Shown in pieces: positions 1 to 64,000 of a DNA stretch of 64,000 nucleotides. Under the pieces are notes generated by a model. It saw only the letters and a list, made by a program, of their open reading frames with translations, ran no database searches and had not been told where the DNA came from. The position numbers and the translations under genes were made by a program. The stretch lies in the NCBI GenBank assembly GCA_019454185.1, contig CP075368.1, forward strand, positions 1,899,649-1,963,648, written 5' to 3'. The stretch comes from Phycisphaeraceae bacterium (lineage in GTDB: Bacteria > Planctomycetota > Phycisphaerae > Phycisphaerales > UBA1924). Each line of letters opens with the position of its first letter. The first letter of the stretch is position 1.

Positions 1-64
1 CTTTCACTTCGCAACCTTCGCGCTCCACCATTCCCCCATATCCTCACACATCCCAAAAATCGAC

Positions 65-886
65 TTGACACACCCACCACCACCCCGTACCTTACCCGTA
101 CCCGTGGTCGCCCCTGCCCCTCCATCCCCTCTCGACTTCCACCCGGACGACGCCCTCGCCCACCGCATCGTCGCCGACCTCGCCCAGCCCCAAGCCACGC
201 TGGCCTCGGTCGCCGAAGCACACAACATCCCGCTCGCCACCCTCGCACTCTGGCTCTCCACCCCCCGAGCCGCGGCACTCTTCCACACCCTCGAATCCGG
301 CGCATGCCGCCACGTCCGCCTTACCGCTTCACTCCACCTCTCCACCGCCGTCCAGACACTCCTCCTCATCCTCGACAACTTCAAACGCCTCCACGCCACA
401 CTCGAACCCGCCGACCCCATCCTTCTCCGCGCCGCCGCCCACGCCCGCATCGCGGCGTACCACCTCTACCGCCTCTCACGCATCACGCCCCTCACCGACG
501 AACAACTCGCCCGTGCCGCGGTTCCTGGTGGCACTGCTCTCCAGAGCAGTGGCTCCGCGGCACGCGCCGCCGCGATCCGGGCGTCACTCTCCTCTGGCGC
601 CACTCCTCTCGAGCGGATGGGCTCCGCCGCCACGCCAGCCGCGCCTGCAACCATGCAGCCCGACCGTCAGGAAAGGCGTTCCCCCGCCGCCGACGCTCCT
701 CCCCCCTCTGCCCCTTCAGCCCCTTCAGCCCCTTCTGCTCCCTCTCCTCCGCGTTCCTCCGCACACCCTGTGTTCTCTTCACCTTCGCGGCCGTCGCGAT
801 CTTCGCGTTCAACCCCTTCTCCACGCCGTCCCGCCGATCTCATCCGCGCTGCCGCCGCCCCGATCCCCCTCGGCTCCTCCCCATAG
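65..886 (+). CDS. hypothetical protein; N-terminal half has a helix-turn-helix-like segment, C-terminal half is Ala/Pro/Ser low complexity
   Basis: ORF track 65..886 with a TTG start. Codons are C-ending and GC3-rich like the neighbouring rpsD. Contains ATLASVAEAHNIPLATLALWL and an SAPSAPSAPSAPS tract. No family recognised, and both the boundaries and the coding status are uncertain. Confidence 0.3.
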   Translation: MTHPPPPRTLPVPVVAPAPPSPLDFHPDDALAHRIVADLAQPQATLASVAEAHNIPLATLALWLSTPRAAALFHTLESGACRHVRLTASLHLSTAVQTLLLILDNFKRLHATLEPADPILLRAAAHARIAAYHLYRLSRITPLTDEQLARAAVPGGTALQSSGSAARAAAIRASLSSGATPLERMGSAATPAAPATMQPDRQERRSPAADAPPPSAPSAPSAPSAPSPPRSSAHPVFSSPSRPSRSSRSTPSPRRPADLIRAAAAPIPLGSSP

Positions 887-1141
887 CTCCTCCCCCTCTT
901 CCCCTTTGCCCCTTTGGCCCTCTGGCCATTTGGCCCCCCCTCTGGCCCAGTCAAACTCCCCGTTTGACCGTGGTCGCTGCTGCGCATTGAATACCGGCTC
1001 AAAACCAGTCCCCGGGAATGCCCGGATCGCACATGCCGGACCGCAGCCGCGGCCACCCGGCGCAGATCGCCGCTCGACCTCCGCACAACGGAGCGGCACC
1101 CAGGCGGATCACACCCGACCTGTGGGCGGAAGGAGTTTCGC

Positions 1142-1741
1142 ATGGCTCGTTATACAGGTCCAAAGCTCAAGCTCTCGCGCCGCGTCGGCACACCAGTCGC
1201 CGACATCCCCAAGCACACCTCCAAGCGCGCCCTCACGACGCCCGGCGTCCACGGCTTCCGCGGCCGTCGCCTCCGCGACTACGGCCTGCGTCTCAATGAG
1301 AAGCAGAAGGTCCGCTACCACTACAGCGTGCTCGAGAAGCAGTTCCGCCGCTACCTCGCCGAGGCCGCACGCCGCCCCGGCAACTCCGGCATGAACCTGA
1401 TGTCGCTGCTGGAGCAGCGTCTGGACAACGTCGTCCGCCGCGCCGGGCTGGCCCGGACGATCTGGGCCTCTCGTCAGATGGTCGCGCACGGGCACGTCCT
1501 CGTGAACGGCCGCAAGACCGATCGCCCCTCCTACTCGGCCCAGGTCGGCGATGTCATCACGCTGAAGCCCAAGGCCCAGAAGCTCGCCCGCGAGGCCATG
1601 GAATCTCTCGCTGGTCACGAGGTCCCGGGCTGGATCGAGCTCAACCCCTCCGAACTCACGCTCAAGATCGTCGCGGTCCCCACCATGGACCAGATCCCCT
1701 ACGACGTGAATCCCAACCTCATCATCGAGCTCTATCGCTGA
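1142..1741 (+). CDS. rpsD: 30S ribosomal protein S4
   Basis: MARYTGPKLKLSRR... and the S4 domain HGHVLVNGRKTDRPSY. GGAAGGAG Shine-Dalgarno lies just upstream of the ATG. Confidence 0.97.
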   Translation: MARYTGPKLKLSRRVGTPVADIPKHTSKRALTTPGVHGFRGRRLRDYGLRLNEKQKVRYHYSVLEKQFRRYLAEAARRPGNSGMNLMSLLEQRLDNVVRRAGLARTIWASRQMVAHGHVLVNGRKTDRPSYSAQVGDVITLKPKAQKLAREAMESLAGHEVPGWIELNPSELTLKIVAVPTMDQIPYDVNPNLIIELYR

Positions 1742-1840
1742 TCGAATTCCCGCAACGGGGTCGCGAAGGCGATCCCGCTGCCTTTACGCGCTGGCCACGC
1801 GCCGGGCCTGCCCGCGCCACCGGCCCGCTGGGGACAGCAC

Positions 1841-3787
1841 ATGCTCAAGTTTCTACGGAAGTACCGCACCATCCTCCTCGGGATGTTCGTCGTCATCCTC
1901 ATGGTCGCCTTCGTCGCGCCCCAGGCCATCCAGCAGCTCGGGCCCAACCCCCTCAAGCAGAAGGCCGGCTCCATCTCCGGCGTCGCCTTCACGGTCGGCG
2001 ACCTGCAGCAGGCCGCGTCCGAAGTCCGCATGCTCGAGACCATCAGCCCCGCGATCCCCGTGATCCTCGGCCTTGATAACACGAGACAGCCCGAGCACTG
2101 GATGCTCTTGAAGAGCGAGGCCAAGGCCGCGGGACTCATCGGTGAGATCGACGATGGACGCGACTGGCTCTCCGAGGTCGCGGCTCAGATCGCCCGCATC
2201 TCCCTCACCCAGCAGTACGGACGCTTCGGCCAGCAGTGGGTCGCCATGATGATGCAGGACCCGCAGGTCCAGCAGGAGATCGCCGGCCAGGCACAGAGCA
2301 TGCTCGGCAGGGTCGCCTCCGCCGCGGGCAGCAACCGCCTCACCGAGCAGGACGGCTTCCGCGCCCTGGCAGCAGCACGAGGAATCACACGCCTCAAAGA
2401 CGCATACGTCTTCGCCGCCCGGCCGACCCGCGCCCAGGCGGTCGCCGCGGCTCGCACCATCGGCGACTCGGCCACCATCGACTACCTCTTCATCCCCGCC
2501 CGCACGCTCTTGAACGAGATCGACGAGCCGAGCGAGGCCGACCTCGCAGCCCACTACGAGGCCTACGCCTCGGTCGAGCCCGGCACGGGCGACTTCGGCA
2601 TCGGATACATGCGTCCGGCCCGCATCAAGATCGAATGGCTCGTGATCGATCGGACCGCCATCGCCGGCGCGATCCCCGTGGACCGGGTCGAGCTGCGCAA
2701 GCTCTACGAGTCGAACCGCACCAAGTACACCAGCGACTACGAGATCGAGCGTGAGATCGTCCGCGCCGACTATCTCAGCGCGAAGACCGCCGAGTTGATG
2801 TCCGAGATTCTCCGGATCGTCCGCGCGGAAGTCCTCAAGGCGACACGACGCCTCGAGACGCAGGACACCTACAAGAAACTCCCCGAGACCTGGGCAGACG
2901 AACGCCCGCGTCTTGAGCAGATCGCGCTGACCGTCGTCGAGTCGCTCCGCACCATCAAGGGCGTGACTATCCCGCTGCCGAGGGTCGAGTCGCGCGATGC
3001 CAACTGGCTCGACGCCGCGGACCTCTCGATGCTCCCCGGCATCGGCTCTTCAGTGGTGCGCCTCGGGAGCATGCAGGCCCCCTTCGCCCAGTACGCCCTT
3101 CAAGTGAAGGAACTCGAAGGCAACCCCTCCCTCGGTCTCCAGGTCGGGCTCACGCCGATCGATAACCCTCTGGAAGACGCCTCGGGCAACATCTACTTCT
3201 TCACCGTGCTCGAAGCACGCCCCCCCTCCGCCCCGGACGGCATCGCCGATGTCACCACCCTGCGCGACGACTGGAAGACCATCAAGGCCTATGAGCGCCT
3301 CATCGGCGAACTCGGGATCTTCGAGACCCTCGCGCGGACCGATTCGCTCGACGCCGCGGCACGCCTCGTGGACACCGACGGCACCCGCCTGCTCTTCCCG
3401 ACCAACGCGGTCACGATCTCGCGCAACGGCCCGGCCACGTCCGACCGCGCCATCCAGTCACGGGCCTTCACCGATGCCGTGATGGACGCGGTCAAGGCCC
3501 TCGACCCGCGGCTCAGCCCGGAGGCCCTGGCCTCCGAGCCCGGCGCGGTCCTCGGCATCCCCCTGCCCAACCAGCTCGGCATCGCGATCGTGCGCATCCG
3601 CTCGATCGTGCCCTACACCATCGAGCGATTCCGCACTGAGGCAGTCGGCATCGTCGCCCAGAGCATCGCCTCAGAAGTCGAGAAGGTCGCCGGCACCATG
3701 GAGAACGTGAACCCCTTCACGTACCAGGTCATGGTCACCCGCCTGAAGTTCGAGACCCCCGGCTCCAAGCAGTCCGGCGACTCCTGA
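1841..3787 (+). CDS. membrane-anchored periplasmic chaperone, PpiD/SurA-N-like
   Basis: N-terminal MLKFLRKYRTILLGMFVVILMVAFVAPQ anchor typical of PpiD-like proteins and a long periplasmic region. I could not see a clear parvulin signature by eye. Confidence 0.5.
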   Translation: MLKFLRKYRTILLGMFVVILMVAFVAPQAIQQLGPNPLKQKAGSISGVAFTVGDLQQAASEVRMLETISPAIPVILGLDNTRQPEHWMLLKSEAKAAGLIGEIDDGRDWLSEVAAQIARISLTQQYGRFGQQWVAMMMQDPQVQQEIAGQAQSMLGRVASAAGSNRLTEQDGFRALAAARGITRLKDAYVFAARPTRAQAVAAARTIGDSATIDYLFIPARTLLNEIDEPSEADLAAHYEAYASVEPGTGDFGIGYMRPARIKIEWLVIDRTAIAGAIPVDRVELRKLYESNRTKYTSDYEIEREIVRADYLSAKTAELMSEILRIVRAEVLKATRRLETQDTYKKLPETWADERPRLEQIALTVVESLRTIKGVTIPLPRVESRDANWLDAADLSMLPGIGSSVVRLGSMQAPFAQYALQVKELEGNPSLGLQVGLTPIDNPLEDASGNIYFFTVLEARPPSAPDGIADVTTLRDDWKTIKAYERLIGELGIFETLARTDSLDAAARLVDTDGTRLLFPTNAVTISRNGPATSDRAIQSRAFTDAVMDAVKALDPRLSPEALASEPGAVLGIPLPNQLGIAIVRIRSIVPYTIERFRTEAVGIVAQSIASEVEKVAGTMENVNPFTYQVMVTRLKFETPGSKQSGDS

Positions 3788-3805
3788 GCATCGCACGGGC
3801 CCGAG

Positions 3806-5398
3806 TCAGATCCGCCCGTGCTCCCAGCCCCCCCGCAGGAACCGCCAGCCGAACGCCCCGGCCCGCACGACGATCTCCGCGCACAGACCGACCCAGAGCC
3901 AGGCCAGCGAGGGCTCCATCCCACTAGGATTGGGGAGTACCTTACCTCCGGGGAGCGGGATCTCAACGCCCGAGAGCAGATACGCCAGAGGCAGCCGGAC
4001 CGCGTAGGTCGTCCACCATGTCAGGTGCATGACGGCCTTCACGTCCCCGGCCCCGCGCAGCGCCGACCGCCAGACGATGCTGGCCGCGAACGGGATCTGG
4101 ACACACCCGCTGATGATGAGCAGAGCTGGAACGAGCGTCAGGTGCGACTCGATCGGCGTGAAGAGCGACGTGATCACCCGAGGGAAGATGACGAAGGCCA
4201 GGCCGCTCAGCCCCATGGTCGTGCAGGCGATGAGCGTGCAGATCCAGATGGCCTTCCTGGCCATGGCCGGGCTGCCTGCCCCGAGGTACTGCCCGGTGAG
4301 GGTCGCGGCGGCCGCGCCCATCGCGAACCCGGGGAGGAAGCTGAAGGCCTCGATCCGGATGGCCACGATGTGGGCGCCCATGGCCCCGGAGACGCCCGCG
4401 GCCCCGATGAGCCCGACGAAGAGCATGATGGCGTAGTTGCCGATCCACATGCCGAAGGTCTCGAAGAGGTTGGGAAGCCCGATGCGGACGATGCGGCGGA
4501 TGGTGTGCCAGTGGGGCCGTAGACGCCGGGCGCGGAGCCGGATGCCCCACGTGCCGCGCGAGGCCATCCAGAGGACCATGACAGCGCCGACCGCCTGAGA
4601 GGCGATCGTGCCGAGCGCGATACCCTTGATGCCGAGCTCGAAGGGGAAGGGATTGGCAAGGACGACCGAGCGCGTTCCATCGGACGAGAGCGTGTTCCAA
4701 TCGACGCCTGAGAGGACCCAGCTCACGACGATGTTGACGGCGTTGACGACGACCATGATCCAGAGCGGCCGGATGGAGTCTCCGACGCCCCTGGCGCAGG
4801 CGATGCCCGTGAAGAGGATGGACATGAGGGGCATGCCGCACGAGACGATGAGGATGTAGTCGCGGAACGCGGCTGCGCCGTCGCCGCTGAGGTTCATCAT
4901 GGAGGCGGTGGCGGGCGTTGTGATGGCGACGATGAGGCCGGTGGCGACACCGGCGACGATGGCGACGACGAGGGATTGACCCAGCACGGCGTTCGCGACC
5001 GCCATGCGTCGCGCACCGACGGATCTTGCGATGAGTGCGGTTGCTCCCATGCCGACGGACATCACGACGAGGCCCATGAGCCACATCATGTACGCGGCGG
5101 CGCCGATGGCGTCGGTCTCCTGCTCGCCGAGGCCGGCGGCGAGGACGGTGTCGGTGAGCCCCACCATCGAATTCAAGAAGGACTCTGCGAGGATGGGCCA
5201 GGAGAGGATCCAGATCGCCTGGCGCATGGTCAGCCCGGCGAGTCTGCCGGCACGGAGGCGTCCATCGGGCGTCAGACCCGAGGGGCGCGTGCGTGAGGGG
5301 GAGAGGGCGAGTTCCTCGGATGGGTCGATGGATTCTGGGTTCAGCGCCGGCGAGCCGCCCTGATGGGATTCGTGGGGCGATTTGCTGTGGTCGGACAC
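3806..5398 (-). CDS. MATE family efflux transporter
   Basis: Polytopic membrane protein with the MATE N-terminal signature (ILSWPILAESFLNSMVGLTDTVLAAGLG). The first ~140 codons of ORF 3806..5821 are Arg/His-rich and overlap the next gene. I chose the GTG at 5398, preceded by GGAG; the ATG at 5227 is the alternative. Confidence 0.8.
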   Translation of the reverse strand: MSDHSKSPHESHQGGSPALNPESIDPSEELALSPSRTRPSGLTPDGRLRAGRLAGLTMRQAIWILSWPILAESFLNSMVGLTDTVLAAGLGEQETDAIGAAAYMMWLMGLVVMSVGMGATALIARSVGARRMAVANAVLGQSLVVAIVAGVATGLIVAITTPATASMMNLSGDGAAAFRDYILIVSCGMPLMSILFTGIACARGVGDSIRPLWIMVVVNAVNIVVSWVLSGVDWNTLSSDGTRSVVLANPFPFELGIKGIALGTIASQAVGAVMVLWMASRGTWGIRLRARRLRPHWHTIRRIVRIGLPNLFETFGMWIGNYAIMLFVGLIGAAGVSGAMGAHIVAIRIEAFSFLPGFAMGAAAATLTGQYLGAGSPAMARKAIWICTLIACTTMGLSGLAFVIFPRVITSLFTPIESHLTLVPALLIISGCVQIPFAASIVWRSALRGAGDVKAVMHLTWWTTYAVRLPLAYLLSGVEIPLPGGKVLPNPSGMEPSLAWLWVGLCAEIVVRAGAFGWRFLRGGWEHGRI

Positions 5399-5484
5399 TC
5401 TCTTCTCCGGGCTCGACGCGGCGGCGCGGCGTCGTCGAGCCCGATCGTACACGGCGGAGGCGTGTCGGATGCGATGATCCGTGC

Positions 5485-6462
5485 TTACGCGAAGGGCCAG
5501 ACGGCCAGACCGTGGGGCGCGTTCCTGACATCGTTGCCGAATGTGATGGTCTTGATGCGTGCGGCGCGATCGATGTCGTAGACGCTGACGGTGGAGGGCG
5601 AGGAGCCGCCGATGACGATGCCGGGGCGGCCTGGGTCGCCTGTCCAGGCGGTGAGGCCTCGCGCGAAGTTCGGTTTGGCGACATCGCTCGGCAGGTTCAT
5701 GTTGATGAGTGTCGCGGGGTCGTGCCTGTAGATGTCGATCGCGGCGCGGATGTTGCCTGTGCGATCGGCGAAGCAGACTTTCTCTTCGGAGGTGCTGTTG
5801 TAGATCACGCCATCGCGCCACGGGCGGGCGTTGTGGGTCCAGGTGGGCAGTCGCGCGCCGAGGCCGACGCGCCGGCCGTCGAAGATGAAGAGCACGGGGA
5901 GCCGGACGCCTGAGATGAAGGTCATTCCCTGCATACGGCTGACGGCGTTGATGTGGATGGTGTCGGCCTTGTGCGGGCCGCCCGCGGCGTTCGGGTCGAA
6001 GGGCTTGAAGTTCAGATGCTGGGGGCCGATGGGGACTCCGGGGGGCGGCTCGTTGAGTACGCGGATCGAGAGTCCTGAGACGAAGCGATCCGATGGGAGG
6101 TCGTATTCGAGGATGGAATCGAAGGCGGTTGACGTGAGGAGAAGGCGGTCGCCCGCGACCCAGATCTCATGGCAGAGGCCGAGGTAGTCGTTGCGGACGG
6201 AACTGAGTCGATTGAAGTCTTTGTCGAAGAAGAAGATCTCGTCGCTGGCGGCGATGATCACTCGGTCGCGCCAGAAGGCGATGCCGCGAAGTCCGCGGTC
6301 GCCGCCTCGGCCCTCCCAGTCGATGTCGCCGGTGTTCCAATCGAGTTTCTTCTGGACCTCTTCGGTTTCGAGATCGACGAGATAGACGCCACCGTGGCTG
6401 TCGCCCTGATGTGTCGAGCGAATGACATCGGTGATGAGGACTTTGGGGAGTGGCGTCGGCAT
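5485..6462 (-). CDS. hypothetical protein, repeated beta-strand (propeller-like) pattern
   Basis: ORF 5485..6528 trimmed to the ATG at 6462 (MPTPLPKVLITD...). GC3-rich codons. Family not recognised. Confidence 0.55.
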   Translation of the reverse strand: MPTPLPKVLITDVIRSTHQGDSHGGVYLVDLETEEVQKKLDWNTGDIDWEGRGGDRGLRGIAFWRDRVIIAASDEIFFFDKDFNRLSSVRNDYLGLCHEIWVAGDRLLLTSTAFDSILEYDLPSDRFVSGLSIRVLNEPPPGVPIGPQHLNFKPFDPNAAGGPHKADTIHINAVSRMQGMTFISGVRLPVLFIFDGRRVGLGARLPTWTHNARPWRDGVIYNSTSEEKVCFADRTGNIRAAIDIYRHDPATLINMNLPSDVAKPNFARGLTAWTGDPGRPGIVIGGSSPSTVSVYDIDRAARIKTITFGNDVRNAPHGLAVWPFA

Positions 6463-6679
6463 GTCTGATCCATGGCGTTGAGTTGAGCTGGAAGGTGATT
6501 GTACCGAGTTTGGACGAGAGACTGGCACTGCTGCGGGGTGCGCACTCTGCTGGACGCTCTCCGAGGACTACGGACGCCTGCGGCGTGTCAGAACGCTGCA
6601 AGGCCTGTGCTTGAGATGATCTTGTCACACACGATCCACAACCGAAGGGATACAGGCGCGCCATCGCCTTCGGCTCGCT

Positions 6680-7072
6680 TCACGAGCCGCAGGCGATGGC
6701 GGAGGCGATGGCGAGGCCACCGGCGTGTGAGATGGAGAGGTGCCAGGTTGTGATCGACCGTGCGGCGGCGATGCGAGCGGCTTCGCCGCGGAGCGCGACG
6801 GAGGGTGGGCCGGCGGTGGCGAGGATCTCGACGTCAGTCCAAGCGATTCCCCCGGACCAGCCGGTGCCGAGGGCCTTCAGGACGGCTTCCTTGGCGGCGA
6901 AGCGGCCGGTGAGGTGCTCGACGCGGCGGGCGTGGACGGCGTTGTACGAGAGTTCGGCGGGGGTGAAGACGCGCTGGAGGAAGCGATCGCCGTGCTCATC
7001 GATGGAACGCTGGAGGCGTTCGACGGGCATGAGGTCGATGCCGTGGCCGAGGATGTGAGTGGCTGGTGGCAT
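6680..7072 (-). CDS. acpS: holo-[acyl-carrier-protein] synthase
   Basis: GHGIDLMPVERL...FTPAELSY...RFAAKEAVLKALGTG...LSISHAGGLAIA. Start moved to the ATG at 7072 because the first 22 ORF codons are a translation of the 34-nt repeat. Confidence 0.85.
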   Translation of the reverse strand: MPPATHILGHGIDLMPVERLQRSIDEHGDRFLQRVFTPAELSYNAVHARRVEHLTGRFAAKEAVLKALGTGWSGGIAWTDVEILATAGPPSVALRGEAARIAAARSITTWHLSISHAGGLAIASAIACGS

Positions 7073-7095
7073 GGAAGGAGAAAGAGAAAAGGCAG

Positions 7096-7129
7096 GACTC
7101 ACCACAGAGACACAGAGGGCACAGAGAAG
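7096..7129 (+). repeat. 34-nt (CACAGAG)x3 repeat, copy 1
   Basis: GACTCACCACAGAGACACAGAGGGCACAGAGAAG. On the gene strand it lies 23 nt upstream of the acpS ATG. Confidence 0.9.
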
Positions 7130-7153
7130 AGAATGCATGGGAAGAGGGAAGAG

Positions 7154-7597
7154 TTACTTCGAGGGTGAACGGTGTTTGGAGGACTTGGAGGCGGGCTTCG
7201 GGGAGGACTTGCTGGGGGAGGGTTTGCCTCCTTTGGAGGGGGAAGACTTGGGAGCCGACTTCGATTCGGGTTTGGATTCTTGCTTGGGCGTGGATTGTGA
7301 TTTGGCGTCGGGCTTCGCGTCCGATTTTGAATCAGACTTTGTCTCTGGCTTGGAGTCGGTCTTGGAATCAGGCGCGGGGGCTTTCTCTGCGTCGGCGGCC
7401 TTCTTGTAAGACTCGGAGCGGTAATCGGTCTCGTAGAAGCCGGAGCCCTTGAAGAGGATCGCGGCACCGGTGCCGATGAGGCGTTCGAGGGCGTTCTTGG
7501 CGCACTTGGGGCATTTGCGCTTGGGCGCGTCCTTCATGGACTGGAAGAGCTCGAAGCGGTGCTTGCAGGCGTTGCACTTGTAGTCGTAGGTGGGCAT
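7154..7597 (-). CDS. FmdB-family zinc-ribbon protein with a long Lys/Ser/Pro-rich tail
   Basis: MPTYDYKCNACKHRFELFQSMKDAPKRKCPKCAKNALERLI (CxxC...CxxC), then a ~90-aa KS/KP low-complexity tail. Confidence 0.8.
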   Translation of the reverse strand: MPTYDYKCNACKHRFELFQSMKDAPKRKCPKCAKNALERLIGTGAAILFKGSGFYETDYRSESYKKAADAEKAPAPDSKTDSKPETKSDSKSDAKPDAKSQSTPKQESKPESKSAPKSSPSKGGKPSPSKSSPKPASKSSKHRSPSK

Positions 7598-7622
7598 CGG
7601 GGATCCAACTTCAAACTAGGAG

Positions 7623-7656
7623 GACTCACCACAGAGGCACAGAGAACACAGAGAAA
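7623..7656 (+). repeat. 34-nt (CACAGAG)x3 repeat, copy 2
   Basis: GACTCACCACAGAGGCACAGAGAACACAGAGAAA. Lies 25 nt upstream of the zinc-ribbon gene ATG. Confidence 0.9.
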
Positions 7657-7738
7657 GACAGTGAAGAAGCGGGGATAGGGTGTCGGAAGGCGACAGCCGT
7701 TGGGCTCGTAGGTGAAGGAATGAGAGTACAGGACTCGG

Positions 7739-8398
7739 TCACGCGTTCGGGGCGACGGCGACCTTTGCTGGACGGATGACGCGCTCGCCGGTGAGCATCG
7801 TCAGGAGGAAGCCGGGCTGGAAGGTTGAGACGATGCGGCCGGGCTCGATGCCATCTGCCGTCTGCTGGATCACGGCCTCATGGCGTCCGGGCTGGAACTC
7901 ATCGTTGGGCTGGGGGTGGATGAGCGTGACGCCGTTTCGAGAGAGGATCTTGAGCATCTCTTCGCGGATGACGCGGACGCCGCCGATGAGCTGCTCGGCG
8001 GTGACCTTGGCGGGGTCCTGACCGATGGCGAGGTCGAAGTGATCGAGGACCGCTGCGACATCCGAGACGATTCGTGAGACGCCGTCTGCCTTGGCCTGCT
8101 GCTCGTTCTGGAGGGCGCGGCGCTGGCTGTTCTGGTAATCGGCGACGGTGCGGAGGAGTTTGTTCTTGGTCTCGGTGAGCTCGGATTCCAGTATGTTGAC
8201 ACGCGCGATCGCCTCCTCCGCGCTCTCGGGTCCCCACTCGCTTTTCCAGGTGTCGGACGCGCGCTCGCCGGACGGCGCGGGATCGCTTGCGCTGCCCCAG
8301 TCGCCGGTGTCGGAGATGTCGTGCTCGCGGGGGGGCACCGATTGATCGCCCGGCGTGCCTTGGTTGTGTCTGTCTTTCTTGTTCATCGCATCACCCAT
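7739..8398 (-). CDS. grpE: nucleotide exchange factor GrpE
   Basis: Coiled-coil N-terminal part followed by GrpE core motifs (FDLAIGQ..., HEAVIQQ..., RPAKVAV). Sits directly downstream of dnaJ. Confidence 0.9.
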   Translation of the reverse strand: MGDAMNKKDRHNQGTPGDQSVPPREHDISDTGDWGSASDPAPSGERASDTWKSEWGPESAEEAIARVNILESELTETKNKLLRTVADYQNSQRRALQNEQQAKADGVSRIVSDVAAVLDHFDLAIGQDPAKVTAEQLIGGVRVIREEMLKILSRNGVTLIHPQPNDEFQPGRHEAVIQQTADGIEPGRIVSTFQPGFLLTMLTGERVIRPAKVAVAPNA

Positions 8399-8426
8399 GG
8401 TTCATGCCGGTCTTGCGTTGGGGCTC

Positions 8427-9596
8427 TCAGGGATTCAGAAAGTCTTTGACGCGTTTCCAGAATCCTTCGCTCTCAGGAAGCACATCGTGGTTCTCTAGTG
8501 CGGCGAGTTTGCGGAGCAGCCCCTCTTGCTCGCTCGTGAGTTTGCGGGGCACTTCGATCTTGACGCCGACGAGAAGATCGCCGCGGCGGGCGGTGCGGAG
8601 GTTGGGAAGCCCCTTGCCCTCGATGCGGAAGACGGTGCCGTAGGCGGTTGCCTTGGGGACTCGGAGGGTGTGCTCACCGTCGAGCGTGGGGATCTTGATG
8701 TCGGCGCCGAGCGCGGCCTGGGTGTAGGTGATGGGCATCTCGAGCGTGAGGTTGTCGGCCTGCTCGGGGTCGCGCTGGAAGAGCGAGTGCTCGTCGATGC
8801 GGATCACCACGTGGAGATCGCCGCGGACGCCCTGGCCGTCGGCGGAGACCTCCTGCGGCGGGGGTTCGCCCTCGCCCGCGACACGGACGGCCATGCCCTC
8901 CTGCACGCCGGCGGGGATCTTGACGGAGAGTTTGCGCTTCTTGGGGACGCGCCCCTTGCCCCGGCAGCCGTCGCAGAGGTCTTTGATGATGCTGCCTCGG
9001 CCTTTGCAGTTGGGGCATGCGACGACCATGCGGAACATGCCGCCGAGGCCGGTCTGCTGGACCTTTCCGTGGCCGCCGCAGGTGGGGCACTTGTCGGGCT
9101 TTGATCCGGGCTTTGCGCCGGAGCCGGTGCACTTTTCGCAGACGTCCATGCGTGTGAACTCGACATCGCGTTCGCAGCCGCTGAGGACTTCTTCGAGTGA
9201 GATCTCGACTTCGGTCTCGAGGTCGTATCCCCGTGCTGGGCCGCGGCGCTGCTGGCCTCCCCCCCCCCTGCCGCCCATGCCGCCGCCCCCGAAGATGTCG
9301 TTGAACATCGAGAAGATGTCGTCGACGTTCATGCGGGTGAAGTCGTGGGTGGCGGGGCCGCCCCGGCCTCGGAGTCCTTCGTGGCCGTACTGGTCGTAGA
9401 TCTTGCGCTTGGCGTCGTCTGAGAGGACCTCGTAGGCCTCGGCGGCTTCCTTGAACTTGGCCTCGGCCTCGGCATCGCCGGGGTTGCGGTCGGGGTGGTA
9501 CTTCATCGCCAGGCGGCGATAGGAGCGCTTGATCTCCTCGCCGTCGGCGGTGCGCTCAACGGAGAGGATCTCGTAATAGTCACGGGTGGTGGGCAT
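8427..9596 (-). CDS. dnaJ: molecular chaperone DnaJ
   Basis: J domain (DYYEILSV...[16 protein letters not shown]), a Gly-rich linker, and four CxxCxGxG zinc-finger repeats. Confidence 0.97.
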
Positions 9597-9676
9597 GGGG
9601 GATCCGGGGAGGCAAAGACGAAGATTGAAGACTCACCACAGAGGCACAGAGGACACAGAGAAAGGCAAAGAACGGG
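9564..9676 (+). repeat. direct duplication, copy A (dnaJ 5' end + leader + 34-nt repeat)
   Basis: ~113 nt matching 9738..9849 with about 7 differences. Includes the first 33 nt of dnaJ. Confidence 0.85.
9630..9663 (+). repeat. 34-nt (CACAGAG)x3 repeat, copy 3
   Basis: GACTCACCACAGAGGCACAGAGGACACAGAGAAA. Lies 33 nt upstream of the dnaJ ATG. Confidence 0.9.
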
Positions 9677-9770
9677 TCATGAAGGCCCTCAAAGACGAAG
9701 CGTTTGAACTCCTCGCGGTCGGTGGTCTCTCGAAGGCGAGGATCTCGTAATAGTCGCGGGTGGTGGGCAT
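9633..9770 (-). pseudogene. duplicated dnaJ 5' fragment (45-codon remnant ORF)
   Basis: The ATG at 9770 opens [11 protein letters not shown] (identical to DnaJ residues 1-11), then diverges and stops inside repeat copy 3. Confidence 0.5.
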
Positions 9771-9849
9771 GGGGGATCCGGGAAGGCAAAGACGAAGAAA
9801 GAAGACTCACCACAGAGGCACAGAGGACACAGAGAAATGCAAAAACGGG
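9738..9849 (+). repeat. direct duplication, copy B
   Basis: See copy A. The two copies are offset by 174 nt. Confidence 0.85.
9804..9837 (+). repeat. 34-nt (CACAGAG)x3 repeat, copy 4
   Basis: Identical to copy 3. Lies 21 nt beyond the GxxExxY stop codon. Confidence 0.9.
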
Positions 9850-9858
9850 ATAGAAAGA

Positions 9859-10260
9859 CTACAACACCATTCGCTTGATGCCGTCACGGAGATAGGGAGA
9901 GTTGAAGTTGAGGAGAAGCCCCTTCGACTTTCTTGCGAGCCGGAGATACGTGAGTAACTGGGCCTCGTGGACGGGCAAGAGCTTCTCAACAGACTTCACT
10001 TCGACAACGACTGCACCACAAACGAGCAGATCGATTCGGTATCCACATTCGAGCTGAAGGCCTCGGTACTCGAGCGGCACTGCGACCTCGGACTCGACCG
10101 CGATCCCGCGATGGCCGAGTTCGTGCCTGAGGCACGCCTGGTACGCGGATTCGAGCAACCCAGGTCCGAGGGCCTCGTGAACGGTGATCGCAGCCCCGAT
10201 GATCTCTCCTGTCAGAGAGTCGGTGGAATCCGGCGCGAGATGGATGCCACGGTCCTGCAT
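9859..10260 (-). CDS. GxxExxY protein (PD-(D/E)XK nuclease-like superfamily)
   Basis: IIGAAITVHEALGPGLLESAYQACLRHEL contains the G-L-L-E-S-A-Y signature, and the ~133-aa size is typical. Start moved to the ATG at 10260 because upstream ORF codons translate the inverted repeat. Confidence 0.85.
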   Translation of the reverse strand: MQDRGIHLAPDSTDSLTGEIIGAAITVHEALGPGLLESAYQACLRHELGHRGIAVESEVAVPLEYRGLQLECGYRIDLLVCGAVVVEVKSVEKLLPVHEAQLLTYLRLARKSKGLLLNFNSPYLRDGIKRMVL

Positions 10261-10268
10261 CAATGGCT

Positions 10269-10302
10269 CTTCTCGGTGCTCTCTGTGCCTCTGTGGTGAG
10301 TC
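10269..10302 (-). repeat. 34-nt (CACAGAG)x3 repeat, copy 5 (inverted)
   Basis: The reverse complement reads GACTCACCACAGAGGCACAGAGAGCACCGAGAAG. Lies 8 nt upstream of the GxxExxY ATG. Confidence 0.85.
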
Positions 10303-10400
10303 TTTGTCTTGGTCGGTTTTCGAATCGTCCCACGCGTGTGTCCACGGGTGGGGCGGGGTGGTTTGGTTCATCCGCTCGCTCGCGCTCGCGGTTCGGTCAA

Positions 10401-10420
10401 CCCCGAGCTTGCGCTCGGGG
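10401..10420 (-). terminator. GC-rich hairpin downstream of groEL (copy 1)
   Basis: CCCCGAGC-ttgc-GCTCGGGG, a perfect 8-bp stem, 21 nt after the groEL stop. Only a short U run follows on the minus strand. Confidence 0.45.
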
Positions 10421-10441
10421 CTCCCTTTTGATTCCTATCGA

Positions 10442-12055
10442 TCAGGAGACGGATCCGGTCGTTGCTTCCTGCTCGTCCTTGAGTTCGGTCATCATGACGT
10501 CGGTGGTGAGCATGAGGCCCGCGACGCTCGCGGCATTGACCAGCGCGCTCTTCGCAACGAGGGCGGGATCGATGATCCCGGCTTTCACGAGGTCGCCGTA
10601 CTCGCCGGTCGCGGCGTTGAAGCCAAAGGAGCCCTTGCCGTCCTTGACCTTCTCGACCACGATGTCGCCGTCGAAGCCGGCGTTGACAGCGATCTGCCAT
10701 GCGCACTTCTCGACAGCGGCGATCACGATGTCGAAGCCGAGCTTCTCATCGCCCTTGGCCTTCTTCTGGGCGGCGGTCATGGCTTCCTGAGCGCGGATGA
10801 TGGCGACGCCGCCACCGGGGACGTACCCCTCCTTGGCAGCGGCGCGGGTCGCGTGGAGCGCGTCGTCGACGAGGTCCTTCTTGGCCTTCATAGCGACTTC
10901 GCTGGAGCCGCCGACGCGGATCATGGCGACGCCGCCGGTGAGCTTGGCGTGACGCTCCATCAGCTTCTCCTTGTCGTAGTCGCTGGTGGACTTGTCGTGC
11001 TGGGCCTTGATCTGTGAGGCGCGGGCGCTGATCTCGGCTTTCTTGCCCGCGCCCTCGATGATCGTGGTGTCGTCCTTGGTGATGACGACCTTCTTGGCGC
11101 GGCCGAGCTCGGAGATCTCGATGGATTCGAGCGAGCGGCCGAGATCTTCGGCGAAGAAGGTGCCGCCGGTGAGGACGGCGATGTCGCCGAGCATGGCCTT
11201 GCGGCGGTCGCCGAAGCCGGGGGCCTTGACGGCGCAGATCTTGAGGACGCCGCGGAGGCGGTTGACGACGAGGGCGGCGAGTGCCTCGTTCTCGACTTCT
11301 TCGGCGATGACGAGGATGGGCTTGCCGCTGGTTGCGACCTTGTTGAGGAAGGGGAGGAAGTCGGTGAGATTGCTGATCTTCTTCTCGTGGATGAGGATGT
11401 AGCAGTCTTCGAGCACGCACTCGGCGGTCTTGGGGTTGGTCATGAAGTAGGGGGAGAGGTAGCCCTTGTCGAACTGCATGCCCTCGACGTAATCGAGCGT
11501 GGTTTCGGCGGACTTGCCCTCTTCCACTTCGACGACGCCGTCGGGGCCGACCTTTGAGATGGCTTCGGCGATGAGTTCGCCGACTTCGGCGTCGTGGTTG
11601 GCAGAGACGGAAGCGATCTTCTTGTAGTCGTCCTTGCCCTTGCACTTGACGGCCATGCCGGTGATGGCCTCGGCGGCGGCCTCGGCGGCCTTGTTGATTC
11701 CCCGCTGGACCTGCACGGCGTTGGCGCCGGTGGCGATGACGCGGAGGCCTTCGGTGAAGATGGCCTGGGCAAGGACGGTGGCGGCGGTGGTGCCGTCGCC
11801 GGCCTTGTCGGCGGTCTTCTTGGCGACCTCATTGACGAGCTTGGCGCCCATGGAGGCGAAGGGCTCGGGGAGGGAGATCTCCTTGGAGACGGAGACGCCG
11901 TCCTTGGTGACGTGAGGGCCGCCGTAGGACTTCTCGATGACGACGTGGCGGCCGCTCGGGCCCATCGTGCACTTGACGGCCTCGGCCAGTTGGTCAACGC
12001 CCTTCTTCATCTCGAGGAGTGCGGCGTCTTTGTACATGATCTGCTTCTTGGACAT
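10442..12055 (-). CDS. groEL: chaperonin GroEL (paralog 1, tail ...ELKDEQEATTGSVS)
   Basis: MSKKQIMYKD...AGDGTTAATVLAQAI... is full-length Cpn60. It has no GGM-repeat tail. Confidence 0.97.
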   Translation of the reverse strand: MSKKQIMYKDAALLEMKKGVDQLAEAVKCTMGPSGRHVVIEKSYGGPHVTKDGVSVSKEISLPEPFASMGAKLVNEVAKKTADKAGDGTTAATVLAQAIFTEGLRVIATGANAVQVQRGINKAAEAAAEAITGMAVKCKGKDDYKKIASVSANHDAEVGELIAEAISKVGPDGVVEVEEGKSAETTLDYVEGMQFDKGYLSPYFMTNPKTAECVLEDCYILIHEKKISNLTDFLPFLNKVATSGKPILVIAEEVENEALAALVVNRLRGVLKICAVKAPGFGDRRKAMLGDIAVLTGGTFFAEDLGRSLESIEISELGRAKKVVITKDDTTIIEGAGKKAEISARASQIKAQHDKSTSDYDKEKLMERHAKLTGGVAMIRVGGSSEVAMKAKKDLVDDALHATRAAAKEGYVPGGGVAIIRAQEAMTAAQKKAKGDEKLGFDIVIAAVEKCAWQIAVNAGFDGDIVVEKVKDGKGSFGFNAATGEYGDLVKAGIIDPALVAKSALVNAASVAGLMLTTDVMMTELKDEQEATTGSVS

Positions 12056-12142
12056 GTGTTCACCTCTTTGGATCGTGCGTGTTGGTTGTCGGGCGGCGTG
12101 TGGATGCGGTGCCGCGTGTGTGTGTCGTGATTTCGGTGCGGC

Positions 12143-14044
12143 TCACCATGAACCGTCCTTCTCGTATCCGAGGGCGATGAGTTGGTCGCCAGCGGCTTGC
12201 TTGAACCATTTCTTTGCATCGTCGGTGAAGTAGTTCTGCCAGTCGCCCACTTGCCCCTTGCGATAGAAGCCGCCGGGGGTTTCGGTCTCGAATCCGGGCG
12301 CGGAGCGGTTGGCGGCACTGACTGGGGCGGCTTCGGCGGGATCGAGCCCGAGGAAGCGGTAGAGGGCGGCGCGCTCGGACTCGACGTCGGCGCGCATGCG
12401 TTCGTAACGGAGTTCGTGGAAGGGCGTGCGCCCGCGCTCGCGGATGACTGCGGCGACGGCGAGGTCGTGCCGCATCTGCTGTGCCCATTGGCGGGCGAGC
12501 GTGCGGACCCACTGTTCTTCGGCGAGCAGCCGGTGCGGCTCGCGTTTGAAGAGGTCCGGGTCGGCGAGGAAGGCCTGCTGGAGGGCGAGCATGCGCCCGG
12601 CGTAGAGCGGGTCTTTGAGCATCGTGCCGCCGGAGGCGAGTTCGTGGAAGGTGCGGCTGATGAGGACGTCGCGTCCGTCGCGAAGGAGGAGGATGTGGGG
12701 CGCACCGGGGACGAGGACGCGGAGGGCGCGGGGCGTCTTGTCGCCGAGCCATGTTGCGTCGGGCTTGTGGGTGCTGATCGCGCCCATGATGCGGCGGACG
12801 GCGTCGCGTGCGGCGCGCTCGGCCTCGGTGCGGACGGGCTCGTGATGGGCGACGTGCCAAGGCCAGCGGGTCAATTGGTCGAAGGCGTTTCGGAGGGCCT
12901 CGAAGCGGAACTCACCCTGCACGAAGGTGCGCGGATGGAGGTTCATGACGGCGACGGTCCAGGTGGTGCCGGAGCGGGGATGGCCGCAGACGAAGAAGAG
13001 ATTGCGGGCGATGCCGTCGATGGTGATGGTGTGTTCGGGCGCGTCGCCGGGAAGCGGCGCGGGGTCGGCGTGGGCCTCGATGAGGGCGGGATCGTGATGG
13101 GTGTGCGGGTGGGTGTGCGGCGCGTGGATGGCGGGTTGCGCAGGCGCGGCGGTTGGCGCGACCGAGGGTGCGACCTCGCTGATCCACAGATCGTTTGAGG
13201 CGTAGCCAGCGGCAGTGAGCGCGGCACCGGCCTCGTCGTGGAAGGCGAGCGCGTTCTCGCGCGTGAAGAATCGACGCCAAGAGCCGGGCGCGACGTCGTG
13301 GGCCTCGGACGGCTCTGCGGCGCGGGGCGCGAGGGTCTGCACCCCAAGGAGAGAACAGAGGGCGCGGACCGAATCGCCGGAGGTCGCGACGTCCTCGAAT
13401 CGGACGACGAGGGTGCGAGAGCCAGCATCGGCGAGGCGCTTGAGCGCGCCGAGATCGGACTGGATGCGGGTCGCCCAGGTGCGAGCGAGTTGGCGGAGCC
13501 AGGGTTCGAGCCAGAGGAGGCGATGGGGACGATCGCGGAGGAGGTTCGGATCGCGCCGGAGTTCCTCGCGAAGGTGCTCGAGCCGGGCACGGTAGCGCTG
13601 GTCGCTGAAGAGGGAGTCGGGGCCGGCGTGGGCACTGGTCAACTGGCGGAGGGCCTCGGCGATGACGACGTCGCGCCCATCGCGGACGAGGTAGATGTAT
13701 GTCCCGCCGGGAAGAATCTCGTCGACGGGCTCCTGGGCGATGTCGGCGATCCAGCGGATGGCGCGCGTGTCGGTGATCGCGGCGTGCATCGTGGCGCGGA
13801 CGAGTTCGTTGGTCGAGCGCAGGAGCGTTTCGGCGCCGGGGGCGTCGAGCGTGCTCGCGGCGCGGTGCGCGGCGCTGACAACGGGACCGAGGCCGAACGT
13901 GCCGGTGGTGACGATCCCGGTGCGGGCGAGCGCCGCGGCCAGGGTTTCCAGACCGCTGGAGGGGTGAGCACGGAGGAAGAGTTCGCGCACGGAGAGGGGC
14001 GCATCGACGCGAACGGGAGTTGAGGCGCGGAGCTGGGTGGTCAT
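12143..14044 (-). CDS. two-domain sulfotransferase (degenerate N-domain + canonical PAPS-type C-domain)
   Basis: C-domain motifs: FFVCGHPRSGTTW, LLLRDGRDVLIS, FYRKGQVGDWQNYFT. N-domain: HPSSGLETL replaces the PSB loop, VRDGRDVV is kept, and the C motif is degenerate (GSWRRFFT). The ATG at 14044 overlaps the upstream stop (ATGA). Confidence 0.8.
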   Translation of the reverse strand: MTTQLRASTPVRVDAPLSVRELFLRAHPSSGLETLAAALARTGIVTTGTFGLGPVVSAAHRAASTLDAPGAETLLRSTNELVRATMHAAITDTRAIRWIADIAQEPVDEILPGGTYIYLVRDGRDVVIAEALRQLTSAHAGPDSLFSDQRYRARLEHLREELRRDPNLLRDRPHRLLWLEPWLRQLARTWATRIQSDLGALKRLADAGSRTLVVRFEDVATSGDSVRALCSLLGVQTLAPRAAEPSEAHDVAPGSWRRFFTRENALAFHDEAGAALTAAGYASNDLWISEVAPSVAPTAAPAQPAIHAPHTHPHTHHDPALIEAHADPAPLPGDAPEHTITIDGIARNLFFVCGHPRSGTTWTVAVMNLHPRTFVQGEFRFEALRNAFDQLTRWPWHVAHHEPVRTEAERAARDAVRRIMGAISTHKPDATWLGDKTPRALRVLVPGAPHILLLRDGRDVLISRTFHELASGGTMLKDPLYAGRMLALQQAFLADPDLFKREPHRLLAEEQWVRTLARQWAQQMRHDLAVAAVIRERGRTPFHELRYERMRADVESERAALYRFLGLDPAEAAPVSAANRSAPGFETETPGGFYRKGQVGDWQNYFTDDAKKWFKQAAGDQLIALGYEKDGSW

Positions 14045-15135
14045 GGGTGACCTCCGCGACTCTTTGCAGCTCTGGTATCCCACTCGCTTCCCTGAGATTC
14101 GTAGCCGAGGGCGACGAGCATCTCACCGGCTTCTTCCATGAACCAGCGGCGGGCGTCTTTGGTGAAGTATGTCTCCCACTCGCCGCGTTTGCCGCTGCGG
14201 TAGAAGGAGGTCGCGCCCTGTCCCTTGCCGCCGAAGCCGGGCTTTGCGAGCGGATTGGCGTCGATGGGTGCGGCCTCGTCGGGGTTGACGCCGAGGAACT
14301 CGTACATGCGACGGCGCTGGGCCTCGGGATCGGCGTGGACGGCTTCGTAGCGGACTTCGAGGACCTTGCCGTCGAGCTCGGCGCGGGCGTAGCGACCCTT
14401 GGCGAACTCGTCGCGCCGGGCGCGGGTGGCCCAGACTCGGGCGACGTGTCGGACCCAGGTCTCTGAAGAGAGCAGCGCCTCAGGGTGCTTCTCGAAGTGC
14501 TTCGGGTCGGCCTTGAGGAGGTCAAGGAGCGCGAGCATGTCGCGCTTCCAGGGCTCGCGCGTGATGAGTTCGTTGTCGATGCGGAGCTGGTGGAAGGTCC
14601 AACTGACGCAGACATCGCGCCCGTCGCGGATGAGGTGGATGGTCGGCGCGCCCGGGAGCATCTGGAAGACTTCGCGGGGCGTCATGTCGCCGATGACATC
14701 GGCTTGCGGGCGGAGATGGACCGTTGTCAGCATGCACTCGCGGACGAGCCGCTGCATGTTGCGGCGGGCGATCTCGCGCATGGGGTCGTAGTGGCCGAGG
14801 TGCCAATCGTGCTTCTCGAACTGCCAGAGGCCCCCATACAGCATCTCGAAGTGGTACTCGCCCTGGATGTTGATCCGGGGGTGGAGGTTGAGGAGCGACT
14901 GCATCCAGTGGGTGCCGGAGCGGGGGTGGCCGCAGAGGAAGAAGAAGGAGCGTTCGACGCCCTGATAGACCTGGTGGAATCCGTCGCGGGAGTGGCCTTC
15001 GGCGAGGCCATTGGTTGGGGTGTTGGAGAGGGATTTGGGCTCGATGCTGAGCGAGAGAGCGGCATCGGCGCGCGGTGCGTCGGCCGGCGCTTCGCTGCCG
15101 GAGAGACGCTTCAGGATGCCGCGCACCGATGCCAC
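14041..15135 (-). CDS. sulfotransferase (PAPS-dependent type)
   Basis: FFFLCGHPRSGTHW, HLIRDGRDVCVS, FYRSGKRGEWETYFT. ORF 14041..15615 must start after groES; I chose the GTG at 15135, preceded by GAGG. The start is uncertain. Confidence 0.8.
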   Translation of the reverse strand: MASVRGILKRLSGSEAPADAPRADAALSLSIEPKSLSNTPTNGLAEGHSRDGFHQVYQGVERSFFFLCGHPRSGTHWMQSLLNLHPRINIQGEYHFEMLYGGLWQFEKHDWHLGHYDPMREIARRNMQRLVRECMLTTVHLRPQADVIGDMTPREVFQMLPGAPTIHLIRDGRDVCVSWTFHQLRIDNELITREPWKRDMLALLDLLKADPKHFEKHPEALLSSETWVRHVARVWATRARRDEFAKGRYARAELDGKVLEVRYEAVHADPEAQRRRMYEFLGVNPDEAAPIDANPLAKPGFGGKGQGATSFYRSGKRGEWETYFTKDARRWFMEEAGEMLVALGYESQGSEWDTRAAKSRGGHP

Positions 15136-15163
15136 GTGATTGCCTCGTTGTGTGGAGCGAGCA

Positions 15164-15451
15164 TCAGCCGATGACGCCGAGGAGTTCGTTCTCGCGGATG
15201 ATGAGGTGCTTGTCGCCCTTGATCTCGACCTCGGTGCCGGCGTACTTGCCGAAGACGACGGTGTCGCCGACCTTGACGGAGAGGTGGGCGCGCTTGCCGT
15301 TCTCCAAGAGCTTTCCTGGGCCTGTGGAGACGACCTTGCCCTGCATGGGCTTCTCCTTGGCGGACTCGGGGAGGTAGAGGCCGGAGGCGGTCTTGGTCTC
15401 GGCTTCGAGGGGCTTGACGAGGACGCGATCTTCGAGGGGTTTGACGGCCAT
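15164..15451 (-). CDS. groES: co-chaperonin GroES
   Basis: MAVKPLEDRVLVKPLEAETKTASGLYLPESAKEKPMQGKVVSTGPG... Confidence 0.97.
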   Translation of the reverse strand: MAVKPLEDRVLVKPLEAETKTASGLYLPESAKEKPMQGKVVSTGPGKLLENGKRAHLSVKVGDTVVFGKYAGTEVEIKGDKHLIIRENELLGVIG

Positions 15452-15793
15452 TGGGGTTCTCCAGAACTCGTGCGGCGGTTGCCGCGTGTTGGTGCTTTGT
15501 GAATCTGACTTGCACCTGAGTGGGGTGCGGGGGTTATGGTCCAGTGACTTATCGTTTCGAGAGACAGCACCTGGCTGGCGCTCGTCTCTTCACTCTGCAT
15601 TCCTGTACTCTGCATGTCGGACAGAACGGTACATGGTTGTAAAGAAGGAGGCCGTGGAGGATGGCGAGGGTGCGGTCGAGCATGCGTGAATCATTCCTTC
15701 GGACGCCCGGTCTGCCGACCACTGCCTGACGAGCGGTCTGCGGCACGGCCGACCGGACACCGCTCTGGAGAGCGGTGCCACCAGGAACCGAGA

Positions 15794-17476
15794 TCAGTGC
15801 GCGTGGGCGTGGCCCGCGTGCTCGTCCTTCTTCTCGGGCTTTTCGGTGATGATGCAGTCGGCGGTCAGGAGGACCGTGGCGACGCTGGCTGCGTTCTGGA
15901 GCGCGAGGCGATCGACCTTTGCGGGGGTGATGACACCCATGTCGACGAGGTCGCCGTACTCCTCGGTGAGGGCGTTGAAGCCGAAGTTGGCGGACTTGTT
16001 CTCGGCGACCTTCGCGACGACGACGGATCCCTTGACGCCCGCGTTGTCGGCGATCGTGCGGAGGGGGACGCCGAGGGCCTGATAGACCACGTCGAGTCCT
16101 GCGGCAAAGTCGTACTTCACGCGGCCGACTTCGTCGGCGGAGAGGTCCTCTGCCTGAGCGGCCTTGCCGAAGACGGCCTTGTGCTCTTTGAGCTTCTCGA
16201 TCGCGGCTCGGGCGCGGATGAAGGAGGTGCCGCCACCGGGGACGATACCCTCGGCGAGCGCGGCGCGGGTGGCGTGGAGGGCGTCTTCGACGCGGGCCTT
16301 CTTCTCCTTGAGTTCGGCCTCGGAGGCGGCGCCGACGTTGACCTGGGCGACGCCGCCGGCGAGCTTGGCGAGGCGTTCCTGGAGTTTCTCGCGGTCGTAG
16401 TCGCTGGTTGTGCGCTCGATCTCGGCGCGGATCTGGGCGATGCGTGCCTGGATGGACTTGCTGTCGCCCGCGCCCTCGATGATGGTGGTGTTGTCGGCGT
16501 CGATTTCGAGTTTCTTGGCCATGCCGAGGTGCTTGATCTCGACCTTGTCGAGTTCGATGCCGAGGTCCTTCATGATGGCGGTCGCGCCGGTGAGGATCGC
16601 GATGTCTTCGAGCATGGCCTTGCGGCGGTCGCCGTAGCCGGGGGCCTTGACGGCGGCGACCTGGAGCGTGCCCCGGAGCTTGTTGATGACGAGCGTGCTC
16701 AGGGCTTCGCCGGCGATGTCCTCGGCGATGATGAGGAGGGGCTTCTTGGCCTGCATGACCTTTTCGAGCAGGGGGACGAGCTTGGAGACGGAGTCGATTT
16801 TGTCCTCGTGGATGAGGATGAGGCACTTGTCGAGTTCGACCTTCATGTCGTCGACGTTGGTGACGAAGTTGGGGGAGAGGAAGCCACGGTCGAACTGCAT
16901 GCCCTCGACGACGGTGACCTCGGTCTCGAGCGACTTGCCCTCTTCGACGGTGATGACGCCGTCCTTGCCGACGCGATCGAAGGCGTCTGCCATGATCTTG
17001 CCGACCTCGGCGTCGTTATTGGCGGAGATGGCGGCGACGTTCTGGATGTCGGCCTTGCCCTTGACGGGGGTGGAGAGATCGTCGATGGCCTTGGAGGCGG
17101 TCTCGACGGCCTTCTTCATGCCGCGGACGAGGGCGTTGGCGTCGACACCGGCGGCGATGTACTTGAGCCCCTCGCGGAAGAGCGCCTCGGCGAGGACGGT
17201 GGCGGTGGTGGTACCGTCGCCGGCGTCGTCGGAGGTCTTGCTGGCGGCCTGCTTGACGAGCATGGCTCCCATGTTCTCGGCCTTGTTGCGGAGTTCGATC
17301 TCCTCGGCGACGGTGACGCCGTCCTTGGTGACGGTGGGTCCGCCCCAGGACTTGTCGATGACGGCGTTGCGGCCACGGGGCCCGAGGGTGGCTTTCACGG
17401 CCTTGGCGAGTTTCTCGACTCCGGCAAGAAGTGCCTGACGTGCCTCGATATCGAACGTGAGTTCCTTGGATGCCAT
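15794..17476 (-). CDS. groEL: chaperonin GroEL (paralog 2, His-rich tail ...[13 protein letters not shown])
   Basis: [20 protein letters not shown]...[15 protein letters not shown]... Uses the ATG at 17476, preceded by GGAG. Confidence 0.97.
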
Positions 17477-17600
17477 GTACGGGTCTCCGAAAGACAAGTG
17501 TGTCTTGGTATGACGGCCTGATTGGGGTGCCACGGGGCACGACCGAACAAAGACTTACCCGTGCGAGAACGATCGCGCGGTTGGGTGTATGGAGGCCATG

Positions 17601-17616
17601 GCAAGCAGAGTGCCAA
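17601..17616 (-). promoter_or_regulatory. candidate sigma-54 (-24/-12) promoter upstream of groEL paralog 2
   Basis: The minus strand reads TTGGCACtctgcTTGCc, an exact TGGCAC-N5-TTGC with canonical GG/GC spacing, 125 nt upstream of the groEL ATG in an intergenic region. Confidence 0.45.
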
Positions 17617-18051
17617 CCGGCATCGCGTCACAAGTCCAGCATTTGCAATGGTTCAAGGACGATGAAGGTTGGTTGGTTCGTGTCGATGCCTGACATCGAG
17701 CGAGCGGAACCAGCGGGAACCTGCCAGAACGGCAGTCTTGCCTTCACGGCGGGCGGCTGCGGGGGAGGAAAGAGTTCGGGCTGAGCGTGTGAATAGCCGG
17801 TCCTGCCGGGCATGATACCGGTTGGGGCTGGAGTCGCTCTTTCTCAGGGCTACGAGGTGCGGGGACTGGTTGCGTGGCGAAACACAGCATTCGAAGGCGG
17901 CGAGCGGGGCGTCGATGCTGTGCTCGGGGATCTGCAGTTCACATTCGTGTGAGCGTGCTTTGCCAGCCGCACGGTGGGGCTTTGCTCTCTCAGGATTGTG
18001 ATGCTCTTCCCGCGTTGGCCTGAGATTCCTGATGGTGTACGATAGCGGCCT

Positions 18052-18450
18052 ATGCCGAGCACTCTCGCAGCGGTTGAGCTGAACAGTTACCTGCCGATCT
18101 TCATCATTCTGTTGATGGCGGTGACCTTTGCCGTGGCGAACGTGGCGGGCTCGCTCTTGATCGGTCCTCAGCGCAAGGGCGGGAACAAGGGGATCGCGTA
18201 TGAGTCGGGGATGAACCCGGTTGGAACGGCGCGTAAGCGGTTCAATGTGCGGTTCTATCTGATCGCGATGGTCTTCCTCGTGTTCGACGTTGAGATCATC
18301 TTCCTGTATCCGTGGGCGGCGACGTTCCCGAACATCGATCCCGGCTCTCCGGACTCTTTGGTGTGGCTCGGGCGAATTCTCTTCTTCCTGTTCACGACGG
18401 TCGTGGCGTATGTCTACGGCTTCCGCAAGGGCGTGTTCCGGTTTGACTGA
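18052..18450 (+). CDS. nuoA: NADH-quinone oxidoreductase subunit A
   Basis: Three TM helices, YESGMNP, and FYLIAMVFLVFDVEIIFLYPWA. Confidence 0.9.
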   Translation: MPSTLAAVELNSYLPIFIILLMAVTFAVANVAGSLLIGPQRKGGNKGIAYESGMNPVGTARKRFNVRFYLIAMVFLVFDVEIIFLYPWAATFPNIDPGSPDSLVWLGRILFFLFTTVVAYVYGFRKGVFRFD

Positions 18451-18682
18451 ACCCGCGCCTCTGCGAGCGAGTTGACGGGCGTCTGATAACCAGTGGTTTG
18501 CTGCGACTGCCCGAGAACGCACCGGCACAACCGTCCGGGGCGGATCAGGTGTTGTTGGTTGCGCGCTGCCGGCACGGAACGGGTTGACAGCCAACAGGGA
18601 TGTCGGCGGGGTGCCGATCGAGGGTGACGGCACGGGGCGACCTGGGCCTGCTCGGACACCCGAAGAGACTGGAAAGCCATAC

Positions 18683-19513
18683 ATGAGCAGCAAGAGGGGA
18701 TCGACCGGGCTCTTTTCGCCTGCATCGCCGAGCATCGCGACGACGCATCATGACTTGGTTGAGGTGATCACTTCGCGCCGGATGGGTGCTGCGTTTCAGC
18801 CGATCGTCGATGTTGCCGCGGGGCGGATCGCGGGGGTGGAGGCGTTGGTGCGTCCTGCACCGACTGTGAGCTTCACGACGCCGAGCGAGTTGTTTGATCG
18901 CGCTGAGCAGCTGGGGATGCTGTGGATGCTTGAGGAGGCGATCCGGCGGGTGACGTTCCGCGCGGCGGCTCCGTGGCCGGATGATGTCCTGCTGTTTCTG
19001 AACACAACGCCGGATGTGGCAGGACACCCGGAGTTTGCGGATGCGTTGCTGGGGGCAGCGCATGAGATCGCCGGGCTGGGGCCGGATCGGCTTGTGATCG
19101 AGATCACGGAGCGTGCGTCCGAGTCACGGTTTGATGAGTTGCTGCGAGCGGTTGAGGAACTGAGGGAGCGGGGCGTGCAGATCGCGCTCGACGATGTCGG
19201 CGCGGGTTCCAACGGGCTCAAGCGGATCTCGCAGCTGCGGCCGTCATGGCTGAAACTTGATAGGGACCTTGTGTCGGGGATCGATTCGGACCCGATGAGG
19301 CAGCGGCTTGTGCGATCGATGGTGACGTTCTCTGAGGGTGCAGGGATCCGCATGATCGCAGAGGGCATCGAGCGGCGGGCGGAGTTGGGAACGATTGTTG
19401 ATCTCGGTATCTCGTATGTTCAGGGGTACCTTGTCGGGTTTCCGACGACTCGGGGCGCGGCGATCGCGGGTGGCGCGGTGACTCGGACGCTTGAGGCACT
19501 GGCCAAGTGCTGA
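18683..19513 (+). CDS. stand-alone EAL-domain protein (putative c-di-GMP phosphodiesterase)
   Basis: FQPIVDV...GVEALVRP, VIEITERAS, QIALDDVGAG, LKLDR, AEGIE, QGYLVG. Start set at the ATG at 18683. Confidence 0.8.
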   Translation: MSSKRGSTGLFSPASPSIATTHHDLVEVITSRRMGAAFQPIVDVAAGRIAGVEALVRPAPTVSFTTPSELFDRAEQLGMLWMLEEAIRRVTFRAAAPWPDDVLLFLNTTPDVAGHPEFADALLGAAHEIAGLGPDRLVIEITERASESRFDELLRAVEELRERGVQIALDDVGAGSNGLKRISQLRPSWLKLDRDLVSGIDSDPMRQRLVRSMVTFSEGAGIRMIAEGIERRAELGTIVDLGISYVQGYLVGFPTTRGAAIAGGAVTRTLEALAKC

Positions 19514-19551
19514 GCCGCGCCGGGAGACCGCTGGATCCCTAGCGTTCTCGC

Positions 19552-20034
19552 GTGGATGGAACTTCGGCATCGCTTGGCTTCGAGAGTCGGGCACGCGCGT
19601 CAGCACGGCGCGGGCCATCCATCGGCGTGTGGGAGCGGCTGGCGCATGTTGCGCTCGCGATGGCGTGCCTGGCCGTTCTGTGGGTTGGGCGGGGCTTGGA
19701 GCCGTCGTCTGCGGGGCACGGGTCGCATGTGCAGTTGGGCATGCCGCCGTGTGCGTGGGTTGTGCGGTTCGACAGGCCATGCCCGACGTGCGGCATGACG
19801 ACATCGGTTGCGCACGCTTCGAGGGGTGAATTCCTCAGTTCTCTGGTTGTGCAACCGGCTGGCGCGGCGTTCGCGTTGTTCTGCGCTGTGGCGTTCTGGG
19901 GATCGCTGTACATCGCTGCGACGGGGTCGGCCTTGGGGCGGCTGATCGGCCTGCGGCTGCTGGGGACGAGGTCGCTCTGGTGCGCGGGGGCTCTGGTCGG
20001 CGTATCGTGGGCGTACAAGTTCGTGACTTGGTGA
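19552..20034 (+). CDS. DUF2752-like membrane protein
   Basis: CAWVVRFDRPCPTCGMTTS motif followed by TM segments. Start uncertain. Confidence 0.6.
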   Translation: MDGTSASLGFESRARASARRGPSIGVWERLAHVALAMACLAVLWVGRGLEPSSAGHGSHVQLGMPPCAWVVRFDRPCPTCGMTTSVAHASRGEFLSSLVVQPAGAAFALFCAVAFWGSLYIAATGSALGRLIGLRLLGTRSLWCAGALVGVSWAYKFVTW

Positions 20035-20076
20035 AACCGGCGATGGTCATCGCTCGGATCGGCACCCCTCTGGAGC

Positions 20077-20772
20077 GTGTACGTGGATAGAAGGAAGCGA
20101 CATACTCGGGTGTGCGGCGTGCGTGTGGTGCTGGGGTCGGCGGTGTGCGCGATCATGCTCGGCGCGGGGGCCGGTTGTGCGGCGGTCGGCGTTGCTGCGG
20201 TCGCGGCGAAGAGCATCGAGGAATCTCGCCCGAAGAAGGTGAAGGCCGAGTACACGGGGCTGGTTGGAAAGTCTTATGCCGTTGTTGTGGCGGCGGACCG
20301 CTCCGTGCAGTCGGAGTACCCGACGCTGGTGACGGATCTGACGGCACGGATCAACGATCGGCTGTGGACGAACTCGGGAGCGGCGGCGGGTGTGCCGGCT
20401 CAGGAGTTGCTGCGGTATCTGTATGAGAATCCGAGCTGGACGGCTCGGCCGTACTCGGAATTAGCCGCGACGCTTGGTGTGGAGCGGCTCGTGGTGATCG
20501 ATCTGAATGAGTTCCGCCTGAACGACCCGGGGAACCGATATCTGTGGGACGGGGTTGCGGCGGGTGCGGTCTCTGTGATTGAGGCGGACGGATCGGTGCC
20601 GGATGAGTTTGTATACCAGCGTGCGATCCGCATCGGATTCCCGGATGTGACGGGAGTCGAGCAGGAGCAGTTCACGGCTCGGCAGATCGCGTCTGTGTTG
20701 ATAGCGAGGTTTGTGAATCGGGCAGCGTGGCTGTTCTATGACCACGAGGAAGAGCCCCAGATCAAGTATTAG
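20077..20772 (+). CDS. putative lipoprotein
   Basis: Signal peptide ending in the lipobox LGAGAGC. No family recognised. Confidence 0.55.
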   Translation: MYVDRRKRHTRVCGVRVVLGSAVCAIMLGAGAGCAAVGVAAVAAKSIEESRPKKVKAEYTGLVGKSYAVVVAADRSVQSEYPTLVTDLTARINDRLWTNSGAAAGVPAQELLRYLYENPSWTARPYSELAATLGVERLVVIDLNEFRLNDPGNRYLWDGVAAGAVSVIEADGSVPDEFVYQRAIRIGFPDVTGVEQEQFTARQIASVLIARFVNRAAWLFYDHEEEPQIKY

Positions 20773-20827
20773 AGAAGCAGACGGAGCTCCACTCTTGACG
20801 AAAGCTCTTGGATTGAATCTTGTGTCG

Positions 20828-21472
20828 ATGGGCGCGGCGGCGATGATGTGTGCCGCGGTTTGTGTGTGTGTTGGCATGCTTTCCGGGTGCAACATCGTGG
20901 CGCCGGCGTACTACATCATCCACGGGCCGGAGAAGGTGCCTGCCGTGCACGAGCTGGACTCGAAGCGGCCGACAGTGGTGTTCATTGACGACAGGGGGAA
21001 TCGACTGCCTCGCAGGGCTCTGCGTCAGACGATCGGCGATGCGGCCCAGCAGGCGTTGTTGAATGAGAAGGCGGTCGTTGACATGATCGACACGCGCGGC
21101 GCGATCGCGGCTTCGAGCCAGGATCGCGCGGGCCAGGCGATGTCGATCGTGGATATCGGGAAAGCGGTCGGCGCTGAGGTCGTGATCTACGCGACGGTGG
21201 ATTCGTTCACGATGTCGACTGACGGCCAGAGTTTCTCTCCGTCGGCGACGCTGCGTGTCAAGGTGATCGATGTCAACGCGGATAAGCGGACATGGCCCGA
21301 CGAGAAGGAGGGGTACCCGCTCTCCATGACGCTTCCGCCCAGGACCAGCGAGATCCCCAGGAGTGCGGCGGAGTTGCGTATTGCTGAGGAGGAGGTCGGC
21401 AGGACCATCGGGCTCGGGCTGGCGCAGCTGTTCTACAAGTATGAGCGAGCCCAGGGCGCGTCCCGTCGATAG
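20828..21472 (+). CDS. putative lipoprotein
   Basis: MGAAAMMCAAVCVCVGMLSGC lipobox. ORF 20738..21472 trimmed to the ATG at 20828. Confidence 0.55.
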   Translation: MGAAAMMCAAVCVCVGMLSGCNIVAPAYYIIHGPEKVPAVHELDSKRPTVVFIDDRGNRLPRRALRQTIGDAAQQALLNEKAVVDMIDTRGAIAASSQDRAGQAMSIVDIGKAVGAEVVIYATVDSFTMSTDGQSFSPSATLRVKVIDVNADKRTWPDEKEGYPLSMTLPPRTSEIPRSAAELRIAEEEVGRTIGLGLAQLFYKYERAQGASRR

Positions 21473-21481
21473 ACTCTCGTT

Positions 21482-22564
21482 GTGGCGAACGGCCTGACAA
21501 TCATCCATGTGCTTGATCGTGGCGCGAGCGAGCGAGAGCGCGGGATGCTTGGTGACCTGGATGTGCAGGGGATTCGGGCGTGCGCTCCCTCTCTGGCCCC
21601 CCACTGTCGTCATGTTTCCCTCGACCTTGAGGGATGGACGCTGCTCAGCGCGATCGCGGGACTTCGACGCGTGCGGCGTCCGCCGGACGGGCGCGCGTTG
21701 TTCCATTGCTACTCAAGGCGTGGGGCGGCTGCGCTGCGTGTCGCGTTCGGGCGGAGGTGGCCGATTGTGCTCAGCGTCGGAGAGGAGGCCGAGCCGGTCT
21801 CGCTTCCGTTCCGTATTGCGGGGCCTGATCGCCTGATCAGGCATGGCTTTGCGAGTGGTTCGGCGGGATTCGCTTGCCTGCAGGTCTGCGACGGCGGCGT
21901 CGGACGAGAGGCGATCAGGGGGGCGATGGGAATCGGCGCGGACGAGTGTGTGGTCGGCGCGCTCGCGGACCCTGCGGGGGCGACGAACGCGCGATGGCTG
22001 GTTTTCTTCGCGGGGATTCTGGTGGCCGGGGGCGTTTCGCTGACGGTGCTTGTGCCGCGGGGAGCGGCGCAGGTGGCACGCATGAGGCGATTCCACGCGA
22101 CCACGCGACTGAACCTTCGGGTGCTCGTGGTAGACAGCGGTTGTGAGGTCGGCGGCGCCGGTTCGGACGAGGTGAGCGCGTGGAGGGCTTGCGACGTTGC
22201 CATCGTTCGTCCGGATGTGCATGCGACATGCGTGAGCGGGTGGGCGATCGGCCGAGCGATCGGACGATCGCACATGTCAGGCGTGCCTGTGATCGCACCT
22301 CGCGAGTTGGCTCCTGAGGCGTTGTACTCGGGAGCGCTTGAGGAGAGACTCGTTGTGTCGGCCGCGACTACGAAGCAGATGGCGAGGTGCCTTTCGGTGA
22401 TGATCGAGGACCGCGGGCTGAGGGTTGAGACGGCCTTGCTTGCGCGGCGTGCGGCGGAGGGGGCGATGGGGTCCGACCGTTTGCGAGAACAGATCATCGC
22501 GGCGTACAGCGTGGGCAGTCGCCAGTGGGCAGGATCCTCTCCGATGACGGAGGTTCTGGCGTGA
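21482..22564 (+). CDS. hypothetical protein, possibly a degenerate GT-B glycosyltransferase-like fold
   Basis: Two-lobed pattern (IIHVLD... then ...GVPVIAPREL) but no intact E-x7-E motif. Weak call. Confidence 0.3.
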   Translation: MANGLTIIHVLDRGASERERGMLGDLDVQGIRACAPSLAPHCRHVSLDLEGWTLLSAIAGLRRVRRPPDGRALFHCYSRRGAAALRVAFGRRWPIVLSVGEEAEPVSLPFRIAGPDRLIRHGFASGSAGFACLQVCDGGVGREAIRGAMGIGADECVVGALADPAGATNARWLVFFAGILVAGGVSLTVLVPRGAAQVARMRRFHATTRLNLRVLVVDSGCEVGGAGSDEVSAWRACDVAIVRPDVHATCVSGWAIGRAIGRSHMSGVPVIAPRELAPEALYSGALEERLVVSAATTKQMARCLSVMIEDRGLRVETALLARRAAEGAMGSDRLREQIIAAYSVGSRQWAGSSPMTEVLA

Positions 22565-23061
22565 ATGAGCTCGGGCGTGATCGGAAGGGTGTGCTGTTTG
22601 TGTGCATGGGGAACATCTGCCGCTCGCCACTGGCTGAGGGCATTTTCATCCACCTTGCATCGGAACGGGGTGTTCGTGACCGCTTCCTGGTGGACTCGGC
22701 GGGAACGGGGGCGTGGCACACGGGGGAGCCCGCGGACCCGAGGTCGATCGCGGTGGCACAGGCGCGGGGGGTGCATCTGCCGAGCGTTGCGAGGCAGGTC
22801 GATCCGGAGTCGGACTTCGAGCGGTTCGACTTGATTCTGGCGATGGACCGGAGCAACCGGGCCGGGCTGATCACCCTCGGTGCGCCGGGTGAACGTGTGC
22901 ATCTGATGCGGTCGTTCGACCCGGCCCTCCGCGAGTCACCCGAGCACGAGTTGGACGTGCCCGACCCGTATTACGGTCGTGGGGACGGGTTTGTGCGGGT
23001 GTACGACATGCTGCATCGAGCAACGACGGGGTTGCTCGATGAGCTGATGCGCGAGCAGTGA
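22525..23061 (+). CDS. low-molecular-weight protein-tyrosine phosphatase
   Basis: VLFVCMGNICRSPLAEG P-loop and DPYYG. An alternative GTG start at 22561 overlaps the upstream stop (GTGA). Confidence 0.88.
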   Translation: MGRILSDDGGSGVNELGRDRKGVLFVCMGNICRSPLAEGIFIHLASERGVRDRFLVDSAGTGAWHTGEPADPRSIAVAQARGVHLPSVARQVDPESDFERFDLILAMDRSNRAGLITLGAPGERVHLMRSFDPALRESPEHELDVPDPYYGRGDGFVRVYDMLHRATTGLLDELMREQ

Positions 23062-23114
23062 GGTGGGCGTGGCCAGCAGGAGGGCCTCGGCTCGGAGAGC
23101 CGAGCCACCCAGTG

Positions 23115-24380
23115 TCAGACCTCGAGGAGGATGCGTTCGGGATTCTCGAGCTGGTCCTTGATCCTGACGAGGAACCGGACGGCTCCCTCGCCGTCGACCA
23201 TGCGGTGGTCGTAGGAGAGGGCGAGGTACATCATCGGTCGGATGGCGACCTGGCCGGGCTTGTCCGGATCCTCGACGGCGCGGTTCTTGGTCGCGTGCAT
23301 CCCGAGGATCGCCGACTGGGGCGGATTGAGGATGGGCGTTGACATGAGTGAACCGAAGACGCCGCCGTTGGTGATCGTGAACGTGCCGCCCTGCATCTCT
23401 TCGAGCGTGAGTTTGCCGTCGCGTGCCTTTGTCGCGAGTTCCTTGATGCCGCTCTCGACCTCTGCGAAGGACATGCGTTCGGCGTTTCTCAGTACGGGAA
23501 CGACAAGGCCCTTGGGCGTTGAGACTGCGATCGCGATGTCGGCGTAGGCGTGCTTCTGGACGGCGGGATGCCCCTCGGCATCCTTGACCATGTACGCGTT
23601 GACCATCGGGAACTCGACGAGGGCGTTGGCGGCGGCCTTGACGAAGAAGGACATGAACCCGAGCCCGATGCCGTGCTTCTTCTCGAAGGACTCTTTGTAC
23701 TTTGCCCGGAGCGCCATGATGCGCGTCATGTCCACTTCGTTGAAGGTGGTGAGCATGGCGGCGGTGTGCTGGGCCTCGACGAGGCGCTGGGCGATGCGCT
23801 GGCGGATCGGCGGCATGCGCTCGATCGTGGTCGCGCGAGGGCCTGACGGAGCGGGCGCGGGGGCTTTGGTTGGCGTAGAGGCAGCAGCAGCCGGCGCGGG
23901 GCTCTTGCCCTTGACGAAATCGATGACGTCCTGCTCGCGGACACGGTGGCCGGCGCCTGTGCCGGAGACTTTGGAGAGGTCTACACCGTGCTCGGCGGCG
24001 ACCTTCTTCGCGAGCGGTGTGGCGCGGATCTCGCCGTTTGCGGCCTGATCCGAGGTCTTGACGGTGTCGACTGCGGGGGGCGCGAGCACACTGGTCGCGG
24101 ACCCGGACTCGCTGGCAACAGAGGCAGCAGACGCGGCGGGTGAGCCGCCGGCTTCCATGCGTCCGACGACAGCGCCGACGTTGACGGTGTCGCCCTCTTT
24201 CGCGGCGTGGCGGAGGATGCCGTCGGCGGGGGCGACGATCTCCATGTTGACCTTGTCGGTTTCGAGTTCGAGGACCGCTTCGTCGCGTTTGACGAACGCG
24301 CCGTCGGCCTTGAGCCATTTGGAGATAACACCGGAGGCGACCGACTCGCCAACAGTCGGGATGAGGATGTCCGTCGACAT
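23115..24380 (-). CDS. sucB: 2-oxoglutarate dehydrogenase E2, dihydrolipoyllysine-residue succinyltransferase
   Basis: Lipoyl domain ([12 protein letters not shown]), a peripheral subunit-binding domain, and a catalytic domain with the DHRMVDG motif. Confidence 0.93.
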
Positions 24381-24414
24381 GAGGATGCTCTCGTGGAGGG
24401 TGTGCGGTCGGTGA

Positions 24415-27345
24415 TCAGCGTGATGCAGCGGCCTTGGCCTTGCCGGGCTTTGCGGCTTCCGTTGCGCGGGGCGCGGTATCCGTCGTTCCGGCGGCGGGGC
24501 CGACTGCGGCGGCGATGATGTCCTCTTGCTCGTGCTTGTGAACGGTCTTCGACCCGACGGCGGGGCTGGCGGCGGCGCGGCGACCGATGTATGTGAGCTC
24601 GATGCCGAGACGCGAGCGGACGATGTCGCTGATGAAGAGGAACGCGCCGGTGTTCCGCGGCTCTTCCTGGCACCAGACGTGCTCCCTGACGTTGGGATAC
24701 TTGGCGATGATGTCTTTGGCGAGTTGCTCGTGGAACGGATAGAGCTGCTCGACGCGGACGATGGCGACGTCTGTGCGAGCGATCGCGTCGCGTCGCTCCA
24801 TGAGTTCGTGCCCGATCTTTCCGGAGCAGAAGACGATGCGATTGACTTTGGACCTGTCTGACCCGCGCGAGACGAACGCGGGATCGTCCATGATCTCCCA
24901 GAATCTGCCGGAGACCAGCTCGTCGATCGTGCTTGTCTCTTTACGGAGGTGCCCCTTTGGGGTTGCGACGATCAGGGGTTTGCGGAAGGAGCGTTTGACC
25001 TGCCTTCTCAGGAGGTGGAAGGTCTGGGCTCCTGTCGAGGGGACGACGACCTGCATGTTGTGCTCGGCACAGAGTTGCAGGAAGCGTTCGATCCTGCAGG
25101 ATGAGTGCTCGGGGCCCGCGCCTTCGTACCCGTGCGGGAGGAGCATGACGAGCCCGGACCAGCGTTCCCACTTGGTTTCCGCGCTCGCGAGGAACTGATC
25201 GATGATGACCTGCGCACCGTTGACGAAGTCGCCGAACTGGGCTTCCCAGATGACGAGAACGTTGGGATCGGCGAGGGAGTAGCCGTACTCGAAGCCGAGG
25301 ACGGACATCTCGGAGAGCGGGCTGTCGTAGACCTTGAATCCGGCTTGGCGGGGGCGACCGTCGGCTCCGGGGCTCCCGACCGGATGATCGGTGGAGGGCT
25401 CGCCCAGTTCGCGCATGCCGTTGAGCGGCTCGTACGGCGCGCCTGTGACGGCGTCTCGCAGGACAGCGTGACGCTGCGAGAAGGTGCCCCGGCGACAGTC
25501 CTGCCCGGAGAGCCGGACGTGGTTGCCTTCGAGGAGGAGCGTGCCGAATGCGAGCATTTCTGCGTCGGCGTGGGAGATTGCGCCGGCCCGCCAGAGCTCG
25601 GCCCGGGACTTGAGAAGGGCCTTGAGCTTGGGGTTGACGTTGAAGCCGTCGGGGACGCGGCCGAGCGCCTCGCTCACCTCGCGGATCGTTTCGATGCTGA
25701 CATTGGTCGGGACGCTCTCGAAATTGAACTTCTGGGAGAGCCCGCGCCAGCGGTCGCTGCCGGGGTCGATGTTGGGATCGAAGGGCTTACGCTTGGCAGC
25801 GGCCTGTGCGTCCTCGAGCGACTGAGAGAGACGCCCGTTGATGACATCGATATCGGACTGCTGGATGACGCCCGCGGCCTGGAGGCGCTTGGCGTATGAG
25901 GTCAGGGTGCTGTCCTTGGCCTTGATGAGCGCGGCGAGGATGGGTTGGGTGTACGACTGCTCGTCCTGCTCGTTGTGGCCGTACTTGCGGAAGCACCACA
26001 TGTCGATCATGACGTCTTTGCGGAACGCCAGGCGGTACTCCAGCGCGATCTCGGCGACCTTGAAGACCGCGTCGGGGTCTTCGGCGTTCACGTGCAGGAT
26101 CGGGGCGTCGATCATCTTGGCGACGTCGGTGCAGTAGCGGCTGGAGCGAGAGTCCTCCGGGACCGTTGTGAAGCCGATCATGTTGTTGACGACGACGTGG
26201 ATTGTGCCGCCGGTGGTGTAGCCCTCCAACTGGGAGAAGTTGAGGCACTCGGCCACGACGCCCTGGCCCGCGATGGCGGCATCGCCGTGGATGAGGACAG
26301 GGACGACGCGTCTGCGCTCGACATCGTTCCGGAGGCGCTGCTTGGCGCGAGTGCGGCCCTCGACGATCGGGTTCACGCTTTCAAGGTGGCTGGGGTTGCT
26401 GGCCATGGCGAGACGGAGGGTCTTGCCGGACCTGAAGGTGCGGACGCCGGAGTAGCCGCGGTGGTATTTCACGTCGCCCGAGGCGTCTGCGAAGCCATCC
26501 TGGTAGCTGTCCTCGAACTCGGTGAAGATCTGCTCGTAGGTCTTGCCGAGGATGTTGTTGAGGACGTTGAGCCGCCCGCGGTGGGCCATGCCCATGACGA
26601 CTTCTTGAACGCCGTTGTCTGCGGCGTGTTCGAGGAGACGGTCGAGGAGGGGGATGAGCGACTCTGCGCCTTCGAGACTGAATCGCTTCTCGCCGGGATA
26701 GCGCTTTGCGAGGAAGGTTTCGAAGGATTCGGCGCGGGTGAGTTGTTCGAGAACGTGTGCCTGCTCGCCTCGGGTGAGTTTGATGCCGCCTCCGTTGCGG
26801 GAGGCCCTGGCGATGAGCCAGTCGCGTTCCTCGCGGTTCTGAACGTGCATGAACTCACAGCCGATGGAGCGGCAGTACGTGGTCTCGAGGCGATCGATGA
26901 TGTCGCGCAGGCGGATGGAACCGGCGACCCCGACAATCGAGCCGTCGACGTCTCGGTCGAGGTCGGCATCGGAGAGACCCCAGTGGGCGGGCGCGAGCGC
27001 GGCGGGGCGTTCCCGTGGACGGTCGAATGGATCGAGGGCGGCGCAAAGGTGGCCGAGTTCCTGGTAGGCGTGGACGAGGTGCCAGACTGCGTGCTCGAAG
27101 CTGCCGACTGCGGCGGAACCCGAGGAGTTGGTCGTGCTTCGCGGTCCGCCACCGGCCAGCGCGAGATCGAAGCCCTGGAAGAACGCCCGCAGGTCGGGCG
27201 TTACCGAGTTTGGATCCTGCCTATACCGATCGAACTCGGCCTCCAGGAAGTCGGCGTTCCAGCCGTTCACGGATGGCGTAAGTGATTGCAACTGCTGCGC
27301 TTGGGTTGACCCAGCCATGATGAACCTCGACGGCGAGCGAGCCAC
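24415..27345 (-). CDS. sucA: 2-oxoglutarate dehydrogenase E1 component
   Basis: ~970 aa with E1o motifs ([39 protein letters not shown]). Directly upstream of sucB. Start could be the ATG at 27318. Confidence 0.95.
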
Positions 27346-27504
27346 GTAACCGTGCGGGCGGCGCGCGCCAACGCTTGAACCGGGATGGTAGGCCCATCTA
27401 TCGGCGGTTCGCGAACAGGACTGGCCTGATTCTCAGACCTTCGGGGGTTTCGGCGTAAAGGAGACGAGACACTTCGGACCGTGTTGAGTCCCCCCCGGCG
27501 GTGC

Positions 27505-28392
27505 TCAGCCGAACCTGCCGGTAACGTAGTCTTCGGTCTCTGAGAGGCGGGGGTTCTGGAAGATATCCTCGGTCGTTCCGTGTTCGACGAGTCGGCCCAA
27601 GTACATGAACATGGTGTAGTCGCTGACCCTGGTCGCCTGTTGCATGTTGTGGGTGACGATGAGGACGGTGTAGCGGCTGCTGATCTCGTGGATCAGCTCC
27701 TCGATTCTGAGCGTCGCGATCGGGTCGAGGGCTGAGCATGGCTCGTCGAGGAGGAGGACCTCGGGCTCGGCGGCGATGGCCCGGGCGATGCACAGACGCT
27801 GCTGCTGGCCACCCGAGAGGCCGAGGGCGGACTGGTTCAATCGGTCTTTGACCTCATCCCAGAGGGCGGCACCCTTGAGACTGCGTTCGCAGGCCTCTTC
27901 GAGGACCTTGCGGCGGCGCTCGCCATCGATGCGGAGGGCGTAGACGACGTTCTCGAAGATCGACATCGGGAAGGGATTGGGCTTCTGGAAGACCATGCCG
28001 AGGCGTTTGCGGAGGTCGATCACATCGACATCACGGCCATAGACGGAGGTGCCGTTCAGGCGCATGTCGCCTGTGATGCGGACGCCTTCCACGAGGTCGT
28101 TGAGACGATTGACGGAGCGGAGGAGCGTTGACTTGCCGCAGCCGGACGGACCGATGATGGCCGTGACTTTGCCTCGGGGGACTTGGGTTGTGACGTCGTA
28201 GAGGGCCTTTGCGGCGCTGTAGTAGAGGCAGAAGTTTTCGATGCTAAGCACGGGATCGCCGGAGACGACTGTCTCGTGGATGACGGGAGCGGGAGTCTCG
28301 CCCCTTCGGATGGCCTCGATGACCGGGTATGAGCGCCCTGGGCGCTTTGTGGCCTGCACGTGCTTCCCTGCCTCAAGCTGTGTTGTGGGCAT
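27505..28392 (-). CDS. pstB: phosphate ABC transporter ATP-binding protein PstB
   Basis: [29 protein letters not shown], and the PstB-typical C-terminus ...[10 protein letters not shown]. Confidence 0.93.
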
Positions 28393-28482
28393 GCGAGTAG
28401 ATGGTAGCGGCGGCGGCCCTCATGGCCCGTGTCGGAGACGTCTTTGCGCGATCCTCATAATTCGTGTGCATGGTTGGAGCGT

Positions 28483-29016
28483 TCATTTTGGCGCTCTGCC
28501 GCCCACGCGGAGTTCGAGCGGCTCTCGGGAAACGACTCTGGTTCCATCGGCGAGTGTGATCTCGCAAGAGAGGCGTGCGGCCTGGGATGGGATTCGGTCT
28601 GTGCCGACGGCGTTGAGGTTGAGTTCGAAGCCGTAGGCCGGGCCGGGCTGTGTGGGGAAGACGGCGCGACTGGTCTCGCGCGGCGCGAACGCCCAGACCC
28701 CGAGCGACTGTCCCTGTTCGCCGACCATACGGAACTGGAAGGTGGCGTCGACGGTCATGGGAAGGGCGAAGCGATTGGTATCGCCAAAGACATAGACGAT
28801 CACGCGGACGGTGTCCACGAAGCCGTTGAGATCTCGGTCCTCGAGCGGCTCGTTGGCGACCAAGACTCGCTCTGGCTTGAGGTCGGAGGGTTGGGTGGGG
28901 AACTGAGATTGGGTCTGCCTGCGTGGGCGCGAAGAATCCGATGTGGCGCAGCCGGTAGCGAGCCCGATCGAGAGCAGGGCAGCGAGAAGGATGGCGAGTC
29001 GGGCGACGGGGATCAT
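28483..29016 (-). CDS. small lipoprotein translationally coupled to the secretin (pilotin candidate)
   Basis: MIPVARLAILLAALLSIGLATGC lipobox. Its ATG overlaps the secretin stop (ATGA at 29013-29016). Confidence 0.7.
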   Translation of the reverse strand: MIPVARLAILLAALLSIGLATGCATSDSSRPRRQTQSQFPTQPSDLKPERVLVANEPLEDRDLNGFVDTVRVIVYVFGDTNRFALPMTVDATFQFRMVGEQGQSLGVWAFAPRETSRAVFPTQPGPAYGFELNLNAVGTDRIPSQAARLSCEITLADGTRVVSREPLELRVGGRAPK

Positions 29017-32000
29017 CGCGGGCGCTCCTCTTTGCGTCCGACGGTCCGGACGCGGTCGCCCTGAGCAGCCGAGGATGAGCCGGGAGCGGCGCCGGACGGG
29101 TTGCTCTCCCGCATTTCGAGCGGGGGCAGAGTGGTCGGAGGTGGGGAGCCATCGTGCATCTCGAGGGCGTCGCGGATCTGGGTGGGATTGGACATGCGTC
29201 CGATCTCGTGGCGTGTCCAGCGGCTCTGGAGATCGATGGAGCTTGGTGAATCGCCTGGCACGACCTTGGGCGTGAGGATGACGAGGAGTTCGGTCTTGAT
29301 GTTCTCGACCTGGGTCGAGCGGAAGGCGTTGCCGATGATGGGGATGTCTCCCAGCAGCGGGACCTTGGTGCGGCGATCTTCCTGGGTGTTCTGGATCAGG
29401 CCGCCTATGACGACCGTCTGTCCGTCCTTGACGGTGACGACGGTGTCGACCTTACGTGTGGTGATGATCGGGGCTTCGAAGTCCTCGGAGATCTGGGTGG
29501 TGCGCTGGCTGACGGAAGAGATCTCGGGGGCGATTTCGAGCCGCACGAACCCGTCGGCGCTGATGGATGGCGTGACGTTGAGGATGATTCCGACATCTCG
29601 ACGTTCGACGTCGGACCGTGTGTTGCCGTTGTCCAATCGTTCGACACCGGTGACGATGGCGATGTCTTCACCGACCTGGATGAGGGCCCGCTCGTTGTTA
29701 TTGACCGTGACCTGGGGTCTGCTCAGCACTTCGAGCTTGCCCTGGACTTCGAGCGCACGGATCAGGACGCTGAAGTCGTTGCTCGAAATGGAGAGGTTCG
29801 CAACGCCGAGAGCGGTCGCAACGCCCGCGCCCGCGCCGAGCGCGCCGAACTGCCACATGTTGCCGCCGAACGGCCCTGCGGTCGAGTCCATGCCCCACTG
29901 GCGTGAGGCATCGAGCGTGACCTCGGCGAGGAGGACCTGGATCATGACCTGGGGCGGAGCGGCGTCGAGTTCCTCGATGATGGACTGGACGATCTCGGCG
30001 TAGCGAGGCGAGGTCGAGACGACGAGCTTGTTGCTTTTGCCGTCGCCGACGACCGTGACTTCCTGCTCGAGCTGGCGTGTCAGCGAGCCGGTCTGAGACG
30101 GGCCGAGTGTGGAGCGGATCTTGGTTGATTCTTCCTGGAAGTATCTGGCGAGGGTGCGTTCGACCTCGTCGGCCTTTGCGTAGCGAAGTTTGTAGACGAG
30201 TTGGAGGCGCTCGGTTGCTTCGATCCCGTCGAGTTCATCGACGACGGAGCGGACCATCTCAAGATACTCGTCGGTTCCTGAGACGAGGAGCGTGTTGGTC
30301 CGGGCGTCGATCGTGATCGAGAGCTCCTTGCGAGTGTCGGGAATGGGTGTGAGCGTCGTGTTGTTGAACGCGGGCGCGGCGGGATCGCTCTCGCCCGGGG
30401 ATCTCAGATCGGTCTGCGTCGGGACGAGAACGAGACGATCGCCCTGCTGCTGGAGACTGAACAGATCACGGAGGACATCGGCCATGGCGCGGGCGTCGGC
30501 GTTCTTCAGACGGAACCACTCGACACGGCGTGAGCCGGCGGAGGTTGTGTCGAGATCGGCGACGATAGCGGCGATGACTTCCATCACGGCGGGCGGCGCG
30601 GCGACCATCAGCGAGTTGGTGCGCAGATCGGGCGTCATACGGACCTGGTCTCGGATCGCGCCGTCGACAGCGGCCTCCGTGGCCTCGCGGCCGGTGCGTC
30701 CTTCGATCTGGTCGGCGATCTGATCACGGAGGAAACGGATGCGTGTGGCCTGGGTTGCGCCGACGCCTCGGCCGCCGCCGAGCGTGCGGCCGGCGAGTAC
30801 GTTCTCGAGCAGGTTCACGACTTCGAGCGCGTTGGCGGTGCGGAGCTCGAGGCGTCTGACATCCTGAACGGCGGTGACCTCGGCCGACTCCATTCGCTCG
30901 ATGATTCCACGGATGGCGTTGACATCGGATTCAGTGCCGCTGACCACGAGGGCGTTCAGTTGAGCATTTGGAACGACGCTGACGGCGCGTTGGCCACGTC
31001 GGGCGATCTCTTTCTGGACGTAGAGTGCGTTGACGGTGTCGGCGACATCGGCGGCTCTCATCTGTCCGAGCGGGATGAGGGTTGTGCGTTCGGCGCCTGC
31101 GACGGCAGCGGCATCGGCCGTGAGGGAGACGATGAGGTCTTTCACCACGGCGAGGTTCTCGTCGCTGGAGGCGACGATCAGGAGTGAGTTTGCGGCGTCG
31201 GGCTCGATGGAGAACGCGTCCTGCGGCTGCTCGATGGATCCGGCGCGGCGAGCGGCTTCGAGGCGTTCACGCATCAGTCGCTGCACGCGGGGCGCGAGCG
31301 ATGCGACATCGACGCCGGGCACCGGGACGACGTGGAGCCCGACCGCTTCGTTGGTCTCCGACGTGTCGAGGGTCTTGAGGAGGGCTTCAAGGATCGAGAA
31401 GCTGCTCACGCTGGTCGAAGCGATGAGGGAGTTGGTGCGGATATCGGCGGTGACGACGAGGGCGTCTTCGGGGCGCATCGCGCCGGTCGCCTGGCGCTGG
31501 CGGAAGATCTCGGAGGCCATGCTCGCGACACGGGCCGCGTTGGCGTGGTTGAGCGGGAAGAAGCGGACCGAGTTTGCTGCGGCGGCCGGTTCGACGTCGA
31601 GCTGCGCGACGAGTTCGGTGACGATGCGGAGGTTGGAAGCGGAGCCGATCACAACGAGCGCGTTCATCGGGAGCGCGGGCTGGATCACGAGCCCGGTCAT
31701 GGGAGCGAAGAGGTCGCCCTGGACCGAGGCGCGCGGGTCGGCGGGGTCGCGGCCAGAGTCAACGACGCGGAGGCGGGCGATCTGACGCTGGATGCCGAGC
31801 GCCTCGGGTGTGCCGGCGAGGCCCTGGACGAGCGTCCGCCGAAGCAGATCGGCCATGGCGTTGGCATCCGCGTGCTTGAGCTGGAGGATGGTTGGCTCGA
31901 TCCAACTGGTGGCCTCGGTGCTGTCGAGATCTCGGATGAGGACTTCGACGAGCGCGACGGCCTCTTCGCGGCCGGCAACGACGAGTGTGTTGGTTCGATC

Positions 32001-35000
32001 ATCGACGGCGAGGGCGATCTCTCCGGCGAGTGCCCTGCCGGTTGCGGTGGTCGGGAGACCCTGTCTGGCCGTCCCGGGGAGCCGGCGCAGTGCCTCGCCC
32101 TGACGGAAGAGTGTGTCGACGACGGTGCGGGCTCGCACCGCCGAAGCGTTCTCGAGCGCGAACATGCGGATCACGACCGCGTCGCCGGTGGCGAGGGTGT
32201 CGAGCGTGTCGATCACAGCGCGGACCGCTTCGACGTTGCCGGGCGTGGAGGCAACCAGAATCGTGTTGGCTTCAGTGTCAGGGATGAGGCGGATCGGCTT
32301 GGAGAGATCGAGTTTGAGCGGGTCTTTGCCGACACCCTCTCGGATCACGCTGAGTCTTCTGACCTGCTCGGCGATGGCCCGGGCGGGCCCTGTCTGGCTC
32401 GCCTGTTCGGCGGGATTGAGCATGAGTCTCAGGGTATTGACGAGTTGGTTGGCGCCCGCGATGCGGAGACGCACGATGCCGACGGCCTGATCGGCTTCGA
32501 CGGGATCGGAATCGATCTGTCTGATGAGGCCGCTGACGATGCGGGCGTCGGCGGGACCGGCGACAACTGCGATCGCTTGGCGTGTGGTCAGGGCAACGGT
32601 TGTGACGGGCTCGGAGACGATGCCGGGGCGATCGGACGGCTGTGCGCCGGAGATGCCGAGCTGGTCGAGCGTGCGCTTGATATCAGCGGGAGACGTGTTG
32701 GTGAGATCGACGATCGAGACGACCTGGCCGAGCCCGGGAGTGATGCTCTCTCCGTCGGCGGTGCCGAGCGCGGGTGTGTCGAGTTCCTTGATGGTTGTCT
32801 GGATCTGCTCGAAGAGTCGCTGGCTTGAGGCGATGACGAGGGCGTTCGCGGTACGATCGATCTCGACGGCGAGTGTCTCACGATTCTGCTGCGCGACGGG
32901 CGTGAAGGTGGCGAGGATCGTCTGACGGAGGCGAGCCGCGGGAACGTGCTCGAGTTTGAGAACTCTTGTCGCGAGGCGTGTGACATCGGCCTGCCCCTGG
33001 AGCGCCTCGGCGAGGGCCTTGACCTGGGTGAACTGCGTGTCGTCGCAGCGGACGATGAGGGAGTTGCTGGCCTCGTCGCCGACGACGACCAGTGCCCTGG
33101 GATTGGCGTTTCTGCCTGCACCGGATGATGCGGCGAAGACTTCTCGGATCGAGTTGGCGACTGCGGTCGCGCTGCCGCCCCTGAGGGGGACGACACGTGC
33201 CTCCGGCAGGCGGAGGGAATCCGGCTCGTCGAGGCGTGCCACGATGCCACGGATGCGGTCCATGTAGCGTTTGCCGGCAAAGACGACGAGGGAGTTGGTC
33301 TGGATCTCCGGCGCGACGCTGGGGATGCCCTCTTCATCGACGAGCAGCGAAGGAGCAGCGGACTCTCCCGCGCGGGCGTTGGCCCCGCGATTGCGCGATT
33401 CTTCGACGCGGAGGCGTCGTGCTTCGAGTTGCTCCTGAACGATGGCGCGGAAGCCCTCGTTGATGGCGCGGGCGACACCTGTCGCATCGGCGAAGCGGAG
33501 CGGCATCACCTCCAACTGACGGGAGCGGTCGTAGTCCTCGGTATCGAGTTTCTTGAGGAGCGATCGGATGCCCTCCCACTGGGTCGGCTCGGCGCTGACG
33601 ACGAGGGAGTTGGAGGCGGGATCGGCGACGATCGTGACGTTGCGTGCACCTGGGCTTGTGGCCTCCGGGGCGGAGCGGCCGTAGAACATGCCGAGCGCCT
33701 TGGAGGCCTGCTCTGCATCGGCGAAATCGAGCTTGACGAACTCGGTCGTGCGTGTCGTTGAAGCGGGGACGTCGAGGGCCTTGATCATGGCCTCGATCTC
33801 GTCGATCTGATCGGCCGGTGCGGCGATGGAGATGGCGTTCTCGGTCGCGGAGTAGTCGAGGTTCACGGGTGTTTCGCCGGGAACCCGGGGGCGGTTTCGG
33901 AGCAGTTCGTTCATGGATGCCCAGACGCGATCGGCAACGGCGTGCTCGAGCGTTACCCTCTTGAACGAAGCGATGGTTCGGGCGGGCTGCTCGTCGAGCT
34001 TCTTGACCTGATCGATGACGTACTGGATTGCTTCGGGGGAGCCCGAGAGCACGATCGAGTTGCTGCGCTCGACCGGCGTGACGGTCACGCGGAGGGTCTG
34101 CGGGAGGGCGGCACGAAGCGCGTTCGCGACCTCGGTCGCGCGGGCGGACTCAAGCTTGACCGTTGCGAGCGTCGCCCCGCCATCGGTCGGCGGCGTGTCG
34201 AGTTGTCGGACGAGATCGGCGATCTGCGTCTGCAGGGTTGTGGGCGCGGAGACGATGAGGGTGCCGGTGCTCGGTTGGGGCGTGACGATCACCTGATCTT
34301 CAGCGCGTCCGCTTCGGGGGAACATGGAGCGGATGGTGGATGCGGCATCCTGTGCGGTTGCGTTGCGAACGGTGTAGGCCTCGATGGAGCGGTCGGCACC
34401 GAGTTCGGGCTGGTCGATCTGCGCGACGAGGTCACGCAAGAGCTTCATGCTTTCCACATCGCCGGAGGCGATGATGACGTTCCCCTCGGGAGAACCGAGG
34501 ATTGAGAAGCTATCGGCGCGAAGCCCCTGGGCCTGGTTCCTGGCTGCGAAGAAACGCTGGAGACTGGCCGCGGCGCGCTCGGCCGAGGCGTGCTCGAGCC
34601 GGATCGTTTCGATCGTCGCGCCTGGACCGCCGACATCGAGGTCGGCGATGTACTTGGCGGCGGCTTCGACGCGATCATTCTTGCCGACGAGAACGACGGC
34701 CCGCCTCAGACGATCGATCTCGACCGTGACTCCGTCGGGATCAGGGCCACGCCACGGGCGCCAGCCGGGCGTCGCCATGGCACGCTCGATGACCGACTTG
34801 ATCGATGCCAGATCAGCGGATTGCACGGCGACCGCCTTGACCGCTACCGCGCCGGCTTCGCCCGGCGGAACATCGAGCAAACGCACGATGCCCTCGACGG
34901 TCTCGATGGTCTCCTGGCGGCCCATGATCACGATGGAGTTCGTGCGCTCGTTCGGTTCAAGGTAGAAACGATCTTTGTCATTCTGGCCCGCGCGGCCGGA

Positions 35001-38000
35001 GATTCGCTCCCACTGCATCTCGCCGGCGAGATTCTGCAGCGTCGGCCCGATGTCCATAGCCCGCGCGTTCTTGAGTTCGATGACCTTGAAGGCAAAGTCG
35101 CGGGATGCCGCGGGATTGTCCATGGAGGCGGCGAGTTCGAGCGCTTCTTTGATTTCGTCGGGGGTGCCGGTGGCAAGGAGCGAGCCGGAGCGATCGTCTC
35201 CGACAAACTGGGCACGGACCTGCGTCGCGCCGGGTGTGCCCTGGCGTCTGGCATCGAAGAGCCGCTGGAGGGTCGAGGCGATCTCGGTGGGCCTGGCGTT
35301 GTCGAGCGTCAAGCGCTGGATGGCGAGGCGATCGCCGCTGGATCCCTGATCGAGCAGGGAGACAAATCGCTCAACGATGGGCATGGCTTCAACCGGGCCG
35401 GCCACGATCAGCGATGCGCCACCCGGGCTTGCGACGACACGGATTGCGCCGGGCTCGATGGTTGCGAGCGTGTCGGTACCCGGCGTGTCTGCGCCGGGAA
35501 GGGACCATTGCATGGCTCGAACGCGTCTGGCCTGGATGCCGCGGGGCGCGGCGCTGACGAGGTCGTTGACTGCCTGAACGGCCTGAGCGGCGGTCATGGA
35601 TTGGAGGGGGAGGACGCGGAGGGTCATCGTCGGCCCACCTCGTTGGTGGATCATGGAACCGATGAGTTCGCCGACGACCGCGAAGTCTGTGTCATTCGAC
35701 CAGACGATGAGGGCCCCGCCGCTCGGATCGGGAGCGACAGACACCGAGCCGGAGAAGCCGCTGGGATTCTCGATGCCGGATCGCCCGATGCGAGCGATGG
35801 TCTGGTTGACGATCGCGGCGACCGAGTTGGCATCGATCGCATCGGGGAGTGTGATGATGCGGACCTTGCCGGGCTCTGAGGGCAGACTGCGTTCGAGCTG
35901 GGCGGCGAGCGCGGCGACACGGTCGGTCAGTCGAGGGGGACCGACGACGATTAGAGAGTTTGTTGCGGGATCGACGCCGATGGTGAGGCCGCCGGTGGAC
36001 TCTTCGGGTTCGTTCGAGACCGAGGGCTGGCCGAGTGCGGCGATGGCCAGCGCGCGGGCGAGGAAGGGCATGGTTTGAAGATCAGGAGGGACGTCGTGAC
36101 GGGGTGCTGCGTTGCTTGAGGGCTTTGTGGCCGGCATGTCGGGCGTTTCGCGGCCAGCGGCACCGGATCTCTTCAGGAGCTCTTCGGAGGAGATGACTTC
36201 GACGGTGAGGCCGCCTCGGTCTTCGAGCAGGCGCTTCAGGGTCTCGGCCATGAGCGCGGCATCGGCTCTTGATCGATCGACCGGGATCATCCGGACCTGT
36301 CGGCTTGAGGCGAGCGCGGCCTGGTCGAGTTGCTTCACAAGGGACTCGATCAACTTCATCTGATCGGGCGTCGCCCTGACGATGAGGGAGTTGCTCTGGC
36401 GGTCGACGCGAAGGGTCGGCGCGGGCCCCTGATCGTTCTGCTCGCCGATGACTTCGCCGATGCTGACGGCAAGCTCGGCGGCGTCCGCACCGTGGAGCGT
36501 GATGACGCGCACGACGCTCGACGTGGAGTCGGTTTCGGGCTTTACGTCGAGTTCGGTGATCATCTGCTCGGCGAGGGTCAGGGTGGCGAGAGGGCCGCTG
36601 ACGACGACCGCGTTGAGGCGTTTCTCTGCGGCGACGCGGATCTCGGCTTCGATCTTGCCGCCACTCTGGAGCAGGGCCTGGCCGCGCTGCCATTCGGGGA
36701 GCATTCTGAGGAGGGATTCCTTCCTCAGAACCTGCTCGACGAGGGGTGCGACCTGTTCTGCGCGGGCATTCTTCAGGAAGACGGTTCGAACGCCTGCGCC
36801 ATCGCCTCGACCGGCGGTGTCCATGGATTCGATGAGCTGGGCGGCACGAGCGAGCTGTGCGGCGCTGCCCGCGACGAGGATGGTGTTTCCGGAGGGTTCG
36901 CCGGAGACGGATGCGGGTTGTTCGCCGGGCATGAGTGTTCCGGCGAGTGCGGCGCGGACGGCGTCGGCGACGGTTTGTGCGGAACCCTCGGTGAGGCGGA
37001 AGACGCGGACATCGATCGGGCCTGTCTGTGCGGGACGATCGAAGGCCGAGATGAGTTCATCGGCGATCGGCATGAGGAGACTGGGGCCGCTGAGCACGAG
37101 CCGGTTGAAGCGGGTCTCGGCCCGGACGCTGGGCATGGAGAGGGCGAGCCCGGCTCGCTCGGCGCGGAGGAGATCCTCCGGCCATCTCGAGCGATCGAGG
37201 AGCATGGGCTGGACCATCTGTGCGACCGAACTGGCGTCGGAGTGCTTGAGCTCGAGGATTCTGACCTCGCTCGCGGGCATCGCGATGGATTGCTCGTCGC
37301 GCTCTTTCAGAAGGCGCAATGCTTCTTCGACCTGTGTCTTTGTGCCGAGGGCGAGGATCGCTCCTGAGCGTGGCTCGATGGACAACTCGAGGGGTGAGCG
37401 TCCCTGTGGGAGCGTGGCGTTGACGATTCTGGCGACCGCGTAGGCCAGCGTGTTCGCATCGCCCCGTGTAGGCGAGTATGACGCGGCGGTGCGCTCCGGA
37501 TCGCTGGCGGGCTGGTCGAGCTTCTCGATGACAGAGCGCGCGAGTTCGAGCGTGCCCTGCGGCGCTGAGACGATGAGCGCGTTTGTTCTGGTTTCTGCCT
37601 GGACACGGATGGTCGGCTTCTTGAACAGATCGGGACGGTTCTGCGCGTAACGAAGTTGGAGGGTCAGGATCCGCGGGTCGGTTTCCTGTTGATCGACGAG
37701 CAACCTCTCCACTGTGGTGGCGATCTGGGCGGCATCCGCGTGCTTGAGGGCGAAGGTCTCAACGGCGGGCGTTTCCGCGCTTGTGGGACGCACATCGAGC
37801 GGCTCGATCAACTCTTCGACCGTGCGGATATCCATCTCGAGGCCGGCGAGAATGATCGAGTTTGCGCCGGGCGCGCCGGTGACGGTGACGCGGCCGCCGC
37901 TGGGGAACTGCATCGAGCCGACGGCCTGGCCCAAGGCGGCAACCGTGGCGTTCACCTCGGCGAAGGCGAGCGGAATGATTTTGACGACGCTGTTGCCCGC

Positions 38001-40292
38001 GCTGGATTGCTCGCTGTCGAGCGTCTTGAGGAGTTCAACCGCGACGGCGTGGACCGACTCCGGCGCGGAGATGATGAGTCTGTTCGAGGGCGCGTCGGGG
38101 ACGATCTCGAGCAACGAGCGCGCGTCGACGCCGAGCGGAAGTTCTCCTCCGCTCTGCGCCTCGCGGATCCGTACGAGGAGCAGCCGCTCAAGAAGAGGTG
38201 AGAGGCGGTCGGCCCTGGCGTGCGCAAGGTCGTACATCTTGAGGGCGGCCGGGCTGACTCTTGCGACGTCGAGTTCGGCGAGGATCTTCTCAACCTGTGG
38301 GAAGATCACTGAAGGACCGGTGACGAGAAGGGTGCGGGTTGTGGGCTCGACGTCGACGAAGACGCCCCTCGCGCCCGAGGGCGCGCCCGCCGGACCGTAG
38401 ATGGTGCCTGCGTCCACCATGCGGCGAATGGTGGCGGCCATGGCGTCGGGCGCAACTCTTTGGACGCGATAGGTGCGCATCTCGGCATCGCCGAGTTTGC
38501 GGGAGTCATCGAGGCGGCGGATCATGGCCTCGATCGCGGGGAACTGCTCGGACTTGGCCCGAACGATCACGCTGGCCACATCGTCGATGGGTTCGATGCT
38601 GGGCGGCACGTATCGCGCGCCGTCGGTGGGTTCGAGGATGGGACGAGCGACTCTGGCGAGTATGGGCGCGAGTTCGCTGGGCTTTGACGAGACCTGGAAG
38701 GTGCGGGTTTCCTGCTCGATGCGTGCGCTGACCTCCGCTGATCGGAGGAGTTCTTCGAACTTTGAGATGCTCTCTCTGGCGCCGATCAGCGTGACGGTGC
38801 GGGATTCGGCCTCGAGTGCGGCGTGGATGGGCCTGGCGAGATCGAACCCCGCGGCCTTGTAGAGATCCTTCGCGCGAGCGAGGACATCGGCTGGGTCGCC
38901 ACCCGCGATGGTGAAGAGCCGCACGTCTCGATCTGCCTCGGAGGGAACATCGAGCCCTGCGATCAGCGCGGCGACGGCGTCAACGTCGGACTCGGGTCCT
39001 GTGACGATGATGGAGGATCGATCGGGCGCTGCGACGTATCGGAGCACCTGCTGCTGGCGAGGCGTGAGCAGCCGGGAGAGGACCGACTCGATCTGATTCG
39101 GGACGACATGCATCAAGCGGATTGTGCGGGCGACACGAGTGATGGGGAGTCCATCGGGCGCGCCGGCGGGATCGAGCGCGCCGATGAGTGCGGTCGCGGT
39201 ACGCAGATAGAGAGGGAGCCCGATGACGGTGACGCGCTGCTGATCCGGCGTTGTGACGACCACGGGCTTGCGGTCTGCAGGGACCTGTGCGTAGACAGCG
39301 TTCAGCGCCTGCTGGGCGAGATCGACCGTGAGCCCCTGGAGGGAGAATGAGATCAGCTGCTGGTCGCCGGATTCGCCGCCGGGTGGAACGTCCAGCAGGC
39401 CAACGAGCTCTTCGACGACGCGTAGGCGGCTCTCGGAGCCGACAGCGATGACTGAGTTCGTGCGCGGATCCGGCTGGATGTTGAGGCCGGCGACGTTGAC
39501 CTCCTCGACGACGCGCTGCTGACCGTCCTTGTCGACGATCACGGTTTTCTGGCGCTCGCCGACGAGGCCGCGGAGTGCGGCGACGACGGAGTCGGCCTTC
39601 GCGTGCTTGAGCGGGAAAAGCTTGAAGGCGGAATCGACGGGGCGGACCTCGTCGATCGAGCGGACGATCTCGCGGATCCTGCGGCACTGCGCCGCGGTCT
39701 CGACGATCACGACCATGTTCTGCGCGGGGATGGGGGTGATGCCGCCGTATGCGCCGAGGAGGGGCTTGATCTGCGCGGCGACGAGTTCGGCCCTTGCGTT
39801 GTTGAGCGGGATCGTGATCGTCAGCATCTCGTCCGGCATGATCTCGGACGGGATTTCGTCACCGGAGACTCTCATCGGTTTGCGAGCGGCGTCTTGGAGC
39901 GAGGAGAGGTAGAGATACTTGCCTTCGCGACGGAGGTGCGCGCCGAACCTCGCCATGTTCAGATTCAGGATGCTGAGCGCTTCGTCAAGGGTGTAAGACT
40001 CTTCGCTGATGAAGGTCAGGGCGGAGGCGGGAACGTCGGTCTCCTTGATGACCGGCAACCCGGACTCGCGCGAGAAGAAGTCGATCACCTGATCGAAGGG
40101 GGAGTCCTTAAAGTTGAAGCGGATGCCGACGGGAGGGACCGGGCTTGCATCCAGCTGCACGACGGGGGGAGCCGCGGGCGGCTGGGCTTCTTGTGCCAAG
40201 GCGAGCGAGTCGAGGTGCCAGATCGAGATCGGGTGCCCTGCGCAGAGCACGAGTGAGGCAATGACCGCGCCAGTGTTGCGTCTCCACGCCAT
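29013..40292 (-). CDS. gspD: giant type II secretion-type secretin (N0 + ~39 N-domain repeats + secretin pore domain)
   Basis: Single ORF. ATG at 40292 preceded by GGAAGGAG. Has a signal peptide, an N0-like IRFNFKDSPFDQVIDFF..., repeated ...R(T/S)N(S/A/T)L(I/V)V...LD units, and a C-terminal secretin domain ...VVIGGLIQNTQEDRRTKVPLLGDIPIIGNAF... Confidence 0.9.
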   Translation of the reverse strand: MAWRRNTGAVIASLVLCAGHPISIWHLDSLALAQEAQPPAAPPVVQLDASPVPPVGIRFNFKDSPFDQVIDFFSRESGLPVIKETDVPASALTFISEESYTLDEALSILNLNMARFGAHLRREGKYLYLSSLQDAARKPMRVSGDEIPSEIMPDEMLTITIPLNNARAELVAAQIKPLLGAYGGITPIPAQNMVVIVETAAQCRRIREIVRSIDEVRPVDSAFKLFPLKHAKADSVVAALRGLVGERQKTVIVDKDGQQRVVEEVNVAGLNIQPDPRTNSVIAVGSESRLRVVEELVGLLDVPPGGESGDQQLISFSLQGLTVDLAQQALNAVYAQVPADRKPVVVTTPDQQRVTVIGLPLYLRTATALIGALDPAGAPDGLPITRVARTIRLMHVVPNQIESVLSRLLTPRQQQVLRYVAAPDRSSIIVTGPESDVDAVAALIAGLDVPSEADRDVRLFTIAGGDPADVLARAKDLYKAAGFDLARPIHAALEAESRTVTLIGARESISKFEELLRSAEVSARIEQETRTFQVSSKPSELAPILARVARPILEPTDGARYVPPSIEPIDDVASVIVRAKSEQFPAIEAMIRRLDDSRKLGDAEMRTYRVQRVAPDAMAATIRRMVDAGTIYGPAGAPSGARGVFVDVEPTTRTLLVTGPSVIFPQVEKILAELDVARVSPAALKMYDLAHARADRLSPLLERLLLVRIREAQSGGELPLGVDARSLLEIVPDAPSNRLIISAPESVHAVAVELLKTLDSEQSSAGNSVVKIIPLAFAEVNATVAALGQAVGSMQFPSGGRVTVTGAPGANSIILAGLEMDIRTVEELIEPLDVRPTSAETPAVETFALKHADAAQIATTVERLLVDQQETDPRILTLQLRYAQNRPDLFKKPTIRVQAETRTNALIVSAPQGTLELARSVIEKLDQPASDPERTAASYSPTRGDANTLAYAVARIVNATLPQGRSPLELSIEPRSGAILALGTKTQVEEALRLLKERDEQSIAMPASEVRILELKHSDASSVAQMVQPMLLDRSRWPEDLLRAERAGLALSMPSVRAETRFNRLVLSGPSLLMPIADELISAFDRPAQTGPIDVRVFRLTEGSAQTVADAVRAALAGTLMPGEQPASVSGEPSGNTILVAGSAAQLARAAQLIESMDTAGRGDGAGVRTVFLKNARAEQVAPLVEQVLRKESLLRMLPEWQRGQALLQSGGKIEAEIRVAAEKRLNAVVVSGPLATLTLAEQMITELDVKPETDSTSSVVRVITLHGADAAELAVSIGEVIGEQNDQGPAPTLRVDRQSNSLIVRATPDQMKLIESLVKQLDQAALASSRQVRMIPVDRSRADAALMAETLKRLLEDRGGLTVEVISSEELLKRSGAAGRETPDMPATKPSSNAAPRHDVPPDLQTMPFLARALAIAALGQPSVSNEPEESTGGLTIGVDPATNSLIVVGPPRLTDRVAALAAQLERSLPSEPGKVRIITLPDAIDANSVAAIVNQTIARIGRSGIENPSGFSGSVSVAPDPSGGALIVWSNDTDFAVVGELIGSMIHQRGGPTMTLRVLPLQSMTAAQAVQAVNDLVSAAPRGIQARRVRAMQWSLPGADTPGTDTLATIEPGAIRVVASPGGASLIVAGPVEAMPIVERFVSLLDQGSSGDRLAIQRLTLDNARPTEIASTLQRLFDARRQGTPGATQVRAQFVGDDRSGSLLATGTPDEIKEALELAASMDNPAASRDFAFKVIELKNARAMDIGPTLQNLAGEMQWERISGRAGQNDKDRFYLEPNERTNSIVIMGRQETIETVEGIVRLLDVPPGEAGAVAVKAVAVQSADLASIKSVIERAMATPGWRPWRGPDPDGVTVEIDRLRRAVVLVGKNDRVEAAAKYIADLDVGGPGATIETIRLEHASAERAAASLQRFFAARNQAQGLRADSFSILGSPEGNVIIASGDVESMKLLRDLVAQIDQPELGADRSIEAYTVRNATAQDAASTIRSMFPRSGRAEDQVIVTPQPSTGTLIVSAPTTLQTQIADLVRQLDTPPTDGGATLATVKLESARATEVANALRAALPQTLRVTVTPVERSNSIVLSGSPEAIQYVIDQVKKLDEQPARTIASFKRVTLEHAVADRVWASMNELLRNRPRVPGETPVNLDYSATENAISIAAPADQIDEIEAMIKALDVPASTTRTTEFVKLDFADAEQASKALGMFYGRSAPEATSPGARNVTIVADPASNSLVVSAEPTQWEGIRSLLKKLDTEDYDRSRQLEVMPLRFADATGVARAINEGFRAIVQEQLEARRLRVEESRNRGANARAGESAAPSLLVDEEGIPSVAPEIQTNSLVVFAGKRYMDRIRGIVARLDEPDSLRLPEARVVPLRGGSATAVANSIREVFAASSGAGRNANPRALVVVGDEASNSLIVRCDDTQFTQVKALAEALQGQADVTRLATRVLKLEHVPAARLRQTILATFTPVAQQNRETLAVEIDRTANALVIASSQRLFEQIQTTIKELDTPALGTADGESITPGLGQVVSIVDLTNTSPADIKRTLDQLGISGAQPSDRPGIVSEPVTTVALTTRQAIAVVAGPADARIVSGLIRQIDSDPVEADQAVGIVRLRIAGANQLVNTLRLMLNPAEQASQTGPARAIAEQVRRLSVIREGVGKDPLKLDLSKPIRLIPDTEANTILVASTPGNVEAVRAVIDTLDTLATGDAVVIRMFALENASAVRARTVVDTLFRQGEALRRLPGTARQGLPTTATGRALAGEIALAVDDRTNTLVVAGREEAVALVEVLIRDLDSTEATSWIEPTILQLKHADANAMADLLRRTLVQGLAGTPEALGIQRQIARLRVVDSGRDPADPRASVQGDLFAPMTGLVIQPALPMNALVVIGSASNLRIVTELVAQLDVEPAAAANSVRFFPLNHANAARVASMASEIFRQRQATGAMRPEDALVVTADIRTNSLIASTSVSSFSILEALLKTLDTSETNEAVGLHVVPVPGVDVASLAPRVQRLMRERLEAARRAGSIEQPQDAFSIEPDAANSLLIVASSDENLAVVKDLIVSLTADAAAVAGAERTTLIPLGQMRAADVADTVNALYVQKEIARRGQRAVSVVPNAQLNALVVSGTESDVNAIRGIIERMESAEVTAVQDVRRLELRTANALEVVNLLENVLAGRTLGGGRGVGATQATRIRFLRDQIADQIEGRTGREATEAAVDGAIRDQVRMTPDLRTNSLMVAAPPAVMEVIAAIVADLDTTSAGSRRVEWFRLKNADARAMADVLRDLFSLQQQGDRLVLVPTQTDLRSPGESDPAAPAFNNTTLTPIPDTRKELSITIDARTNTLLVSGTDEYLEMVRSVVDELDGIEATERLQLVYKLRYAKADEVERTLARYFQEESTKIRSTLGPSQTGSLTRQLEQEVTVVGDGKSNKLVVSTSPRYAEIVQSIIEELDAAPPQVMIQVLLAEVTLDASRQWGMDSTAGPFGGNMWQFGALGAGAGVATALGVANLSISSNDFSVLIRALEVQGKLEVLSRPQVTVNNNERALIQVGEDIAIVTGVERLDNGNTRSDVERRDVGIILNVTPSISADGFVRLEIAPEISSVSQRTTQISEDFEAPIITTRKVDTVVTVKDGQTVVIGGLIQNTQEDRRTKVPLLGDIPIIGNAFRSTQVENIKTELLVILTPKVVPGDSPSSIDLQSRWTRHEIGRMSNPTQIRDALEMHDGSPPPTTLPPLEMRESNPSGAAPGSSSAAQGDRVRTVGRKEERPR
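29958..39827 (-). repeat. protein-level tandem array of ~39 secretin N-domain-like units inside the secretin gene
   Basis: Counted by eye from the recurring strand-helix-strand-strand-helix signature. The units are diverged at DNA level. Confidence 0.8.
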
Positions 40293-40347
40293 AGAACCCG
40301 CTCCTTCCGTGTGAGCGGTCGATTGTCCGACCACCCGCACAGTCTAC

Positions 40348-41325
40348 CTATTCCTTCCTGATCCGGTCTGCCAGTGTCGCGCCTGTCCGAACTGTCCACA
40401 TCGTGCCTTCGAGCTCGAAGACGGCCTCTTCGCCAGCCCCCGAAACGAGCGTAGCGCCGAGCACGGCGGCACCCGGTGCGAGCACTCGCCGCTCGCCATC
40501 CCTCATGTTGAGCATGAGGGCCTCGACGCCGCGCCGTCCGGAGATGACCCCTGTCAGTTTCCATTCCGCGAAGGGCGGGGCTGGTTCCGGTGGTTTGGGG
40601 GGGGCCGCCGCGACGGCTCGGTTGGGTGTTCTGGGGGGAGGCGTCGGCACTTTGAAGACGTTCTTCGCTGTGATCAAGGCGATTGCCTGCACGCCTGACT
40701 CGCCCGGAGCGATGATGGAGGGATCGTTCGGGTCGTCCGTCGAGAGATCGGGCATCCAGATGGTCGCGACGTCGAGTTTCAGTTCGAACCTCTCTCGTTC
40801 GCGTCCGACGGGACGGATGTTGAGGGTGTCGATTCGATGGATCCACGGCTGGCAGGCATACGTCGCGAGCGCTTGCAGGACCTGCGGCAGTGTGCCCGTA
40901 CCTTTCACCTGAGCGCGAACCACAGAGAAGTTTGGAGACTTCTTGATGCGATCCTGCATCAGACGTTCCATGTTTCTGGCAACGGCGGCGGGGTTTCGCT
41001 CGTCTTTCGGGGGTGTGCTGCTGACGACGACATCGGTCAGGCCTGCATCCTGCCCCACCCGACTCAACCCCGTGCGCAGTCGATGATCGACACGATCGAA
41101 CTGTTTGCCGAGGGTTGTGGAGGCCATCGCGGCGAGGCGGTCGCGTACTGCTTGCTGGCGCTGGAGTTCTTTCTCGTAGGCAACCTGGGCGCGCCGCAGG
41201 TCGGCTGTCTCTTTGAGCAAGGCATCGCGTTCGTTCGCGTACATCGCGCGGTATCCGTACCAGGATGCGCCGGCGAACATGATCGCGGCAAGCACGAGTA
41301 GCGTTGGCTTGAGGAAGCGTCTCAT
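40348..41325 (-). CDS. T2SS assembly protein, GspM/PilO-like N-part fused to a GspC-HR/PilP-like C-terminal domain
   Basis: N-terminal TM helix, coiled coil, alpha/beta domain, Pro-rich linker, then KLTGVISGRRGVEALMLNMRDGERRVLAPGAAVLGATLVSG... Assignment by architecture and position. Confidence 0.5.
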   Translation of the reverse strand: MRRFLKPTLLVLAAIMFAGASWYGYRAMYANERDALLKETADLRRAQVAYEKELQRQQAVRDRLAAMASTTLGKQFDRVDHRLRTGLSRVGQDAGLTDVVVSSTPPKDERNPAAVARNMERLMQDRIKKSPNFSVVRAQVKGTGTLPQVLQALATYACQPWIHRIDTLNIRPVGRERERFELKLDVATIWMPDLSTDDPNDPSIIAPGESGVQAIALITAKNVFKVPTPPPRTPNRAVAAAPPKPPEPAPPFAEWKLTGVISGRRGVEALMLNMRDGERRVLAPGAAVLGATLVSGAGEEAVFELEGTMWTVRTGATLADRIRKE

Positions 41326-42926
41326 GTGCCGCGTCCTCCCGGTGCGGGCGAGCTTCCGTTCGAGGCCGGCCTTGCATCGGGCTTTGCGGCGGGAGATGAA
41401 GGGGCGGAGTCTGATGGCGTTCGGCGGGATGTGACGAGATCGAAACTGAATCGGTCTTCGGTGTCCGCCGATTGGTTCACGACCTTGTACAAATCTCCAC
41501 GCACCAGGCGCCCGCGGAGATCGAGCGCGATCTCACGTTTGATGACCTTGCCGGAGAGCGAGAAGACGGCCTGCTGGCGACTTGTCCACTGCGCACCGGC
41601 GACGGAGCGATCGCGCGGAACGAACTCGACATCGGCGCTCATGATGGCGGAGACCTCGTCGAGTTGGCCGTCTTTCGGATCGGGCATCTGATCGCTGAGC
41701 CACGTGAGATGTCCGAGCCAGTCCATCCCCGCGCCAGCCCATCTCTCGACGCTTTCTGCCCTTACCTCCTGCACGAGCAGGTCGGCGTACTGCGTGCCCG
41801 CACGATTCATGGCGGCTCGGGCTGTGTCCCGGCTCTCGCGAAACTCGGCGAGTCTCATCTGGGCAACAACCCATGCGCCGCCAAGCATGATGATGAGCGA
41901 GAATGTGCCTGCCAGGGCGAGTTGGCGACGCCTGGCCTTCGGATCCGGCCCTTTCTTGACGACCGCGAAATCGAAAGCTTCGTGAGACTCGGCGCGGCAG
42001 ACGCCGATGCCGATGATCGACTGGAACGCGCCGGTTGCGGCATCGGCGGGTTGCTTGGTATCGGGCTCGATCAGGACGCCGGGAGGGAGCGATGCGACTC
42101 GAACCTGGCTCGCGAGCGAGGCGTCGGCGCTCCGAGCCCGAACCCGCTCGGCTAGATCCGCATCGCCGAAGAGGAGAAGTGATTCTGGAACAGAACCTTC
42201 GCGTCCGCTGGTCCAACCCATCCACGTTCTTCTCGCCTCGACCACGACACGTGCGGCGTACTGCTCCAAGCCACCGTCATCTTGAGGCGCGCCGATCTCT
42301 ACCGCGCGTGCGGTTGCGATCTGGCCGCTCTCAAGGACGAGGAACTCGGCCTTTGAGCGGCTGAGCGCGATGCAGAGCGCGGGTCCGTCGTGACGAGCGG
42401 CGATGCCGCGTGCGATGGCGGAGATTCCGGAGATCGCGAGCTGGATCCCCCCGACACGAGCACCTGCTGCACCGGCAACGGCCCGGTACCAGGCGAGCCG
42501 ATCTGCCGGCAGTGCGGCGGCGACAACGGTGGCGGCACCGCTCTCATCGCCGGATGTATCAACACGGATGAAGTCGATACCCGCGCCATCGATGGCAACG
42601 GTCATCTGGCGTGAGAGAGAGAGTCGGACGAGCCCGGCCAGTTCGGTCTGGTTCAGGCCGGCTCCGCCGGGGATATTCATCCGTTTGAGAATGACCTCTT
42701 CGCGACCCACGACGAAGACAACGCGGCGGAGTGAGAGGCGGCTCTCGGCGGCGACGCGCCCCAACCACGCTCCGATCGCGGCGGCATCGCCACGGTCGAG
42801 ACCCTCCGGTGCTGGAGACTCGATGAGTTCGCGCACGACAACTTTGCCGGATGCCACGGACATGCGTGCGCCAAGGAGGCGCGACCCATCGAACTCGATC
42901 GCCAGCATGTCGGATCTTCGTGGCAT
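41322..42926 (-). CDS. T2SS GspL-like protein (PilM-type actin-like domain + TM + PilN-like domain)
   Basis: MLAIEFDGSRLLGARM... N-domain, central TM helix LALAGTFSLIIMLGGAWVVAQM, periplasmic coiled-coil domain. ATGA overlap with the next gene. Confidence 0.55.
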   Translation of the reverse strand: MPRRSDMLAIEFDGSRLLGARMSVASGKVVVRELIESPAPEGLDRGDAAAIGAWLGRVAAESRLSLRRVVFVVGREEVILKRMNIPGGAGLNQTELAGLVRLSLSRQMTVAIDGAGIDFIRVDTSGDESGAATVVAAALPADRLAWYRAVAGAAGARVGGIQLAISGISAIARGIAARHDGPALCIALSRSKAEFLVLESGQIATARAVEIGAPQDDGGLEQYAARVVVEARRTWMGWTSGREGSVPESLLLFGDADLAERVRARSADASLASQVRVASLPPGVLIEPDTKQPADAATGAFQSIIGIGVCRAESHEAFDFAVVKKGPDPKARRRQLALAGTFSLIIMLGGAWVVAQMRLAEFRESRDTARAAMNRAGTQYADLLVQEVRAESVERWAGAGMDWLGHLTWLSDQMPDPKDGQLDEVSAIMSADVEFVPRDRSVAGAQWTSRQQAVFSLSGKVIKREIALDLRGRLVRGDLYKVVNQSADTEDRFSFDLVTSRRTPSDSAPSSPAAKPDARPASNGSSPAPGGRGT

Positions 42927-42932
42927 CCGTTG

Positions 42933-44342
42933 TCATCCTTTCGCTGACCATCGGCCCCTGCGCTGTCCCGAGGAGTCTCCGCCTTGTTGGGGCGAAGGTG
43001 AAACCCCTCGGCTTGTGCCGTTGCGCGTCCCGCTTGGTCTGCTCACAGACCGAGCATCGTCGCCGGGTTGTGCTGCTTCGGCAAGCGACGCGCCGAGCGA
43101 AGATTCGGGTGGGGTGCTGGATTGTTCCTCGTCCGCAACGAGTGTCTGAGCGAGCAGCGTGTCGATGCCCTCGGACGCACCGTCGAAGGTGACGTCCCGA
43201 AGGTATGACACCCTCACTCGATCGGCGGAACAATCGATGATCGCATCCAACGCCGCACGGGAGAGCACGATCGGTTCATCGTTTGAGGACGATGCCCTCG
43301 TGATCTCACCGACGATTCTGACACGCCAGTGCAGCGTGCGCGTGGTGATCCACGGGAGTGCCCGTGCCATGTCGGAGGAAGAGACGAGCCGCGCATCCAG
43401 AGGCCACGTCGGGCTTCTCGTGCGATCCGCGCCCAAGCGGCGTGCCGCTTCATGGATCTCCTTTGCCCGGCCCTCGAATCCGGGGATGCACCCGAGTACG
43501 GCCTCCGGCGCGCGGGAGATATCAACGAGTCCCTCGCGGCCAGCACCCTGTTCGCCGAAGGCGAGTTCGTCCCAGAGTGCGGCCCACACTGAGGGTGAGA
43601 TACTGAGTCGATCGAGGGCCCGGGCCACGTCTTGAGCGGATGAGAGGTCCACATTCGCGCCGGTCAATCGCTCGACAGTCTCGGTGACCGCGTTGTCGGC
43701 GGCGAGCCGACGATCGAAGGACCCGGCTGCGGCGTCCCAGCGTGCTCGCTTCCGTCCGGAAGACGCGCGATCGCCCACGCCGATGCCGAGATCGGGATCG
43801 AGCGAGTACGCGGTCGCGAGCGATTCGAGCGAGACTCCTCCGATCGCGCCTGCCTCGTCGCGAGGATCGATGCCGACGAGGCGAAGGTCCTCGATGCTTG
43901 TCAGTCCGCCGCGGGTCGCGAGCGACCTGATCGATTGTGCTCGCTCATCGCCGAGGCCGGAGAGGCGGGCGAGCATGGGTGCCGTCGCCACATTGAGGTT
44001 GAGTTTCGCGGCCTCGCTCCTGGCAAGGGCGCTCGGCGGGGAGCCTCCGTCGGACCCAATCTGCTCTAACCTCACTCGGGCCGTGGTCGAGCCATCGGTG
44101 TAAATGGTCCATTCCTCGGTGAGTTCCGGGTCGCCTCCTTCGATGAGATCGTTGCGCTGGGTTTCAAGCTCTGCCATGACGCCGAGCACGCCTGACCAAG
44201 CGGCGGCCCTGGCTTCGCGCCTGAGCAGCGAGCCCCTTGCGCCTGACGCGGTGGCGTCTGATTGGTCCAGCGCGATCATGGCGGTGAGCGCGCCGAGCAC
44301 GATCACGAGCAGCACCGAGAGCAGCGCGATTGCCCGCTTCAT
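42933..44342 (-). CDS. gspK: GspK-like minor pseudopilin
   Basis: MKRAIALLSVLLVIVLGALTAMIAL N-terminus without Glu5, large body with a helix-hairpin-helix-like LNLNVATAPMLARLSGLG... Sits after the three small pseudopilin genes. Confidence 0.65.
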   Translation of the reverse strand: MKRAIALLSVLLVIVLGALTAMIALDQSDATASGARGSLLRREARAAAWSGVLGVMAELETQRNDLIEGGDPELTEEWTIYTDGSTTARVRLEQIGSDGGSPPSALARSEAAKLNLNVATAPMLARLSGLGDERAQSIRSLATRGGLTSIEDLRLVGIDPRDEAGAIGGVSLESLATAYSLDPDLGIGVGDRASSGRKRARWDAAAGSFDRRLAADNAVTETVERLTGANVDLSSAQDVARALDRLSISPSVWAALWDELAFGEQGAGREGLVDISRAPEAVLGCIPGFEGRAKEIHEAARRLGADRTRSPTWPLDARLVSSSDMARALPWITTRTLHWRVRIVGEITRASSSNDEPIVLSRAALDAIIDCSADRVRVSYLRDVTFDGASEGIDTLLAQTLVADEEQSSTPPESSLGASLAEAAQPGDDARSVSRPSGTRNGTSRGVSPSPQQGGDSSGQRRGRWSAKG

Positions 44343-44926
44343 GCGCCTTCACCTCCGCCATCGGGGATCCGGACGATTCTGCGCCAGAACTCTCCTCGGG
44401 ATGTGGTGACGCTGATCTCGATCGCGGTCGGCATTCTGCCTCGATCGGCGGCGTCGAACGTGTCGTGCCACGCGAAACCGTCCGCGTATCTGAATCGCAG
44501 CTCTCCAACACGTTCGCAGACGGTCGCTCGCATGCGTTCGCCCGAGACGAGCCATCGCTCGGCCTCAACCCTGGCCCCCTGTCCGTCGAAGTTGAATGAG
44601 GATCCCTGGATGTCACGCGGAGATCGTTCGCCGAAGCTGCCTCGCAGCCACACGCCTCGCGAGAGGATTCTGATCGATGTTTCGTCTCCCACAACGCCGG
44701 AGCCCTCGCGCGGATCGGCGGCGACCGCGGTCATGAGATCGGACTCGATCTGGTCCATCATCGCGAGGACTTCGCGAGCGGATGTTGAGATCGCGGTGAC
44801 TCTGGCTCTCTGGTCTCTCGCGCTCCACATGAGCGACATCACCGCGCCCATGAGCAGGAGCAGCAACGCACACGCGACGAGGACCTCGATCACCGTGAAG
44901 CAGCGTGCGGATCTGCGACGGCTCAC
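44339..44926 (-). CDS. minor pseudopilin (GspJ-like by size and order)
   Basis: Class III signal MSRRRSARC/FTVIEVLVA with Glu5 present and Cys at -1. Confidence 0.6.
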   Translation of the reverse strand: MSRRRSARCFTVIEVLVACALLLLLMGAVMSLMWSARDQRARVTAISTSAREVLAMMDQIESDLMTAVAADPREGSGVVGDETSIRILSRGVWLRGSFGERSPRDIQGSSFNFDGQGARVEAERWLVSGERMRATVCERVGELRFRYADGFAWHDTFDAADRGRMPTAIEISVTTSRGEFWRRIVRIPDGGGEGA

Positions 44927-45396
44927 GCGTCACCTCCCTGCCGATCGAGGGGAAGGGCGGCGGCCGGGGCGTTGCCGATGCGCACGATCTGTCTCGCGGT
45001 GTAAATGAGCCGCTCTTCGGTGCCGACCGAGCGCACCACGCCGATCGATACGAGCATGTGGCTACGGAACTGGGTCGGCTCGGTCTCGACGCGTATTCCC
45101 CAGCCGCTCCAGGGCCCGAGCTGCGGGTCGCTTACGCCGGCACCGGGCGGAGGTCCCATCCAGAGCGGAGAGGATTCTTCGATCGGACCGTCGATGGATT
45201 CGGGCTGAACGACGCCGGATTCGATCAGGGAGATCGCGGACCAGGCGAGATCCGCTGCACGAAGGCGTTCGGCGGTGAGCGTGGATCGGTCGAGGGCGTG
45301 ATCGAGAGCTCCGTGGATCGCCAGTCCGGCCATCGCGAAGAGCACGACGGCCAGAAGGAGCTCGAGAAGGATCGCGCCTCGTCTGTTCATCTCCAC
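44923..45396 (-). CDS. minor pseudopilin (GspI-like by size and order)
   Basis: MEMNRRG/AILLELLLAVVLFA, with Glu5 present. Confidence 0.6.
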   Translation of the reverse strand: MEMNRRGAILLELLLAVVLFAMAGLAIHGALDHALDRSTLTAERLRAADLAWSAISLIESGVVQPESIDGPIEESSPLWMGPPPGAGVSDPQLGPWSGWGIRVETEPTQFRSHMLVSIGVVRSVGTEERLIYTARQIVRIGNAPAAALPLDRQGGDA

Positions 45397-46070
45397 TTCG
45401 CAAACGGATCAAACTCGTCTTGCAAACCGCCCGCACGGGTGTCGAGCGTGTCGGTGCGGCGAGGATCGTCGGTTGTTGCGCCTGCGAGCGCGGCGACACC
45501 TGTCCAGGGATTCACTCTGACTTCGCTGGAGCGACCGTCGCGACCTCGCACGAGGATGGGACCGGAAACAACGGCGCTGCCATCTGGGAGAAAGACCGCG
45601 AGGGTGCGTTCGCGGGGTTCGGAGACTTCAGAGCGGGAATCGGATGCGGGCGCCCCCATGCCGCCGAGACTTCTCACCGGGTCTGCGGCGGGAGTGCGGC
45701 CCGCGATGGTGATGCCCTGGGGCAGGTTCAGCCGCTTGGTTGCGCGCGTGAAGGCGTGCTCCATGCCGGGATTGGCGCTTGCGGCTTGGGATGCCGTATC
45801 GGAGACGGTGCGGCTGTCTACGCCGGTGCGACCATCGTCACCGACGATTGCGATCACTGTCACGGGCAGACCGGATTCTCTGGCCGTGGCCTGGGCATCG
45901 CTCAGCGCGGACTGGATCCGAGCAGCGGCACCATCGACCTCGGCTCCGCGGACATGGCTGGTCATGGGCACGGCCACAAGAGCGGCAAGCATGCCGATAA
46001 TCGCGATCGCGATCAAGACCTCGACCATCGAGAAGCACTTGTTGCGTGAGAGCGTTCGGCTGGTGGCCAT
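45387..46070 (-). CDS. minor pseudopilin (GspH-like by size and order)
   Basis: ORF 45387..46364 trimmed to the ATG at 46070: MATSRTLSRNKC/FSMVEVLIAIAIIG, with Glu5 present and Cys at -1. Confidence 0.6.
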   Translation of the reverse strand: MATSRTLSRNKCFSMVEVLIAIAIIGMLAALVAVPMTSHVRGAEVDGAAARIQSALSDAQATARESGLPVTVIAIVGDDGRTGVDSRTVSDTASQAASANPGMEHAFTRATKRLNLPQGITIAGRTPAADPVRSLGGMGAPASDSRSEVSEPRERTLAVFLPDGSAVVSGPILVRGRDGRSSEVRVNPWTGVAALAGATTDDPRRTDTLDTRAGGLQDEFDPFAKWR

Positions 46071-46224
46071 GATCGTCACCCCGAGATGTGCGGACACGGT
46101 CGTCCGCACCACGAGTTCGCTCCGCGACAGTTGAAACGACCGCTCCATGCGATCCGGGCATTCGCCCACACACTTCTCAAACGTGCCCCGGCAGTGATTC
46201 CCTTGGCCGGGGGTTATGCACATA

Positions 46225-46746
46225 TCAGCCACCGGGCGGGGGCGGGGGCAATCCCCTTCCGAATCCACCGTCTGCGTCGGCCTCTTCGGCGGCGAAGGCG
46301 TTGATGTCATCGTCCGTCCCGTCCTGCTTGTCCGGTCCGTATGACCACAAGTCGTATTCGCCATCGCGATTCTGGCTCTCGGCCCGATAACCCCACGGGG
46401 AACCCCAGGGGTCTGTGGGCACGGGAGATTCGAGGTACTTGGTCCACCGGGCCTGATCCTCTTCAGACTGGAGGAGTGACTTGTTCCAGAGAACAGCCAA
46501 CCCCTCGTCCTCGGACGGGAAGCGACCGAAGTCGACGTAGAACGCCTTCACACCACCCTTGATGAGACGGATCTGGGTCTCAGCGATGCCCTTCTTGGCC
46601 TTGGCACTCTGTCCGATCAGGGCGAAACCGACGAGGCCGGAGAGCGCGAGAATGATCGCGATCACGATCATCACTTCGATGATGGTGAACCCGCGTCGCG
46701 TGCGACGGCGCGACACCCTTGATCTGGACTCCACTTCCTGGGTCAT
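46225..46746 (-). CDS. gspG: type II secretion major pseudopilin GspG
   Basis: RRG/FTIIEVMIVIAIILALSGLV..., ...DPWGSPWGYR..., ...YDLWSYGPDKQDGTDDDI. Confidence 0.92.
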   Translation of the reverse strand: MTQEVESRSRVSRRRTRRGFTIIEVMIVIAIILALSGLVGFALIGQSAKAKKGIAETQIRLIKGGVKAFYVDFGRFPSEDEGLAVLWNKSLLQSEEDQARWTKYLESPVPTDPWGSPWGYRAESQNRDGEYDLWSYGPDKQDGTDDDINAFAAEEADADGGFGRGLPPPPPGG

Positions 46747-46962
46747 GGCTCAAAGATCCTTTCTGAGCGGTTCCTGCCGCGTATCTCAGTCGGCAGATTC
46801 GGCTGTCGGACCGGAGTCGGCCCGGCATCATCTCAACATCCTGAAGCGAAGGGAGTGTTCAGGAGCTAGTCCATACTAGCAAATCGCCCCTCGGCTGCAA
46901 AGAAGTTTATCCAAGTCGATGAGATCGCGGAGGATGCGCGTTTCGCTTCCTGTTCGTATGCC

Positions 46963-48639
46963 TCACACAACCAACGCTCCGGCAACCTCTTCCATCGTCG
47001 TCTGGCCTTGCCTGACCTTGGCGTATCCATCGTACTTGAGGAGTGAGAGTTCTCCCTCGGCCAACGCGGCGGCGGCCAACTCAGCGGCATTGACCCGCTT
47101 CATGATCATCTCGCGAGTTGCGCCGGTCAGATGGAGCATCTCATAGAGCCCGACCCGGCCCCTGAACCCAGTGCCTCGGCAGTTCCGACACCCAGCCCCG
47201 CAGCGGAGGTTTGCACCTTCTTCTTCGAAGTCTTTGGGCAGGGAGCCCGGTTCTGCTGTGAACGGCTGTGAACACTGTGCACAGACGCGCCGGACCAGTC
47301 GCTGGGCCATGACGCCCTCGACGCTCGATGCGATGAGGAACGGTTCAACCCCCATGTCGAGGAGTCGGGTTGCTGCACCGGCAGCGTCATTGGTGTGCAG
47401 CGTGCTGAAGACGAGGTGCCCCGTGAGCGAGGCCTGAACAGCGGTCTCGGCGGTTTCTTTGTCTCGAATCTCGCCGATCATGACGACGTCGGGATCATGG
47501 CGCAGGATGGAGCGAAGGCCGGAGGAGAAGTCGAGACCGACTTTGTGGTTGACCTGGATCTGGTTGACGCCCGGAACGTGGTACTCGACAGGGTCCTCGA
47601 CGGTGATCACCTTGACTTCGTCGGAAACGATGCGGTTGAGACTCGCGTAGAGCGTCGTGCTCTTGCCGCTGCCGGTCGGCCCCGTCACGAGAAGGATGCC
47701 GTGCGGGCGATTGATGAGCGTGTCCCAGCTCTTGAGGACGTTTTCGGGCATGCCGAGCTGATCGAGCCCCATGAGAACCGCTGTCTTGGAGAGCACGCGG
47801 AGCACGACACCCTCACCGGAGAGCATCGGGATCACGCTCATGCGGAGATCGAACTCGGAGGGGGCCTGTCCCGGCGGCTTGTGCCGGAAGGTGATGCGTC
47901 CGTCCTGGGGCCTGCGTTTCTCGGCGATATTGAGCGAGGCCATGATCTTGAGGCGAGAGACGATCGCCGCGCCGAACCGATGAATCGTGGGCGGGACGTT
48001 CGCACGCTGGAGCACGCCGTCGATTCGATAGCGGACGGCGAGCGATCCCTCGTAGGGCTCGATATGGACGTCGGTCGCTCTCTCGCTGATCGCCTCAGCG
48101 AGAAGGTCGTTGACGAGCTTGATGACCGACGCTTCCTGCGCCTGCTCGATCTCGTCCGCCTCGCCCTCGATGGATTCGAGACCGGGTCCTTGGCCCGCCA
48201 TCTCATGGAGCGTGTCGCCGCCGACGCCGTAGTGCGTCCGGATGAACTGCCGGAGCTCTTCTTCATCAGCGAGAACAAGCTCGATGGGGTTTCCGGTGAC
48301 AAGGCGGAGCTCGTCGAGCGCGGAAAGATCGAAGGGGTCACTCGTCGCGACGACGAGGACGCCATCCCGAAGCTCGATGGGAACAACCTGCTGCTTGAAG
48401 ACAACGCGGGCGGGTAGGAGTTGGATGACCTCCGGAGCGACGTCAGCAGCGCCGAGATCGACCACGGGCATGGCCAGTTGCTCGCCGATGATCTCGAGCA
48501 CCTCGCGCCGCCCCACCATTCCCATCCGGATCAGAGCACGGTCGAGGCGCTCGCCTGACGATCTGTGCTCGGCCGCGGCCTGTTCGAGCTGCTCGCGCGT
48601 GATCAGTCCACGTTCAACAAGTATGGTCGCCACACCCAT
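46963..48639 (-). CDS. gspE: type II secretion ATPase GspE (T2SSE_N/MshEN-like N-domain)
   Basis: Walker A GPTGSGKST, the Asp/His boxes, and the tetracysteine CAQC...CRNC. Confidence 0.95.
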   Translation of the reverse strand: MGVATILVERGLITREQLEQAAAEHRSSGERLDRALIRMGMVGRREVLEIIGEQLAMPVVDLGAADVAPEVIQLLPARVVFKQQVVPIELRDGVLVVATSDPFDLSALDELRLVTGNPIELVLADEEELRQFIRTHYGVGGDTLHEMAGQGPGLESIEGEADEIEQAQEASVIKLVNDLLAEAISERATDVHIEPYEGSLAVRYRIDGVLQRANVPPTIHRFGAAIVSRLKIMASLNIAEKRRPQDGRITFRHKPPGQAPSEFDLRMSVIPMLSGEGVVLRVLSKTAVLMGLDQLGMPENVLKSWDTLINRPHGILLVTGPTGSGKSTTLYASLNRIVSDEVKVITVEDPVEYHVPGVNQIQVNHKVGLDFSSGLRSILRHDPDVVMIGEIRDKETAETAVQASLTGHLVFSTLHTNDAAGAATRLLDMGVEPFLIASSVEGVMAQRLVRRVCAQCSQPFTAEPGSLPKDFEEEGANLRCGAGCRNCRGTGFRGRVGLYEMLHLTGATREMIMKRVNAAELAAAALAEGELSLLKYDGYAKVRQGQTTMEEVAGALVV

Positions 48640-48658
48640 GTCGGATGGTACGTCGGGA

Positions 48659-49486
48659 TCAGACCTGCTGATCGCTCACGGTCTTGGAATCCTGCGTAGG
48701 TCCGAATGTCGCGCTGGTTCGATCGGTCTCCCAGACTGTGATCTCCCTGAGTCTGGCGTCTCTTCCGAGACGAGCGATCTCGGCCGAAAGCAGCCGGAAA
48801 AAGACCATGGCGATGTTCTCGACTGTCGGATTGAGTCCGCCGTGGTCGGAGAACTCAGGCGTATCGAGGTTCAGGTGCTTGTGGTCGAACGGCTCGACAA
48901 GAACACGCTGGGTGATCTCTTCGAGTTCGGCTAGTGTGATGGCGGCTCGCGACGCATCCGTGCCGATTTCGACCCGCGGCTCGATCACGTAGTTATGCCC
49001 GTGTCCCGCCGGGTTGTTGCACTTGCCGAAAAACGCCCGGTTCTCGGCGTCCGAGAGCGCCGGCGAGTGGAGTCTGTGTGCGGCAGCAATCTCGAACTTC
49101 TGAGCGAGCACCACCCTGGTTCCCATAGTGACCTCTGAGTCGATAACGAGTGTCGGCGTGAGATGGAGTCGGACAGCGACAACTGGAACAGGCACCTGGT
49201 GCCGCAGCGACTGAAGAAGATCCGGCACGCACGCTGCGGGATCGGCGCGGCGGTCGATGTGAGCCGCGAGCGCGGGCACGGCGGTGCGTCGCACAGCGTC
49301 GTCGATCGCCTTGATGTTGATCAGGTACCCGGTGGCCGGGTCGGGGATGCCACTGCAGGAAACCGTGAGCTCGAAAGTCCTGCCCCAGGGGAGGAGCGAG
49401 GGAACGCCGCCGTATCCGTTTGTGCCGCGATCGCCGGCGGTGCTCGGATTGATCGCAAACCGAACTGTGCGTCTGAGCGTCACCAC
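48659..49486 (-). CDS. 6-pyruvoyl-tetrahydropterin/6-carboxytetrahydropterin synthase family protein, two-domain form
   Basis: The C-half has AAHRL...CNNPAGHGHNY...DHKHLN. The N-half is a PTPS-like repeat without the His triad. Start uncertain (GTG at 49486 chosen; the ORF extends to 49693). Confidence 0.7.
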   Translation of the reverse strand: MVTLRRTVRFAINPSTAGDRGTNGYGGVPSLLPWGRTFELTVSCSGIPDPATGYLINIKAIDDAVRRTAVPALAAHIDRRADPAACVPDLLQSLRHQVPVPVVAVRLHLTPTLVIDSEVTMGTRVVLAQKFEIAAAHRLHSPALSDAENRAFFGKCNNPAGHGHNYVIEPRVEIGTDASRAAITLAELEEITQRVLVEPFDHKHLNLDTPEFSDHGGLNPTVENIAMVFFRLLSAEIARLGRDARLREITVWETDRTSATFGPTQDSKTVSDQQV

Positions 49487-49605
49487 GCGATACGATAGGG
49501 AGTTGGTTTGATGCTGGTTCTGTGATGGAACGCGGCCTGCGGCCGCATCTGTGTGGCGCGTCGTTCCGAAACCGTTGGTCGAAGCACCCACACTGGAGTC
49601 ATGCG

Positions 49606-50205
49606 ATGGCAACCCGTTCTCGGCTCGCTCTCCTGCTCGCACCTCTTCTCGGGCTTCCTGTAGCCCTGGGGCTTGTCTCCCACCGATCGGCATCGCAGGA
49701 ACCGGCCGGCGAGGTATCGCCTTATGTGCTCTCCTACACCATGACGAGGATTGACGGCACTGCCGAACGCCTCGACGCGTACAAGGGGAAGGTCATTCTG
49801 CTTGTGAACGTGGCGAGCAAGTGCGGGCTGACGCCCCAATACGATGCGCTTCAGTCGCTCTACGAGTCGAAGAGGGAGAAGGGCTTTGTTGTGCTTGCGT
49901 TCCCGGCCAACAACTTCATGGGCCAGGAGCCGGGCACGAACGAGGAGATCGCCGCGTTCTGTGAGAGCAAGTACAACGTGACCTTCCCCATGTTCGAGAA
50001 GGTCTCTGTCAAGGGGAAGGATGCGTGTGACCTCTACAAGCAACTGGCGTCGCTCCCCAAGCCGCTCGGCGGCGAGCCCTCGTGGAACTTCACGAAGTTC
50101 CTGATCGATCGCGAGGGGAATGTGGTGCAGCGGTTTGAGCCACGCACGAAGCCGGACGCGTCAGAGCTTGTAAGCCGGATCGATGAGCTGCTCGCGAGCC
50201 CATGA
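49606..50205 (+). CDS. glutathione peroxidase family protein with signal peptide
   Basis: LVNVASKCGLTPQY, FPANNFMGQEPG, WNFTKFLI. Start set at the ATG at 49606 (MATRSRLALLLAPLLG). Confidence 0.9.
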   Translation: MATRSRLALLLAPLLGLPVALGLVSHRSASQEPAGEVSPYVLSYTMTRIDGTAERLDAYKGKVILLVNVASKCGLTPQYDALQSLYESKREKGFVVLAFPANNFMGQEPGTNEEIAAFCESKYNVTFPMFEKVSVKGKDACDLYKQLASLPKPLGGEPSWNFTKFLIDREGNVVQRFEPRTKPDASELVSRIDELLASP

Positions 50206-50287
50206 GCCCACAGATCAGGGGCGAGATCTCGCGTGGCTGCCCCCGCGATGTTCGTTCTCTTGATGCCTGCTATTCTGTTCGCTCGGG

Positions 50288-51475
50288 ATGGCGACTTACG
50301 CGTACACAGCCCTCACTGCCTCAGGCGACCGGGTCACCGGCCTGCTATCAGCAGCAACGGAGCAGGCCGTGCTCGCCGAGTTGGAATCCCGTCGCCTGAC
50401 CCCGGTGACGATCTCACCGGCGAAAGAACGGACGGCCAGGGGTCGGCGTGTCTCGGCACGGAAGCTAGGCGAGTCCTATGTGCAGATCGGCGATCTGCTC
50501 CATGCGGGCGTGCCCCTGCTCCGGTCGCTCAAGCTGATCGCTGCCCGACGGAGCCAGCCGAAGGTCGCGGATGTGTATCGCCACCTCGCTGAGACCGTGT
50601 CGGACGGAGGAGAGCTTGCAGAGGCGATGTCGCGGCGTCCTGAGGTCTTCCCACGCATCCACGTCGCGATGATCCGCGCTGGCGAGAAGGGTGGGTTTCT
50701 TGAGGGTGTGTTCAGCCGCCTCGGTGCGTTTGTGCTGGCGCAGGCGGAGCTCAGGGGTCGGATCGTCGGGTCGCTCATCTATCCCGCGCTGCTCGTGCTT
50801 TTCGGCGTGCTGATTCTCGGCGTGGTCTTTGGTGTGTTTGTCCCGATGTTCAAGCCGGTCTTTGAGCGGATGTCTCAGTTGCCGCTCTCCACACGGCTTG
50901 TGCTCGGGACGAGCGACCTGATCGCGGGGTTTGGTATCTCTATCGTCGGGGGCGCGGTCGCGACCGGGCTACTCGGATGGAGACTCTCGAAGCGTGCGGA
51001 CGTGAGACGCCGGGGCACGGAGTTCCTCACGTTCGCTCCCGTGTGCGGGCAACTGGTGAGGGCCCTCGCGGCGGCGAGATTCTGCCGCCTGCTGGGAACG
51101 ATGCTTGAGAACGGCGTGCCGATGCTCCAGGCGATGGCGATCAGCAAGGAAGCAGCGGGCAACGTGCTGATGGAAGAGGCGATCGATCGTGCGATCGAGG
51201 CCGTGCGAGCGGGCGAGCAGCTGGCTCCGCCCCTCGCTTCGAGCGGCCTCTTTGCCGATGACATCGTGGAGATGATCTCAGTTGGTGAATCGGCGAACAA
51301 CCTTGAGAAGGTGCTGCTCAGCGTCGCCGAGACGATCGAGAAACGGATCGACCGCCTGCTCGGGATCGTGGTGCGGCTGATCGAGCCCCTGATGCTCATG
51401 GCGATTGCGGGCGTGGTCGTCGTCGTGGCGATGGGGCTGCTGCTGCCGATGACGCAACTCGGCGGCGAAGGGTGA
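50288..51475 (+). CDS. gspF: type II secretion inner-membrane platform protein GspF
   Basis: MATYAYTALTASGDRVTGLL..., two T2SSF repeats and three TM segments. Confidence 0.93.
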   Translation: MATYAYTALTASGDRVTGLLSAATEQAVLAELESRRLTPVTISPAKERTARGRRVSARKLGESYVQIGDLLHAGVPLLRSLKLIAARRSQPKVADVYRHLAETVSDGGELAEAMSRRPEVFPRIHVAMIRAGEKGGFLEGVFSRLGAFVLAQAELRGRIVGSLIYPALLVLFGVLILGVVFGVFVPMFKPVFERMSQLPLSTRLVLGTSDLIAGFGISIVGGAVATGLLGWRLSKRADVRRRGTEFLTFAPVCGQLVRALAAARFCRLLGTMLENGVPMLQAMAISKEAAGNVLMEEAIDRAIEAVRAGEQLAPPLASSGLFADDIVEMISVGESANNLEKVLLSVAETIEKRIDRLLGIVVRLIEPLMLMAIAGVVVVVAMGLLLPMTQLGGEG

Positions 51476-51497
51476 TCGCATAGGAGCCGACAACGAG

Positions 51498-51530
51498 AAA
51501 GGCCCCCGCGTGTGCGGAGGCCCTTCTTCG
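51498..51530. terminator. hairpin between the convergent gspF and 51566..53521 genes
   Basis: GGCCCCCGC-gtgt-GCGGAGGCC (one mismatch), flanked by an A-rich run upstream and a T-rich run downstream. Confidence 0.4.
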
Positions 51531-51565
51531 AGTCGAGCGTGAACCGATGCGAAGCGGCGAGACGA

Positions 51566-53521
51566 TCAGTCGAGCTTCCAGACGAGCCCGATTGCGGCGA
51601 TCGAGGCCCGACGCCGAACTGGATCGAGGATCATCTCGGGAGACTCGATGAGCGCCAGCGCGGTCCTGCGCGCGTGGGGCAGGAGGTTGTGGTCCCATGG
51701 TCCCATCCCGAAGCGTCCACGCTCGGCACCCTCGGCGATGGCCGGAATCGCGATGAGGAGGGGCCAGAAGGCGCCACCGCTGCCCATCGCGCCCGCGACG
51801 TTGACGAGCATGGAGCGATCGGCGTGGCTCTCGGTGACGAGGTCCTCGCCGTCCCAGTATGAGAACTGGGTGGTGGGCTTCACGTTCTTCATGAAGTCGG
51901 CGTAGAGCGGCACGGTCAGCCCGATGTCGCGGTCACCCTTCGGGGAGCGGGCCAGGTTGGCGAACGCCGAGCCGGCCATGCTGACCAAGGGGTATCCGTT
52001 CTTGGCAGCGCGGGCGGTGTCCACGAAGGTGACGCTTGCGAGGTTGCGTCCGTTGGGCACCGCGACGGCGAAGGTCGGGTTTGAGGAGATGCCCGGGCCG
52101 GACTTGCCAAGTGCCTGGGCCGACGCCGCGAGCACGGCCTGGGGTGTCAAGCCCGCGATGAACCAATCGCCCACGACGGCATAGGTGATCTCGAGGGGCA
52201 CGGGCATTCCGGGGAAGCGGAGGGACATGAGTTCCACTTCGCCGGATGTCCAGATCGTCGGACGGATGTACATGCCTTTGTCTTGTTGGGCGAGTTGCTT
52301 TCCGGCTGCGGCGACGAGTCTGCGGTGCGCATCGATAACCCTGGCGCGGTCCTTGAGCGACGCGAAGAGGACGCCCGAGCCGAAGGAGCCGCCCCCCGTC
52401 GAATCTGACAGGTACGCGCCCCAAGTGCCGCCGATCGAGTCGATGATGTCCGCGCGGAGGTCAACTCCTGTGCGGCTCTTGAACTCGCCGAGCACGTCGT
52501 TGACGGGCACGCCGCGCTGGGCGAGATTGTCGATCAGAGCCGAAATCCCCGAGAGGTCGCCCTTGGCGATGGACATCATGGTCGCGTCGGCGGGGACCAT
52601 GGCAAGGTCCTTGTCGTTCACGGGCTCCTTCGACATGTGCCACTGGCTCGCGTACTTGCCCGCGCCCTTCACACGCACGATGCTCGTGGTGTCGGTTGCG
52701 GTGTACCCAGCGACAAAGTCGATGGCGATCGCTTCGGAGCCGATGATGCCGGCTCGCTCTAATCCGGTCAGGACCTCAACACCCTCGGGAGGGAAGTTCC
52801 TTCCCGCCAGCGTGCGGGCCATGTTGATACCCGGCGTCAGCGCGGCGAAGTTCAGTGAGCCGCGCATGACGGGGCTGACGCCTTGTGGGGGCACGGGGAG
52901 TCGGTCGAAACCGGCGTCGGGGTTGTCGACCGCGCCGGCGACCAACTCGAATCGCCAGCCATCCTTGGACTCACGCGGGCCGTAGGAGATGAGGCCGAAG
53001 GGCAACTGCACGTCCTGCATGCCCTTAAAGCGCATGCTGTCGGCGGGCGCGGGCATGCCCTGCTCCTGGAACTTCTCGAGGAGCGCGGCGTGCAGGATGC
53101 CGTGCAACTGGGTTGCGTGGCCCTGGTCCTTCGCCTGCACGCTGAGCGTCAATCCGTAGCCAAAGAACCCGCCGGCGGCGTTGTCGGGGTTGTAGGTGAT
53201 CGCGAGCCGCGCGGGCTGAGCCAGCGTCCGGAGGGCCAGTTGGACGATCGGCTCGATCTCCGGGGGCATGTCCGGAATCTCGCCTGGGAGTTCGGCGAGT
53301 CGAGCCGGGATCATCGAGATGGCCTGTTTGAGGCCGGCGTCTTTCCCATCGACAAGCCACGCGGACATCGGGGCGTGCTCGTAGAGGATGAAGGGCTGAA
53401 CGCCGCCTGCATCCTGGGCGAGGGCAAGGCCGGGGGAGACGGCGGCAAGGCCGAGCACTCCGGCGAGTGCCGCCGTGCCGAGGATGGACCGACGCCTGAT
53501 TCCGATGATCGAGCGACGCAT
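51566..53521 (-). CDS. large secreted hypothetical protein (Tat-like signal)
   Basis: The ATG at 53521 is preceded by AGGAGG. MRRSIIGIRRRSILGTAALAGVLGLAAVSPGLALA. No family recognised. Confidence 0.6.
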   Translation of the reverse strand: MRRSIIGIRRRSILGTAALAGVLGLAAVSPGLALAQDAGGVQPFILYEHAPMSAWLVDGKDAGLKQAISMIPARLAELPGEIPDMPPEIEPIVQLALRTLAQPARLAITYNPDNAAGGFFGYGLTLSVQAKDQGHATQLHGILHAALLEKFQEQGMPAPADSMRFKGMQDVQLPFGLISYGPRESKDGWRFELVAGAVDNPDAGFDRLPVPPQGVSPVMRGSLNFAALTPGINMARTLAGRNFPPEGVEVLTGLERAGIIGSEAIAIDFVAGYTATDTTSIVRVKGAGKYASQWHMSKEPVNDKDLAMVPADATMMSIAKGDLSGISALIDNLAQRGVPVNDVLGEFKSRTGVDLRADIIDSIGGTWGAYLSDSTGGGSFGSGVLFASLKDRARVIDAHRRLVAAAGKQLAQQDKGMYIRPTIWTSGEVELMSLRFPGMPVPLEITYAVVGDWFIAGLTPQAVLAASAQALGKSGPGISSNPTFAVAVPNGRNLASVTFVDTARAAKNGYPLVSMAGSAFANLARSPKGDRDIGLTVPLYADFMKNVKPTTQFSYWDGEDLVTESHADRSMLVNVAGAMGSGGAFWPLLIAIPAIAEGAERGRFGMGPWDHNLLPHARRTALALIESPEMILDPVRRRASIAAIGLVWKLD

Positions 53522-53596
53522 GGATGGACCTCCTGGAGACTTGGGAAGGGCGGTTCTGATCACCCGCCGATCGTGACGCGGCCCTGATGGTTTGCA

Positions 53597-54712
53597 GTGC
53601 GGACCCTGTGGACTATTGGGGGTGCGGTCGGCCCACTTTCACGGGCGGGCGTGTGCCGGGCCGATGGACAGCGACCCTTGCAGAGCGAATCACTGCCCAA
53701 GTCGATCCTGATCATCCGGCCGAGCGCGCTGGGGGATGTCTGCCGCTCGGTGCCGGTGCTGGCATCGTTGCGGAGCGCGTACCCGGAGGCGAGGATCGAC
53801 TGGCTGGTGCAGGACAGCTTTGCCGACGCGATCTCCGGGCACCCTGCGTTGTCGGGCGTGGTGCCGTTCGAGCGTGGGAGACTGGGCAAGGACCTGAAGA
53901 GCATCCGGCCGGCGAGCACGATCCGGTTTCTTCGCCGGCTGCGTGCTCAGCGGTACGACCTTGTGATCGATGCACAGGGGCTGTTTCGGAGTGGGATGCT
54001 TGCACTCGCGACGGGGGCTCGCCGACGCGTCGGCTACGCGAATGCCCAGGAACTCGGCTGGCTCGGGTACAACACGAGGCATCGCATCAGTCGTGAGATG
54101 CACGCGGTGGATCGGATGCTGGCGCTCGTCGAGCGAGCGGGCGTGAAACCGATCGCCGATATGCGCCTCTCCACGCTGCCGGCTTGGAGGGAGTGGGCAG
54201 CGCAAACGCTGGGAGCATCTCGCGCTGCGGTGCTCGCGCCGACCAGCCGATGGGCGGGGAAGCGGTGGCCGGCGGAGCGGTTCGCGGCACTGGCGGAGCG
54301 GATGCTCGCGATGGGGATTGAACGTGTCGCGATCGTCGGCGCAAGGTCCGAGCGCGAGCAGTGCGGCCCCCTGCTCGAGCTGGCGTCGCGGGATGAACGC
54401 GTGCTCGACCTGATCGGGAAGACAAGTGTCGGTGAGCTGATGGCCGTCGTTGAGCGGGCGGCGGTCGTCGTCGCGAACGATTCCGCGGCGATCCACATGG
54501 CGGTCGGCTTCGAGCGCCCGATGGTCGCGCTCTACGGGCCGACCTCGATCGCGCGGGTCGGGCCGTATCGGCGCGAAGGAGATGTGATCCAACACGTCCA
54601 GCCGGGGGAGGTCCTTGATCACAAGGACGATCTGGCCGGGCGAGAGATGATGGAGCGGATCTCCGTGGACGAGGTTGTCGAGCGCGTCCGGATCGTGCTC
54701 AAGACTGTCTGA
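53597..54712 (+). CDS. glycosyltransferase family 9 (heptosyltransferase-like)
   Basis: ILIIRPSALGDVCRSVPVLASLRSAYPEARIDWLV..., ...NDSAAIHMAVGFERPMVALYGPT. Start uncertain. Confidence 0.8.
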   Translation: MRTLWTIGGAVGPLSRAGVCRADGQRPLQSESLPKSILIIRPSALGDVCRSVPVLASLRSAYPEARIDWLVQDSFADAISGHPALSGVVPFERGRLGKDLKSIRPASTIRFLRRLRAQRYDLVIDAQGLFRSGMLALATGARRRVGYANAQELGWLGYNTRHRISREMHAVDRMLALVERAGVKPIADMRLSTLPAWREWAAQTLGASRAAVLAPTSRWAGKRWPAERFAALAERMLAMGIERVAIVGARSEREQCGPLLELASRDERVLDLIGKTSVGELMAVVERAAVVVANDSAAIHMAVGFERPMVALYGPTSIARVGPYRREGDVIQHVQPGEVLDHKDDLAGREMMERISVDEVVERVRIVLKTV

Positions 54713-54742
54713 GTATCACGAACCGGGGCTTAGCCGTTTGGC

Positions 54743-55933
54743 TCACCCGTTCTTCTTCGCAAAGTCGCGCATGAAGTCGGCGAGGGCCTTGCATCCTGCC
54801 TCGGGCATGGCGTTGTACATGCTGGCCCGCATGCCGCCGGCGGAGCGATGGCCCTTCATGCCGTCGAGCCCTGCGGCGGCCGACTCTTTGCAGAACTTGT
54901 CGTCCAGCTCTGGGGTCGGGGCCTTGAACGTGAGGTTCATGAGACTGCGGGCGTGTGGATGGGCGCATCCCTTCCAGAAGCCGCCGGAGGTGTCGATCGC
55001 GTCGTAGACAAGCCCGGCCTTCCTGATGTTCCGCTCGTGGATGACATCGAGGCAGTGGCGGTTGCCCTGGGCCTGGGCGAGGATCCACTTGAAGACGAGG
55101 CCGCAGACATAGATCGCAAAGACCGGGGGCGTGTTGGGGCGGCTCTCGTCCTTGGCGAAGGTCTCGTACCTGAGCATCCACGGAAGGTCGCGGACTTTCT
55201 TCGAGGCGAGATCGTCGCGGATGACGACGAGCGTGGTGCCGGCGGCTCCGAGATTCTTCTGTGCGCCTGCGTAGACAAGGCCGTACTTGGTGAAGTCGAC
55301 CGAGCGGCTGTAGATGTCGCTCGACATGTCGCAGACGAGGGGCACGCCCGCGGGGACATTGGGGATGCGTTCGCGCCAGGTGTTCTTGTCACCGGCGATC
55401 TCGTGCCACTCGGTGCCGAAGATTGTGTTGTTCGAGCACATGTGGACGTAGGCGGGCGAGGCGGAGTACTTGATCTGCTCGTCCGTCGGGATGTAGGAGT
55501 GGTTCTTGTCCTTGCTCGTGAAGGCCTCGTGCACGGGGCCGTAGACCCTGGCCTGCTCGAGACTCTTCTCGGCCCAGTAGCCGGTGGTGATGTAGTCGGC
55601 GGTCTGGTCCTGGGGCTTCAGGTTTGCGGGGACGAGGAAGTTCTGGCTCGTCGCGCCGCCGGTCATGAAGAGGACGTGGTAGTTGCTCGGAAGGTTGCTG
55701 ATCTTCCGGAAGTCTTCGAACGCTTCGGCGAGCACCCGGTCGTAGACCTTGGCGCGGTGCGAGTGTTCGAGGATGCCGATGCCGGAGCCCTTGATGTTGA
55801 ACACATCCTCCTGAATCTGGCGGAGGACGGGCTCGGGGAGGCAGCCGGGTCCTGCGGAGAAGTTGAAGATCCGCTCGCCGGAAGTCGTCTTGGTCACGGC
55901 CGGCGCGGTCCCGGCGGGGCTCATCGTGGTCAT
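54743..55933 (-). CDS. serC: phosphoserine aminotransferase
   Basis: FNFSAGPGCLPEPVL, GGATSQN, and the GAQKNLG PLP-lysine motif. ORF trimmed to the ATG at 55933. Confidence 0.93.
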   Translation of the reverse strand: MTTMSPAGTAPAVTKTTSGERIFNFSAGPGCLPEPVLRQIQEDVFNIKGSGIGILEHSHRAKVYDRVLAEAFEDFRKISNLPSNYHVLFMTGGATSQNFLVPANLKPQDQTADYITTGYWAEKSLEQARVYGPVHEAFTSKDKNHSYIPTDEQIKYSASPAYVHMCSNNTIFGTEWHEIAGDKNTWRERIPNVPAGVPLVCDMSSDIYSRSVDFTKYGLVYAGAQKNLGAAGTTLVVIRDDLASKKVRDLPWMLRYETFAKDESRPNTPPVFAIYVCGLVFKWILAQAQGNRHCLDVIHERNIRKAGLVYDAIDTSGGFWKGCAHPHARSLMNLTFKAPTPELDDKFCKESAAAGLDGMKGHRSAGGMRASMYNAMPEAGCKALADFMRDFAKKNG

Positions 55934-56027
55934 GGCATCGTTCCTGAACAGAGGATCTGCGTTGAGTGGAGGTATGAGTGGTGGATTGTACGCCCCGATC
56001 GATCTCTGCCGGGTCCTGGAGCGGGGC

Positions 56028-57011
56028 TCAGTTGACGCGATTCTCGATCGAGCCGGCTTCTTTGAGGACTCGGACGATTCGGACGACCTCTTCCGCGACA
56101 GCGTTCTGGGCCTGCTCGGTCCCCGCACCGCTGTGATGGGTGATCGAGACGCCGCTCAGTTTCGCGGTCTGGCAGGTCCATGCCCCCTGCGGCTCCGCGG
56201 GCTGATTCTCGAATACATCGAGCCCTGCACGGATCCCCTTTGAGACCATCGCCTCGCGGAGAGCCGCCTCGTCGATGACGCTCCCTCGGGATGTGTTGAT
56301 GAGGTACGCGCCGGGCTTCATCTTCGAGAGAAAGTCACGCCCGATCAGGTGCTTGGTGTCGGATGCGCCGGGGAGATGGATCGAGATGGCGTCGCAGACA
56401 GAGGCCAGCGTATGGAGGGCGGGCGTGTCGTTGCCCCCCCACTCTGCGCCGAGATCCTTCGCGTGATCCTTGGTGATGGAGCGGCTCCACGCGATCACGC
56501 GCATCTCAAAGGCGAGGGCACGCTTGATGACCGCGCGTCCGATCGCGCCGCATCCGACGACGCCGAGCGTTGAACCCTTCAGTCCCCGCGCACCGCCGAG
56601 ACCGGTGCGCCCGAACTCTTTCTTGTCCCACTTTCCCTCGCGTGCGGCGATGGTCTGCTCGGGGATGCGTCGGTCGAGGTTGATCAGGTGCCCGATCGCG
56701 AGCTCGGCGACGGCGACGGCGTTCATGCCTGGGCAGTTCGCGACCGCGATACCGGCCTTGGATGCGGCGTTGAGATCGATGTTGTCGTAGCCCGCGCCCG
56801 CCCGAATGATGAGGCGGACGCCCCTCATGCCCTCGATGGACTGGGCCGTGACCTTCTTCGAGCGCACGACGAGCACCTCGGCGCGGGCATCGTTGACGAC
56901 GGCGGCGAGCCCGTCCGAGGGAGTCTCGGGGACGTTGGAGACCTTGCACCCGGCTGCTGCGAGCCCATCCAGGCCGACCCTCTCGAACTTGTCAGCGACC
57001 ACGACGTTCAT
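56028..57011 (-). CDS. serA: D-3-phosphoglycerate dehydrogenase (short form, no ACT domain)
   Basis: D-2-hydroxyacid dehydrogenase fold (GVVGCGAIGRAV, INTSRGSVIDEAAL). Lies 94 nt upstream of serC. Confidence 0.8.
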   Translation of the reverse strand: MNVVVADKFERVGLDGLAAAGCKVSNVPETPSDGLAAVVNDARAEVLVVRSKKVTAQSIEGMRGVRLIIRAGAGYDNIDLNAASKAGIAVANCPGMNAVAVAELAIGHLINLDRRIPEQTIAAREGKWDKKEFGRTGLGGARGLKGSTLGVVGCGAIGRAVIKRALAFEMRVIAWSRSITKDHAKDLGAEWGGNDTPALHTLASVCDAISIHLPGASDTKHLIGRDFLSKMKPGAYLINTSRGSVIDEAALREAMVSKGIRAGLDVFENQPAEPQGAWTCQTAKLSGVSITHHSGAGTEQAQNAVAEEVVRIVRVLKEAGSIENRVN

Positions 57012-57093
57012 TGTGGGGCTCCTACGCGCTTGGGGACGTCACGATTCTACCGCGTGCTGGTTTGAGCGCCGCCTATCGCCCCGGCGCCAAGCG

Positions 57094-57126
57094 AAAAGGA
57101 CCCCCGGGGTCTCCGGGGGTCCTTTG
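57094..57126 (-). terminator. intrinsic terminator after the DUF1559 gene
   Basis: GGACCCCCGG-ggtct-CCGGGGGTCC, a perfect 10-bp stem followed by UUUUCGC on the minus strand. Confidence 0.65.
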
Positions 57127-57154
57127 CGGGAATCAAGTCATGCGATGGAAACGA

Positions 57155-58225
57155 TCAGTCGAAGGACTGGCCGGTGAAGACCTCGCGGCCACCGTAATCA
57201 ATGCCCTTGAGGCCGCCTCGGGTCCACTTCATGTAGCCCTTGATGTTCGTGTCGGTGAGCGCGCCGTTGCGGGTCGGGGGCTCCCACTGGTTGCGCGGGT
57301 AGAGGGCGCGGGAGAATGAGTACCAAGTGATCGCGGAGGACTTGGTCATCGGACTCCACGGGTCCCAGCCGGCGTTGGAGTCGCCGCTCTGACGGACCGA
57401 GGAAGAGGCGTCGAACATGAGGACGGGGATGCGTGCATCGTCGTAGGCGTAGTAGCGGGGAATCTTCTTGTAGCGGTCAACCGATTCATGCATGAAGGCC
57501 TTGCCGGAGGGGAAGGTGACGTCGGACGCGCGGGTGGCGTCGAGGTCGGCGGTTCCGGGCACAATATAGGCGTTGTGTGAAGACGAATACTTGATGCGAC
57601 GCGTCACGGAGGGCCCGCTGGTGGCGCGGATGTTCGAGCTCTGGCCACGGTCGTAGAGCGCGACGACGGTGTCGTACGAGCAGGAGTATGGCCAGCGCAG
57701 CTCACTGCTATCGAGCGTGCCTGATCCGGCGGAGGCGGCGGGGCTCGGCGTGTAGAAGCCGAACTCGCGCCAGTTCTGCCACGCGTTGCGATGGACATCG
57801 CTGGGGCTGACGACCAGTTTTTCGGGGAGACGCGAGGCGAGATAGTCCTGCAGCACGAGGTGGGAGTAGAGGACGTGGGGAATCCAGCCGGAGATGCGGG
57901 TGAGGTTGCGGCCGCCACGCTCGTTGATGATGGAGACGGCCTGATCCGCCGCGGCTTGCAGGAGCGAACCGGAAGCACCGAAGGGGTTCTCCGGCTGATC
58001 GACGCGCCATGAGAACGTCGGGTTCTTGTCCGCGTAGTCGGTCGCGTACGAGTTGGACGCGACGCCGAGCTGGCGCTGGTTGTTGAGATCGATGGAGAGT
58101 CGGGCGGCCTTTCTGGCCTCGCCGAGCGCGGGGAGAAGGATGCCGATGAGCAGGGCGATGATCGCGATCACCACCAACAGCTCGATCAGCGTGAATGCAC
58201 GCCTGTTCATCGTCTTTGACTCCAT
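57155..58225 (-). CDS. DUF1559-type protein with prepilin-like N-terminus
   Basis: [43 protein letters not shown]..., a Planctomycetes-typical architecture. Confidence 0.85.
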
Positions 58226-58421
58226 TGTCGGACCTCCGCGTGTTGTGCGACGCGATCACTTCCGCCTGGTTCAACCTACAGGGGTTGAAACCCTAGTCTA
58301 GCAGAATCCACATACAGATTGCAAGAAGAAAGAACAACGGACGTTGACCAAACTTTTTACGAACAATAAAGCCCCGTGCTCGGGCATTCAGGACCTCTCG
58401 GAGGCGCTCAGGCGGGGGCCA

Positions 58422-58928
58422 TTATCTCTGCTCCCGGGATGGGATTCTTGCCATGGTCGGGATCTCTCTCACTTCGCCGAGTCCCATGTACTGCCGGTCT
58501 TGCTCGACGTTGAAGGAGGCGTTGCATGTCTTGCATGCCACGTCGTCGACGCGGGCTGCGGCAGCGCAGGCGTGGCAGACGCCGAGGATGTGGGCGATGC
58601 CGGGGACACGCTTTGCGATCTCCCAGAACTGTCGCGTACTCGGGCCGCGGACGATGGTTGCGGGGGTGATCTTCCCCCGGAGGGCCATGGCCTTCATGAC
58701 TGCGTATGAGCAACCCGGTCGGAAGGGGTGTTCGATATCTCTGATGAACCACGGCCCCATGTGGTTCTGTGTGGCCTGACGGGAGAGCGGATCGAAGAGC
58801 CCGGCGCAGGTCTCGCAACGATCGTGTCGCAGGGAGGATGTGCCGCAGTAGGGGCAGAGGACGGGCCGGCGTTCGTCCATCTCATGGCCACCGTCGATGC
58901 CTTTGAAGCGTTCCGATCCATTGTGCAT
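58422..58928 (-). CDS. zinc-ribbon + GYF_2-like domain protein
   Basis: CPYCG...CETC and CHAC...CKTC pairs flank GPWFIRD...SYAVMKAMALRGKITPATIVRGPSTRQFWEIAKRVPG. Confidence 0.5.
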   Translation of the reverse strand: MHNGSERFKGIDGGHEMDERRPVLCPYCGTSSLRHDRCETCAGLFDPLSRQATQNHMGPWFIRDIEHPFRPGCSYAVMKAMALRGKITPATIVRGPSTRQFWEIAKRVPGIAHILGVCHACAAAARVDDVACKTCNASFNVEQDRQYMGLGEVREIPTMARIPSREQR

Positions 58929-58957
58929 ATGTGGATGCTACACGATGAACCGTCTGC

Positions 58958-60091
58958 GTGGGGATGGGCAAGTTCCCTACCCTGAGAGCCATGAGGAAGC
59001 CAAGTGCATCTGGTCCATGTGCCACCCGGATCCGTGCGCCTCGATGGCGTATGCGTCTGGCGACGATGGGCGCGGTCTGTATCGGCTGGATGTTTGCGTG
59101 TGGCTGTGCTGATTCCGGGGCGTCGAGCGACGCTCTGGGGCGTGAGGGGGCGGGGCTTCGCGCTTCGGAGCGGACCGTGCAGGTCTCCCGCCCGGGCGAG
59201 ACGAGACAGCAGCCGCAGCAGGGAGGATCGGCAGTGCCTGCGGCGGTGCTCGGGAGCGAGACGTACACGATCGCCCAGATCGCGCCGTATCTTGCGGAGG
59301 CGTTCGGCGGGCTTGTCATTGAGGAGATCCTGATCACGCGAACCGCGGAGGCGGAGTTGGCGCGGATGGGACGCTCTCTGACTGCGGCGGACCTTGAACG
59401 CGAGCGTGCGGAGTTGGCCGATGCGCTGGATGTCGGGAGGAGCGGTGTCAACCCGGAGCAGGCGATCGATTCCGTGAGGCGGGCGCGGGGGCTCGGGCCG
59501 GAGCGATTCGGGCTGCTCGTGCGCCGGACCGCGGCCCTGCGGAAACTCGTGAGCGATGAGGTGAGCGTGACGGATGATGAGATCCGCCTGGCGCACGCCG
59601 TTCGATACGGGCAGAAGCGACGGGTTCGGATGTTCATGGCGGCGACTGAGCGCGAAGCGGCGGCTGCGCTCGCGGAGTTGCGGGGTCTTGACGGGGTGTC
59701 GCGTCGAGCCAGGTTCATCCAGATGGCCATGGACCGTTCGATCGATGCCTCGGGCGCGGCGGGGGGTCTGATCGAGCCGATCTCCGTGGCTGACCCGGCG
59801 TACCCGCTCTCGGTTCGTACCACGATCGGCTCGCTGCAGGCGGGTGAGATCAGCCCTGTGATCGCCCTGAATCCCAACTACGCGATTGTGCTCGTAGAAG
59901 AGGTGATCCCGGATCAGGGAGTCTCGATCGAGGCGGTGAGACAGTCGCTGGCATCGGACCTGCGGCGTCGGCAGGAGCGGCTGCTGATGGAGCGGAAGGC
60001 CAGGGCGATTCTGGAGACATCGAGCGTGACGATCATTGACCCATCGCTGCAATGGTCGTGGCGGAGCCGCGAGAGCCGCAGGGAGCAGTGA
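58958..60091 (+). CDS. SurA/PrsA-like parvulin-type peptidyl-prolyl isomerase, probable lipoprotein
   Basis: Parvulin-like segment VRMFMAATEREAAAALAELRG...GGLIEPISVADPAYPLSVR...GEISPVIALNPNYAIVLVEEV. The more likely start is the ATG at 59051 (MRLATMGAVCIGWMFACGC). Confidence 0.6.
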   Translation: MGMGKFPTLRAMRKPSASGPCATRIRAPRWRMRLATMGAVCIGWMFACGCADSGASSDALGREGAGLRASERTVQVSRPGETRQQPQQGGSAVPAAVLGSETYTIAQIAPYLAEAFGGLVIEEILITRTAEAELARMGRSLTAADLERERAELADALDVGRSGVNPEQAIDSVRRARGLGPERFGLLVRRTAALRKLVSDEVSVTDDEIRLAHAVRYGQKRRVRMFMAATEREAAAALAELRGLDGVSRRARFIQMAMDRSIDASGAAGGLIEPISVADPAYPLSVRTTIGSLQAGEISPVIALNPNYAIVLVEEVIPDQGVSIEAVRQSLASDLRRRQERLLMERKARAILETSSVTIIDPSLQWSWRSRESRREQ

Positions 60092-60169
60092 GACGGCGGT
60101 CCCGCTGGGGCTTGGGGATGCTCTGCCCGGGTTGCTCCGGGTGCCGCGGGTTCGGGCTATGCTGTCGGC

Positions 60170-60739
60170 ATGGAGACTTCCTTTCGATCGCTGCGATTTC
60201 ATGGTTGCTGCGCCGCATCGGCTCTGTGCGTTGCATCCGGGTGTGTCCAGTCGAACCACAGGTTGACGATCGGGGATGAGGTCGCGTTGGCGGCGTTCAC
60301 TGAGCGCGAGCCGACGTCGGCCGAGGATCGAGGTGTGCCGACGCTGCGGACGGTCACGCGCGAGGAGTGGAGCACCGTCGAGTTCCGGGTTCCTTCGGAC
60401 GGTGTGGGCCACCGCCCGAACTATCGCACGCATTGGCTGACGGATCGGACGCTCGCACGCGCGAGGGGCGAGCACCCGACGGCGACGACCGCATTCGAGC
60501 TCGGGCAATCCGGGAGTTCGTCGCAGATCCAGGAGGCGCTGATCGCGCCGTTCAACCAGATCTTTGATGCGGCCACGATGCCAGTGATGCTGCTTGTTGA
60601 GCCCCAGACCGCGGAGTTGCGGAGCCCATACCGGCGTTTCGAGAGGTCGCCGAGCACGTCGATGCTGGCATCCGAGGCGTGTGCGGTGTGCGTCAATGCC
60701 TGCACGGCTGAGGCGTGTCCGAAGGGTGAAGCACGATGA
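60170..60739 (+). CDS. putative lipoprotein, unknown function
   Basis: Signal peptide with lipobox CVASGC. The stop overlaps the next start (ATGA). Confidence 0.5.
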   Translation: METSFRSLRFHGCCAASALCVASGCVQSNHRLTIGDEVALAAFTEREPTSAEDRGVPTLRTVTREEWSTVEFRVPSDGVGHRPNYRTHWLTDRTLARARGEHPTATTAFELGQSGSSSQIQEALIAPFNQIFDAATMPVMLLVEPQTAELRSPYRRFERSPSTSMLASEACAVCVNACTAEACPKGEAR

Positions 60740-61143
60740 GCGGTGCGGCTCGCGATCTTCCCGAGGGGTATCCGTTTCAGCCGGGGCTGGAGATCACTCC
60801 ACGCGAGACAGCGGAGTTGATGCGAACTCGCCCTGGTGAGCTGCTCGTGATTGACTGCCGCGAGAGGGCGGAGTGGGAGACGGCGCGGATCGAGGGGACG
60901 GTGCTGATTCCGCTTGGCGAGATTCAGGATCGGATCGACGAGATCGAGGGTCTGGGGAAGCCGACGGTCGCGGTGGTGTGCCATCACGGCCGGCGATCGA
61001 TGAAGGCGGCCCTGCTGCTTCGGCAGATGGGGATCGACGGCGCGCTCTCTGTCGCGGGCGGGATCGACTGGTGGTCCCGTTCGGTGGATGGCACGATCCC
61101 TCGCTATACGAAGGACGCGAGCGGGTGCCGGGTTGTAGGGTGA
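60736..61143 (+). CDS. rhodanese-like sulfurtransferase domain protein
   Basis: Active-site loop VVCHHGRRS and ...VIDCRERAEWETARIEGTVLIPLGE. Confidence 0.85.
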   Translation: MSGAARDLPEGYPFQPGLEITPRETAELMRTRPGELLVIDCRERAEWETARIEGTVLIPLGEIQDRIDEIEGLGKPTVAVVCHHGRRSMKAALLLRQMGIDGALSVAGGIDWWSRSVDGTIPRYTKDASGCRVVG

Positions 61144-61296
61144 TGCGGGTTCGCTGGATTGCGGGCGGATTGTGCGTGTGCCTCGCGGGCTGACCCGTTT
61201 CGGATACGCGCGTCGCGGACTGCGCTGTGCGGCGATGATGAGCGACGATGGCCCGCGCCCGAGAGCGGACAAGGCCGTTGGTGCATATGTGTGAGT

Positions 61297-61332
61297 GAAA
61301 AAGACAGCCCCCGTGCCGGAGCACGGGGGCTG
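61297..61332 (-). terminator. intrinsic terminator after the dockerin-protein gene (usable in both directions)
   Basis: CAGCCCCCGTGC-cgga-GCACGGGGGCTG, a perfect 12-bp stem followed by UCUUUUU on the minus strand. Confidence 0.75.
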
Positions 61333-61392
61333 TTGTGCTGATCAGTTCTGCCGCTTGACCCGCCCGAGGACAGATCGAGCGTGCATCAACTC

Positions 61393-62565
61393 TTACGAGC
61401 ACTGACCGAAGATGTCGAAGAATCCGAGGAAGTCCTGGATATCGACAAAGTTGTCGGGGTTGTAGCGGTCAACGTCAAAGAGCGCGTCGGAGCAGGGCGC
61501 GGTCTGGAACTCGCAGGGGCCGTAGTCGCCGAAGAAGTCCAGGAAGTCCTGGATGTCGACCTCGGTGTCGCCGTTGTAGTCAGCGGCGTCACAGGGGTTG
61601 CCACCGCCGCCAGCGGTGCCGTACATGGTCATCATGAAGGACGCGTAGGGGTTGGTCGGCCAGCCGCCGAACCAGTAGTTGCCGAAGCGGCCGGTGCGGG
61701 GAGCAGCGGTGTTCGGGTTGGTGGGCGTGGTCCACCAGGTGAAGACGTCGCGGACGCCGTCGGCATTGCCGCCGCCGCCGGTCGGGAAGTCGTCATCCTC
61801 GATGATGTCGGCGGAAGCCGGGAGGACGAGGTACGGGCCGGTGGTGCCCTTGGACTGGGTCTGGCCCTGGATGAAGGTGTAGCCCCAACCGAAGTCGGCC
61901 TTGGGGTTGCCGTCGGTGTCGTCAAGATCGCAGCCCTGGTTGGGGCCGTTGATCTGGAACGCGCCGGAGGCAGAGCCGTCGTTATCGCCGATCTCGAAGA
62001 AGTAGCCCTGCGTGGTGGGCTCGAAGTCGAAGGTGAAGGTCCAGCCGGTGAAGCCGGTGGAGAAGTAGGCGCCCGGCGCGCTGCTGAGCGCGAGGCCAGC
62101 GGCGGGAACCGCGACTTCGGAAGCGGCGAGGCCGCCGTCGCAGTCGTAGTACCACTGGATCAGCGTGAAGCCGGGGAGAGAGGAGACCGGAGCAATCTCG
62201 CGGGCGGCGTTGGTGGCGTAGCCGAGGCCGATGCCATCGACGACGGTGTTGAAGGGGATATCGCCCCAGTCGCCGGCCTCAGAGCCGAGCGCCGGGATCG
62301 TTGGGGCGCGGGTGGGGTTGTCCATACCGAAGAAGAAGTTGCCGTTGGCGGCATTATCCTGGTTGACGAAAATGCCATCGCCGAAGCGCTGGGAACCACC
62401 GGCGGGGGCGCCGAGGGTGACAACACGCTCGCCCGTGCGCATGTTGACATACACATGGCCGGCGTGACGGAAATTGAGAGCCTCAGCGAGCTGGGGCTCG
62501 GACGCAAACGCCGTGCAGGCAGCACCCGCCGCCACGGCAACCATCATGCAGCTCTTCGCCTTCAT
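61393..62565 (-). CDS. secreted protein with two C-terminal GC-type dockerin-like repeats
   Basis: The ATG at 62565 is preceded by AGGAG. Signal peptide MKAKSCMMVAVAAGAACTAFA. C-terminus: DYNGDTEVDIQDFLDFFGDYGPC and RYNPDNFVDIQDFLGFFDIFGQCS. Confidence 0.7.
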   Translation of the reverse strand: MKAKSCMMVAVAAGAACTAFASEPQLAEALNFRHAGHVYVNMRTGERVVTLGAPAGGSQRFGDGIFVNQDNAANGNFFFGMDNPTRAPTIPALGSEAGDWGDIPFNTVVDGIGLGYATNAAREIAPVSSLPGFTLIQWYYDCDGGLAASEVAVPAAGLALSSAPGAYFSTGFTGWTFTFDFEPTTQGYFFEIGDNDGSASGAFQINGPNQGCDLDDTDGNPKADFGWGYTFIQGQTQSKGTTGPYLVLPASADIIEDDDFPTGGGGNADGVRDVFTWWTTPTNPNTAAPRTGRFGNYWFGGWPTNPYASFMMTMYGTAGGGGNPCDAADYNGDTEVDIQDFLDFFGDYGPCEFQTAPCSDALFDVDRYNPDNFVDIQDFLGFFDIFGQCS

Positions 62566-63065
62566 TGAACACTCCTCTTGAAATAAACCACGACACGGAA
62601 CGGCCGTTTCTGGGCCACAAGGAAACACGAAAAGAGCGGGTCAGGAAAGTGCTCTCTCGTTGAACGCAGAACATGGACGCGACGACGCAGACTGATACGC
62701 CTCGCTTGTGAACAGATCGAGATTCGCGATCGACCTCCGTCAACTCCAACCAGCCGACACGAGGCGGCTCAGCCGCGTTCGCGCCATTCCTCCAACAATT
62801 CGCCATCGAGCGAGTGGGACTCGCACGAGGAGCATCTCTCTTCAGCCGCGGAGCGGCGTGTCGGACCGAGGCCTTCACCCCGGATGGTGACACTGCACCG
62901 AATATACCGGAGCGTTTTGTGGATGCAAGGGTCTACGGCGGTTCTGCGCAAAATTCCGACAAAGGAACACATATAGGGCCGGCGTAGTGGAACCGATTCG
63001 ACGATCCGAAACCGAACACAAGGGCATGCCTGACAGATGTTTGGGTATCGAGCAAAGGATCGGAA

Positions 63066-64000: not shown

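Follow-up and report, generated by a model that had tools for sequence, protein, structure and literature searches.

Related systems

Canonical type II secretion systems (T2SS; Gsp/Pul/Eps/Xcp, with components GspC to GspO) export proteins that have folded in the periplasm through the outer membrane. GspC/PilP is the link between the secretin and the inner-membrane platform, with a stoichiometry and dynamics that are still debated for the T2SS. gspN is optional in many T2SS, and gspO is often encoded away from the locus and shared. In type IVa pilus loci, pilQ is preceded by pilM, pilN, pilO, and pilP as separate genes. The TXSScan models treat gspC as mandatory for a T2SS (PMC6668835), so the locus described here would be classed by them as a generic system. 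In Akkermansia muciniphila, the cluster Amuc_1098 to Amuc_1102 encodes a secretin, a hypothetical protein, Amuc_1100, an FtsA/PilM-like protein, and a further hypothetical protein and has been linked to pili-like structures (PMC5332112).

The 64,000-nucleotide stretch analyzed here (the window), from an uncultured planctomycete of the Phycisphaeraceae, contained a complete locus that was read as encoding one type II secretion-like envelope machine of the type IV filament class, with two bitopic platform proteins, one of them a fusion of GspM/PilO-like and GspC-HR/PilP-like parts (probability, about 0.8). This fused-platform T2SS-like locus is a variant of an already known machine.

Organization of the locus

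On the minus strand, the predicted genes ran in the order gspE, gspG, four minor pseudopilin genes (H to K), an L-like gene, an M/C-like gene, the gene for a 3,775-amino-acid (aa) secretin, and a lipoprotein gene; this order and its coordinates, proposed in a first-pass annotation, were recovered when the sequence was reread. Every junction from H through the lipoprotein gene was a 4- to 10-nt overlap or a 6- to 7-nt gap: −10 nt between H and I (−4 nt if I starts at the ATG at 45390), −4 nt between I and J and between J and K, +6 nt between K and L, −4 nt between L and M/C, +7 nt between M/C and the secretin, and −4 nt between the secretin and lipoprotein genes. The spacing was 154 nt between G and H, 216 nt between E and G, and 19 nt between a PTPS gene and E. 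The overlaps of 4 to 10 nt and the single 6-nt gap described earlier for the H-to-M/C junctions were as stated, and two of the three overlaps described as ATGA were confirmed (44339 to 44342 and 41322 to 41325); the third, at 44923 to 44926, reads GTGA because the J start codon is GTG. To judge from the sequence, this tight packing is compatible with a single operon. gspF was divergent from the operon, with 1,648 nt between the gspE and gspF start positions, matching the earlier estimate of about 1.6 kb on the opposite strand. The PTPS gene (48659 to 49486) lay between gspE and gpx (49522 to 50205, plus strand), and gpx was followed after 82 nt by gspF on the same strand. The arrangement E-F-G-H-I-J-K-L-MC-D was shared by five families within the same taxonomic order and by distant ones, so that relatives have gspF between gspE and gspG.

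Assembly ATPase, platform protein, and pseudopilins

The ORF predicted to encode the gspE-type assembly ATPase (46963 to 48639, minus strand, 558 aa) matched Pfam T2SSE (E = 3.5e-129) and scored 580 bits with NCBIfam GspE (TIGR02533; cutoff, 630) versus 552 bits with PilB. The ORF for the gspF-type inner-membrane platform protein (50288 to 51475, plus strand, 395 aa) matched Pfam T2SSF in two stretches (E = 6.2e-48), with an E value of 1.6e-88 for NCBIfam GspF versus 7e-62 for PilC. The best-matching equivalogs for both proteins were Gsp models, yet the scores were under the cutoffs of those models. An MshEN-type c-di-GMP-binding motif was found at the GspE N terminus (NF053729, 47.2 bits; cutoff, 38).

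The major pseudopilin gene, gspG (46225 to 46746, minus strand, 173 aa), matched T2SSG (E = 8.9e-23) and N_methyl (E = 2e-6) and passed the TIGR01710 cutoff (102.6 bits versus 88.85). Four pilin-like genes in H-I-J-K order followed on the same strand, and the family matches of I, J, and K themselves were below threshold. The GspH-like gene (45387 to 46070, 227 aa), which stands after gspG, passed the N_methyl cutoff (23.5 bits) and matched TIGR01708 (gspH) over its N terminus only (E = 2.4e-6). The GspI-like ORF (44923 to 45396, 157 aa, or 155 aa from the ATG at 45390) matched weakly to N_methyl (E = 0.06) and gspI (E = 0.08), and its putative assignment draws on gene position and a pilin-type N terminus. 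The GspJ-like ORF (44339 to 44926, 195 aa) matched T2SSJ (E = 1.3e-4), TIGR01711 (E = 1.7e-3), and N_methyl (E = 7e-4), none at its cutoff. ORF K (42933 to 44342, 469 aa), a diverged minor pseudopilin gene, itself matched only HHH_3 (E = 1.7e-5) and GspK (E = 0.06). Its syntenic orthologues in three genomes (G330, G172, and G097), found by phmmer (E = 4e-5 to 4e-28), exceeded the T2SSK_1st cutoff (E = 3.5e-19 to 1.5e-14), and those of G172 and G097 also passed the T2SSK cutoff. By sequence relationship to these orthologues, K was established as GspK type.

Inner-membrane platform proteins

The GspL equivalent (L; 41322 to 42926, minus strand, 534 aa) was modeled by AlphaFold (pLDDT, 77) with a full-size PilM-type actin-like domain at residues 1 to 320, a transmembrane (TM) helix at about residues 338 to 358, a coiled coil to residue 399, and an alpha-beta-beta-alpha-beta-beta periplasmic domain at residues 403 to 499, followed by a disordered tail. 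This predicted fold agrees with the earlier reading of the gene product as a single chain made up of a PilM-type domain, a TM helix, and a PilN-like part. In Foldseek searches, the cytoplasmic domain was nearer to PilM (5eou and 2ych; E = 1e-19 to 1e-16, TMt of 0.70 to 0.74, about 350 columns) than to cytoplasmic GspL (1yf5 and 4pht; E = 1e-9 to 1e-8, TMt of 0.58 to 0.64). Sequence profiles likewise returned PilM_2 in Pfam (E = 1.5e-5) and PilM in the PDB (E = 1.3e-3), and the Pfam scan yielded no match to T2SSL or GspL_C. The PilN-like nature of the modeled periplasmic domain is suggested by the order of secondary-structure elements and one weak cross-match. In G330, a profile of the M module (N-module) matched L over its TM helix and periplasmic region (E = 3.3e-6), as expected of paralogues of the PilN/PilO type; in an hhalign comparison between L and the M module, the alignment was confined to the TM helix and coiled coil (probability, 10%). 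A single chain in which a TM helix joins an actin-like domain to a PilN-like one is the standard plan of GspL (PMC4471445), and L shares this plan, so its layout is not noncanonical. On the model, its sole unusual trait is the full PilM-size cytoplasmic domain. The first-pass description of the platform as noncanonical was overstated in the case of L.

The M/C protein (40348 to 41325, minus strand, 325 aa) was modeled (pLDDT, 82) with a TM helix and coiled coil at residues 5 to 69, a ferredoxin-like domain at 76 to 190, a conserved helix with an N-x-F motif at 209 to 224, a disordered Pro-rich linker at 225 to 250, and a C-terminal beta domain at 255 to 313. The fold search supported the proposed combination, in which a Pro-rich linker connects a GspM/PilO-like part to a beta domain of the PilP/GspC-HR kind (two-domain model, E = 1e-3 to 0.1; probability, 0.96 to 1.0). 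The M module matched PilO best (3jc8_O and 2rjz; TMt, 0.65), and its top fold matches included the Amuc_1100 crystal structures 6kny, 6lad, and 6laf. The beta domain matched GspC-HR (3oss_C; TMt of 0.75, root mean square deviation of 2.1), PulC-HR (6hcg_e; TMt, 0.66), and PilP (2y4y; TMt, 0.56 to 0.58). Neither module had a significant match in profile searches against Pfam and PDB sequences, and NCBIfam GspM gave an E value of 0.14; among relatives, T2SSM was matched by the stand-alone M protein of G097 (E = 1.3e-3) and T2SSM_b by the fused G303 protein (E = 2.5e-4), both under the cutoff. The M and C-HR assignments are putative and rest on predicted folds. Across 40348 to 42926, the predicted folds support the PilM, PilO, and PilP/GspC-HR readings. 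L and M/C were each present in a single copy in the genome.

The M and C modules were adjacent separate genes in eight other Planctomycetota genomes (G001, G097, G395, G369, G298, G107, G124, and G143), which identifies the 325-aa protein as a true fusion. The stand-alone, membrane-anchored C-like gene was directly upstream of the secretin gene in all eight, as are gspC and pilP. The fused family comprised 1,348 representative clusters at 50% identity and has no Pfam model; among the best 150 of these clusters, nearly all were full length. The fused GspM-GspC layout was common in the phylum, and no description of it was found in the literature searched.

The likeness of the beta domain to GspC-HR could in principle be the chance resemblance of a small beta sandwich, in which case the protein would be GspM/PilO with an unrelated periplasmic extension and the machine would have no GspC function. 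Foldseek E values for this small domain were 0.02 to 0.6, and Pfam T2SSC was silent across the genome; the PilP model also had zero matches, but it had none in any control genome either, which makes that search uninformative. However, PDB matches spanning only 63 to 100 columns were all to PilP, GspC-HR, PulC-HR, or GspB (probability, 0.87 to 1.0), the same module stands alone in the gspC/pilP position upstream of the secretin in the eight genomes above, about 1,350 clusters share this module, and the secretin retains an N0 domain. We consider a chance resemblance very unlikely.

Components absent from the locus

The earlier report that gspC and gspN are missing was borne out: neither T2SSC (at E ≤ 1) nor T2SSN matched anywhere in the 3.8-Mb genome. 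No separate GspC was encoded; the HR-like domain occurred only as the C terminus of the M-like protein, and a PDZ domain was absent. No prepilin peptidase was found within the window, as stated earlier, but the genome search located one in trans, 1.1 Mb away at genome position 815558 to 817123 (A24_N_bact, E = 5.4e-31; Peptidase_A24 at the cutoff). The absence of gspN and gspO from the locus was overstated as a sign of an unusual platform. The locus had no PilT-type retraction ATPase gene, and PilT-like genes were present elsewhere in the genome.

Secretin and lipoprotein

The secretin ORF (29013 to 40340, minus strand, 3,775 aa) probably starts at M17, at position 40292, which is preceded by GGAAGGAG; the gene would then span 29013 to 40292 and encode 3,759 aa. 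The predicted protein contained a signal peptide, an N0 domain, about 38 N-type ring domains, and a C-terminal pore domain. It matched Pfam Secretin (E = 1.3e-49) and had 30 Secretin_N stretches; an iterated self-search gave 38 repeats, far beyond the known range of N-domain numbers. A profile of the N0 domain matched PilQ N0 (E = 6.5e-7) and GspD N0-N1 (E = 7.8e-7) in the PDB. The lipoprotein gene (28483 to 29016, minus strand, 177 aa) begins within the end of the secretin gene, its ATG and the secretin stop codon sharing the sequence ATGA, and encodes the lipobox LATGC. It had no family match in Pfam and NCBIfam scans and was kept downstream of the giant secretin in G155 (E = 4e-11) and G343 (E = 6e-18), making its product a candidate pilotin.

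Fused platform proteins across Planctomycetota

In the phylum survey, all 11 giant-secretin loci (3,474 to 5,073 aa; families f1, f2, f3, f4, and f89) had the fusion and none had separate genes, whereas loci with ordinary secretins were split between fused (6) and separate (8). The first-pass annotation had suggested that the platform coevolved with the giant secretin, and a specific adaptation of this kind fits the 11 of 11 count. Fisher tests gave P values of 0.012 on an earlier count of ordinary loci (5:6) and 0.005 on a broader one (10:11), rather than on the final 6:8 split; because the loci lack phylogenetic independence, the association is weaker than such a test makes it look. The fusion also occurred beside secretins of 748 to 1,353 aa (families f18, f85, and f9) and in two loci, G330 and G270, where no secretin gene is adjacent. 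The fusion is therefore not specific to giant secretins and probably predates them; a specific coevolved adaptation seems doubtful.

Comparison with secretion and pilus systems

The locus resembled the classical T2SS in GspE, GspF, and GspG, the order G-H-I-J-K-L-M, a GspK-type minor pseudopilin, the secretin N0, N, and pore domains, a bitopic L with an actin-like cytoplasmic domain, and an HR-type beta domain available for N0 docking. It differed in having the HR-like domain at the GspM C terminus, with no TM helix, PDZ, or coiled coil of its own; an L cytoplasmic domain of about 320 aa rather than about 240 aa; about 38 N domains rather than 3 to 4; no GspN; an inverted gspF; and a peptidase gene 1.1 Mb distant. 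The best structural matches for the platform came from the type IVa pilus (PilM-PilN-PilO-PilP plus PilQ of P. aeruginosa, M. xanthus, and T. thermophilus): PilM corresponds to the L cytoplasmic domain, PilO to the M module, and PilP to the C-terminal beta domain, with the same logic of a motor linked to the secretin N0 domain. Unlike in the pilus system, four proteins are condensed to two (M+N and O+P) in two fused genes, the PilP-type domain is tethered to PilO instead of being a lipoprotein, and the locus has a GspG-type major subunit, GspK, and no PilT. The A. muciniphila cluster, from the same PVC superphylum, likewise has a secretin, hypothetical proteins, and an FtsA/PilM-like protein (PMC5332112), and the likeness of Amuc_1100 to the M module is one of fold; that cluster has an ordinary secretin, and Amuc_1100 is described as outer membrane and pili associated.

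An alternative is that the machine makes a true pilus: it would be a type IVa/MSH-like filament that branched off early and sends a long fiber through the giant secretin tube and out of the cell. The L cytoplasmic domain fits PilM better than GspL, the M module fits PilO best, an MshE-type c-di-GMP motif in the ATPase exceeds its cutoff, classical pseudopili are far shorter than the filament that a tube of about 38 rings would call for, and the related Amuc_1098-1102 cluster is tied to pili-like structures (PMC5332112), with Amuc_1100 among the fold matches. Against this, the major subunit passes the GspG equivalog cutoff, a GspK-type pseudopilin is present, the order G-H-I-J-K-L-M is that of a T2SS, Gsp models outscore Pil models for E and F, and the locus contains no PilT-type retraction ATPase. 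A pilus is on balance unlikely. Protein secretion as the output of the type II secretion-like machine is itself an assumption, because the PilM-type domain, the MshEN motif, and a channel much longer than a short pseudopilus requires lean toward a pilus.

Proposed machine and implications

In the type II secretion-like machine proposed here, L would anchor the ATPase at the membrane and pair with the M module in the periplasm, and the tethered beta domain would dock on the N0 ring, where the secretin ends toward the inner membrane. The tasks of GspL, GspM, and GspC (or PilM, PilN, PilO, and PilP) would then fall to two proteins, and M and C would be held at a 1:1 ratio. The pseudopilins would be matured by the single, remotely encoded prepilin peptidase, and the approximately 38 stacked ring domains may let the channel span a very wide periplasm. 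The fusion would predate the giant secretin and have a broader distribution. More speculatively, and improbably on present evidence, the two-fusion-protein link of Planctomycetota, with its 1:1 coupling of GspM to N0 docking, may have preconditioned secretin growth to 35 to 50 rings, giving a conduit perhaps at least 100 nm long across an enlarged periplasm; this may be a surface fiber or pore structure of these cells to which no genes have been assigned.

A natural fusion of GspM with GspC-HR would set the stoichiometry of these parts at 1:1, and a two-protein platform would be a simpler target for structural work. The family spans about 1,350 clusters yet has no Pfam model, so tools that require a gspC match would not class these planctomycete systems as T2SS. 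The presence of the fused form in every giant-secretin locus surveyed offers a concrete handle on the inner-membrane anchoring of a periplasmic tube with about 38 rings.

Gene content and organization of the locus

The genome was a single contig of 3.80 Mb with a G+C content of 64%, of which the window covers 1,899,649-1,963,648, and its nearest named relatives by protein were Phycisphaeraceae MAGs within the Planctomycetota. The minus-strand gene order and coordinates of the first-pass annotation were borne out gene by gene. Behind a PTPS-family gene (48659-49486) lay gspE (46963-48639), gspG (46225-46746), and the H-like (45387-46070), I-like (44923-45396), J-like (44339-44926), K-like (42933-44342), L-like (41322-42926), and M/C-like (40348-41325) genes, followed by the giant secretin gene (29013-40340; probable start at M17 [40292], with a GGAAGGAG motif ahead) and a lipoprotein gene (28483-29016). 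All junctions from the H-like gene to the lipoprotein gene were overlaps of 4 to 10 nt or gaps of 6 to 7 nt, and wider gaps were found only 3' of gspE (216 nt) and 3' of gspG (154 nt), in keeping with a conserved, tight operon. ATGA overlaps had been described at three junctions; those at 44339-44342 and 41322-41325 were present, but positions 44923-44926 read GTGA. Promoter and terminator scans gave no signal exceeding shuffled expectation.

On the plus strand were gpx (49522-50205) and gspF (50288-51475), the latter starting 1,648 nt from the start of gspE, in line with the earlier estimate of about 1.6 kb. The order E-F-G was found in eight fetched loci from the Planctomycetota genomes surveyed (G172, G330, G395, G303, G117, G351, G190, and G173), and in the sister genus (G155 and G343), gspG was immediately preceded by gspF, with no gspE nearby. 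Since gspF and gpx are inverted relative to PTPS-E-G in the window and more distant relatives carry E-F-G, the divergent gspF is a family-level rearrangement and not a feature of the system.

Pfam matches identified E (T2SSE, 3.5e-129), F (T2SSF, 6.2e-48), and G (T2SSG, 8.9e-23; the GspG equivalog cutoff was also passed), and E and F scored higher with Gsp models than with Pil models. The N terminus of GspE (48478-48639) passed the cutoff of NCBIfam NF053729, an MshE-related c-di-GMP-binding motif (47.2 bits versus a cutoff of 38), so that the motor may be controlled by c-di-GMP. Matches of H, I, and J were limited to pilin N-terminal models and to Gsp models below threshold. K itself matched only a helix-hairpin-helix model, but the orthologues found by synteny in G172, G330, and one further genome, G097, scored above the T2SSK_1st cutoff (1e-14 to 3e-19), two of the three also exceeding that of T2SSK, so K is a diverged GspK. 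In the H-like and J-like pseudopilins (44339-46070), Cys rather than Gly directly preceded the F-x-x-x-E motif (RNKC/FSMVE and SARC/FTVIE).

The absence of a separate gspC and gspN held genome-wide, with zero matches to Pfam T2SSC and T2SSN at an E value of ≤1 in searches to which the controls responded; the Pfam PilP search was uninformative because no control genome gave a match either. One prepilin peptidase was found in the genome, outside the window at 815,558-817,123 (+) (locus L001), with A24_N_bact matching at 5.4e-31 and the second catalytic half scoring at the cutoff. Between the half that contains the first catalytic Asp and the GxGD half lay an acidic, Pro-rich insert of ~130 residues, and because of this insert the Peptidase_A24 model matched the second half only. 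The genome also encoded three more secretins, seven more GspE/PilB-like ATPases, and five more GspF/PilC-like proteins, and the prepilin peptidase is presumably common to these systems.

Predicted structures of the M/C-like and L-like proteins

The M/C-like protein was modeled from 20 sequences (mean pLDDT, 82) as a transmembrane (TM) helix and coiled coil (residues 5-69), a ferredoxin-like alpha/beta domain (residues 76-190), a short conserved helix with N222-x-F224 at its end (residues 209-224; window 40654-40701), a disordered Pro-rich linker (pLDDT of <50 at residues 233-245), and a six-stranded beta domain (residues 255-313). Fold matches (TM-scores on the target) included PilO (2rjz; 0.65) and PilP (2y4y; 0.56-0.58) of Pseudomonas aeruginosa, PilO (3jc8_O; 0.40) and PilP (3jc8_P; 0.32) of Myxococcus xanthus, the GspC HR domain complexed with GspD (3oss_C; 0.75; rmsd, 2.1 Å), PulC HR (6hcg_e; 0.66), and GspB (4wfw; 0.54), with weak E values when the whole two-domain protein was the query (1.6e-3 to 0.6). 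These predicted-fold matches to PilO, GspC-HR, and PilP upheld the earlier description of a GspM/PilO-like part joined by a Pro-rich linker to a GspC-HR/PilP-like beta domain. Neither module of the window protein was recognized by sequence profiles (Pfam, NCBIfam, and PDB-sequence profiles), and profiles of the M/C family built from 20 and 144 sequences returned only coiled-coil noise against PDB sequences. F224 was invariant in the closer homologue set, and the N-x-F helix, which may contact the L/M pair, was kept in stand-alone C-like proteins (G097 and G395) right after the membrane anchor.

The L-like protein (AlphaFold model from 16 sequences; mean pLDDT, 77) aligned over residues 1-320 with PilM (~350 aligned columns; E value, 2e-19 to 1.5e-16; TM-score on the target, 0.70-0.74) and more poorly with EpsL/GspL cytoplasmic domains of 226-238 residues (E value, 4e-9 to 3e-7; TM-score, 0.53-0.64). 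Next came two helices, one TM and one long (residues 329-399), and then a predicted alpha-beta-beta-alpha-beta-beta unit (residues 403-499), the secondary-structure order expected for PilN or the GspL periplasmic domain. In G330, the M-module profile picked up L as well, in its TM and periplasmic part (3.3e-6), as would be expected if L and M were PilN/PilO-type paralogues, which gives indirect support. Direct hhalign comparison of L with M/C aligned the TM helix and coiled coil only (probability, 10%). The PilM fold and TM helix ascribed to this chain stood, and its PilN-like part is suggested by the predicted strand and helix order together with the G330 cross-match. GspL is accepted as the counterpart of PilM and PilN together (PMC4471445). 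Having both in one chain, which the first-pass annotation took as noncanonical, therefore follows the canonical T2SS layout, the sole unusual feature being the complete PilM-size domain.

No paralogue of the L-like or M/C-like protein was found elsewhere in the genome, where a second gspC or M/C copy was looked for. At least one more PilM domain (PilM_2, 6.9e-37) was encoded, at 2,588,343-2,590,415 (-) in a 690-aa open frame, followed by a hydrophobic segment and ~290 more residues, so PilM-membrane fusions recur in this genome. Among the family representatives, P0120 (888 aa) had L-like and M/C-like parts in one chain, the M/C match covering residues 547-878; it represents a further fusion or, alternatively, an artifact of gene calling.

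Fused and separate forms in Planctomycetota

In many Planctomycetota, a single frame was matched by the profiles of both the GspM/PilO-like and the GspC-HR/PilP-like module, built from 144 homologues, and in eight genomes (G001, G097, G395, G369, G298, G107, G124, and G143) the modules were two adjacent genes. The stand-alone C-like sequences of G097 and G395 retained the N-x-F helix, Pro-rich linker, and beta domain behind a separate hydrophobic anchor at the N terminus, and in all split loci the C-like gene lay directly upstream of the secretin gene, the usual place of gspC or pilP. The stand-alone M of G097 matched T2SSM (1.3e-3) and T2SSM_b (5.5e-3), and the fused G303 protein matched T2SSM_b (2.5e-4; 21.3 bits versus a cutoff of 21.7). 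On the basis of the split forms, the secretin-adjacent C-like gene, and these matches, 40348-41325 is read as a gspM-gspC(HR) gene fusion. An extra basic helix followed the beta domain in the stand-alone C-like proteins (L026 of G097 and L028 of G395) and in fused G303 (L029-L030), e.g., RREEIMRRLRERRLRE and AERLRMLREQRARE; the window protein was without it.

An exhaustive profile search recovered 1,348 representative clusters (50% identity) of the M/C family at an E value of ≤1e-3 and 308 at ≤1e-30, none of the representatives carrying a Pfam annotation; nearly all of the best 150 of the 1,348 were 312-375 aa in length and matched end to end. Matches occurred in 81 of 401 Planctomycetota genomes, and a search for related loci with the single M/C protein returned three close Phycisphaeraceae/Planctomycetota MAGs only.

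Secretin size was compared with gene form by locating every secretin domain, with its frame length, in 49 of the 81 matching genomes and by drawing on the fetched loci. The fused form was found in every giant-secretin locus examined (11/11; adjacent secretins of 3,474-5,073 aa in G000, G343, G041, G189, G155, G068, G382, G117, G172, G269, and G351), including a full E-F-G-H-I-J-K-L-MC-D order in G351, from a distant family. This agrees with the proposed coevolution of the platform with the giant secretin, but fused genes also stood beside secretins of 748-1,353 aa (G303, G211, G227, G190, G173, and G070) or without an adjacent secretin (G330 and G270; in G330, unrelated metabolic genes followed the M/C gene). 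The eight loci with separate genes adjoined secretins of 713-1,050 aa. Fisher tests (P = 0.012 at an earlier fused:separate count of 5:6 among ordinary-secretin loci and P = 0.005 at a broader count of 10:11, both predating the final 6:8 split) overstate the link between fusion and giant secretins because the loci are not independent. The fusion is wider than giant secretins and is probably older. In G173 (L057 2-2404) and G070 (L058 3-2537), from another family, an ORF with a frame of ~800 aa matching the secretin N0 region lay directly upstream of gspE, distinct from the true secretin at the operon end.

Discussion

The window secretin contained a pore domain (1.3e-49) and 30 Secretin_N stretches detectable by Pfam, and iterated self-search resolved 38 repeats (residues 185-3446). 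A profile of the first ~135 mature residues of this secretin and five relatives matched the N0 domains of PilQ, GspD, and LspD (6.5e-7 to 3e-6), so the site on which GspC/PilP usually docks is present. By analogy with what the homologues are known to do (PMC4471445), L would bind the ATPase through its PilM-type domain and pair with M in the periplasm, and the beta domain, on its linker of ~30 residues, would dock on the secretin's N0 ring, at its membrane-proximal end. The prepilin peptidase would act in trans, and the output of the machine could be either a secreted protein or a fiber.

Under the reference classification, a T2SS must include gspC, and atypical systems stay generic (PMC6668835). 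Within the PVC group, the Amuc_1098-1102 cluster of Akkermansia (PMC5332112) is probably related to the L-M-secretin core, given that Amuc_1100 structures were among the fold matches of the M/C model. No description of such a system was found in the literature on planctomycete secretins, T2SS, pseudopilins, crateriform structures, and giant secretins.

The platform is modestly surprising, and the giant secretin is the striking part of the system. Each N-domain ring adds roughly 3-4 nm in GspD structures. Speculatively, 38 stacked rings would reach a length of the order of 100 nm, which would fit the enlarged planctomycete periplasm.
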